Shown: positions 1-28,916 of the stretch, piece by piece | Numbering within the stretch: the stretch's first letter is position 1 | Layout: each line of letters begins with the position of its first letter | Assembly: GCA_964373465.1 (NCBI GenBank) | Contig: CAYJVA010000001.1 | Span: 1-28,916 of the forward strand | Direction: 5' to 3' | Source of the DNA: an uncultured Gammaproteobacteria bacterium | Lineage (GTDB): Bacteria > Patescibacteriota > Microgenomatia > UBA1406 > HO2-37-13b | Length of the DNA: 28,916 nucleotides | The notes under the pieces: generated by a model | What the model was told of the DNA's origin: nothing | The model's input: the letters and a program-made list of their open reading frames with translations, nothing else | Databases searched by the model: none | Position numbers and translations under genes: made by a program

Positions 1-14
1 GTTTCTTTTTTCAT
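1..14 (-). CDS. Probable 5' end of a gene running off the left edge (M-K-K-E-...)
   Basis: ATG AAA AAA GAA AC on the minus strand at 14..1, preceded 7 nt upstream by a TACACT -10-like box (27..22). Only about 4 codons are visible. Confidence 0.3.
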
Positions 15-46
15 ACGGTATAGTGTAATAAATAAAGTCTGAAAAG

Positions 47-964
47 TCAAAAGGCGCTTAATACTTTCATTGTTTTTGGGATTTGAAGAACAAGATCAGT
101 TGTATTATACCAGAAATGAGAGGTAGTAAATAAACTGTCAGCAGATTTTTTGAGAATGATGGATGCATTGATGCATGAATTCAATTGAGTATTTTTTGTA
201 TTGAGCGCGCCAATGATACCCGCTAAGACGTCGCCCGTCCCTCCTTTGGTCAGGCCCGCGTTACCACCTTCAATCTCCACAAGAGATGAGCCGTCAGATA
301 TATGATCATTCACGGCTTTGAGATGAATGACTGAGCGATATTGATATGCTATTTTTTTTAATATGCTCTTTTTTTCATCAAGAGACATGTTGATAATCGG
401 TATGTCAAAAAGTGATTGAAATTCGCCTTGATGAGGAGTGAGAATAGGGGGAGTTTTCAAAAGCAAGAGCCATTCTTTTTTCATCAACTGCAACGCTCCA
501 GCATCAAAGACAAATTTTTTATGGGGAAAATGAGTAATAAGGTAATATATAAGCGCGTAAGAATAATATGTTTCTTGTCTCAAATGCAGAATATCTGAAA
601 ACTTTTGACTTTCGATTTTAGACTTTTGATTAATCTTTCCTCGCATCATTCCAGGTCCTATGAGAATGCAATCATCTTCTGCGACATACGCGGGTATATT
701 TTTTTTACTCACAATAATGCCGTCAAAAAATTTAGTTTTCAGTGCGCGAAATATTTTTTCGTTTTCTATGGTTGATGCATAATGTACCATATCAACGATA
801 CGTGAGGCGATAGCAGCAGACCAGAGTGATGCAGAATGGAAAAGAGAAGAGCCTCCGACAATCAGTAGTTTTCCATTTTGTCCTTTATGCGAATCTGGAT
901 AGGGGAATTGAATAGTAGAGAGGAATGATTGTATTTTTTTTTGGTCGGATGTTTTGATGATCAT
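47..964 (-). CDS. nnrD: ADP-dependent NAD(P)H-hydrate dehydratase (YjeF C-terminal / carbohydrate kinase family), no fused epimerase
   Basis: Motifs SHKGQNGKLLIVGGS, IGPGM, DAGAL, LTPHQGEF and GLTKGGTGDVLAG. Confidence 0.9.
   Translation of the reverse strand: MIIKTSDQKKIQSFLSTIQFPYPDSHKGQNGKLLIVGGSSLFHSASLWSAAIASRIVDMVHYASTIENEKIFRALKTKFFDGIIVSKKNIPAYVAEDDCILIGPGMMRGKINQKSKIESQKFSDILHLRQETYYSYALIYYLITHFPHKKFVFDAGALQLMKKEWLLLLKTPPILTPHQGEFQSLFDIPIINMSLDEKKSILKKIAYQYRSVIHLKAVNDHISDGSSLVEIEGGNAGLTKGGTGDVLAGIIGALNTKNTQLNSCINASIILKKSADSLFTTSHFWYNTTDLVLQIPKTMKVLSAF
601..628 (-). repeat. 7-mer tandem array (4 units) inside nnrD, encoding QKSKIESQK
   Basis: Plus strand ACTTTTG ACTTTCG ATTTTAG ACTTTTG. 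Confidence 0.8.
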
Positions 965-985
965 ATTTGTTATACTATTGTATCA
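965..985. promoter_or_regulatory. Overlapping divergent extended -10 promoters for alaS and nnrD in a 20-bp gap
   Basis: Plus strand TGT-TATACT (968-976), 8 nt before the alaS ATG at 985. Minus strand TGA-TACAAT (985-977), 12 nt before the nnrD ATG at 964. Confidence 0.55.
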
Positions 986-2772
986 TGTCAATCAAAGCTC
1001 ATCAGGATCTGCGTAATTTATTTCACACATTTTGGAATGAAAGAAAACATTCGCTTGTTGTTCCGGTTTCTCTTGTCCCGAAAGAAGATTCAACGACGCT
1101 TTTTACGAGTTCTGGCATGCAACCATTGATAAGATATTTAAGTGGCACGCCTCATCCTCAAGGGAGAAGGTTATACAACATTCAACCGTGTTTTCGTGCG
1201 GTTGATATTGATGAGGTGGGAGATAATCGTCATACCACTTTTTTTGAGATGATGGGCAATTGGTCACTCGGAGATTATTTTAAAAAAGACCAACTTGCTT
1301 GGGTGTGGGAATTTTTTACTGAAAAACTGAAACTATCTAAAGAAAAATTGTATGTGACTGTTTTTGAAGGAAATAAAAACGTCCCGAAAGATGAGGAATC
1401 GTATTCTTTATGGAAGAAGTTGGGAGTATCAGACGATCATATTCAGTGGTATGGTGTTGAGAAAAATTGGTGGTCTCGCGCAGGGACTCCAGACAAAATG
1501 CCAGAAGGCGAGATCGGAGGGCCAGACAGCGAGGTTTTTTATGACTTTGGCACCCTGCATGATAAAAGGTTTGGCACAGAGTGTCATCCAAATTGTGATT
1601 GTGGAAGGTTTCTTGAGATTGGAAACTCTGTATTTATCCAATATAGAAAAAAGAAAGAGGGGACTCTTAACGAATTGCCACAAAAAAATGTAGATTTCGG
1701 AGGGGGACTTGAGCGGATTTTGGCCGCTCTCAATAATGATCCAGACGTTTTTAAGACTGATGTTTTTGACAAAATTATTGCTGAGATAGTAGAAAAAACA
1801 GACAAATCCTACGAAGATAAGAGAAATACTGCACATATGCGGGTGATTGCTGATCATTTGAAAGCTTCTGTCTTTCTCATCAAAGAAGGCGTAGTTCCCT
1901 CCAACAAAGAACAAGGGTATGTGTTACGAAGACTTTTACGACGGTCTGCAGTCAAAATGTATCAATTGGGAGGAGGTTTGACACCCAATTTTGATACGAT
2001 TTGCGATCGGGGGGTGTTGGCAACATACGATGGGACTTTCGGGATTGAAAGAGACACTCAAAATCAAACCTTCCTTTTTTCTGTGATCAATGATGAGATG
2101 AAACGGTTTGCCTCAAGTCTTGATATGGGTTTGAAACTATTTCAAAAAGCGAAAAGCATAGATGGTAAGGTTGCGTTTGACCTCTATCAAAGTTATGGAT
2201 TTCCTTTTGAGATCATCAGTGAGCTTGCAAGCCAAAGAGGTGAGAGGGTGAGTCGTGAGGAATTTGATGCAGAGCTTAACAAACATAAAGAATTGTCTCG
2301 TACTTCATCGGCAGGTATGTTTACCGGTGGATTAGCAGATCATTCAGAACAGGTGGTCAAATATCACACGGCGACTCATCTTCTTCATCAAGCATTGCGG
2401 GATGTGTTGGGAGATAAAGTCCGTCAGAAGGGATCAAATATCACAGGAGAGCGGTTGCGTTTTGATTTTTATTCGGATGACAAACCAACTGATGAAGACA
2501 TGCAAAAAGTTGAAGAGATTATTAATAAAAAAATTAAAGAAGCGCTTTCTGTTATATGTAAAATAATGCCCAAAAAAGAAGCGGAAGCACTCGGCGCGTC
2601 TGCTTTTTTTAAGGAAAAATATGGAAATGAGGTCATGGTTTATCTCATCGGCGAGTATTCAAAGGAGTTTTGTGGTGGTCCTCATGTGAGAAATACTTCA
2701 GAAATCGGTTCATTGAAAATCTTCAAGCTCAAAAAAATCGGCTCTCAACTTTTCCGGGTGTATGCAAAGTGA
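985..2772 (+). CDS. alaS: Alanine--tRNA ligase, short form ending after the editing domain (no C-Ala domain)
   Basis: TLFTSSGMQP, QPCFRAVDIDEVG, HTTFFEMMGNWS, DFGGGLER, editing-site HTATHLLH and EFCGGPH. Start moved from the track's TTG at 967 to ATG 985. Confidence 0.97.
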   Translation: MSIKAHQDLRNLFHTFWNERKHSLVVPVSLVPKEDSTTLFTSSGMQPLIRYLSGTPHPQGRRLYNIQPCFRAVDIDEVGDNRHTTFFEMMGNWSLGDYFKKDQLAWVWEFFTEKLKLSKEKLYVTVFEGNKNVPKDEESYSLWKKLGVSDDHIQWYGVEKNWWSRAGTPDKMPEGEIGGPDSEVFYDFGTLHDKRFGTECHPNCDCGRFLEIGNSVFIQYRKKKEGTLNELPQKNVDFGGGLERILAALNNDPDVFKTDVFDKIIAEIVEKTDKSYEDKRNTAHMRVIADHLKASVFLIKEGVVPSNKEQGYVLRRLLRRSAVKMYQLGGGLTPNFDTICDRGVLATYDGTFGIERDTQNQTFLFSVINDEMKRFASSLDMGLKLFQKAKSIDGKVAFDLYQSYGFPFEIISELASQRGERVSREEFDAELNKHKELSRTSSAGMFTGGLADHSEQVVKYHTATHLLHQALRDVLGDKVRQKGSNITGERLRFDFYSDDKPTDEDMQKVEEIINKKIKEALSVICKIMPKKEAEALGASAFFKEKYGNEVMVYLIGEYSKEFCGGPHVRNTSEIGSLKIFKLKKIGSQLFRVYAK

Positions 2773-2783
2773 TGAAAAATTAT

Positions 2784-2818
2784 CACCTCGGAGGTGTGAT
2801 GAATATAACACCTCGGTA
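2784..2818 (+). repeat. REP doublet, left end of the RAYT cassette
   Basis: CACCT-CGG-AGGTG palindrome (2784-2796), 11-nt spacer, then half-site ACACCTCGGTA (2808-2818). Confidence 0.85.
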
Positions 2819-2850
2819 TTTTTAATACATTTTTAATACATTTTTAATAC
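2819..2850 (+). repeat. 11-mer tandem repeat, about 3 copies (TTTTTAATACA)
   Basis: Read directly; lies between the left REP and the RAYT stop codon. Confidence 0.85.
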
Positions 2851-2857
2851 TTTTTCT

Positions 2858-3535
2858 TTAATCTTTTTCTATAGTCAAATGTTTAATGTGTTCCAATTTT
2901 CTTTGATAATCAGAATGATTATATACAAATTCTTGATATTTTTTTGCATTCTCAAAAAATGAAAGAATAAAATCGGTATGACAGAAACCCCTTTGTTTAT
3001 TGATATATTCAAGTAATGAGGATGGTTCATATTTGTGCAAAGTATCAAGATTTTTCACGACATAAGAAGAATAAGGGTTTAAATGAATGTATCTTGAAAC
3101 ATGTAAAAGCTGTTCTTTAGTTTCAATTCTGACACATTTAAATTGACCTAAAAAGAGATGACCTTTCCTGTTGGTGAAGGTATTAAAATAACGCGTAAAG
3201 CTATTTTGAAATTGACTTAAAAATTTACTTATTCCATGTTCTTCTTTTTGTTTAAGCATCAAGTGAAAATGATTAGGCATTAAACAATAACAAATAATTT
3301 CAACCAAAGTTGTGTGTTGCTTCTCTATTTTTTCAATAAATTGATCTTGTTTTTCTTTTGACCAGTGCAGAAAATACGAAAGACGAGTAGGAATATTTTT
3401 AAATCTATAAAAATACAGAGTATCATAAGCACGTTTTATTGGTTTTTTATGGACAAAAATTGGTTTTCTATCAATGCTTTTGTTGAAGATATGATAGATT
3501 TGATCAGTTATAAGCGGCACCCTTCGCGAAGGCAT
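2858..3535 (-). mobile_element. REP-associated tyrosine transposase (RAYT; IS200/IS605-like Y1 HUH superfamily)
   Basis: YHIFNK near the N-terminus, HUH motif YCLMPNHFHL, GHLFLGQF, YIHLNP. Likely start is ATG 3535 (MPSRRVP). Flanked by inverted REP doublets. Confidence 0.9.
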
Positions 3536-3557
3536 ATGTATCAGGATATTACAAAAG

Positions 3558-3592
3558 TACCGAGGTGTCAAATATATTGCACCTCCAAGGTG
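3558..3592 (-). repeat. REP doublet, right end of the RAYT cassette (inverted relative to the left end)
   Basis: TACCGAGGTGT (3558-3568) is the exact reverse complement of 2808-2818; then an 11-nt spacer and CACCT-CCA-AGGTG (3580-3592). Confidence 0.85.
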
Positions 3593-3607
3593 TGAGGTTG
3601 CTATTTG

Positions 3608-3681
3608 TGGCGCGTACCGGATTTGAACCGGTGATTTGTTGGATGAGAACCAACTGTCCTAGGCCACTAGACGAACGCGCC
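3608..3681 (-). tRNA. tRNA-Glu (anticodon CTC), CCA end not encoded
   Basis: Reverse complement folds as a cloverleaf: acceptor GGCGCGT/ACGCGCC, anticodon arm GTTGG-TTCTCAT-CCAAC, T arm ACCGG-TTCAAAT-CCGGT. Confidence 0.96.
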
Positions 3682-3688
3682 GTATCAT

Positions 3689-3717
3689 TTGACTTTTTAC
3701 CTACAATTCAGTATAGT
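3689..3717 (+). promoter_or_regulatory. Sigma70-like promoter for greA
   Basis: TTGACT-N17-TATAGT; an AGGAG Shine-Dalgarno-like site follows at 3754-3758. Confidence 0.6.
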
Positions 3718-3768
3718 TTATCATATAAAGCTCTTTATTTTTTACCTATTGACAGGAGTTTATTTTTT

Positions 3769-4230
3769 ATGCAGACGAAGATATTATTGACTCAGGAAGG
3801 ATATGACAAGTTGAACCTCGAATTAAGACAATTAAAAGAAACAAAACGCAAAAAAGCAATTGATCGCCTTAAAAAAGCGCGAGAGATGGGAGACTTATCA
3901 GAAAATAGTGAGTATGTAGCGGCAAAAGAAGAACTTTCATTTATTGAATCTCGCATTTTAGAAATTGAAGATAAATTAAAAAAAGTTCAGGTGACCAATC
4001 ATGATTCGACCGCGCAGAAAGTAGAGATAGGATCTCGTGTTATAGTAGAGTCTGAGGGAAAAAAAGAAGCATATATGATTGTCGGCGATCTTGAGACTGA
4101 CATAGCCGCTGGGAAACTTGCATACACATCTCCTTTGGGAAAAGCGTTGATGAGGAGAAAAACAAATGAAGAGTTTGCTGTGAAAGCACCAGTAGGTCTT
4201 ATTACATACAAAATTATCTCTATTCAGTAA
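3769..4230 (+). CDS. greA: Transcription elongation factor GreA
   Basis: LLTQEGYDKL, AREMGDLSENSEY, VEIGSRV, SPLGKAL. True start is ATG 3769; the track's start at 3565 would run through the tRNA. Confidence 0.96.
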   Translation: MQTKILLTQEGYDKLNLELRQLKETKRKKAIDRLKKAREMGDLSENSEYVAAKEELSFIESRILEIEDKLKKVQVTNHDSTAQKVEIGSRVIVESEGKKEAYMIVGDLETDIAAGKLAYTSPLGKALMRRKTNEEFAVKAPVGLITYKIISIQ

Positions 4231-4250
4231 TGTATGGACTGTTGCACTTG

Positions 4251-4278
4251 ACTTTTAATTTTTAACTTTTCATTTTTA
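4251..4278. repeat. 7-mer tandem array (4 units) immediately upstream of lysS
   Basis: ACTTTTA ATTTTTA ACTTTTC ATTTTTA; same 7-nt period as the nnrD, secA and tsaD arrays. Confidence 0.7.
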
Positions 4279-4285
4279 ATTTCTT

Positions 4286-5878
4286 ATGATCTGGGTAGAT
4301 CGAGAAGTAAAAAAAATAAAAAAGAGACAGCTTTCGCTTGAGTGGGTTGATGATATGAAAACTCCTTCAGGAAGAATTCATGTGGGAGCATTACGTGGGA
4401 TTGTGATCCATGATATGATGCATAAAGCACTTCAAGAAGAAAAAATAAAGACACAATTTACCTATGTGTTTGAAGATCATGACCCTATGGATGCTATTCC
4501 TTCATATCTTGATTTTAGAAAATGGGAGCAGTACGCTGGTATGCAACTTTACACTATTCCTTCCCCCAAGTCTGGATATAGAAGTTATGCTCATTATTAT
4601 GCGTCTGAATTTCAGAAAGTATTTGAGTCAATCAACTGTCATCCTCATATCATGTGGGGGTCAGAATTGTATCTTTCAGGAAAAATGAACGGGGTGATAC
4701 AAGAGGTGCTTGACCATGCTCGTGAGATACGAGATATTTATAGGCGCATCGCAAAAGCAGACAAACCGTCGGATTGGCATCCTTTTCAAGCAGTATGTCA
4801 AAAATGTAAAAAAGTTGGGACGACACAAGTATATCGCTGGGATGGAAAAATGGTGTATTATCGTTGTATGCCACAGATGGTCGCATGGGCCAAAGGATGT
4901 GGTCATGAGGATAAAATATCACCTTTTAATGGAAATGGAAAAATGCCATGGAAAGTTGAATGGGGAGCAAAATGGAAAGTGATTGGTATTACTGTCGAAG
5001 GCGCAGGAAAAGATCATATGTCAGCAGGAGGTTCGTATGATATTGCATCTGCAATCTGTAAAGAAGTGTTGCATTATCCAGTTCCTTATTCGCTTCCCTA
5101 TGAGTGGTTTGTGGTGGGAGGGCGCAAAATGTCTTCTTCAAAAGGAATTGGAGTCTCAGCGCAAGAAGTATCTACCTTTCTACCTTCCAATATCTTGCGA
5201 TTTCTTATTGTACGTACACCTATTGGGACAGCGCTTGATTTTAATCCCTATCAGAAAAATACTATTTTTAATATCTTTGATGATTTTGATCGGTGTATGG
5301 ATGCATATTTTATCAGGCAAGAACAAGCGATTCCTGAAGGAAAAAAAGGTGAGGTACTTGCCGATTTCAGTCGCATCGTTGAGTTGTCTGCAGTGACCTC
5401 TCTTCCTAAAAAACGGTGTTTTTTACCACGATTTCGTACTGTGGTGAATCTTATAAAGGAAAAAAAAGATCTTATATCTTTTTTTACACGCAAAAAGGGA
5501 GAGATACTTACATTGGGTGAGAAGAAATTATTAAAAGAGCGCGTACGTTTTGGACGTATTTATTTACGCACATATGCAGAATCGTCAGATACAGCCTCCT
5601 CAATGAGTGTAGATCGATCGCCGTTTATCTATACCCAACAACAAAAAGATTTTTTACAGAAGGTTGCCACAGCATTATCTTCAAAAATGACTTCAAAAGA
5701 AAAAATAAACGCTCTGCTTATGAATGTATTAAAAGAAAACAATTTTGTTCCGTCAGATGTATTTCCTGCTTTATATCATCTACTTACGGGCACAACTTAT
5801 GGCCCTCGAGCGGAGGATTTAATATTGGAAACTGGTGTAACCGCAGTTCGTAAAAAATTAAAAAGCATTTTATCATAA
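4286..5878 (+). CDS. lysS: Lysine--tRNA ligase, class I
   Basis: KTPSGRIHVG (HIGH-like), KMPWKVEW, EGAGKDH, KMSSSKG (KMSKS-like), C-terminal GPR. Confidence 0.95.
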   Translation: MIWVDREVKKIKKRQLSLEWVDDMKTPSGRIHVGALRGIVIHDMMHKALQEEKIKTQFTYVFEDHDPMDAIPSYLDFRKWEQYAGMQLYTIPSPKSGYRSYAHYYASEFQKVFESINCHPHIMWGSELYLSGKMNGVIQEVLDHAREIRDIYRRIAKADKPSDWHPFQAVCQKCKKVGTTQVYRWDGKMVYYRCMPQMVAWAKGCGHEDKISPFNGNGKMPWKVEWGAKWKVIGITVEGAGKDHMSAGGSYDIASAICKEVLHYPVPYSLPYEWFVVGGRKMSSSKGIGVSAQEVSTFLPSNILRFLIVRTPIGTALDFNPYQKNTIFNIFDDFDRCMDAYFIRQEQAIPEGKKGEVLADFSRIVELSAVTSLPKKRCFLPRFRTVVNLIKEKKDLISFFTRKKGEILTLGEKKLLKERVRFGRIYLRTYAESSDTASSMSVDRSPFIYTQQQKDFLQKVATALSSKMTSKEKINALLMNVLKENNFVPSDVFPALYHLLTGTTYGPRAEDLILETGVTAVRKKLKSILS

Positions 5879-5882
5879 AAAT

Positions 5883-6470
5883 ATGTCTATCATCAAACAC
5901 GGTTCAGTTAATCGTCAGAAAGCATTTGCCATACTACGCGCTCATGTGAAGAATCAAAATTTATTTCGTCATTGTTTGGCAGTTGAGGCAGTGATGCGTG
6001 CTTTATCGCGTCATTTTAATGCACATGAAGAAAAATGGGCATTGGCAGGACTTTTGCATGATGCGGACTGGGAAGAGACAAAAGATAACCCATCCCAACA
6101 TACGAGAAAAACAATTCAGTGGATGAAGGAAGCTGGTTTTGATGATAAAGAATTATTTCAAACTATTCTTTCCCATAACCACGCACACAATGGAGAAGCT
6201 GAACCCAAAAATATCATGGAATGGTCTCTTTACATCTGTGATGATCTTACTGGTCTTATTGTGGCAACGACACTTATTATGTCAGATAAAAAATTATCAT
6301 CAGTCACTGTGCCAGCACTGCTCAAAAAATTTGGCTCTCGTTCATTTGCTTCTGGGGTGAATAGAGTCCATATCAGTCTCTGCGCTACGAGACTACAAAT
6401 CAGTCTTGATCATTTTATCGGACTTGCAATTCGCGCCATGCAGGACATCGCGCCTGAATTAGGTTTATAA
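5883..6470 (+). CDS. HD/HDIG-domain metal-dependent phosphohydrolase
   Basis: RHCLAVEA...GLLHDAD...H...CDDLTG pattern. Confidence 0.85.
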   Translation: MSIIKHGSVNRQKAFAILRAHVKNQNLFRHCLAVEAVMRALSRHFNAHEEKWALAGLLHDADWEETKDNPSQHTRKTIQWMKEAGFDDKELFQTILSHNHAHNGEAEPKNIMEWSLYICDDLTGLIVATTLIMSDKKLSSVTVPALLKKFGSRSFASGVNRVHISLCATRLQISLDHFIGLAIRAMQDIAPELGL

Positions 6471-6493
6471 AAAATAAAGTATACTACGATTAT

Positions 6494-7774
6494 ATGTTAT
6501 CCATAGATTTTATACGGAAAAATAAGGAAAAAGTCATTCAAAATGCGATGAATAAAAATCGTTCTGTTAATATTGATATACTTCTCACACTTGATGATAC
6601 TCGAAAAAAACTCATGAAGTCTATTCAGAGACTTCAGGAGGAAAGAAATATATTGTCTCGACAGAAGGTAGATGATGATATAAAAGTAACCCCGCAGAGC
6701 GGGGTAAAAGTAAAAGGGAGGGAAATAAAACAAAAACTGAAAGAATTAGAAAAAGAGCGAAGCGACATTGAAGTATTGTATCAAAAAGAGCTTTCATTAA
6801 TTCCAAACGTAGCGCTTGATGAAGTTCCTATCGGAAAAGATTCTTCAGGGAATATTGAGATAAGAAAAAGCGGTGATATTCCGAAGTTTTCATTCGTGCC
6901 TCTTTCGCATTTTGACTTAGGAAAAAAGTTAGATATTATTGATCTTGATAGGGGAGTGAAAGTGTCTGGTTTTAGGGGTTATTTTTTGAAAAATCAAGGA
7001 GCTCTACTTCAGATGGCTCTTTTGTGGTATGTGTTTCAAAAGTTAGCATCAAAAGGACATACACCTCTTATCGCTCCATCAATCGTGAAGGGATTTTCAC
7101 TTTTTGGCTCAGGACAGTTTCCATGGGGTGAGGGTGAAGTGTACAAGCTTAATGATGAAGATGCGTATCTTGCAGGGACTGCAGAAGTACCAGTGACTGC
7201 TTATCATGCAGGCGAGATTTTAGATGAAAAAACTTTACCAAGAAAATATATTGCATTTTCTCCCTGCTTTAGGCGAGAGGCTGGTTCGTATGGAAAAGAT
7301 ACGCGAGGTTTGTATCGTCTCCATGAGTTTTGGAAGATTGAGCAAGTGATCATCGCAAAAGATGATATTAATGAGGCAAAAAAACTCCATGAAGAATTGC
7401 AGACTAATACAGAAGAGATTCTCAAAGAGTTGGGATTACCCTATCGTGTACTGCTTATGTGCACCGGAGATATGGGCGAGCCTCAGATAAAAAAATATGA
7501 TACTGAGGTATGGATGCCTTATCGCAAAGGCTGGGGAGAAGTTGCGTCCAATTCTCTCATGGGGGATTTTCAGGCGCGTCGTCTGAATATCAAATATAGG
7601 AAAAAGGATGGGTCAACCGCGTATTGTTATACATTGAACAACACTGCCATTCCCTCACCTCGCGTACTTGTGGCTATTTTGGAAAATTATCAAAAGGAGG
7701 ATGGAAGTGTAGTTATTCCACAGGTTTTACGATCTTTGGTTGGATTTGAACATATACTAAGTAAAAACATTTAA
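6494..7774 (+). CDS. serS: Serine--tRNA ligase carrying an 8-codon palindrome insertion in the N-terminal coiled coil
   Basis: LAGTAEVP, CFRREAGSYGKDTRGLYRLHEF, TLNNTAIPSPR. Confidence 0.97.
   Translation: MLSIDFIRKNKEKVIQNAMNKNRSVNIDILLTLDDTRKKLMKSIQRLQEERNILSRQKVDDDIKVTPQSGVKVKGREIKQKLKELEKERSDIEVLYQKELSLIPNVALDEVPIGKDSSGNIEIRKSGDIPKFSFVPLSHFDLGKKLDIIDLDRGVKVSGFRGYFLKNQGALLQMALLWYVFQKLASKGHTPLIAPSIVKGFSLFGSGQFPWGEGEVYKLNDEDAYLAGTAEVPVTAYHAGEILDEKTLPRKYIAFSPCFRREAGSYGKDTRGLYRLHEFWKIEQVIIAKDDINEAKKLHEELQTNTEEILKELGLPYRVLLMCTGDMGEPQIKKYDTEVWMPYRKGWGEVASNSLMGDFQARRLNIKYRKKDGSTAYCYTLNNTAIPSPRVLVAILENYQKEDGSVVIPQVLRSLVGFEHILSKNI
6681..6712. repeat. In-frame palindromic micro-insertion with flanking direct repeat
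   Basis: TAAAAGTA (6681-6688), ACCCCGC-AGA-GCGGGGT (6689-6705), TAAAAGTA (6705-6712). The 24-nt period equals 8 codons. Confidence 0.85.
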
Positions 7775-7784
7775 TTTTTTTTAT

Positions 7785-8975
7785 ATGATTTTTACAGAAC
7801 CTCAATCTATACAAAAAGAAAATAATACACGTATTAATGAGCCACGTTTCAATATAAAAAAAGTGGATATTAATATTTCCCAAAACCAAGTAAATCTTCT
7901 TTCTGATACTATTTTAACTCAAGGACCTGATAACGATGGAGGAAAATTTAAGGGGAATATTGATAATCTAAGAAATTATGTGGGTGATTTTTGGCCTGGA
8001 CAATTCAGACATGATTATTTTTCCAATATAAACGGCGCTCATTATTTTTTATCTCCAATCTTTAAAGATAGTGTTTTTGGTAGCACAGCAATTTTGGCGT
8101 TATTAGAGCCTGAACTACGATATCGTACAAAGGAATTTTACGGCGCGTCATGGAGAAAAGAAAAATACAATTTCAATGTATATTATCAATCTCAATCTCA
8201 TGGCACATGGCGTATCGCTCATGGGTTTGGTAGGGATAGCGGGCGACTTTTTAAGGCATATCCTAAACACGCTCTTAATTTACCTAATTCATTGCAAGTG
8301 GTTTTAGGAAGAATGATATCTTCAAATAATGTCCAAAATCAAACAGAAAAGAAAGACTTTATGGAATGGCTTGTTCCAATATATAAATGGTCTTTTAATG
8401 AAAGTCAGACCTTCAATGAGCATTTTCAAGATAAGGATGCATGGATTAAAGGATTTGTTGGTATGGAACCACTCAAATGTATGAAGATTGATTTATTAGA
8501 TGAGTTTCCCATGACAATAAAAAGTTCTAGTGGCATTGAATATGTAAAGCCAGAGATGATTAGGTTTAAAAATGAAGGATATAATCCTTGTTATACAAAA
8601 GTCAATGCGGAATTTAATATGATAAGAGAATCTATCGGTTTTGAAAAAGAAACCATTTATGGTAAATTACTATTATCAAATAATAGCGAAATAGAATATC
8701 TTTTTTTTCATAATGAACACGGAAATGTGTGGATTGGAAATATAGAAATGCGTAACCAGGGAATACATCCATATTTAGGAGTAGTAGAAAAACCAATAGA
8801 GGTAACATCTGGTCTTATGTTGTCTGCAATATCTTATAAGCAAGAAATTCCTCAAGGTTATGATACATTGCTTCCATTAGAAAAAAAAGTAGGATGGTTG
8901 TCCTATGCTGACGCATCAGCTTATTTAAATCAAATACCTATGATTCAAGAATTTAAAAGATATTTTGACATTTAA
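7785..8975 (+). CDS. Hypothetical protein (396 aa), no family recognised
   Basis: Long open frame tightly packed between serS and secA; visibly AT-rich. Confidence 0.75.
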   Translation: MIFTEPQSIQKENNTRINEPRFNIKKVDINISQNQVNLLSDTILTQGPDNDGGKFKGNIDNLRNYVGDFWPGQFRHDYFSNINGAHYFLSPIFKDSVFGSTAILALLEPELRYRTKEFYGASWRKEKYNFNVYYQSQSHGTWRIAHGFGRDSGRLFKAYPKHALNLPNSLQVVLGRMISSNNVQNQTEKKDFMEWLVPIYKWSFNESQTFNEHFQDKDAWIKGFVGMEPLKCMKIDLLDEFPMTIKSSSGIEYVKPEMIRFKNEGYNPCYTKVNAEFNMIRESIGFEKETIYGKLLLSNNSEIEYLFFHNEHGNVWIGNIEMRNQGIHPYLGVVEKPIEVTSGLMLSAISYKQEIPQGYDTLLPLEKKVGWLSYADASAYLNQIPMIQEFKRYFDI

Positions 8976-8981
8976 ACCAGT

Positions 8982-11759
8982 ATGTTTTCTTTTTTTAAAA
9001 AATTATTTGACTACAATCAAAAAGAGATTGAGAGATTGCGTAAAATCGTAATGGAGATCAACACCCACGAAGATCGAGCACGTGTCCTTAAAGAGGAAGA
9101 TTTTAAAAAAGAGACAGATATTTTGAAAAAGCACATACAAAATGGTGAAAAAACTTTAGATGAAGTATTGCCATGGGCATACGCGTTGGTTCGTGAAGGA
9201 GCGCGTCGGGTGCTGGGTGAACGGCATTTTGACGAACAGCTTATGGCTGGTGTCGCGCTTCATGAAGGAAAAGTAGCAGAACAAAAAACAGGCGAGGGAA
9301 AAACTCTCTCATCTACCGCGCCTTTGTATCTGAATGCCTTAACAGGAAAAGGAGTGCATCTCGTGACTGTGAATGATTACCTCGCGCGACGCGATGCTGG
9401 ATGGATGGGACAAGTATTTTATATGCTTGGACTTTCAGTATCCGCGATCATATCTGATCATTCATTTTTGTATGATCCGGATTTCACTGATGATACTGCA
9501 ACTGATTGGAGATTGAGAAATCTTCGTGAGATCTCGCGAAAAGAAGCGTATGACTCAGATATTACCTACGGCATCAACTCTGAATTCGGGTTTGATTATC
9601 TGCGCGATAATATGGCAACTTCACCACGCGATTTAAAACAGCGCGGTTTTTATTATGCGATCATTGACGAGGTTGATTCGGTATTGATAGACGAAGCGCG
9701 CACTCCCCACATCATATCAGCTCCGTATGATGAAGATACTTCAAAGTATTATCAATATGCTCAGATAGTGAGTCAATTGGAGATATCCTCAGATTATGTG
9801 ATTGACGAGAAGTTACATACTGCACATCTGACTGAAAGGGGTATTCTCAAAATTGAACAATTGACTGGGGTTTCAAATATCTATGAAAAAGATTTTGATT
9901 CATTATTTCATATAGAAGCGGCGCTTAAAGCACAGACACTTTTTAAAAAGGACAAAGAATATATTGTGGCTCATAATGAAGTCGTGATCGTCGATGAGTT
10001 TACTGGGCGACTTCTGCATGGTAGGCGTTTTTCTGAAGGATTACATCAGGCAATTGAGGCAAAAGAGAATGTGACGATCAAACGTGAGTCAAAAACATTG
10101 GCAACCGTTTCTCTTCAGAACTATTTCAGAATGTATGACAAACTTGCCGGTATGACAGGTACAGCGGAGACTGAAGCAGAAGAATTTCACAAGATTTATA
10201 AACTTGAAGTAATTACGATACCTACTCATCGTCCTTTAGTGCGGAAGGATCATTCAGATATCATATATAAGACGGACAAAGGAAAATTTAACGCGCTTGT
10301 TGAAGAGATAGCTCGTCAGCATAAAACTGGCCGTCCAATACTCGTAGGGACGACTGCTATTGATAAGAATGAACTTCTCTCAACATTGTTGAAACGGAAA
10401 GGGATACCTCATGAGATGTTGAATGCAAAAAATCATGAAAGGGAAGCATATATCATCAGTAATGCAGGGCGAAAAAATGCAGTAACTGTCGCGACAAATA
10501 TGGCCGGTCGTGGCGTGGATATTATATTAGGAGGACAACCTCCAAGTAAGTTTAAAGTCCAAAGTCAAAAGTCAAAAGTCCAAGAAAATGAATATGAAAA
10601 AGAGATGAAGAAGTGGAGGGAGGATCATGATGAGGTTGTGTCGCTTGGAGGATTATACGTGATGGGAACAGAAAGACATGAATCACGGCGTATTGACAAT
10701 CAACTTCGCGGTCGGTCTGGTCGTCAGGGAGATCCCGGGGAGACTCGATTTTTTGTCTCTCTTCAAGATGAAATGATGCGTATTTTCGGAGGTGAACACG
10801 TGTCAAAACTCATGACTTTTTTCAAAATCCCTGAAGATCAACCTCTTGAACATGCGATCGTATCAAAAGCTCTTGAACAAGCACAAGTGAAGGTCGAAGG
10901 GTTTAATTTTGATATACGAAAACATCTTGTTGATTTTGATGATGTGTTGAACAAGCAACGTGAGATACTCTATAAACAGCGAAAAAGTATTTTATCTGCA
11001 GGAACGCGTGATTCATATGAGATTTTTACTCAAAAGATATACGATATTTTTAAGGAAGAAGTTATGCACATCATCACAAATCATACCGTGGGACTTGACG
11101 AACCTCGGGTGGATGAGATGATAGATGAATATCTGACTATTGTGCCTGTGGAAAAAGAAAGCTTTCGCGACAAAATTAAAGACGTTGACACAGAGAAAAT
11201 ATCTGAATTATTAGAGAATGAATTTGAAAATACCTATCGTGCAAAAGAACAGTCCATAGGAAAGGACATATGGCTTGAGATAGTCAAAAATATATATTTG
11301 AGTACTATTGATACTTATTGGACAGAGCATTTGACTGTGATTGAAGATCTGCGCGAGGGTATTAATTTGCGTGGGTATGGACAACTTGATCCTTTGGTAG
11401 AGTATAAAAATGAAGCGTATACCATGTTTGAAAAACTCCTGTCAAATATTAAGTATGATTTTTCAAGAAGGATTTTGAGAATAGAAGTAGCTCAAGATAC
11501 TTCACCTTTGCAAAAGAAATCCCAATCTGTTCACTTGCATTATCAGTCAGCTTCAGCCGTGAATCCGTTTCGTCTTGGCAAGGGAAAGACCCAACAGCAA
11601 GAAAAATCAATTCCTCACGTTTCTCCTCAACAACCATCATCATCGTATGAATTTAAAATTACTCCACCTGGCACACAAAAGAAAAAAATCATGCGCAATG
11701 ATCCGTGTTGGTGTGGTTCAGGTAAAAAATACAAGAAGTGTCATTTGAATAAAGAATGA
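8982..11759 (+). CDS. secA: Preprotein translocase subunit SecA
   Basis: KTGEGKT, VTVNDYLARRD, DEVDS, ATNMAGRG, QLRGRSGRQGDPG, C-terminal SEC-C zinc motif CWCGSGKKYKKCH. Confidence 0.98.
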   Translation: MFSFFKKLFDYNQKEIERLRKIVMEINTHEDRARVLKEEDFKKETDILKKHIQNGEKTLDEVLPWAYALVREGARRVLGERHFDEQLMAGVALHEGKVAEQKTGEGKTLSSTAPLYLNALTGKGVHLVTVNDYLARRDAGWMGQVFYMLGLSVSAIISDHSFLYDPDFTDDTATDWRLRNLREISRKEAYDSDITYGINSEFGFDYLRDNMATSPRDLKQRGFYYAIIDEVDSVLIDEARTPHIISAPYDEDTSKYYQYAQIVSQLEISSDYVIDEKLHTAHLTERGILKIEQLTGVSNIYEKDFDSLFHIEAALKAQTLFKKDKEYIVAHNEVVIVDEFTGRLLHGRRFSEGLHQAIEAKENVTIKRESKTLATVSLQNYFRMYDKLAGMTGTAETEAEEFHKIYKLEVITIPTHRPLVRKDHSDIIYKTDKGKFNALVEEIARQHKTGRPILVGTTAIDKNELLSTLLKRKGIPHEMLNAKNHEREAYIISNAGRKNAVTVATNMAGRGVDIILGGQPPSKFKVQSQKSKVQENEYEKEMKKWREDHDEVVSLGGLYVMGTERHESRRIDNQLRGRSGRQGDPGETRFFVSLQDEMMRIFGGEHVSKLMTFFKIPEDQPLEHAIVSKALEQAQVKVEGFNFDIRKHLVDFDDVLNKQREILYKQRKSILSAGTRDSYEIFTQKIYDIFKEEVMHIITNHTVGLDEPRVDEMIDEYLTIVPVEKESFRDKIKDVDTEKISELLENEFENTYRAKEQSIGKDIWLEIVKNIYLSTIDTYWTEHLTVIEDLREGINLRGYGQLDPLVEYKNEAYTMFEKLLSNIKYDFSRRILRIEVAQDTSPLQKKSQSVHLHYQSASAVNPFRLGKGKTQQQEKSIPHVSPQQPSSSYEFKITPPGTQKKKIMRNDPCWCGSGKKYKKCHLNKE
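10553..10580 (+). repeat. 7-mer tandem array (4 units) inside secA, encoding KVQSQKSKV
   Basis: TAAAGTC CAAAGTC AAAAGTC AAAAGTC. Confidence 0.85.
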
Positions 11760-11783
11760 GGATATCATATACATTTTTAGTTC

Positions 11784-11812
11784 TTGACAGTATAGTGTAT
11801 TCATAGTAAGCT
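11784..11812 (+). promoter_or_regulatory. Sigma70-like promoter, probably giving a leaderless transcript
   Basis: TTGACA-N17-TAAGCT, 7 nt before ATG 11820. Confidence 0.6.
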
Positions 11813-11819
11813 TTTATGT

Positions 11820-12068
11820 ATGGAAAATATCGCAACTTCTAGTAAAACAATCTCTCCACAGCAGTCAAACACAAAGACATTTATTGATCCTGCATATCTT
11901 AAAAAAGGAGTTGCTCTTCCCAAGAAAGGTTTTAGTTTTCTTACTGTTTTTCTTTGTATTATACTTGCCTCATCAGTATGGATTTTTCTTGTCACCATAG
12001 AGATATTACCAAATCCTTATTTGCAAGATAACAATATCAGTGTATTTGTGCCCATTATTAAAAAATAA
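11820..12068 (+). CDS. Small single-pass membrane hypothetical protein (82 aa)
   Basis: Hydrophobic stretch FSFLTVFLCIILASSVWIFLVTIEIL; good promoter directly upstream. Confidence 0.65.
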   Translation: MENIATSSKTISPQQSNTKTFIDPAYLKKGVALPKKGFSFLTVFLCIILASSVWIFLVTIEILPNPYLQDNNISVFVPIIKK

Positions 12069-12131
12069 TCTTTTTTTACGATTTATTTTCTGCTTACTTT
12101 TTAGTAAATAACAGATAAAATATTTTACACA

Positions 12132-13403
12132 ATGTTTCATGAACGTTTAAATACTGTGCTGATAGTTGGAAATGGAGGAAGAGAACATGCCATAGGAGCA
12201 AAACTTGGAGATTCTCCTTATGTCCCAAAACTTTATTTTGCCCCGGGTAATGTAGGCACAGGTCAGCTTGGGACGAATCTTGATATTGGAGTAGAAGACT
12301 TTGATAAACTTGCTCAGTTTGCAAAAGACCATAAAGCGTTTACTGTCGTCGGACCTGAAAAACCAATTGCTTCAGGAATAGAACAGGTGTTCTCTGCAGA
12401 AAAACTTCCTATTTTTGCACCTTCTCGCGAAGCGGCATTACTTGAGTCAAGTAAAGATTGGGCTATCAGATTTATGAAACGGCATAGCATACCCCATCCT
12501 GATTCACGAGTTTTTACTACTGCCTATGAAGCGCTTCGTTTTATTGAGAATCCTCCATGGAAAGTAGTGATTAAAGCAGATGGTTTGGCATCAGGAAAAG
12601 GCGTATATCTTCCCGAGACACAAGAGGATGCGAAACAAGCAATTAATGATTTAATGACATTAGGCACATGTGGAAAGGCAGGAGAGACAATTGTCATACA
12701 AGAAAAACTAAAAGGAAAAGAAGTGTCAATGTTTGCCTTTTGTGACGGTACGACTCTATTGCCTCTATTGCCAGTCGCTGATTATAAGCGGGCATTGGAC
12801 AATGATAAAGGGTCAAATACAGGTGGTATGGGTTCCTACGCTCCTGCAGACGTATCTCATCAGATTATGGAAAGGATAACAAAAACAATACTTATACCTA
12901 CTACCAGAGGGATGAAAAAAGAGGGAAATCCTTATAAGGGCATGCTTTACGTTGGACTTATGCTCACTGACCAAGGACCAAAAGTACTTGAGTATAATGT
13001 TCGATTCGGTGATCCTGAGACGCAGTCTTTGTTGCGACTGATGAGGTCTGATCTTGGCCCCTTGCTTTTGTCCTGTGTTGAAGGCACTTTAGCTTCTCAC
13101 GCGGTAAAATTCTCTCGTGATTCTGCTGTTTGTGTGGTACTTGTTTCTCACGGATACCCAAAAAATTACGAGACCGGTAAGGTGATAAAAGGATTAAATC
13201 AGATTAAAGATCCATCAATACAAGTATTCCACGCAGGCACAATATTAAAAAAAGGAAACATAGTAACAAATGGAGGTCGAGTACTTGGAGTAACAGCCGT
13301 CGCAGATACATTGCCGCATGCTGTTGAGAAAGCCTATAAGGTTATCGGTCACCCTCTCACATTTAACAAAATGCATTACAGAAAAGATATAGGTTATTTA
13401 TAA
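12132..13403 (+). CDS. purD: Phosphoribosylamine--glycine ligase (GAR synthetase)
   Basis: VGNGGREHA, VVGPE, VIKADGLASGKG, DYKRALDNDKGSNTGGMG, LEYNVRFGDPETQ, TNGGRVL. Confidence 0.96.
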   Translation: MFHERLNTVLIVGNGGREHAIGAKLGDSPYVPKLYFAPGNVGTGQLGTNLDIGVEDFDKLAQFAKDHKAFTVVGPEKPIASGIEQVFSAEKLPIFAPSREAALLESSKDWAIRFMKRHSIPHPDSRVFTTAYEALRFIENPPWKVVIKADGLASGKGVYLPETQEDAKQAINDLMTLGTCGKAGETIVIQEKLKGKEVSMFAFCDGTTLLPLLPVADYKRALDNDKGSNTGGMGSYAPADVSHQIMERITKTILIPTTRGMKKEGNPYKGMLYVGLMLTDQGPKVLEYNVRFGDPETQSLLRLMRSDLGPLLLSCVEGTLASHAVKFSRDSAVCVVLVSHGYPKNYETGKVIKGLNQIKDPSIQVFHAGTILKKGNIVTNGGRVLGVTAVADTLPHAVEKAYKVIGHPLTFNKMHYRKDIGYL

Positions 13404-13433
13404 TAAACGGTATGCCCAAAAAATTTATAAAAT

Positions 13434-13473
13434 ATCACCCCAGGGGTGAAACTGTATGTGCACCCTAGGTATT
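13434..13473 (+). repeat. Solo REP doublet between convergent purD and eno
   Basis: AT-CACCC-CAG-GGGTG, 11-nt spacer, GCACCCTAGGTA-TT; same layout and 25-nt unit spacing as the RAYT ends. Confidence 0.7.
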
Positions 13474-13474
13474 A

Positions 13475-14719
13475 TTACAATTCCAATTTCTCAATCTCAA
13501 TTAACCGATTGTATTTTGCCAAGCGTTCGGAGCGGGACATGGATCCAGACTTTAAAAAATCAGCTCCACAAGCAACTGCAAGGTCTGCGATAAATGGATC
13601 CTCAGTTTCTCCTGAGCGATGAGAGATGATAACTTTCATATTATTTTGTTGCGACAATTTGATAGCTTCAACTGTTTCTTTCACAGTGCCGATCTGATTT
13701 GGTTTGATTAAAACTGCAGTGGTTGCTTTTTCTGCAATACCTCTTTTAATTCTTTCAGTTTGAGTGGTGTAGAGATCATCTCCTATCACGAGTGTCTCTT
13801 TTCCGACTTTTTGTGTAAAATGAATAAACCCATCCCAATCATCTTCAGCAAATGGATCTTCAAAAGACAGTATGCCATATTCAGTCTTCAGATCTATATA
13901 GTACTCCATCAATTCTTTTGAACTCAGAGTTTTATTCTCTTTTTTTAAGTGATACGAGCCATTCTCAAAAAAAGAAGAAGAGGCGCTATCTATCCCCAAA
14001 TCCACATCAATTGTTTTTTTATGTCCTGTATGCATGATGGCATCAATCATATGATTAAATACTTCACTATGTAAGGAAAGAGCTGGCGAATACCCTCCTT
14101 CATCGCCAACTAATGTGGAATAGTTATTCTTTTTAAGAATTGTGCCCAGTTGATGGAAAATCTCAGCGCCTATACGTATTCCTTCATGAGGGATAGTAGT
14201 CTTGGGAATAATCATAAACTCTTGTATATCAAAATTCCAGTTTGCATGTTTTCCGCCATTTATGATATTGATCATCAGACGAGGAAAGGATGGTTTTTTT
14301 TGTGAAAAATAATATTCGTGTACTGTTTTCCATAGTGGTTTTTTCTGAGTTTTTGCAAGGGTACGCGCAAGAGCAAGTGAGACAGAAAGGATTGTATTTG
14401 CACCTAAGCGTTTTTTATTCTCAGTTCCATCAAGTTCAGTCATTTTTTTGTCAAGATTGTCAAGGTTTTCAATTGATGCGCCTTTCAGATGGTTTGCAAT
14501 AAGCGTGTTTACCTGCTTAACCGCTCTCAACACTCCTTTTCCTGCATATCGGGTCATATCATGATCTCGTAGCTCATATGCTTCATGTGTTCCAGTTGAC
14601 GCGCCAGACGGGACTGACGCCGATCCTTTCACTCCATTGTTAAGCGTGACTGTTGTTCTCACCGTCGGATTTCCCCGCGAATCAAGAATCTCAATGGCGT
14701 ATATTTTTTCTATTTTCAT
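13475..14719 (-). CDS. eno: Enolase
   Basis: EILDSRGNPTV, VPSGASTG, GDEGG, LIKPNQIG, SHRSGETED, RSERLAKYN. Confidence 0.98.
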   Translation of the reverse strand: MKIEKIYAIEILDSRGNPTVRTTVTLNNGVKGSASVPSGASTGTHEAYELRDHDMTRYAGKGVLRAVKQVNTLIANHLKGASIENLDNLDKKMTELDGTENKKRLGANTILSVSLALARTLAKTQKKPLWKTVHEYYFSQKKPSFPRLMINIINGGKHANWNFDIQEFMIIPKTTIPHEGIRIGAEIFHQLGTILKKNNYSTLVGDEGGYSPALSLHSEVFNHMIDAIMHTGHKKTIDVDLGIDSASSSFFENGSYHLKKENKTLSSKELMEYYIDLKTEYGILSFEDPFAEDDWDGFIHFTQKVGKETLVIGDDLYTTQTERIKRGIAEKATTAVLIKPNQIGTVKETVEAIKLSQQNNMKVIISHRSGETEDPFIADLAVACGADFLKSGSMSRSERLAKYNRLIEIEKLEL

Positions 14720-14730
14720 ATATCTACATA

Positions 14731-15111
14731 CTACTCTTTTTTTCTTTTTTGTAAACCTGCAGTTATGATCCCACTATAAATAAAAATCCAACCAGTCAGA
14801 TAAAGAAGTATGGGAATGGCTTCGGAGATGATCAGATTGATATATTTTTGAAGTCTATAATGAGGAGTTTCCGTTATAAGGGAGGTCATTGTTTGATCAC
14901 GAAAAGACACGATAATATGTTTGTCGTATTCAAAAGAAAATGCAAGGATAGCAAAACCAATAAGCATCAGAATGATAAAACGAGAAGGACGTTTGATTGC
15001 AATGATGATTGATATAAAAAGTCCAGTAAGATACGCAAAAAGAATATAGTTATGAGTGAATGAAAGATAAAGCGTAATGATAAGATTTTGCTTGATATCT
15101 GGAGTTATCAT
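14731..15111 (-). CDS. Hypothetical membrane protein (126 aa, about 3 hydrophobic segments)
   Basis: Lies between the exonuclease and eno genes in an operon-like arrangement; hydrophobic runs, basic C-terminus. Confidence 0.7.
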   Translation of the reverse strand: MITPDIKQNLIITLYLSFTHNYILFAYLTGLFISIIIAIKRPSRFIILMLIGFAILAFSFEYDKHIIVSFRDQTMTSLITETPHYRLQKYINLIISEAIPILLYLTGWIFIYSGIITAGLQKRKKE

Positions 15112-15113
15112 AG

Positions 15114-16025
15114 TTAAAAAAGTCCTAATTGTTTTTTATCATTTATCTTTTCTTTCTTTTTTTTGACTGTGGGGAAGAAACGCTTTATCAGTGTATGAAA
15201 TTCCATGGTAAAAAAAAAGCTTTTGAGCGCTTCATTATAACTTTCAAAAGAGCACTTTTCTACCTCAAAATCAATGGGCACATCTGTGATGATAGTCGCG
15301 AGACGTTGAGAGAGAAGCGCATGTTTTTTATGCGCAAGAAGACTCTTTTTTATCCGCGTGCTTGCAATAGCATCAATATGGTCGTATATTCCTTTCAGAG
15401 TCTTAAATCGTATCAAAAGTTGTGCGGCAGTCTTCGGACCTATGCCATCCGCTCCTTTGTAATTATCTGACGCATCCCCAGTCAATGATTTCAAATCAGG
15501 GATTTGTGATGGCGTCACTAGAAATTTTTGTATTGTTTTTTCTATCGTGTACACGCCGATTTCAGAAAGCCCTTTTTGTGGAGTGATGACATATGTTGAG
15601 TCGCTTACTAATTGCATCATGTCTCGATCAGCGGTCAGGATAAGTATGCGCATCTTTCCCCTCACTTTCTTGACAATAGTTCCGATCACATCATCAGCCT
15701 CATATCCTTCCTTTTCAAAATATGATATACGAGCAGTCTCAAGAAACTCTTTGACATACGGGATTTGACTTTTTAATTCGTCTTTCATTTTCGGACGATG
15801 TATCTGGTATTCTTTAAATATTTTTTTTCTAAAAGTAGGTACGGGTGTATCAAAACAAACGGCAATATGAGTTGGTTTGAAATCCGATACTGCACGATAT
15901 AACATAGTTGCAAAGCCATATATCGCATTTGTCGGTTGACCATTTTTCATGGTGAAATGGGGAAGCGCATGGAATGAACGGTGCAATAATCCGTTTCCGT
16001 CAATCAAAAGAAGAGTATTCGTCAT
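15114..16025 (-). CDS. Stand-alone 5'-3' exonuclease/flap endonuclease (PolI N-terminal domain only) with a C-terminal QLGLF motif
   Basis: LLIDGNGLLHRSFHA, CFD, YEADDVIGT, TADRD, helix-hairpin-helix LTGDASDNYKGADGIGPKTA. Ends at 303 aa with no polymerase domain. Confidence 0.92.
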   Translation of the reverse strand: MTNTLLLIDGNGLLHRSFHALPHFTMKNGQPTNAIYGFATMLYRAVSDFKPTHIAVCFDTPVPTFRKKIFKEYQIHRPKMKDELKSQIPYVKEFLETARISYFEKEGYEADDVIGTIVKKVRGKMRILILTADRDMMQLVSDSTYVITPQKGLSEIGVYTIEKTIQKFLVTPSQIPDLKSLTGDASDNYKGADGIGPKTAAQLLIRFKTLKGIYDHIDAIASTRIKKSLLAHKKHALLSQRLATIITDVPIDFEVEKCSFESYNEALKSFFFTMEFHTLIKRFFPTVKKKKEKINDKKQLGLF

Positions 16026-17926
16026 GTTGTTTTTTTATCACCGACTAATCGTATAAATTCTTCATCATCAATTCCCTCTTTTTTGATGAGTTCTTCAGCT
16101 ACAAGATCAAGTTTATCCCGATTGTCCACTATGAGTGATTTTGCTCTGATAAAACATTCATCAAGTATTTTTTTTATTTCGCTATCAATTTTTCCCAGCA
16201 TTTCCTGAGAGATTGAGGACTGTTCATAAAATCCTTTTCCCCATTCAGTTACATCAAAAGTCGGACCAAAATTGACAGGTCCAAGAGAACTCATGCCATA
16301 TTCAACCACCATAGCTTTTGCGATGCGTGTGGCTTGATCAAAATCATTTGCGGCGCCTGTCGTAATCTCTGAAAAAATGACTTCTTCAGCCCCGCGCCCT
16401 CCCATCAAAGAGGTGATGACTTCCAAAAGATGTGTTTTTGTCTCATGCAGTCTATCTTTTGCCGGAGGGATAAGTGTAAATCCTAGAGACATGCCTCGCG
16501 AGATGATGGAGATGCGATGTACTGGGTCCATGGTAGGGAGAAAATGAGTGACTATGGCATGTCCAGCTTCATGATAGGCGGTGATTTTTTTATCCATGTC
16601 TGATTGCAAACGTTTTTTTTCAGGTCCGAGTTTTACTTTTGTCGCGGCTTCTTCAAGGTCTTCCATGGCGATATCTTTTTTTGCTTGACGAGCGGCAAGT
16701 ATCGCGGCTTCATTCAGCATATTTTCAATATCTGCGCCAGAAAAACCAACAGTTCGTTTTGCGACTTTTTCCCATGAGACTGAAGAGAGAAATGGTTTGC
16801 CTTTTGCATGGATTGCAAGGATAGCTTTTCGTCCTTCAAGATCAGGAAAGTCAACTAAAATACGCCGATCAAACCTTCCCGGGCGAAGAAGCGCAGGATC
16901 AAGCAGATCTCCTCGGTTTGTCGCGGCTATGACAATCACGCGTTCGTTGGGTGAGAATCCATCCATCTCAACGAGGATTTGATTCAGGGTTTGCTCACGT
17001 TCATCATGTGCTGAGAGAGCGCCACCTACAGAGCGTGCGCGTCCTATCGCATCAATCTCGTCTATAAAAATGATGGCGGGGGCGCTTTTTTTTGCTGTTG
17101 CGAAAAGATCTCGTGCGCGAGCCGCGCCAATCCCAACTAACATTTCCATAAACTCAGATCCAGCAATGGAGAAAAAAGGCACATTGCACTCTCCTGCGAC
17201 TGCTTTTGCCAGTAATGTTTTACCACATCCTGCCGGTCCTACTAATATAATTCCTTTTGGGGTGCGAGCTCCAAGCTTGGCGTATTTCTCTGGATGCTTG
17301 AGAAAATCTACGACTTCTTCAAGCTCCTTTTTTGCCTCATCAACACCTGCGACATTTGCAAACGTGATACGGGTAATTTGTTTGGAATATTTTTTTGCCC
17401 GTGATTGTCCAAAGGAAAATATTGAATCTTGCGCTCCTCGCGCCTGTCTGAAAATAAATATGAAAAATGCAATCATGAGTACTGTCGGGATGATGTTTGC
17501 AAGCAAATTAAGAAATGCTGATCCTCCTTGTGTATCCTTGACTTGTATTGTCACTTTGGATGGATCAACATCACTGTCTTTTAATATTTTGATAAAACTT
17601 TCATCAGGTTCTTTGGTAGTCGTTGCATTGGATTCATCTTTATAGGTTAGTATGACTTTATTTGCGATAATCTCTGCTTTTTTTACCTTATTATTTTTAA
17701 TATCTTGGATTGTCTGGGTAAGAGTTTTTTCAGGATACAGTTTGGTGACATCCTTGAATGAAAGATATATTGAGAAAAGAAAAAATCCTATAAAAAATAT
17801 GATAAAAAGATTTTTAATATTGAGGTTAAACTTAAGTTCAACAATTTGTTTTCTTTTTTTACCACGGGGTAAGCCATTTTTCCCGTTATTATTTCTTGAT
17901 TGTTGATTATTTATTTCTGCCATCAT
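16022..17926 (-). CDS. ftsH: ATP-dependent zinc metalloprotease FtsH
   Basis: Two TM segments, [40 protein letters not shown]. Confidence 0.98.
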
Positions 17927-17931
17927 ACGCT

Positions 17932-17955
17932 ATTGTAGCAGATTTTTGATACAAT
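17932..17955. promoter_or_regulatory. Back-to-back extended -10 boxes for divergent ftsH and tsaC-tsaE
   Basis: Minus strand TGC-TACAAT (17940-17932); plus strand TGA-TACAAT (17947-17955). Confidence 0.55.
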
Positions 17956-17970
17956 GTGAAGCAATAAATT

Positions 17971-19071
17971 ATGCAGATACTATCTTATTCTGAATCAGAA
18001 GAGAAAAAAATCATCAATTCTGTCTGTGATATGCTTAGTCAAGGTGGTCTTGTTATTGTTCCTTCAGACACAGTATATGCTCTTGTTGCCGATGCAACAA
18101 ATCAGATAGCAATAAATACACTTTTGGATTTTAAGAAAAGACCTCCAGGAAAGGCAATCTCTGTATTTGTAGACAATCTATCAAAAGCACGTAGTATAGT
18201 TTCTATAAATAAAAAGCAGATGAGCACCATATCTCAATTGATCCCAGGTCCTTTTACGGTAGTCTTGCCTTATAAAAGTGGAGTTGCGCACGGTCTTCTA
18301 TCAGAGAAAAATACTCTTGGAATACGCATACCAGACTATCCTTTTATTAATAAACTTCTTGCTCAATATGGTGTGCCTCTTACTGCTACCTCAGCAAATG
18401 TATCGGGAAGATCTCCTCATTATTCAATACCATCTTTACTCAGTACTTTATCTGATAAAAAAAAGAAATATATACAAATGATTATTGATCGTGGAACACT
18501 TCCCTACAACAAACCTTCAACAGTGATTGATTTGACCGGAGACTCTGTGCGTGTATTACGGCAAGGGAATTATGAGAGAATGAAAGAAAAAGACTTTTAT
18601 TCGTCCAATAATCCAAACGACACGAAAAAGATCGGGTCGTTGCTTTTACGAAAATATCTTAAAATAGCTCAGAATAAACCATTGATATTTTTGATTGAAG
18701 GTGAATTGGGTGCAGGGAAAACAGTCCTTGTGAAAGGAATTGGTGAGGAGCTTGGAGTGAGTCGAATAGTATCACCGACTTTTGTCATCTATTATGAATA
18801 TCCCATCTCAAAAAATGAACTTAAGAAATTGTATCATTTTGATCTTTACGCGATTGAATATGAAGAGGAATTTCATTACTTAAAAATATACGATCTATTA
18901 AAGCCCAAAAATATAATCTGTATTGAATGGGGTGAAAAAAGCACGGCATTGCTTGATCAGTTTCAAAAAAAAGGATTGATAATTTATGTTCGTATCATAT
19001 ACAAAACAGCAACACAAAGGACTATCCAAAGTAGCATATTTAATCATGAGAAAAAATCAGCTCTATGTTAA
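17971..19071 (+). CDS. tsaC-tsaE: Fusion of threonylcarbamoyl-AMP synthase (TsaC/Sua5-YrdC domain) and t6A ATPase TsaE
   Basis: N-terminal PSDTVY, KKRPPGK, TATSANVSG, PSTVID, LRQG. C-terminal GELGAGKT, SPTF, YHFDLY, IEW. One continuous frame. Confidence 0.92.
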   Translation: MQILSYSESEEKKIINSVCDMLSQGGLVIVPSDTVYALVADATNQIAINTLLDFKKRPPGKAISVFVDNLSKARSIVSINKKQMSTISQLIPGPFTVVLPYKSGVAHGLLSEKNTLGIRIPDYPFINKLLAQYGVPLTATSANVSGRSPHYSIPSLLSTLSDKKKKYIQMIIDRGTLPYNKPSTVIDLTGDSVRVLRQGNYERMKEKDFYSSNNPNDTKKIGSLLLRKYLKIAQNKPLIFLIEGELGAGKTVLVKGIGEELGVSRIVSPTFVIYYEYPISKNELKKLYHFDLYAIEYEEEFHYLKIYDLLKPKNIICIEWGEKSTALLDQFQKKGLIIYVRIIYKTATQRTIQSSIFNHEKKSALC

Positions 19072-20129
19072 TTCTTGCGATTGATACCTCATGCGATGAG
19101 ACCTCAGTGGCTCTCACTGAGGGAAGAAAGATTATTGCCAATTCAATCTTCTCACAAGTTTTAATTCATTCGCCATGGGGTGGAGTAGTACCTCATCTGG
19201 CAAAACGCGCTCATGAAGAGAGGATTGATTGGGTGATTGAAAACGCGCTCAAGAAGTCTAAAGTCTCCCGCATGACGGGATCCCGCTCTGCGGGAAAAAG
19301 TCTAAAGTCTAAAGTCATAGAGTATATAGCAGTGACGTATGGGCCTGGGCTTGCGCCAGCGCTTGAAGTAGGAGTAAACAAGGCTAGGGAATTAGCAGAG
19401 AAATATGATAAAAGAATTATTCCTGTCAATCATATGGAAGGACATATTTATTCTTGTTTTGCGCAAAATAGTAAGGGTAACCCGCACAGGGATTTTGATT
19501 TTCCTTATATCGCACTTCTCATATCTGGTGGACACACACAGTTGGTTTTATTTACTTCACATCTTACCTATCAAATAATTGGGGAGACTGTTGATGACGC
19601 GGCAGGTGAGTCTCTTGACAAAGCGGCAAAAATGTTGGGACTGGGATATCCGGGAGGTGCGGTGATTGAACGGTTGGCTCAAAGGGGGGATCCGCGCTAC
19701 CATCAGTTTCCGCGACCACTCTCTCTATCAAAAGATTTTAATTTTTCATTTTCTGGTTTGAAGACTTCATTGTTTTATTATCTTAAAACAATAAGCGAAG
19801 ATGAAAAAAACACTCATCTTGCAGATCTTGCCAGCTCGTTTCAAGAAGCAGTATGTGATAGTCTTTTGGTCAAACTTAAAAATGCAATCCAACGCACTGG
19901 TGTTAATCGTATTTTGGTTGGAGGCGGTGTGGGCGCAAATATATATCTCAGGAAAAAAATAAGAAGTGTGGTTAAAAATATGCGAGGGCATGTATTTTTT
20001 CCACCATTTCCATATCTTTATGGTGATAATGCAGGGATGATTGGAATTGCAGGTTATTTTAAGGCGCAGCGGGGGGTTTTTGTTGAAGATAGAGAAAGTT
20101 TTGATCGAGTTCCTCGATTATCTTTTTGA
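19065..20129 (+). CDS. tsaD: tRNA N6-adenosine threonylcarbamoyltransferase TsaD, with an in-frame repeat insertion
   Basis: ILAIDTSCDET, GGVVP, YGPGL, HMEGH, SGGHT, DDAAGE, FSFSGLKT, DNAGMIG. Confidence 0.97.
   Translation: MLILAIDTSCDETSVALTEGRKIIANSIFSQVLIHSPWGGVVPHLAKRAHEERIDWVIENALKKSKVSRMTGSRSAGKSLKSKVIEYIAVTYGPGLAPALEVGVNKARELAEKYDKRIIPVNHMEGHIYSCFAQNSKGNPHRDFDFPYIALLISGGHTQLVLFTSHLTYQIIGETVDDAAGESLDKAAKMLGLGYPGGAVIERLAQRGDPRYHQFPRPLSLSKDFNFSFSGLKTSLFYYLKTISEDEKNTHLADLASSFQEAVCDSLLVKLKNAIQRTGVNRILVGGGVGANIYLRKKIRSVVKNMRGHVFFPPFPYLYGDNAGMIGIAGYFKAQRGVFVEDRESFDRVPRLSF
19254..19317 (+). repeat. Two tandem 15-nt palindromes embedded in an AAAGTCT 7-mer array inside tsaD
   Basis: AAGTCT AAAGTC, then TCCCG-CATGA-CGGGA and TCCCGC-TCT-GCGGGA (19266-19295, 10 codons, SRMTGSRSAG), then A AAAGTCT AAAGTCT AAAGTCA. 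Confidence 0.9.
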
Positions 20130-20140
20130 AGCTTACTTTG

Positions 20141-20235
20141 TATACCGCTTTCAGATGAAATTGCAAGAATATGTTTCATTTTACAGCGGTATAACCCTTC
20201 GTACGTCCCGCCATGGCGGGACTACGATGGGTATA
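20141..20235 (+). mobile_element. TATA-bounded two-hairpin miniature element, copy A (95 nt)
   Basis: TATACCGCT...AGCGGTATA hairpin followed by TATAACCC-TTCGTAC-GTCCCGCCATGGCGGGAC-TACGATGGGTATA; homologous to copies B and C. Confidence 0.8.
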
Positions 20236-20289
20236 AAATACTCTTGCAAAAGAATATATAATCGTAATAATCGTATATTCTCATAGAAA

Positions 20290-20514
20290 ATGAATAGTTT
20301 ACCTAAGAAAATCGCAATCATTGATGATGATAGGATTACACAGAAGCTATATCATGATATTTTGATCAAAGAGGGCTATATGGTGGTTCAAGCTTTTAAT
20401 CGTCAAGAGGGTCTCAACCTGATCAAATTTTCCCATACGGATTTAATAGTGTGGGGTATGAGTTCAGTTAATTTGAAGTTTTTAATGCTTCCTCTTTTAA
20501 TGCTTCCTCTATGA
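20290..20514 (+). pseudogene. Truncated response-regulator receiver (REC) domain
   Basis: KIAIIDDD...EGYMVVQAFNRQEGL...DLIV; similarity stops just before the expected phospho-acceptor Asp, and the tail is antisense to the dsbA-like gene. Confidence 0.7.
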
Positions 20515-21118
20515 TTTTTTTGAATGTCTCAAAGTTTTGAGGATTATCAAGTTTCTGGCCATTGAGGAAAAAAAAAGGAGTTGAGTTGACGCCAGCCTTT
20601 TGACCGTTTGATAGATCAGTATCAATTTTTTCTTTGATTGTTTTTGATTCCATATCTTTTTTGAATTGTTCTTCATCCAATTTTAATTCTTTCGCATAAG
20701 AAAGAAATAATTCATCGGCGTTTGATTTATTAGACCAATTATCTTGATTTTTGAAAAGAAGATCATGCATTTCCCAGAATTTTCCTTGATTTCCTGCAGA
20801 TTCTGCAGAATACGCGGCTTTTTGAGCGTTTTGATGTTGAGGAAGGGGAAAATGTCGATAGACAAATGCGATTTTATCTTTGAACTCGTCTGCAATTTGT
20901 TTCGCTATGGGAGAGTATGCTTTGCATGCAGGACATTGAAAATCACTGTATTCAATCAATTGAATTTTTGACTCTTTATTTCCTTACATCCTGTCATTTT
21001 TAGTGAGGGTAAAATCAATAGGTTTTGTTTCCAGTGGCTTTGACGTCAACTTCCACACTCCAAAAAGCCCTCCTACTAATATAATTGTTAGTGCGAGATA
21101 ATACCCTATTTTTTTCAT
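20468..21118 (-). pseudogene. DsbA-family thioredoxin with N-terminal membrane anchor, interrupted by an in-frame TAA at codon 45
   Basis: ATG 21118 gives MKKIGYYLALTIILVGGLFGVWKL...KNDRM*GNKESKIQLIEYSDFQCPAC. TAA at 20986-20984. CPAC, YRHFPL and GVNSTP motifs are intact. Confidence 0.85.
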
Positions 21119-21121
21119 ATT

Positions 21122-21315
21122 TTATTTATTCTCTTTCTCAAAAATAAATAATGTACAAATAAAACCATTATCGTTTAAATTTTCTTTACGGATGAGCGCA
21201 AAATGATTGTTTTTGAATAAGTCAAGATAATATGCTTTTTCTCTATTATAATCTACCACTTTTCCAATTTGAGGTATATCGCTGTAATGTAATATTTCTT
21301 TGAACTTTTTGTCGT
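21122..21315 (-). pseudogene. 3' remnant (about 64 codons) of an unidentified gene, fused in frame behind miniature element B
   Basis: Open frame NDKKFKEILH...FEKENK* whose stop lies 3 nt before the dsbA-like ATG; begins exactly at the element end. Confidence 0.45.
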
Positions 21316-21440
21316 TATACCCATCGTAGTCCCGCCATGGCGGGACGTACGGAGGGTTATGCCGCTGATCATCGCATACGAGATCCCGCTTTGCGGGAAA
21401 GATGAGACGATTTGTTGCAATCTCATCTGAAAGCGGTATA
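21316..21440 (-). mobile_element. TATA-bounded two-hairpin miniature element, copy B (125 nt), inverted relative to A and C
   Basis: Reverse complement aligns to copy A end to end, plus a 30-nt extra (21369-21398) containing TCCCGC-TTT-GCGGGA. Confidence 0.8.
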
Positions 21441-21730
21441 TCCAGTCGGTGAGTCTTTACATCAACTATATAATAAAATCCATCTTTATCGGTAAAAGCT
21501 AAATCAGCCATTGCTCGTCGAGCAAAAGTAGAGGAATATTCACTGGCAAGATTACCGAGTATTGTTTTGAAATTTTCGACTATTATATTTTCAATAGCAT
21601 CGCCAACAGCGCGAGGACTTTCAATTGTTCTATCAGATAAGAAATCTTCTTGTTTATTGAGAAGTGACTGAATTTTTCTTTCAATCATTTCTCTGTTTGT
21701 ATTTCCGTAGAAAATTGAACTCTTTTTCAT
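21440..21730 (-). pseudogene. N-terminal 97 codons of a putative type II PD-(D/E)xK restriction endonuclease, cut off by element B
   Basis: SPRAVGDAIE...RRAMADLAF...IVDVKTHRLD (D...DxK-like core); 4-bp overlap with the upstream methyltransferase; sequence switches to element B at codon 98. Confidence 0.7.
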
Positions 21731-22740
21731 ATAAGTTGGTTGTTAAATAAGTTTGCTGTTAATTCAATTTTATTTTTCTTGTTATTTCCGTTTGACTGTC
21801 CATTCAAAGTATTTCTTTCCCAAAAAACACCGTCTGAGTATCCTTGAATTGTATTATCGTATTGTGCGTTTTCTAATCGTTTCTCTGCCAAACAACAGTA
21901 TAGTTTGTCAATTTCTATCCCCACATATCTCCGTCCTAATTTTCGTGCGACAACGGAAGTAGTGCCTGATCCCAAAAATGGATCAAAAACTACATCATTT
22001 GGTTTTGAACTTGCTAAAATTATTTTTGAAACGAGTTTTTCCGGTTTTTGAGTCGGGTGGTCAGTATTTTCCGACATAGACCAAAATGGAATTGTAATAT
22101 CCGTCCAAATGTTAGATGGGTGAGTAATCCTATATTTTTCTCCTTCGTTGTCTTCCCAATCTTTTGGTTTTCCTTCTTCGTCTTTGTAAGGTGCTATCAC
22201 CTTACGTTTTATTTTAACTGCATCAACATCAAAATGATAATCGTCCGATAAAGTGCAGAACCATATATCCTCGGAACAATTTTTCCAGTTTGATTTTGCG
22301 CCGCGTCCCTTTTCTCGTTCAAAAGTAATGCGATTTTTAATTTGAAAATACTTTTTTGTAACATTAAAGATAGCTCCTGATGATTTCCAGTCGCCACAAA
22401 TATAAAATGAGGCATTTGGTTTTAATAGGCGGATTATTTTTTGAACCCAGGAATTTAACCATTCTTCATATTTTTTTGACTCCATTGCCTTAAATGAAGT
22501 AAGATTAAACGTCTTGCTTAAATTGTAAGGTGGGTCAACAAAAACAAGATCAACAAATTTATCAGGTAAATACTCTAATGCTTCAAAAATATCCTGATGT
22601 AATGTTTTATTTTCAATTTTATCAAAAGATACGGGTTCTTTCAGTTTAATCAAATGTTTTTGCAGTCGAGAGATATCCTCATCATTCAAATTTATAGTGC
22701 GATTTCGTGGAGATCTTTTTTGGTTTATTTCTTTTTTCAT
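21727..22740 (-). CDS. Site-specific DNA methyltransferase, N4/N6 beta class
   Basis: DPPY precedes HPTQKP and DPFLGSGTT (motif order IV then I). Confidence 0.93.
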   Translation of the reverse strand: MKKEINQKRSPRNRTINLNDEDISRLQKHLIKLKEPVSFDKIENKTLHQDIFEALEYLPDKFVDLVFVDPPYNLSKTFNLTSFKAMESKKYEEWLNSWVQKIIRLLKPNASFYICGDWKSSGAIFNVTKKYFQIKNRITFEREKGRGAKSNWKNCSEDIWFCTLSDDYHFDVDAVKIKRKVIAPYKDEEGKPKDWEDNEGEKYRITHPSNIWTDITIPFWSMSENTDHPTQKPEKLVSKIILASSKPNDVVFDPFLGSGTTSVVARKLGRRYVGIEIDKLYCCLAEKRLENAQYDNTIQGYSDGVFWERNTLNGQSNGNNKKNKIELTANLFNNQLI

Positions 22741-22784
22741 ATGATTTCAAAATTATAACTGATATTTTTATAGTTATCCTTTTG

Positions 22785-22856
22785 TGCCAACGAGAGGACT
22801 CGAACCTCTGACCGACCGCTTATGAAACGGTTGCTCTACCCCTGAGCTACGCTGGC
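22785..22856 (-). tRNA. tRNA with CAT anticodon, non-initiator (elongator Met or Ile2)
   Basis: Acceptor GCCAGCG/CGTTGGC, D arm GCTC/GAGC, anticodon arm ACCGT-TTCATAA-GCGGT, T arm AGAGG-TTCGAGT-CCTCT. 1:72 is paired and there is no GGG/CCC anticodon stem. Confidence 0.92.
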
Positions 22857-22896
22857 AATGATAATCTTCCGAAGGATAACTGCCACCTATTTTTAT

Positions 22897-23040
22897 TATA
22901 CCCCTTTCAGATGAAATCCGATTTAATCGGATTGAAATTGCAAAAAGATAAATCATCTTACAGCGGTATAACCTCTCATACGTTGAAATTGCTTTTACCT
23001 CCGAATCGGAGGTTTTGCAATTTCAACTACGATAAGTATA
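22897..23040 (+). mobile_element. TATA-bounded two-hairpin miniature element, copy C (144 nt), with nested hairpins
   Basis: TATACCCCTTTCAGATGAAA...AGCGGTATA-ACC...CTACGATAAGTATA. Inserts: TCCGAT-TTA-ATCGGA (22917-22931) and GTTGAAATTGC...GCAATTTCAAC (22982-23027). Confidence 0.8.
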
Positions 23041-23088
23041 CATATAATACCATATAAAAGTTTTTCAAAGCACATATAAAAATTCCTC

Positions 23089-23123
23089 TTGACAAATTAG
23101 CAGACTATATGATATTCTGCTAA
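23089..23123 (+). promoter_or_regulatory. hsp20 promoter overlapped by a CIRCE-like (HrcA) operator
   Basis: TTGACA (23089-23094), N18, extended TGA-TATTCT. TTAGCAGAC-N9-TTCTGCTAA (23097-23123) resembles CIRCE TTAGCACTC-N9-GAGTGCTAA. AGGAGGTG SD at 23161. Confidence 0.7.
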
Positions 23124-23175
23124 TAACAGTTTTTTATAATATTTTTATCACACGTTAGAAAGGAGGTGAAAAAAT

Positions 23176-23601
23176 ATGGCGATAATAAGACTTGATCCAT
23201 TCAGTCCATTCAGATCATTTTTCAGACCAGTATCATGGGACAATGAACAAGACTGGCCTGAAGTAAGCATGACTGAAGGTTTGGATGTCTATGAAGAAGG
23301 TGATTCTATAGTTGCCAAAGCCGCAGTGCCAGGTATTCCCGCTGATAAGGTTGAGGTGACTTATGAAGATGGAGTGCTTCGTATTAAGGCGCGATATGAA
23401 GAATCAGAAGAAGAAAAGAAAAAGAAAAAAGTCGTGTACCGACGTGAGAAAGTCTCCTCATTTAATTACACGACAGTACTTCCAAGAGCAATTGATGAAA
23501 AAAGCATTGAGGCGGAAGTATCAGAAGGTGTTGTGACTATAAGGGCTCATATCGCAGAACAAGCAAAGCCAAAGAAGATAGAAGTAAAATCTCGAAAGTA
23601 A
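23176..23601 (+). CDS. Hsp20/alpha-crystallin small heat-shock protein
   Basis: LDVYEE...AAVPG...GVLRI...LPRAIDEKSIEAEVSEGVVTI...KPKKIEV. Confidence 0.93.
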   Translation: MAIIRLDPFSPFRSFFRPVSWDNEQDWPEVSMTEGLDVYEEGDSIVAKAAVPGIPADKVEVTYEDGVLRIKARYEESEEEKKKKKVVYRREKVSSFNYTTVLPRAIDEKSIEAEVSEGVVTIRAHIAEQAKPKKIEVKSRK

Positions 23602-23635
23602 ATATATCCCTCGTCAATGAGAATGTGTACATTTC

Positions 23636-23674
23636 ACACCTCGGGGGAGTTCGTTCCGATCACCCCCGAGGTGT
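23636..23674. repeat. REP doublet forming a 12-bp stem between hsp20 and radA
   Basis: ACACCTCGGGGG-N15-CCCCCGAGGTGT; shares ACACCTCGG with the RAYT ends; units are 24 nt apart. Confidence 0.8.
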
Positions 23675-23681
23675 CCGGCGT

Positions 23682-23711
23682 TTGCATTTTCATGTAATAA
23701 AGTTATACAAT
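23682..23711 (+). promoter_or_regulatory. Sigma70-like promoter for radA, probably leaderless
   Basis: TTGCAT-N18-TACAAT, 8 nt before ATG 23720. Confidence 0.5.
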
Positions 23712-23719
23712 GAGTTACT

Positions 23720-25012
23720 ATGTCTTTATTTACCTGTTCTTCGTGTGGATACGGATCGGCTTCATGGTATGGAAAATGTCCTTTTTGTAATGAATGGAAT
23801 ACGATGATACAAGAGACCCCACAAACAGGAGAAGAATCTACTCAGCCTGCGATTTTTACTCCGCTTGATAGTCTTTCATCCCTTGAACTGAATAGAAAAA
23901 AAACTGGCGTATTTGAATTTGATAGAGTATTGGGTGGAGGAATAGTGCGGGGATCAGTGATTTTACTTGCAGGAGAACCTGGAGTAGGGAAGTCAACACT
24001 CCTTTTGAAATCGCTTCAGAATCTGCGGACTATGTATATCTCTGGAGAGGAGTCTGGAGCTCAGATTAAGGAAAGGTCCAGGCGTACTCGCCTGACCCAT
24101 TCTTCATTTCATTTTTCTGATCAAGTACAAGTTGAAGGTATCATAAAAGGTCTTTTGGTAAAAATAAAGGAATTTGATGTGGTAGTCGTTGATTCAATCC
24201 AAACCGTATATTCAAAATCAGCTGGAGCACTGATTGGAAGTGTGGTACAAATTAAAGTGGTGACGGCTCAGTTTATTGAGTTTGCAAAAAAAAATCATAA
24301 GGCAGTTATTCTCATAGGGCATATTACAAAAGATGGTGATATCGCAGGCCCCAAAACACTTGAGCATTTGGTTGACTGTGTATTGTATTTTGAAGGCGAT
24401 CGTATGTCTCAATATCGTATATTGCGCGCGCATAAAAATCGCTTTGGATCAACAGATGAGGTCGGGATTTTTGAGATGAAAGAGGAGGGTTTGTGTGAAG
24501 CAAACAATGCGACTGTATTTCTTGATCAGGATCATAAAAACGTACCCGGGAAAGCAATCGTTGGAGTAATGGAGGGAACGCGTCCACTTTTTTTTGAAAT
24601 TGAGAGCTTGGTCGTTGAAAGTGTTTTGAGTATTCCCCGTCGTGTTGCTTCGGGTATAGACTATAATAAACTTTTGTTACTCTTGGCAGTAATACGGAAA
24701 AATTTGTCACTATCTCTTGATCATTTTGATATTTATGTAAATATTGTTGGAGGAGTTGCGATCAAATCTACTGCGGCAGATTGTGGTATTGTTGCATCTA
24801 TCATCTCATCAATTCAAAACATACTAGCACCTCAGAAATCTCTTTTCATAGGAGAGATAGGGCTTTTAGGAGAAATAAGGAAAGTCATGAGAGAAGATAA
24901 AATCATTAAAGAAGCACGCCGTTTTGGTTTTTCATCAATTTATTCTTCAAAAAATGTCAGTTCGGTAAAAGAGCTTTCATTATTGTTACGAGGTAAAAAA
25001 AATGAGGACTAA
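23720..25012 (+). CDS. radA: DNA repair protein RadA/Sms
   Basis: C4 zinc finger CSSC...CPFCNEWNT, GEPGVGKST, SGEES, VVDSIQT, KNRFG, C-terminal Lon-like domain. Confidence 0.97.
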   Translation: MSLFTCSSCGYGSASWYGKCPFCNEWNTMIQETPQTGEESTQPAIFTPLDSLSSLELNRKKTGVFEFDRVLGGGIVRGSVILLAGEPGVGKSTLLLKSLQNLRTMYISGEESGAQIKERSRRTRLTHSSFHFSDQVQVEGIIKGLLVKIKEFDVVVVDSIQTVYSKSAGALIGSVVQIKVVTAQFIEFAKKNHKAVILIGHITKDGDIAGPKTLEHLVDCVLYFEGDRMSQYRILRAHKNRFGSTDEVGIFEMKEEGLCEANNATVFLDQDHKNVPGKAIVGVMEGTRPLFFEIESLVVESVLSIPRRVASGIDYNKLLLLLAVIRKNLSLSLDHFDIYVNIVGGVAIKSTAADCGIVASIISSIQNILAPQKSLFIGEIGLLGEIRKVMREDKIIKEARRFGFSSIYSSKNVSSVKELSLLLRGKKNED

Positions 25013-25914
25013 GGATGAGGATGTTTATTTTCTTTATGATATGCTTCGTATATGCCTGCGACTAAAAATGCTCCATATACTATTGAGATAAGCCATATCA
25101 GCATCCCAAATGGTGATACAAAAAACCCTCCTTTTTCAAATGAAAAACGTATTTTAGACGTAATCACTAAATATTCAAAAATAAGCGGTATGGTACTGGC
25201 GTGAAAAGAGATCTGTACTATTTTTTTATAATGCACGTGGATATTTTTGAGAACAAAGCGCATAATAAAAAAAAGCACGAAAGAGAAAAGTAAAAGATAT
25301 ATTATTTTTAATATGATAAATGAGAAAAGCAGTAGTATATTTATACCAATATATCCAGCTACTATAATTACAGTGAGACGGATAGCAAATGTATCAAAAA
25401 GTATATTCTGCATATTTGTTACTCTGTTTTTGGTGATAAGATATTCATTGTGTGGAGGAAAAGGGTAGGATAAGATACGTCCGGTTCTTGGGTTTCTGAG
25501 TGTAACAGCATTATCATGAAGAAGCGCGAGCGACCTATACTCATTGATTTTCTCAGGTTGGGCAAACGAATCAATTGCAAGAACAGGAGTAGGGAATTTT
25601 TTTAAATCAAACCACATGATATAAGGGTGATCATAGTTCGTAGTTAACTGGCTATTTTTAATTCTAATAACTAAATCAGATGGATAAGAGTTGAGCATTT
25701 CAAAGAGATTTCTATTCAATTGAGAAAATGATTGATCTACAAAAGAAAATTTAATAAAAAAAATAGTAGCAAAAAGAATATGAAGAATTACTATTAAGGT
25801 GATTATATATTTGCATGAAAAAGCAAAACGGGTTTTGAGTATTTTTTTATAATACCCTGCTAAGGGGAAAAGAGAATTGGTAAATATATATAAGAACGTC
25901 TTGACTTTTCTCAT
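25009..25914 (-). CDS. Integral membrane protein, DUF1189-like
   Basis: N-terminal TM, extracytoplasmic loop, several C-terminal TMs, YKKIVQISFHAST. Family assignment is by recollection only. Confidence 0.6.
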   Translation of the reverse strand: MRKVKTFLYIFTNSLFPLAGYYKKILKTRFAFSCKYIITLIVILHILFATIFFIKFSFVDQSFSQLNRNLFEMLNSYPSDLVIRIKNSQLTTNYDHPYIMWFDLKKFPTPVLAIDSFAQPEKINEYRSLALLHDNAVTLRNPRTGRILSYPFPPHNEYLITKNRVTNMQNILFDTFAIRLTVIIVAGYIGINILLLFSFIILKIIYLLLFSFVLFFIMRFVLKNIHVHYKKIVQISFHASTIPLIFEYLVITSKIRFSFEKGGFFVSPFGMLIWLISIVYGAFLVAGIYEAYHKENKHPHP

Positions 25915-25924
25915 ATCTCATTTT

Positions 25925-25996
25925 ATATTAATAGTAATTATTACAAAATGCAAGTAGTTATTTGCTATTGCATTTTTGGTAAAGATAGTATATATT
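25925..25996. promoter_or_regulatory. Divergent sigma70-like promoters for tuf and the membrane-protein gene
   Basis: Plus strand TTGCAT-N17-TATATT (25968-25996); minus strand TTGCAT-N17-TAATAT (25953-25925). Confidence 0.5.
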
Positions 25997-26046
25997 TACC
26001 TTAATTTAGTTTCCAATTATTAAAAATTTTTTTATTTTAATCACCT

Positions 26047-27231
26047 ATGGCACAAGGAGTTTTTCAGAGAAATAAACCACACTTAAATATTGGTACTATT
26101 GGTCATGTTGATCATGGTAAGACTACTCTTACTTCAGCTATCCATCATGTACTTTCCAAAAAAGGATTAGCAAAAGATTTGAAATACGATGAGATTGACA
26201 AAGCTCCAGAAGAAAAAGCTCGTGGAGTAACAATCAATCTTCATCACTCTGAATATGAGACAGAAAAAAGACACTATGCTCATATTGATGCACCCGGCCA
26301 TGCTGATTATATTAAAAATATGATCACAGGCGCCGCTCAAATGGATGGGGCGATTTTGGTCGTATCTGCTCCAGATGGTCCAATGCCTCAGACTCGAGAA
26401 CACATTCTTCTTGCTCGTCAAGTAAATGTGCCCGCTATAGTCGTTTTTCTCAACAAAGTAGACATGGTATCTGATAAAGAAATTCTTGATTTAGTTGAGA
26501 TGGAAGTGCGAGATCTTCTGAAAAAATACAAATTTCCCGGAGATACCATACCCATCATTCGTGGTTCGGCGCTTAAAGCCATAGAGGATGATCCAGAATC
26601 AATGAAATCAATTGAAACATTGATGAAGACTATTGACGAATATGTGCCTGATCCCATTCGTGATATAGATAAACCTTTCTTGATGCCAATTGAAGATATT
26701 TTTACTATTCAAGGAAGAGGAACCGTAGTGACTGGACGTGTTGAACGTGGTATTCTGAAGGTGAATGAAGAGATTGAGATCGTGGGACTGAAGGCGACTC
26801 AAAAAACAGTCATTACTGGGGTTGAAATGTTTCGGAAAAGTCTTGACGAAGCACGCGCAGGAGACAATGTGGGATTGCTTCTTCGTGGCATTGAGAAAAA
26901 TCAAGTAGAGCGAGGTCAAGTGATAGCAAAACCAGGTACTGTCACGCCCCATACTGAATTTGAAGCTGAGATCTATGTGCTTACTAAAGAAGAAGGTGGT
27001 CGTCATACTCCTTTTTTTACTGGATATAGACCTCAATTCTTCTTTCGCACCACAGATGTGACTGGTGAGGCGACATTGCCTCAGGGAGTTGAGATGGTGA
27101 TGCCTGGAGACAATGTAAAAATCACGGGTAAAATCATCTATCCTGTTGCTATGGAAGAAGGGGTAAAGTTTGCCATACGTGAAGGTGGACACACAGTAGG
27201 AGCTGGAGTAGTCACTAAAGTTATTAAATAG
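26047..27231 (+). CDS. tuf: Elongation factor Tu
   Basis: [39 protein letters not shown]. Confidence 0.99.
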
Positions 27232-27310
27232 TTATAATTAGTTTAATTGGTTATAATTAGTTTAATTGGTATAACTAATTCAACCAACTCTGACTAATTA
27301 CAACTATAAC
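27231..27310. repeat. Repeat-built imperfect hairpin filling the tuf-rpsJ spacer
   Basis: GTTATAATTAGTTTAATTG x2 (27231-27268), followed by complementary blocks AACTAATT, AACCAA and TATAAC. Confidence 0.7.
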
Positions 27311-27326
27311 AGTGCTCTTTTACAAT

Positions 27327-27635
27327 ATGCCAAAAGGACGTATACGAATAAAATTAAAATCTTTTGATCATCGTTTAATTGATGAGACGTGTGAAAAGCT
27401 CGTGGGCACTGCACATAAGACAGGCGCATCAGTCGTCGGACCTATTCCTCTCCCTACTAAAAAAGAGATATATGTCGTGAATAAGTCTACTTTCACTGAT
27501 AAAGATAGTCGTGAACATTTTGGCTTAAAAACTCATAAAAGACTCCTTGATATCATAAATCCAACTAATCAGACGATTGACTCCCTCATGCATCTTGATC
27601 TTCCAGCAGGGATTGATGTGGAGATTAAGATGTAG
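27327..27635 (+). CDS. rpsJ: 30S ribosomal protein S10 (uS10)
   Basis: RIRIKLKSFDHRLID, GPIPLPT, SREHF, HKRLLDI, LDLPAGIDVEIK. Start is ATG 27327. Confidence 0.98.
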   Translation: MPKGRIRIKLKSFDHRLIDETCEKLVGTAHKTGASVVGPIPLPTKKEIYVVNKSTFTDKDSREHFGLKTHKRLLDIINPTNQTIDSLMHLDLPAGIDVEIKM

Positions 27636-27673
27636 TATATATTTTTCTCATTTTAAAGGTAAAAATATAGTCC

Positions 27674-28452
27674 ATGTTAAAAGAAATGCGTCAATTACAT
27701 AAAAAAAAGAGTGAGCCTACCTTATATTTATTAAATCGTTATATAAAAGACGATGAAAAAAAACAATTGTGGCAAGTCATAAGCCAACAATCGTTGTTAA
27801 CAGTTATAATGAAAAAACCTTTTTAGATAGGTCTCTTAATACAATTATTGATTTTATATGCAAGGATAAAGCGTCCTATGAAACATTGCCTGAAGAATTT
27901 CCAAAAACGGCGTTAACTAGATTTAAAGCTTGTCAGTTAGTAACTCAGTCATTGGGGACAGGTGGTGAACGTTTATACTCTCGTTTAGCTCATTTGTGGC
28001 CAATGCCTATTCCCCCAAAAGATGGTCATGAATTAGAAATCATAATTCCCGCAGTTTTTAGTTCAGATGTGGACATTTATATTTATAACGCACCTCAAAA
28101 TTTTTATAGATCGGTATATCTTTGCGGAATTCTTGAGTGGTTTTCTGAAGAATATTTCGGATCAAGAAGAGGATTAATAAGGGATGTATCATATGAAGTA
28201 GATTCTGATTATATTGATTTGAGCGAGATCAAACATGTTGATGAGTTAGAAGAAAAAATGATAAAGAGGAAAAGACAAATTTTTTCCTCACGGTCTACTA
28301 TTTGGTATGGACTTGAGACATTGATACAGAATAGACAAGAGCGTTTTGATCGTATAAAAGAATATTAACAGGATTGGTTTCCCGGAGAATTGATTAAAGC
28401 AAGAAAGGGCGTTGAAGAAATGAGAGAATGGTTATTAACTCTTAAAGTTTAA
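27674..28452 (+). pseudogene. Probably broken hypothetical gene: frameshift at an A8 run plus an internal TAA; longest open piece is 27769..28368
   Basis: ATG 27674 frame reaches GAT-G-A8 (27756-27763); the -1 frame opens exactly there. After TAA 28366-28368 the same frame continues 27 codons (QDWFPGELIK...LKV*). Confidence 0.5.
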
Positions 28453-28529
28453 CGAAGTTATTTTTATAATGAGTTTTCATCTTTTTATCTTTTTCACCTC
28501 AATGGGCAAAAGGATGGCAAGAGATAATA

Positions 28530-28857
28530 CCTGACTTTCTCAAATTAGTGTCCTGATCGTAATTTTCGTATAAGCATTTTAATGTCTGTTATGGTGAAAA
28601 ATAGGTCTGGCTTTAAGATCAGATTTACTCATACGAAATGATTGCTCCACATGCCATAGTTGATGATAAGAGGCAATGATCTGCTCGTCAGGTAATTCCA
28701 GGTTGGTGATATACCCTTTAATGCAGACTAATGCTTTGGCTTTATCAATAAGTAGTTGATTAAGCTTTTTTTCTTTCGTTTTTAGCTTTAAAAATTTTGC
28801 TTTCTTGTTAGTAGTCTTTCCACGTAATCGTTCAGGGTTTGATAAAGACAGTGTCAA
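28530..28857 (-). mobile_element. Internally deleted IS1634-family (DDE) transposase remnant with one terminal repeat
   Basis: IKGYITN...YHQLWHVEQSFRMSKSDLKARPIFH. A short tail in another frame (KMLIRKLRSGH*, 28580-28545) is followed by CCTGACTTTCTC at 28530, matching my recollection of IS1634-type ends. Confidence 0.8.
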
Positions 28858-28861
28858 AATG

Positions 28862-28916
28862 TGTCATGCCCGCCTGCCGTCGGGCAGGCTGAATTTATCC
28901 ACGCCTTTGGCGGGAT
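28862..28916. repeat. REP-like cluster of nested GC-rich palindromes, cut by the window edge
   Basis: TGTCATG...CTGAATTT interrupted by GCCTGCC-GTCG-GGCAGGC (28872-28889), then ATCC(A)CGCC-TTT-GGCGGGAT (28897-28916). Confidence 0.7.

Follow-up and report, generated by a model that had tools for sequence, protein, structure and literature searches.

Very short GC-rich hairpins as probable insertional DNA elements in essential genes of an AT-rich bacterial genome

Short GC-rich palindromes lie within serS and tsaD in a 28,916-nt window (the whole stretch of DNA analysed here) of an AT-rich 904-kb genome, which raises the question of whether such small hairpins are mobile DNA and, if so, what moves them. 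A preliminary description of the window had listed seven such palindromes and proposed a minimal mobile hairpin that adds peptides to housekeeping proteins, with no evident enzyme. All seven palindromes were found again where it had placed them, and our analysis supports its core proposal, which withstood each of the checks suggested with it. The 13-nt core of the serS palindrome is indeed the reverse complement of that in the second tsaD unit and differs by one base from positions 21385–21397, and that second unit shares 14 of its 15 positions with the unit at 21384–21398, as had been claimed. Strict matches to CCCGC-N3-6-GCGGG occur five times in the window, compared with none in 100 shuffles, and 70 times genome-wide, compared with 0–2 in 20 Markov shuffles, a frequency far above that of shuffled sequence. 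When GC-rich hairpins of all kinds are counted, the genome holds 361 and the shuffles 68–98. The hairpin enrichment is strong. Folding of the serS and tsaD hairpins as single-stranded DNA gave z = -4.9. An Rfam search of the window returned two tRNAs only, with no match at the tsaD hairpins.

The 70 genomic matches fall in several settings. Forty-five are cargo of a MITE-like element (about 39 copies of 91–151 nt), 12 lie inside A-rich heptamer tracts, nine are in other settings, and the four within the 16S and 23S genes were set aside as native rRNA helices. The tract loci number 15 when a second, 19-nt hairpin type (ACCCCGAT-loop-ATCGGGGT) is included, and 11 of them lie within long ORFs. 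The first type is a 15–16-nt unit, TCCCGC-loop-GCGGGA, which also occurs as a 30-nt doublet of such units; doublet subfamilies with common loop variants are found at unrelated loci. In the window (Table 1), the palindromes at 20206, 21330 and 21384 are parts of two copies of the MITE-like element and not separate insertions. Copy B minus 30 nt is collinear with the 95-nt element, without duplication, and the earlier observation that the tsaD doublet reappears as the 30-nt extra of this copy is borne out, the inserted unit being the doublet in both. Two more nested insertions of 28–30 nt were found at other points of the MITE-like element, and hairpins also nest within its loops. GTAG beside the hairpin slot was seen in this carrier only. 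The palindrome at 28897 proved to be the first unit of a doublet in another composite repeat, with full copies on five other contigs (C6, C10, C20, C22 and C23).

Table 1. Features of the 28,916-nt window
Feature	Positions	Strand	Remarks
RAYT-like Y1 (HUH) transposase gene	2858–3571	-	own, different REPs at 2784–2823 and 3553–3592
Left copy of 7-nt direct repeat AAAAGTA, serS	6682–6688	+	flanks serS palindrome
GC-rich palindrome in serS, 17 nt, perfect	6689–6705	+	translated within KVTPQSGV, residues 64–71
Right copy of 7-nt direct repeat AAAAGTA, serS	6706–6712	+	flanks serS palindrome
Heptamer tract in secA	10548–10580	+	hairpin-free; same type of tract, unoccupied
Heptamer tract (AAAGTC-type), left part, tsaD	19254–19265	+	absent from same-genus tsaD
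30-nt doublet in tsaD	19266–19295	+	two adjoining 15-nt hairpin units, 19266–19280 and 19281–19295; translated SRMTGSRSAG, residues 68–77
Heptamer tract, right part, tsaD	19296–19317	+	
MITE-like element copy A, 95 nt	20141–20235	+	contains the next feature
16-nt GC palindrome	20206–20221		second hairpin slot of copy A
MITE-like element copy B, 125 nt	21316–21440	-	95-nt form plus nested 30-nt doublet at 21369–21398
GC palindrome	21330–21345		inside copy B
15-nt unit	21384–21398		half of nested doublet in copy B
MITE-like element copy C, 144 nt	22897–23040	+	different hairpin cargo
DDE transposase fragment	28579–28857		weak match
Start of another composite repeat	28861–28916	+	nested 20-nt GC hairpin plus first doublet unit at 28897–28916
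Imperfect palindrome	28897–28916		truncated by contig end

The mobile hairpin in genes that had been proposed is supported, but that model left out the A-rich 7-nt tandem tracts in which the coding copies always sit. Within these tracts the insertion phase is fixed, after xTx and before AAAA: the junctions in this genome read GTC, GTT or ATG, then the hairpin, then AAAA, and the tsaD doublet is placed between the GTC and the AAAA of one heptamer. The A-rich strand is the sense strand at all 11 coding loci (11/11). Its GC skew is positive at 14 of the 15 loci compared with 64% of ORFs, a possible replication-strand bias that was set aside as confounded with the coding strand. At the secA tract, a contig of run X1 has a 33-nt repeat. 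The in-frame addition of 24 nt reported for serS consists of the 17-nt palindrome and one duplicated 7-nt unit, AAAAGTA, matching the eight-residue SerRS insert, and the frame-keeping 30 nt in tsaD are the doublet. Since 7 = 1 mod 3, adding or removing one or two heptamers can restore the frame, and a tract could thereby serve as a frame buffer after an insert of any length; the net length changes (17 + 7 = 24; 19 - 7 = 12) fit such buffering.

Translated hairpins appear as Gly/Pro/Arg/Ser-rich loops at permissive surface positions. The SerRS insert, found only in this genus and missing from other genera, is modelled at the tip between two long helices of the tRNA-binding arm (pLDDT < 50), and the tsaD insert coincides with a pLDDT dip of the TsaD model, so that both models, otherwise confident, place the insert in a surface loop of low confidence. 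A conserved peptide was rejected, since translation of the 15-nt unit occurs in each of the three frames and congeners lack it; the peptides vary, and that of serS differs between the two species of the genus although the hairpin is kept. The earlier claim of insertion into translation genes holds for five of the 11 coding loci only, and specificity for such genes was therefore rejected; the remaining loci are DNA ligase, RNase H, HolB, TatD and two glycosyltransferases. The hairpin positions within the host genes are unrelated to one another and coincide with permissive loops.

A search for empty alleles, which the preliminary description had suggested, found the same-genus genome empty at 10 of the 15 loci compared (tsaD, C6, C46, C48, C62, C70, C71, C104, C18 and C65). 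At C48 the filled and empty alleles measure 75 and 45 nt, a difference of exactly 30 nt without duplication, and none of four clean doublet insertions carries a target duplication. One locus is reciprocal, with a hairpin in the same-genus relative that is absent here. In the sister species the LeuRS copy is decaying. A stretch of about 54 nt is 96% identical between non-orthologous loci of the two congeneric species. Heptamer tract length varies from one species to the other, and it does so even inside a single sample. These comparisons show gain and loss of hairpins between two congeneric species, and insertion of the 30-nt doublet with no target duplication; movement itself would be our reading of filled and empty sites rather than an event seen directly. 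Contigs of four runs showed no indels at the serS or tsaD hairpins, a weak null because contigs hide rare variants. A metagenome search for nearer TsaD relatives gave best hits of 68–78% identity and no intermediate alleles. In serS, a strain about 97% identical (run X2) carries an additional in-frame 42-nt insertion elsewhere in the gene, a longer hairpin element with a 7–8-nt direct repeat. Single hairpins at non-tract sites (serS and the run X2 strain) carry 7–8-nt direct repeats, a pattern that points to a transposase making staggered cuts more than to an HUH enzyme.

Beyond the genus, the 30-nt doublet was found at 64 loci across many Patescibacteria classes, Omnitrophota, Ignavibacteria and others, compared with a chance expectation of about 0.3. 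In 35 of 42 parsed copies from other genomes, an unforced TTG immediately precedes the doublet on its 5' side, and the heptamer register follows (TTG, doublet, AAAA). Across phyla, hairpin stems are conserved and loops variable. In other genomes the doublet often directly follows ATG or separates the ATG from the ribosome-binding site, and copies after start codons have no flanking repeat. Copy number is patchy, from 0 to 13 among 41 relatives, and is zero in a reversed-pattern control. The 15-nt unit mostly caps longer hairpins in other relatives, so a short GC clamp could have multiple origins. A phage origin was rejected, viral contigs giving no match to the doublet and only three to the 19-nt type.

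In agreement with the preliminary description, no enzyme linked to the hairpins was found in this genome. The neighbouring RAYT was considered and rejected, since its REPs are a different palindrome, as had been noted, and none of the six genomic Y1 genes is flanked by the motif (other hairpins or none lie within 300 nt). Six Y1 genes go with 13 units in one congener, and one Y1 gene with 2 units in the other; among other relatives, G039 (96% complete) combines 12 units with the absence of any Y1_Tnp match, and G012 has nine Y1 matches and one unit.

These GC-rich hairpin modules are probably insertional DNA elements, ultra-small and non-autonomous, that have been copied to many places in the AT-rich genome. 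A trans-acting, structure-specific enzyme would move them in hairpin form on single-stranded DNA and integrate them at exposed A-rich tracts, and they would be passengers of little function for the host. As the mover, a Y1 HUH (RAYT/TnpA-type) enzyme is a first guess, possible but tentative.

It is unlikely that the hairpins are instead selected structural elements, either mRNA hairpins (for stability, pausing or processing) or host-protein binding sites, located where proteins tolerate them. The serS hairpin is kept in both congeneric species by two double (compensatory) pair changes and one wobble while its peptide is altered, which could reflect selection on structure rather than neutrality, and the conserved stems with variable loops, the placement near start codons elsewhere and the constant sense of the A-rich strand point the same way. 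However, quasi-palindromes undergo templated correction, which can look like compensatory change even when no selection acts. Ten loci are empty in the sister species and essential genes manage without the hairpins, the LeuRS copy there is decaying, and the unrelated intragenic positions, coinciding with permissive loops, and the lack of an Rfam match likewise argue against selected structure.

Two further explanations were considered. The hairpins could be zero-cargo MITEs of a DDE transposon, in which case the 15-nt units would be terminal inverted repeats that abut, the 7-nt tracts would have built up from target-site duplications or be footprints of excision, and a full-length parent would exist somewhere. 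The four clean insertions without duplication, the start-codon copies without flanking repeat and the lack of any longer element bounded by the units in this genome make this quite improbable, even though the doublet is a perfect 30-nt inverted repeat in 5 of 42 copies (in several genomes), the direct repeats at the serS palindrome (7 nt) and the run X2 insertion (7–8 nt) equal the tract period, and the window contains the DDE transposase fragment (E = 0.014). Alternatively, palindromes might be made in place by replication slippage or template switching in unstable heptamer tracts. Such an origin would suit hairpins that sit in slippage-prone 7-nt tracts of varying length and whose net length changes involve whole heptamers, but it is already disfavoured and in our judgement very improbable: A-rich flanks cannot template GC-rich sequence, the same 15- and 30-nt sequences occur at unrelated loci, in the MITE-like element and in the 64 loci of other phyla, and subfamilies are defined by common loop variants.

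Taken as insertional elements, the hairpins appear closest, among published kinds, to the cyanobacterial small dispersed repeats SDR4–6. Elhai et al. 2008 (Genome Res 18:1484) reportedly described them from Nostoc and its relatives, where tandem heptamer repeats (STRR) enclose them. Both kinds would be hairpin-forming, non-coding and tens of nucleotides long (here 15-, 19- and 30-nt units at the tract loci and in the MITE copies), have a set position within 7-nt tandem repeats, be present or absent between close relatives, be nested in other repeats, occur inside genes and have no known enzyme. They differ in host, cyanobacteria as against Patescibacteria and others, and possibly in sequence; the unit here is a 15-nt GC palindrome, commonly a 30-nt doublet, in A-rich heptamers that lie for the most part within essential genes of this 0.9-Mb genome. 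The literature, searched with sequence strings and with CPR and palindrome terms, gave no account of the element. Rickettsia palindromic elements (RPEs), said to have been described by Ogata et al. 2000 as about 100–150 bp long and in frame in housekeeping genes, had been the initial reference. They too are palindromic selfish DNA translated as surface loops, but they are far from the 15–30 nt seen here and have no tie to heptamer tracts; they are not the closest comparison because the cyanobacterial SDRs are as small, which gives the kind a precedent.

REP/REPIN elements, mobilised by RAYT (Y1 HUH) transposases (PMC3116915; PMC3733652), are also short hairpins, often inverted doublets, dispersed in many copies, and six Y1 genes are present here against one in the hairpin-poor sister species. 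Intragenic REPs are on record, and a hallmark of REPs is a GTAG or CGTC tag, unpaired and adjacent to the stem (PMC3733652). In contrast, the heptamer-embedded units have no such tag, their flanks being T...A and A-rich repeats; they flank no RAYT, are mostly intragenic, and reach 12 copies in a relative without a Y1 gene. Yeast mitochondrial GC clusters such as GC42 share GC-rich hairpins in an AT-rich genome, loop-concentrated substitutions, merging and shuffling of units and a mechanism that is not known, but they are organellar, about 40 nt long and mainly found between genes, have a putative 2-nt target duplication and lack heptamer tracts (PMC4478555).

A bolder reading, speculative and to our minds rather doubtful, is that hairpins and 7-nt tracts form one previously undescribed transposition system of Patescibacteria, Omnitrophota and other AT-rich uncultivated bacteria. 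Its enzyme would insert a bare hairpin at one heptamer phase, and the 7-nt period would be both reaction footprint and built-in frame corrector, opening essential genes to colonisation. Such a system would put these elements among the smallest known mobile DNAs and make them a major cause of protein-length variation in reduced genomes. On the practical side, assemblies break at the hairpin repeats, where many contigs here end, and the repeats create spurious orthologue differences; the fixed heptamer insertion phase and the clean 30-nt pairs of empty and filled sites offer concrete substrates for biochemistry. If the hairpins are insertional elements, SerRS, LeuRS, ArgRS, GatB, TsaD, DNA ligase and HolB would have been lengthened by selfish DNA of only 15–30 nt, many species-specific loops in very small genomes would be explained, and a transposition mechanism needing almost no sequence of its own would become testable.

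The seven palindromes of the window (6689, 19266, 19281, 20205, 21329, 21384 and 28897) lie where a preliminary description had placed them, and the sequence identities that it claimed between them are correct. The strict motif CCCGC-N3-6-GCGGG occurs five times in the window and in none of 100 shuffles. In the whole genome (904 kb, 120 contigs, 36% GC), of which the window is contig 1, 70 strict motifs were counted compared to 0-2 in 20 Markov shuffles, and GC-rich hairpins of any sequence numbered 361 as against 68-98. Folded as single-stranded DNA, both the serS and the tsaD hairpins greatly exceed shuffled sequence in stability (z about -4.9). Among the 70 motifs, 45 are part of a 91-151-nt MITE-like element, 12 lie within A-rich 7-nt tandem tracts at ten loci, and four are native helices of 16S and 23S rRNA. 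Further tract loci are occupied by hairpins of another type, 19 nt long (ACCCCGAT-loop-ATCGGGGT), giving 15 tract loci in total. We conclude that the hairpin feature is real, enriched and insertional.

The window has a housekeeping gene content that includes AlaRS, GreA, LysRS, SerRS, SecA, PurD, enolase, a 5'-nuclease, FtsH, TsaD, a DsbA-like protein, a DNA methylase, Hsp20, RadA, EF-Tu and S10, along with a RAYT-like Y1 transposase. A TsaC-TsaE fusion, in which a Sua5/YrdC (TsaC) domain and a TsaE domain share one ORF, is located immediately upstream of tsaD and overlaps it. On another contig, two native helix tips of the 16S rRNA gene equal the 17-nt core of the dispersed 19-nt hairpin, which is either a coincidence or a hint of the hairpin's origin.

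Coordinates of repeats, tracts and associated genes (window positions unless a contig is named)
Feature	Positions
RAYT-like Y1 gene	2858-3571
8-nt repeat at the serS insertion of run X2	7610-7617
secA heptamer tract	10548-10580
TsaC-TsaE fusion ORF	17971-19071
MITE-like copy A	20141-20235
MITE-like copy B	21316-21440
MITE-like copy C	22897-23040
92-codon ORF	28579-28857
Composite repeat	28861-28916
16S rRNA helix tips, contig C8	17531-17547, 17804-17820

The MITE-like element is modular and TATA-bounded, with two hairpin slots, the second adjoined by GTAG. Full copies number 39 in this genome, with many situated where contigs end; the same-genus genome has almost none. Its subfamilies differ by hairpin cargo that has been swapped or added. 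Three of the seven window palindromes belong to copies A and B of this element. Copy B exceeds the 95-nt form by exactly 30 nt and shows no duplication. The match between this extra segment and the tsaD doublet is thus not only correct but meaningful, since the MITE-like family supports the doublet as an insertion unit. At the insertion point of copy B, a second subfamily has another 30-nt doublet; a third has a 28-nt doublet at another point, and some copies contain three or four consecutive hairpins. These nested insertions in the MITE-like element are independent evidence that the doublet is a unit of insertion. Another composite repeat, complete on five other contigs and truncated here by the contig end, contains the palindrome at 28897, which forms the first unit of a hairpin doublet. 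The truncated copy, like one other, has a nested 20-nt GC hairpin, and the adjoining 92-codon ORF has a weak DDE transposase match.

Comparison with a second genome of the genus, a soil MAG (Patescibacteria group bacterium) retrieved whole, showed 14 strict motifs in the relative versus 70 here. The search for empty alleles proposed in the preliminary description was productive: 10 of the 15 compared loci, tsaD included, are empty in the relative. Compared with the same-genus orthologue, from which both hairpins and tract are missing, TsaD has 15 additional residues. The cleanest empty/filled pair is an ArnT-like gene. Both species share a 34-nt heptamer tract there; the site as a whole measures 75 nt here versus 45 nt in the relative, a difference of exactly 30 nt that consists of the doublet, with no duplication. 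At one locus the situation is reversed, the relative being filled, with a net difference of 12 nt (the 19-nt module minus one heptamer). LeuRS and serS are filled in both species. The LeuRS copy of the relative has two uncompensated changes within one arm. In serS, two double changes and one wobble preserve a hairpin of unchanged length in the relative, where the peptide reads TELSS instead of TPQSG; the eight SerRS residues that hold the palindrome are missing from SerRS in every other genus. Altogether, the hairpins were inserted and are not ancestral.

Contigs from four public sequencing runs, which hide rare variants, contained no indel at the serS or tsaD hairpins. A strain in run X2 (about 97% identical) carries 34 extra letters plus an 8-nt repeat in the C-terminal part of serS. 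This net in-frame gain of 42 nt holds the 19-nt hairpin type at a second serS site and is a strain-level filled/empty difference. The AAAGTC-type heptamer tract of secA has no hairpin. In the source-like run X1, one contig has a 33-nt repeat at this place, suggestive of a tract that is polymorphic in length while staying in frame.

Long ORFs contain 11 of the 15 tract loci; they encode SerRS, TsaD, ATP-dependent DNA ligase, LeuRS, ArgRS, RNase H, a GT2 glycosyltransferase, an ArnT-like membrane glycosyltransferase, HolB, TatD and GatB. The loci show no enrichment in coding sequence, given that ORFs of at least 100 codons cover about 91% of the genome. Hairpins do occur in translation genes, as had been proposed (5 of 11 coding loci), but are not specific to them. 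In all 11, the sense strand is the A-rich strand. All three reading frames of the 15-nt unit are used, giving S-R-x-A-G (TsaD, GatB), P-A-x-R (GT2 enzyme, ligase, LeuRS) and P-x-x-G (SerRS, HolB, ArnT-like protein), and therefore the recurring entity is DNA rather than a peptide.

In predicted structures, the SerRS insert (residues 64-71) forms the tip joining the two long helices of the tRNA-binding arm, where pLDDT is below 50 (residues 59-68). The TsaD insert lies between a long helix and the following strand; its AlphaFold model has a mean pLDDT of 91, dropping to 59-78 at residues 61-80, insert included. The TsaD loop before the conserved AVTxGPG motif has 7-48 extra residues in 24 of 72 homologues (from loci L031-L060 and L221-L300), comprising other heptamer repeats and other palindromes, some REP-like. 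The loop is a general insertion hot spot.

In this genome, the hairpins are preceded by GTC, GTT or ATG and followed by AAAA, a position that corresponds to one phase of the AAAAGTC-type heptamer. When about 185,000 species genomes were scanned for the doublet joined to AAAAA, with the left flank unconstrained, 64 loci were recovered versus about 0.3 expected by chance, from many Patescibacteria classes, Omnitrophota, Ignavibacteria-type genomes and some gammaproteobacterial MAGs. TTG directly precedes the doublet in 35 of 42 parsed copies and TTGAAAA repeats extend rightward, so the doublet again splits the heptamer, between TTG and AAAA. Of these 42 copies, five form perfect 30-nt palindromes, and in several genomes the doublet stands immediately 3' of an ATG start codon and is followed by AAA. 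At ten Omnitrophota loci (L165, L167, L169, L170, L173, L178, L187, L197, L198, L203), the second unit and AAAAA come after a first hairpin whose loop is about 20 nt long, amid GATTACAG-type repeats; here the same module has a different carrier. The 15-nt unit was counted in 41 relatives: it occurs 13, 13, 12, 7, 5, 5, 3, 3, 2, 1, 1 and 1 times in twelve genomes and is absent from 29; a reversed-pattern control gave zero in all 41. In the other copy-rich relatives it mostly caps longer hairpins instead of lying in tracts. Several carriers may therefore have reused the short unit or received it as an insertion, and part of its occurrences could be convergent.

The genome has six Y1 (HUH) genes, in the window and on contigs C5, C8, C16, C46 and C90: three RAYT-like (about 230 residues), two of about 165 residues and one IS200-type TnpA. 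Each RAYT-like gene has its own REPs, of three different types. None of the six is bordered by the motif or otherwise linked to it by sequence, in agreement with the earlier statement that no cognate enzyme is evident. The hairpin-poor sister species has one Y1 gene, and this expansion (six versus one) parallels that of the hairpin repeats, with no sequence link found. A relative with 12 units gave no Y1 match, at 96% completeness, and the doublet had no match in viral contigs. Since doublet insertion occurs without duplication and depends on the hairpin, our leading guess for the mover is an HUH enzyme acting on single-stranded hairpins. A staggered-cut mechanism is kept as a rival, as single hairpins at non-tract sites are flanked by 7-8-nt direct repeats.

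Cyanobacterial SDR4-6, reportedly described by Elhai et al. in 2008 as very small mobile repeats nested in tandem heptamer repeats, are, going by that description, the closest published kind, sharing both size class and nesting. The RPEs invoked previously are likewise inserted in frame and translated, but their length is far greater, and SDR4-6 are the closer comparison. REPs can also be intragenic, and at least one account records such cases (PMC3733652); neither the REP-defining tag nor RAYT linkage was found for the hairpins here. Yeast mitochondrial GC clusters (PMC4478555) are likewise GC hairpins in an AT genome, with loop-biased substitutions and merging units.

Hairpin modules measure 15, 16, 17, 19, 21 or 30 nt, and some are not multiples of three. 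Every measurable net change (12, 12, 12, 24, 30, 42, 45, 72, 72 and 75 nt) is nevertheless a multiple of three, and those that could be resolved equal a module plus or minus heptamers (17+7, 19-7). A slippage-prone heptamer tract could correct any frameshift, since 7 = 1 mod 3. We infer that such frame correction by heptamers would account for coding copies being limited to tracts.

Follow-up and report, generated by a model that had tools for sequence, protein, structure and literature searches.

The window, a 28,916-nt stretch of contig CAYJVA010000001.1, comes from a genome of 0.90 Mb (120 contigs, 35.8% GC) of the Patescibacteria, of the Microgenomates/Roizmanbacteria kind. It encodes a seryl-tRNA synthetase (SerRS) whose gene, serS, carries a short GC-rich palindrome between direct repeats. 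Residues 1-419 of the product matched PDB structure 2dq3 (E = 6.5e-93), with 1ser also matched, and a database search returned homologues with the domains PF02403 and PF00587. The protein is full length and has the N-terminal coiled-coil arm and class II catalytic core of bacterial-type SerRS. The features at the locus are as follows.

6494..7774, + strand: serS open reading frame, 426-aa seryl-tRNA synthetase, uninterrupted, frame kept through the insert
6681..6689, + strand: left copy of the 9-nt direct repeat TAAAAGTAA, its end flush with the palindrome
6690..6704, no strand assigned: perfect 15-nt palindrome CCCCGC-AGA-GCGGGG (17 nt including the A/T pair 6689/6705)
6705..6713, + strand: right copy of the 9-nt direct repeat TAAAAGTAA, beginning flush with the palindrome
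6689..6712, + strand: eight extra codons, T66-V73 (V65-K72 is an equivalent placement), lacking in the homologue P0002 and in relatives outside the genus

The site reads ATAAAAGTAA-CCCCGC-AGA-GCGGGG-TAAAAGTAAAAGG, with a repeat period of 24 and a direct repeat of 9 nt. A preliminary description of this DNA had reported TAAAAGTA at 6681-6688 and 6705-6712 around ACCCCGC-AGA-GCGGGGT at 6689-6705, and all of these are present in the sequence. It had called the repeat an 8-bp target duplication. A duplication is there, but the exact repeat is 9 nt long, and the end coordinate given for it was off by at most one base because one T belongs both to the palindrome and to the second TAAAAGTA. Deleting 24 nt yields ...DDDIKVKGREIK, just as described. 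The 24 nt can be divided as 15 + 9 or as 17 + 7, and 7 nt is one AAAAGTN heptamer unit, which is abundant in the genome.

A hairpin stem of at least 6 bp with an adjoining direct repeat of at least 7 nt was found once in the window, at the serS site; it turned up in 10 of 300 dinucleotide shuffles, a chance rate of 0.033 per shuffle. When as many as two mismatches were allowed, CCCCGC-N3-GCGGGG matched the window three times, against 0.05 expected. Folded as RNA, the serS hairpin reached -13.0 kcal/mol (z = -4.6). The only Rfam matches in the window were two tRNAs; the hairpin matched none of its families. The insert is translated as TPQSG-type residues. An assembly artefact was considered as its source and rejected, the frame being kept and the insert being seen in two independent assemblies.

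Distribution of the insert and structure of the SerRS arm tip

We aligned SerRS sequences from 29 genomes of the same order. Among them, the eight extra residues occurred only in the window genome (G000) and in one congener (G001), whose SerRS is 84% identical. They were absent from 28 relatives in the order and from nearly all of ~120 clade SerRS among database homologues, in line with the earlier claim of a real 24-nt, eight-codon insertion. The 418-aa database homologue P0002, at 86% identity, has ...NDD-LKS-KGR... at the site and is shorter there by exactly eight residues, an empty site at the protein level. Scans of genomes and metagenomes with the SerRS sequence found no sequence closer than the congener.

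The orthologous 24 nt of the congener (ACC-GAG-TTG-AGC-TCG-ATA-AAA-ATA) lie at the same codon as the insert of the window genome. Its flank repeat is degraded (6 of 8 matches), and its hairpin is weaker (-5.0 kcal/mol, z = -1.3), with one pair broken. Between the two species, two stem pairs have changed on both sides with pairing kept (C-G to G-C and C-G to A-T). These paired changes (P about 0.03 under a crude null) are suggestive, short of proof, of constraint or of hairpin replacement. The inserted peptide is not conserved (VTPQSGVK in the window genome versus ATELSSIK in the congener). As evidence against an insertion, the preliminary description had named an equally long segment in relatives that lacks the palindrome or the duplication; no such case arises, because the only equally long relative, the congener, holds the orthologous, older insert.

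A tree of the window, P0001, and P0002 SerRS is a trichotomy, in which the pairing of the window sequence with P0001 was not rejected (p-AU 0.42), and two histories of the insert are therefore possible. As judged from the sequences, one gain in the ancestor of the window species and the congener would be as possible as an older gain followed by precise loss in P0002. A palindrome between direct repeats can be deleted precisely through slipped mispairing. The flank repeat and the hairpin would favor such a deletion, which could explain the empty site of P0002 if the insert is older.

A SerRS model was computed with AlphaFold (AF2) from a 59-sequence alignment (pLDDT 82). It shows two long antiparallel helices that form the coiled-coil arm (27-55 and 69-101), joined by a low-confidence loop (56-68). 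The insert (65-73) runs from the end of this loop, at the arm tip, into the first turn of helix 69-101, and the earlier placement of the site at the turn of the tRNA-binding helical arm is borne out. In an alignment of 121 clade SerRS, all internal insertions of at least 4 aa mapped after residues 55-62. At the protein level, the arm tip of P0003 holds PAMAGS, a reading of CCCGCC-ATG-GCGGGA. In P0124, a member of the 90% cluster that also contains the empty P0002, 32 extra residues follow residue 56. They include SREAGSR, a reading of TCCCGC-GAA-GCGGGA-TC, and DPAYG, a reading of CCCGC-GTA-CGGG, both of which are units found elsewhere in these genomes. A tblastn search of both genomes with the P0124 insert peptide gave short, statistically insignificant matches that fell on hairpin loci. 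The inserts of the two congeners, of P0003, and of P0124 therefore represent at least three independent events at the arm tip. On this sequence evidence, the tip is a place struck at least three times independently, once recently enough to leave a polymorphism among near-identical sequences. Such strain-level polymorphism suggests ongoing activity, which could be tracked in metagenomic time series.

Dispersed GC-rich hairpins and heptamer arrays

Hairpins related to the serS palindrome are scattered over the window genome. Hairpins whose 5-bp stem is all GC number 97 genome-wide, versus three in a shuffle, and the stem is CCCGC in 66 of these. Hairpins with this stem are ~30-fold above chance and patchy over the order. 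In a scan of 41 genomes of the order, TCCCGC-N3-GCGGGA occurred in 12, at 1-13 copies each, and a sister family of 17 nt (CCCCGAT-N3-ATCGGGG) in eight; the reversed-pattern control gave zero everywhere. Longer inverted repeats in other genera carry the CCCGC unit at their apex.

The 13-nt core of the serS copy, CCCGC-AGA-GCGGG, recurs identically at C71:4658, at C104:2243, and, in the other orientation, in tsaD, which lies in the window as well:

19266..19295, no strand assigned: 30-nt doublet of two 15-nt hairpins in tsaD, frame kept, inside an AAAGTCT heptamer array

Of the two units, the second (19281-19295) is the one that equals the serS core, and the tsaD site of the congener is without a hairpin. 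A de novo local origin of the serS palindrome by template switching was rejected because the 13-nt core is also present at these distant loci.

The hairpins of the window genome form three sets: copies within a longer repeat of about 100 nt; free units of 15-16 nt, often arranged as 30-nt doublets and nearly always within tandem arrays of AAAAGTY-type heptamers; and the sister 17-nt family. Heptameric repeats are an over-represented class of bacterial SSR (PMC4692102). Arrays of at least three AAAAGTY-type units number 91 in the window genome (0.9 Mb) versus 51 in the congener, and 39 of the 91 lie inside open reading frames of at least 150 codons, with the A-rich strand as the sense strand in 34 of these 39.

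CCCGC hairpins number 66 in the window genome versus nine in the whole genome of the congener. Thirteen loci are filled in the former and hairpin-less in the latter, and at least two show the converse. At such loci (tsaD, C6, C46, C48, C62, C71, C78, C104, and C70), the congener usually has a shorter array without the hairpin. Deleting either 30 or 37 nt at a CCCGC doublet restores the register of the array, so that a duplication of 0 or 7 nt fits the period-7 test of the family alike. The 16-nt single units have 3-nt TTG/CAA flanks and a net gain of 12 nt over the empty ortholog.

The serS copy belongs to this family by its shared stem and core beyond chance, and the family shows presence and absence at orthologous sites, serS included. 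It is not a typical member. It closes with C/G, whereas the typical closing pair is T/A (TCCCGC...GCGGGA), and it is solitary, flanked by ~1.5 heptamer-like units of native coding sequence with no array nesting. Within the CCCGC family, an exact adjoining repeat of at least 8 nt was found only at serS and at C7:11904 (control rate, 0.2%), and no family member within a heptamer array had an exact flank repeat comparable to that of serS. The preliminary description had regarded serS as the cleanest footprint of the insertion mechanism in the window; it is the cleanest case, yet an atypical one, and the staggered cut proposed there as the origin of the duplication is plausible rather than established.

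Flanks of the sister family are more regular. CCCGAT-N(2-4)-ATCGGG hairpins number 16 in the window genome versus four in the congener. At C86:2002, the empty site CTTGAAT becomes CTTGA + 17 nt + TTGA + AT when filled; further filled/empty pairs are C71:3649, a 23S rRNA site (C57:5203), and, with the copy in the congener, C55:4278 (TTAA + 17 nt + TTAA). Each pair differs by 21 nt, made up of 17 nt and a 4-nt TTGA-like repeat. Such insertions were seen in two genes as well as in 23S rRNA. Identical 4-nt flanks occur in 9 of the 16 copies, and deleting 21 nt best restores the 7-nt register of the array-embedded ones. The orientation of this family relative to local GC skew was unbiased, as judged from few copies on short contigs.

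Family hairpins also occur in tRNA-Ser genes. The tRNA-Ser(GGA) of the window genome differs from that of the congener at a single D-loop base and in its variable arm and is otherwise identical. Across relatives, this arm is usually of the AGGGG-AGA-CCCT type; in the window genome, a 17-nt family copy, ATCCCGAT-TAA-ATCGGGAT, stands in its place. Since the tRNA is otherwise near-identical to that of the congener, a family hairpin has replaced an existing stem-loop here. The arm of tRNA-Ser(UGA) is CCCCG-TTTG-CGGGG in the window genome versus GAAC-GAAA-GTTC in the congener, and in one relative, G030, a tRNA-Ser arm reads TCCCGCC-TTT-GGCGGGA. The SerRS arm binds the variable arm of tRNA-Ser, as in the SerRS-tRNASer complex of T. 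thermophilus. A link between the SerRS insert and the altered tRNA arms is rated unproven because the SerRS insert predates the tRNA changes. With its replaced variable arm, tRNA-Ser provides a natural setting in which to ask whether SerRS recognizes the arm independently of sequence.

Origin of the serS insert and comparison with known elements

We consider it probable, at roughly two chances in three, that the serS segment is a dispersed, tiny mobile palindrome that entered in one step and in frame with a 9-nt target duplication and is carried as a tolerated loop passenger. The family of dispersed 15- to 17-nt GC-rich palindromes (stem CCCGC/GCGGG) would then be very small, non-autonomous mobile DNA. 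One 15-nt unit would have entered the A-rich, heptamer-like target ATAAAAGTAAAAGG, and this single event would have added 24 nt in frame, made up of the 15-nt palindrome and the 9-nt target duplication, before the window species and the congener split. A single step is argued because 15 + 9 nt keeps the frame and a separate step of 7 or 17 nt would shift the frame of an essential gene. The duplication was presumably made by the insertion mechanism itself. The eight residues are probably neutral: the serS copy would have been kept as a passenger, translated into loop residues, and would persist because the distal tip loop of the coiled-coil arm tolerates them.

That the flank repeat arose by heptamer slippage is unlikely, although this account keeps some weight because the serS repeat equals heptamer-array sequence. 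It would make the site a small array of AAAAGTA units, like those at more than 90 other loci, with a 17-nt hairpin (A-CCCCGC...GCGGGG-T) between two of them and 17 + 7 = 24 nt having survived only through being in frame. The abundance of AAAAGTY-type arrays, also inside long open reading frames, speaks for it, as do whole-unit differences in arrays between the congeners (C7:11905, +7/-7), the near-constant nesting of CCCGC hairpins in arrays, the register of the doublets with 0 or 7 extra nt, and the net gain at the 16-nt singles, which equals 19 - 7. At serS, however, a 7- or 17-nt step alone would shift the frame of an essential single-copy gene, which makes two separate events improbable. 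The perfectly matching repeat there spans 9 nt rather than 7 and lies flush with a perfect 15-nt palindrome on both sides, and relatives have one I-K-x-K-G copy at the site and no array.

It is more doubtful still that the hairpins were moved as single-stranded DNA by an HUH/Y1 enzyme, an IS200-like TnpA or a RAYT-like protein, in which case the apparent duplication would be a target word plus the cleavage word of the element. Six PF01797 matches in the 0.9-Mb genome, one IS200-like and five RAYT-like, including one in the window (2858-3571, - strand), show that such genes are at hand, and single hairpins are the substrate type of Y1 enzymes (IS608, REP/RAYT; PMC3116915). The sister family also strongly prefers the 4-nt word TTGA on both sides, sometimes with one base differing (TTGA/TGGA, TCAG/TCGG), and such pairs are more easily explained by a target word and an element-borne word than by a true duplication. 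Against this, the hairpins beside the six Y1 genes are of the CACC type, the TTAACC type, or others, never CCCGC or CCCCGAT; the orientation of the 17-nt copies is unbiased relative to GC skew; and the 9-nt word at serS far exceeds the 4- to 5-nt words of known Y1 systems. Inspection of the PF01797 genes of the window genome and their flanks tied no transposase to the CCCGC family. We regard it as very improbable that the hairpin or the eight-residue loop was retained for a function, whether as RNA or DNA structure or in altered recognition of tRNA-Ser. Both congeners have kept the insert, the paired stem changes could reflect constraint, and the arms of tRNA-Ser(GGA) and tRNA-Ser(UGA), the partners of the SerRS arm, are replaced by hairpins in the window genome and ordinary in the congener. 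But these arm replacements are confined to one species and the SerRS insert is in both, the congener has a weak hairpin with a broken pair and a different peptide, P0002 manages without the insert, and at another shared site (C7:11905) a hairpin arm of the congener has merely decayed.

If one-step entry of a mobile palindrome is correct, essential translation genes of ultra-small bacteria would hold translated 15-nt selfish hairpins, and the size limit of DNA with mobile behavior would be lowered. Such hairpins may also account for numerous minor differences in length among CPR protein orthologs. Annotators and structure predictors should be aware that such loops can be passengers at the DNA level. 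What makes serS a useful case is that a highly conserved gene lets one read the ancestral state as well as the insert and its duplication. A wider reading, which we think rather unlikely, would make the 15- to 17-nt palindromes a distinct class, the smallest mobile DNA: modular hairpins copied or swapped into sites that can accommodate a generic stem-loop or protein loop (loops in the products of essential genes, 23S rRNA, apices of MITEs, and variable arms of tRNA-Ser), with the heptamer arrays, 7 being 1 mod 3, as landing pads or frame buffers, and with both the SerRS tip and the tRNA-Ser arms remodelled in the window genome.

A search of full-text literature found no publication on such elements in Patescibacteria, and we compared them with short palindromic repeats of other genomes. 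Classical MITEs measure 50-500 bp, have terminal inverted repeats and a target site duplication, and are related to an autonomous IS. The present units fall outside that definition, being 15-17 nt long and made up entirely of two 6-nt arms; serS does show a flank duplication, and a cognate IS was not found in the window genome. REP and REPIN sequences are extragenic, have a conserved 5' tetranucleotide, and flank their own RAYT gene (PMC3116915). Our hairpins resemble them as multicopy, short, GC-rich hairpins in a genome with RAYT-like genes, but the serS and tsaD copies are intragenic and CCCGC hairpins flank none of the six Y1 genes. In the mitochondria of yeast and other fungi, GC clusters are 30-50 nt long, mostly intergenic, and flanked by short direct repeats such as AG and ACT (PMC4478555). 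They share with our units a GC palindrome in AT-rich DNA, duplication-like flanks, merging and shuffling of units, a constraint on the stem, and the lack of an identified mover (PMC4478555). Unlike these organellar clusters, the present units are in a bacterial host, measure 15-17 nt, have 4- or 9-nt flank repeats, and are mostly in coding sequence.

Rickettsia palindromic elements (RPE; Ogata et al. 2000) are described in a later account as ~100-150 bp long and as encoding a conserved peptide (PMC10969869). According to the same source, they are palindromic selfish DNA in frame in unrelated housekeeping genes of a reduced genome, at surface positions that tolerate them (PMC10969869), and the serS insert is like them in these respects. 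It differs in that the serS unit has 15 nt (five codons) and is about ten times smaller, its peptide is not conserved, and its family is associated with heptamer arrays.

A further parallel is offered by the small dispersed repeats (SDR) of Nostoc and Anabaena, which are said to be hairpins of 21-27 nt that occur in heptanucleotide tandem repeats and MITEs. Their mobility was reportedly deduced from filled and empty orthologous sites, and we know of no enzyme assigned to them. As far as that description goes, both are tiny hairpin repeats, and nesting in heptamer arrays and in MITE-like repeats was observed here. By the same description, the present units differ in belonging to Patescibacteria rather than cyanobacteria, in their unrelated sequences, and in their length of 15-17 nt. 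Unlike SDR, they also lie routinely in frame inside essential genes, and they occur in 23S rRNA and in the variable arm of tRNA-Ser.

Hairpins in the rRNA and tRNA-Ser genes

Hairpins of the 17-nt CCCCGAT-N3-ATCGGGG family, or other GC-rich hairpins, were found in three RNA genes of G000, the genome that holds the window.

C57:5203-5219 (locus L307), 17-nt CCCCGAT hairpin in the 23S rRNA gene
C55:3913-4005 (L305), tRNA-Ser(GGA) gene; counterpart in the congener G001, C59:9785-9870
C98:102-189 (L306), tRNA-Ser(UGA) gene; counterpart in G001, C36:326-412

The 21-nt insertion in the 23S rRNA gene consists of the hairpin and its TTGA/TGGA flanks; it lies in the gene's 5' part and is missing from the congener's gene. 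The variable arm of tRNA-Ser(GGA) is itself a copy of the 17-nt family (CCCGAT-TAA-ATCGGG), and in tRNA-Ser(UGA) this arm consists of a CCCCG-TTTG-CGGGG hairpin, whereas the G001 genes, elsewhere almost identical, have ordinary variable arms. For tRNA-Ser(GGA), other relatives have ordinary arms too; in one relative, G030, a tRNA-Ser arm reads TCCCGCC-TTT-GGCGGGA.

A partial duplication was observed in G001 at C59:9445-9520, where the first 35 nt of tRNA-Ser(GGA) occur a second time. This copy lies ~340 nt upstream of the complete gene, and a TCCCGC-ACAAG-GCGGGA hairpin comes immediately after it, then a second hairpin. One possible origin of this arrangement is an insertion into the tRNA gene that left a scar.

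Heptamer arrays, hairpin clusters, and a longer repeat

Genome-wide, 91 heptamer arrays were counted, including the one in secA; 39 of the 91 are inside long ORFs, where the sense strand is mostly the A-rich strand.

Window 10561-10580, secA array, three AAAGTC-type units in frame, KFKVQSQKSKVQ
Window 19254-19316, tsaD hairpin doublet with heptamer units
C62:3681-3740, C78:2640-2700, and C61:4060-4140 (G000), composite GC-hairpin clusters
Window 20205-20222, 21329-21346, and 21384-21398, copies of a ~100-nt repeat

In tsaD, five AAAGTCT units enclose a 30-nt doublet of 15-nt hairpins, the whole being translated as KSKV-SRMTGSRSAG-KSLKSKV; in the congener, this site is a short A-rich stretch without a hairpin. 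The composite clusters, absent from the congener's orthologous sites, each combine three or four different GC hairpins (CCCGC-AAA-GCGGG, TCGC-AAAC-GA, CCCCG-TAT-GCGGGG, and others) and recur as blocks within heptamer arrays. The ~100-nt repeat contains CCCGCC-ATGG-CGGG and CCCGC-TTT-GCGGG hairpins and accounts for ~48 hairpin matches genome-wide, of which many lie at the ends of contigs. ORF 21122-21730(-) reads through one copy.

Y1 transposase genes and REP-like families

Window 2858-3571 (-), RAYT-like Y1 transposase ORF, 237 aa, PF01797 at 38.5 bits

This ORF, one of six Y1 genes in the 0.9-Mb genome, has alaS on one side and a tRNA on the other, and hairpins of the CACCTCGGAGGTG type lie close by. 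In the congener G001, two further families occur that were not seen in the window, a separate REP-like one (GTAG start, TGTAGGGAACGCAGATCTGCGTTCCCTACA type) and a CCTGTC-GGCA-GACAGG one, with loci at C17:3326, C22:5588, C25:481, C26:6197, C61:8420, and C75:8416.

Follow-up and report, generated by a model that had tools for sequence, protein, structure and literature searches.

The window analysed here, a stretch of 28,916 nucleotides from a 0.9-Mb genome assembly, contains three palindromic sequences (copies A, B and C; Table 1) to which an earlier note had assigned a shared, TATA-bounded layout of two hairpins. The locus thus raises the question of whether these sequences represent a dispersed mobile element and, if so, of what kind. 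Their coordinates, strands and layout proved to be as described: TATACC opens each copy and GTATA closes it, CATA replaces the middle TATA in B, and the single-strand folding of all three far exceeds that of shuffled sequences (z = -7.5 for A, -5.5 for B and -6.9 for C), with the DNA fold of copy A reaching -25.3 kcal/mol. They belong to one repeat family. We characterize this family as a transposase-less mobile element (MITE), ordinary selfish DNA whose two-hairpin body is unusually modular, and argue that its members are very probably non-autonomous DNA transposons of the IS630/Tc1-mariner type.

Table 1. Repeat copies in the window, their parts and the neighbouring genes (window positions).
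Feature	Position	Strand	Remarks
Copy A, 95-nt form	20141-20235	+	TA duplications 20141-20142 and 20234-20235; element proper 20143-20233; begins 11 nt past the tsaD stop
Hairpin 1 of A	20141-20193	+	Left terminal repeat TATACCGCTTTCAGATGAAATTGCAA folds back onto its inner inverted copy
Hairpin 2 of A	20190-20235	+	Inner arm pairs with right terminal repeat, which is shortened to its outer 15 nt; GC palindrome 20207-20220 replaces the tip
Copy B, 125-nt form	21316-21440	-	30-nt double-hairpin insertion 21369-21398; GC palindrome 21331-21344
Copy C, 144-nt form	22897-23040	+	102-nt basic body into which two 21-nt hairpins are nested, at 22912-22932 and 22993-23013; lies between tRNA-Met and hsp20
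tsaD, upstream of copy A	19065-20129	+	PF00814, E = 7e-77
HincII-like restriction endonuclease, N-terminal 97 codons	21441-21730	-	221-aa family; homologues with PF09226 in some cases
N6/N4 DNA methyltransferase paired with the truncated endonuclease	21727-22740	-	PF01555, E = 1.3e-43
tRNA-Met (CAT), 40 nt from copy C	22784-22856	-	Rfam
hsp20, 135 nt downstream of copy C	23176-23601	+	PF00011

Further copies, whose existence the earlier note had left to be sought, are numerous. The home assembly (G000) contains about 43 complete copies, ranging from 46 to 225 nt in length, and about 10 more that are cut by contig ends; this total of about 50, which occupies about 0.5% of the DNA, is far above chance. 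Subfamilies are near-identical, with a mean identity of 96% in the 91-nt class and 98% in the 126-nt class. Five of 223 genomes of the same order, representing four genera and two families, carry the repeat; about 27 copies occur in a congener (G001) and at least 24 in Ca. Roizmanbacteria RIFCSPLOWO2_01_FULL_41_22. The patchy occurrence over two families suggests horizontal spread among CPR bacteria. Small, non-coding, multi-copy and polymorphic in position, the element has the defining properties of a MITE; the earlier note knew of no description of such an element in CPR genomes, and our literature search found no paper on MITEs in Patescibacteria. Fourteen contig ends of the home assembly fall into a single repeat cluster, mostly the element, which accounts for the breakup of this and the congeneric assembly into many contigs and provides annotators with a family to mask. 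Contigs from public runs placed on the region display depth spikes and breaks at A, B and C, and no clean empty allele.

Comparison of the two congeneric genomes yielded nine clean pairs of filled and empty sites, in both directions. Filled sites read flank-TA-TACC...GGTA-TA-flank and empty sites flank-TA-flank, the duplication being exactly 2 bp, TA, in these nine cases. The element therefore targets TA and duplicates it, as had been proposed; beyond TA the flanks are variable, with a weak R-TA-Y preference. Where both flanks of a home-genome copy could be placed in the congener, the corresponding site there never held a copy in the same orientation. The sole candidate for a shared insertion (G000:C13:11364 / G001:C12:6414) occupies the same spacer in opposite orientations and thus represents independent insertions, so that no in-place exchange of cargo between the two genomes can be demonstrated. 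The repeat is a recently active TA-inserting element in an otherwise streamlined genome of less than 1 Mb.

The same sites bear on a reading in which REP/BIME-like palindromic units are spread by a Y1 (RAYT / IS200-like) transposase acting on single-stranded hairpins. A Y1_Tnp gene does occur in the window (2858-3571; PF01797, E = 4e-9) with inverted palindromes on its flanks, and the element is built from hairpins with conserved inner arms and harbours nested GC palindromes of REP size. Yet Y1 transposases leave no target duplication, which is at odds with the nine sites; the palindromes flanking the RAYT gene (CACCTCGGAGGTG) are unlike the ends of the element, which match those of the IS630 family; and both orientations are equally used. 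We find this origin scarcely credible. The features of IS200/IS605 elements (no terminal inverted repeats, no duplication, and strand-specific insertion at a fixed tetra- or pentanucleotide) are not those of the repeat. The RAYT could nevertheless be a source of the small nested palindromes, but not of the MITE itself.

At either end of the element, TATACC occupies positions 1-6 and TTGCAA positions 21-26; the left end agrees with the reverse-complemented right end in TATACC and TGAAATTGCAA (19/27 positions overall), and the two constitute terminal inverted repeats. This arrangement of an outer TATACC and an inner (A)ATTGCAA box, with the same 12-14-nt spacing, recurs in IS630-family ISs: a clade from CPR genomes and metagenomes has it in every member examined (18-22 of 27 positions identical), and homologous ISs in the order and at about 80 metagenome loci all have TATACC...TTGCAA ends, the best agreeing at 22/27. 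Elements of this family insert at TA and duplicate it, and their transposase binds the terminal repeats via two helix-turn-helix motifs (ISY100, PMC2170065). One MITE carrier (G211) encodes an intact IS630-family transposase (NF033545, 208 bits); the left end of its IS matches that of the MITE at 20/27, the resident IS and MITE ends not being identical. In the congener, a contig end (G001:C12) holds the C-terminus and right end of an IS630-family IS for which a metagenome contig supplies a complete 1.1-kb version at 100% identity, and the home genome retains, on contig C28, a remnant of the left end and 5' leader of this IS (86% identical).

Mobilisation by IS630, suggested in the earlier note, is supported by the box layout, the ISs of relatives and the remnant, but not by any transposase with identical ends: no such IS was found in representative genomes of 185,579 species or at the metagenome loci, the nearest being 81% identical. 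Searches for DDE_3 (PF13358) and IS630 (NF033545) transposases retrieved nothing above cut-off in G000, G001 and G041/G053, and no IS630-type transposase gene occurs in the home assembly or the Roizmanbacteria genome. Because the assemblies contain no contigs shorter than about 2.5 kb, failure to find a multi-copy IS of 1.1 kb says little in either direction. A multi-copy IS of the congener, whose transposase C-terminus abuts a MITE left end (G001:C64), was considered as parent and rejected: comparison of 19 contig ends showed that it has its own TGTTCAGGACC... ends and had inserted into a MITE copy. A 380-aa ORF beside an orphan left end (G000:C56) encodes an AAA/DUF4143 ATPase and no transposase.

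The lack of an identified cognate transposase, together with nearest IS630-type ends that are 70-81% identical, might instead point to a MITE of another TA/TNA-duplicating superfamily (the IS5/IS427 group or a PIF-Harbinger-like one) whose ends resemble those of IS630 by chance. This seems highly improbable to us, given a duplication that is exactly TA, 2 bp, in nine cases, two boxes (6 nt and 6-8 nt) at identical spacing in an IS630-family clade from the same order, and the remnant of such an IS in the genome.

For an IS630/Tc1-mariner-type MITE, the identity of the mobilising transposase, movement by cut and paste and whatever the hairpins do are inferences. The terminal inverted repeats, about 27 bp long with a terminal TATACC and with (A)ATTGCAA at positions 19-26, would be the binding sites of a trans-acting DDE transposase of the IS630 family; this enzyme would excise the element and insert it at a TA dinucleotide, duplicating the TA; every copy consequently appears bounded by TATA. 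Subfamilies probably arose as small GC-rich palindromes were inserted in, or replaced, the tips and arms of hairpins, variants so altered being amplified later through further transposition. What is known of the mechanism of such elements is unchanged by these findings.

RUP, ERIC and Correia sequences are TA-flanked bacterial MITEs (PMC2229807), and the element shares features with each. Like ERIC, MITEEc1 and MITEPlu5 it is TA-flanked, intergenic and strongly hairpin-forming, and ERIC ends likewise begin with TATAC and have TTGCA at positions 21-25. The right end of a real E. coli ERIC matches that of the element at 19/26 positions (shuffle p = 5.6e-4), which denotes a common layout and not identity. 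The proposed ERIC link extends at most to the layout of the ends and fails for the interiors, where no similarity was found and the local alignment score lay below the shuffle mean. ERIC is a single long imperfect palindrome of 127 bp with a conserved central inverted repeat, a consensus that the element lacks, having instead two tandem hairpins; its enterobacterial hosts also belong to a different phylum. The ERIC-type MITEPlu5 resembles 'CCC'-subtype IS630 ends (PMC6267812). By their end layout, enterobacterial ERIC-type MITEs and the CPR-associated IS630 clade share one type of terminal repeat. RUP of Streptococcus pneumoniae, present in about 100 copies, is similarly a TA-inserting intergenic MITE of about 100 nt with IS630-like terminal repeats (PMC2229807). 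Unlike the element, RUP has a resident cognate IS (IS630-Spn1) with closely similar ends, whereas three of the five assemblies that carry the element lack the transposase; two fold-back hairpins with nested palindromes are not described for RUP. The Correia (NEMIS) elements of Neisseria are also TA-duplicating orphan MITEs with subfamilies differing in internal segments, and have terminal repeats of about 25 bp in a host without a cognate transposase (PMC2229807). Their end sequence is unrelated to that of the element, and their IHF site and promoter elements have no demonstrated counterpart in it.

The basic element of 102 nt comprises two fold-back hairpins, each terminal repeat being paired with its own inner inverted copy, so that four end-like arms are present. 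The inner arms are conserved to the same degree as the outer ends, which a simple transposon dependent on terminal repeats only would not require; we count this against an IS630 MITE, as we do the absence of the right-end inner TTGCAA box from the abundant and clearly amplified 91-, 95- and 125-nt classes. Solo hairpins are rare: hairpin 2 stands alone once in the home genome (C52:5722-5772), and the Roizmanbacteria genome has at least one such hairpin 1. Possibly, two minimal fold-back transposons, both capable of independent movement, are joined as a dimer in the element. The inner stem of hairpin 1 covaries, as had been noticed, reading AGATGAAA/TTTCATTT in A and AGATGAGA/TCTCATCT in B, and 8 stem pairs show compensatory changes, with shifted controls giving 0-1.

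Such covariation, the very stable folds and the frequent location of copies 0-10 nt from gene starts or stops would be expected of functional structured RNAs or regulatory hairpins (terminators or determinants of mRNA stability, as for ERIC in Yersinia) whose spread is secondary. Compensatory change is, however, also expected if the arms are transposase-binding ends or palindromes homogenised in replication or repair. Copies show no bias in orientation relative to neighbouring genes (13 same, 9 opposite), and no comparable insertion site is common to both congeners. Scans with Rfam matched only the tRNA, and promoter and terminator scans of the element gave no signal above shuffles. We therefore consider a primary RNA or regulatory function very unlikely. 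Coding sequence makes up 89-90% of the two genomes, and 62 of 70 copies lie between genes (35/43 in the home genome and 27/27 in the congener); the repeat is accordingly distinct from Rickettsia palindromic elements, which are defined by in-frame copies in functional protein genes.

Copies also vary in their nested palindromes. The form of hairpin 2 common to all five carrier genomes has the tip TGAAATTGC-TTT-GCAATTTCA, in which the right terminal repeat's inner half folds back upon itself. The slot with swappable contents that the earlier note had seen in hairpin 2 is therefore not neutral. In A and B a GC palindrome (CCCGCCATGGCGGG in both) has displaced the tip, and C keeps the shared tip and carries its second 21-nt hairpin as an addition in the loop. 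The other 21-nt insert of C is bounded by a duplicated TGAAAT, as was noted. That the element collects smaller palindromes is supported by at least 10 distinct insertions or replacements at 7-8 internal positions. The palindromes are small and GC-rich, either inserted or substituted for stem tips, and differ in type from genome to genome; hairpin units measure 13-17 nt and insertions about 14-15, 20-21, 28-30 or 55-56 nt, with direct repeats of 6-9 nt in three cases. They also occur elsewhere in the genome, including within long open reading frames. Tentatively, and with appreciable doubt, the MITE might be regarded as a landing pad on which a further and much smaller kind of GC-rich palindrome, mobile or self-generating, leaves a record of its activity; if so, its consensus gives the exact pre-insertion state, and hence the cleanest available evidence on the entry of mini-palindromes into reduced CPR genomes.

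One copy in the window is associated with gene loss. Copy B lies within an open frame, and its left end (21440) is the exact point at which homology to the restriction endonuclease stops, the host gene being truncated at the insertion. The remaining fragment is up to 90% identical to homologues and the other 124 codons are missing genome-wide. Across B, where a deletion is presumed, the adjoining 64 codons match nothing in the congener. Copy B marks the loss of a restriction enzyme with retention of its methylase, a concrete case of MITE-associated gene decay.

Each of the three repeats under study (copies A, B and C; table) begins with TATACC, ends with GTATA and carries a central (T/C)ATA that separates two hairpins. 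Their coordinates, strands and TATA-hairpin-TATA-hairpin-TATA layout are as the earlier note described them, as are the CATA that replaces the middle TATA in copy B, the covariation in the inner stem of hairpin 1, the GC palindrome that A and B share, and, in C, the 21-nt insert carrying a duplicated TGAAAT. A repeat finder paired copy A with each of the other two, and single-strand folding z-scores against dinucleotide shuffles were -7.5 (A), -5.5 (B) and -6.9 (C).

Repeat copies, palindromes and associated features. G000 is the source assembly and G001 a congeneric genome; C-numbers are contigs.
Feature	Location	Strand	Length or sequence
Copy A	window 20141-20235	+	95 nt
Copy B	window 21316-21440	-	125 nt
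Copy C	window 22897-23040	+	144 nt
Solo hairpin 2	G000:C52:5722-5772		
Chimeric IS-MITE element	G000:C28:~3825-3915		90 nt
Array-bearing copies	G000:C94:3665-3818; C110:2924-3030; C88 left end; C2:17134-17258		
G000 palindromes			CCCGCC(A/T)(A/T)GGCGGG and relatives
G001 palindrome			CCTGTCTGCCGACAGGCAGG
Roizmanbacteria genome palindrome			CCAAGTCTGACTTGG
Y1 transposase gene	window 2858-3571	-	
Receiver-domain fragment	window 20290-20514		74 codons
DsbA-like/thioredoxin gene	window 20468-21118	-	
Contig-end repeat family	G000:C30, C49, C63, C104		starts GCGCAAGTTGAGATACATAGG
Contig-end repeat family	G000:C32, C59, C82		contains CACTGTCAAACCAAAATGAAAATGTCATACCCTCCGAATCGGAGGG
Contig-end repeat family	window right end 28860-28916; G000:C67		contains GTCATGCCCGCCTGCCGTCGGGCAGGC

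The copies belong to a genome-wide family of miniature elements (MITEs). BLAST and motif scans of the source assembly (GCA_964373465.1; 904 kb, 120 contigs, 36% GC) located 64 left ends and 57 right ends, and pairing of ends yielded approximately 43 complete copies and a further 10 or so cut by contig ends. By length, they group into classes of 46, 56, 91, 95, 98, 102, 116, 125, 126, 144-151 and 225 nt, with mean within-class identities of 96% (nine 91-nt copies) and 98% (three 126-nt copies). One repeat cluster, mostly MITE, takes in 14 contig ends, so that the family contributes to fragmentation of the assembly. In genomes with a coding fraction of 89-90%, 35 of 43 copies in the source and all 27 in G001 are intergenic, most of the remainder lying within doubtful ORFs. 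Copies frequently occur 0-10 nt from a start or stop codon and, between co-directional genes, show no preferred orientation (13 same, 9 opposite).

Members were detected in five of 223 genomes of the order, representing four of 81 genera and two families: the source, G001 (Patescibacteria SMAG_U8079; about 27 copies, chiefly of a 102-nt form), G053 (Ca. Roizmanbacteria RIFCSPLOWO2_01_FULL_41_22; at least 24 copies), G096 and G211. SecA of the source is 86% identical to that of G001 and 65% to that of the Roizmanbacteria genome; despite the latter divergence, MITEs of the source and of Roizmanbacteria have an identical 26-nt left end and are approximately 80-90% identical overall, a pattern that fits horizontal spread of the element or, alternatively, strong constraint on it. 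A search of the literature on MITEs in Patescibacteria found no paper; the family is well supported, of a well-known kind, and apparently undescribed.

Mobility was documented by reciprocally mapping the flanks of every copy between the source and all 76 contigs of G001. Nine clean pairs of filled and empty sites were obtained, four filled in the source and five in G001, in which flank-TATACC...GGTATA-flank corresponds to flank-TA-flank; insertion thus adds the element TACC...GGTA and one extra TA. Duplication of a 2-bp TA is a hallmark of IS630/Tc1-mariner transposition (PMC2170065, PMC2229807), and its occurrence at each of the nine sites upholds the proposed targeting of TA. The flanks show a weak R-TA-Y preference. 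Among source copies with both flanks placed in G001, none is matched in G001 by a copy of the same orientation at the corresponding site, and the single spacer occupied in both genomes holds copies in opposite orientation; either all comparable insertions are younger than the split of these genomes, or turnover is fast.

The 102-nt form, common to all five carriers, is probably basal. Its hairpin 1 consists of the left terminal repeat folded onto an inner inverted copy, and hairpin 2 of an inner copy folded onto the right terminal repeat, giving four end-like arms per element. This modular four-arm design and a record of nested mini-palindromes are the sole unusual features of the family. When 21 different sequences of the 102-nt form are compared, Watson-Crick or G-T pairing holds for 92% of predicted pairs, and eight pairs have changed on both sides; in controls that displace the partner by 1-3 columns, 32-42% are paired and 0-1 pairs are double-changed. 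The covariation could reflect selection for the fold, use of each arm as a transposase site, or homogenisation of palindromes. Solo TATA-bounded hairpins are rare, exemplified by a hairpin 2 in the source and a hairpin 1 in Roizmanbacteria locus L119.

No DDE_3 or IS630-family gene scored above cut-off in the source, G001 or Roizmanbacteria assemblies; the first two lack contigs below ~2.3-2.6 kb, so that any multi-copy 1.1-kb IS would have dropped out. Carrier G211 encodes an intact IS630-family transposase (347 aa; NF033545, 208 bits) in an IS whose left end, TATACCCCTCTTCAATGAATTTGCAAT, shares 20 of 27 positions with that of the MITE. Homologues occur in 18 of the 223 genomes, and metagenomes yielded at least 479 stretches with homologues, of which 80 were kept. 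The ends of every IS member examined read TATACC(C), ~14 nt, TTGCAA(C), the best matching MITE ends at 22 of 27 positions. G001 contig 12 ends in 141 nt that comprise the C-terminus of such a transposase and right end TTGCAATTTGGGTGGATAATGGTATA, then TA, and that match, at 100% identity, a complete 1.1-kb IS from a metagenome contig (locus L250), which shares with MITE ends a 6-nt outer and an 8-nt inner box, spaced by 12 nt in both. Contig 28 of the source carries a remnant of an L250-type left end and 5' leader (86% identical) fused to a MITE-type terminus, CGGTATA; the IS part runs to an ATGAAAG start, with the junction at a TGAAAG microhomology, and the whole looks like an internally deleted IS derivative. 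The suggested IS630 link is therefore well supported by shared end layout and co-occurrence; an IS with ends identical to those of the MITE was found neither in 185,579 representative genomes nor in the metagenome loci, and the mobilising enzyme itself is inferred. A multi-copy IS of G001 with TGT... ends (TGTTCAGGACCTATACATACGATACAG and TGTCTAGGACCCGATAGATCCGATACAG) and an rve-like, integrase-type C-terminus was rejected as the MITE parent, one copy having merely inserted into a MITE. This IS breaks the G001 assembly at ~30 contig ends (two kinds, with 19 and 13 ends; for example, G001:C64:1-135).

The ERIC likeness proposed earlier seems to hold for the layout of the ends, which are not identical in sequence, and not for the interiors, which are unrelated. 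Compared with a real ERIC copy (E. coli O157, ybhJ-ybhI spacer), the right ends agree at 19 of 26 positions, a score equalled by 0.06% of shuffles (TATAC fixed, best of four end pairings). Positions 1-5 are TATAC and positions 21-25 TTGCA in all four ERIC and MITE ends, and in CPR IS630 ends too; a published study ties the ERIC-type MITEPlu5 to IS630 ends of the "CCC" type, with duplication of TA (PMC6267812). The family is ERIC-like in its ends and insertion mode, yet lies outside the ERIC family.

That the element collects smaller palindromes was borne out by aligning longer copies to the 102-nt consensus, which revealed at least ten distinct nested insertions (positions 15, 42/43, 46/47, 55, 60/61, 75 and 79) and two replaced stem tips. 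Insert lengths cluster at ~11-13, 20-21, 27-30 and 51-56 nt, corresponding to one, two or four small hairpin units; the direct repeats that border inserts follow no consistent length, measuring 6-7 nt at position 15, 9 nt in the insert from Roizmanbacteria and 3 nt at position 75, against 0-2 nt at the other sites. Palindrome types are genome-specific (table). GC-rich hairpins with 5-bp stems are 41 times denser inside source MITEs than outside; since MITEs contain 35 of the 41 copies that the two commonest palindromes have in the genome, this excess mostly represents two acquisitions amplified along with the element. Other types lie chiefly outside MITEs, in ORFs and spacers alike. The abundant 91-, 95- and 125-nt classes, without the inner TTGCAA box at the right end, are still polymorphic in position relative to G001; the outer 15 nt thus seem sufficient there. 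In some source copies, the 5' arm of hairpin 2 contains arrays of at least four small palindromes (>50 nt) and hairpin 1 has shrunk to TATACCGCT-TTC-AGCGGTATA, which illustrates the extent to which the interior tolerates remodelling.

In two MITE copies (window 22912-22932; locus L113, ~4504-4523), small palindromes, GC-rich and 13-17 nt long, are seen as insertions bordered by direct repeats of 6-9 nt; these types occur 258 times outside MITEs in the source, 148 of them inside long ORFs, and GTCCCGCCATGGCGGGAC is also found on its own in genomes from three further genera within the order (G005, G029, G039). A Y1 transposase gene (IS200-like/RAYT-type, PF01797) flanked by inverted CACCTCGGAGGTG palindromes is a candidate for mobilising the small palindromes, not the MITE.

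Copy A lies 11 nt downstream of the tsaD stop codon and copy C between tRNA-Met and hsp20. Copy B falls within a 202-codon open frame of which the first 97 codons alone are the real gene; these reach up to 90% identity with a family of 221-aa proteins, in which some members have a HincII endonuclease domain. Endonuclease homology ends exactly at the boundary of B, and the adjoining N6/N4 methyltransferase is intact; B therefore marks an endonuclease truncation that left an orphan methylase. The missing 124 codons were not found anywhere in the source assembly, and the truncation is probably a MITE-associated deletion. The surrounding region (20240-21730) has no counterpart in G001; its response-regulator receiver fragment (PF00072, first 48 of 111 profile positions), together with the broken endonuclease, suggests a decaying island. 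The DsbA-like gene has an in-frame TAA (20984-20986) past the signal-peptide region. In contigs from X1 and X4, the best-matching public sequencing runs, position 20986 is T, converting the stop to AAA (Lys), and positions 20959-20963 hold four further differences; the TAA probably reflects variation in the assembly or strain, not genuine pseudogenisation. Besides the MITE, three further repeat families occupy contig ends of the source (table) and are probably the ends of other IS or palindromic elements.
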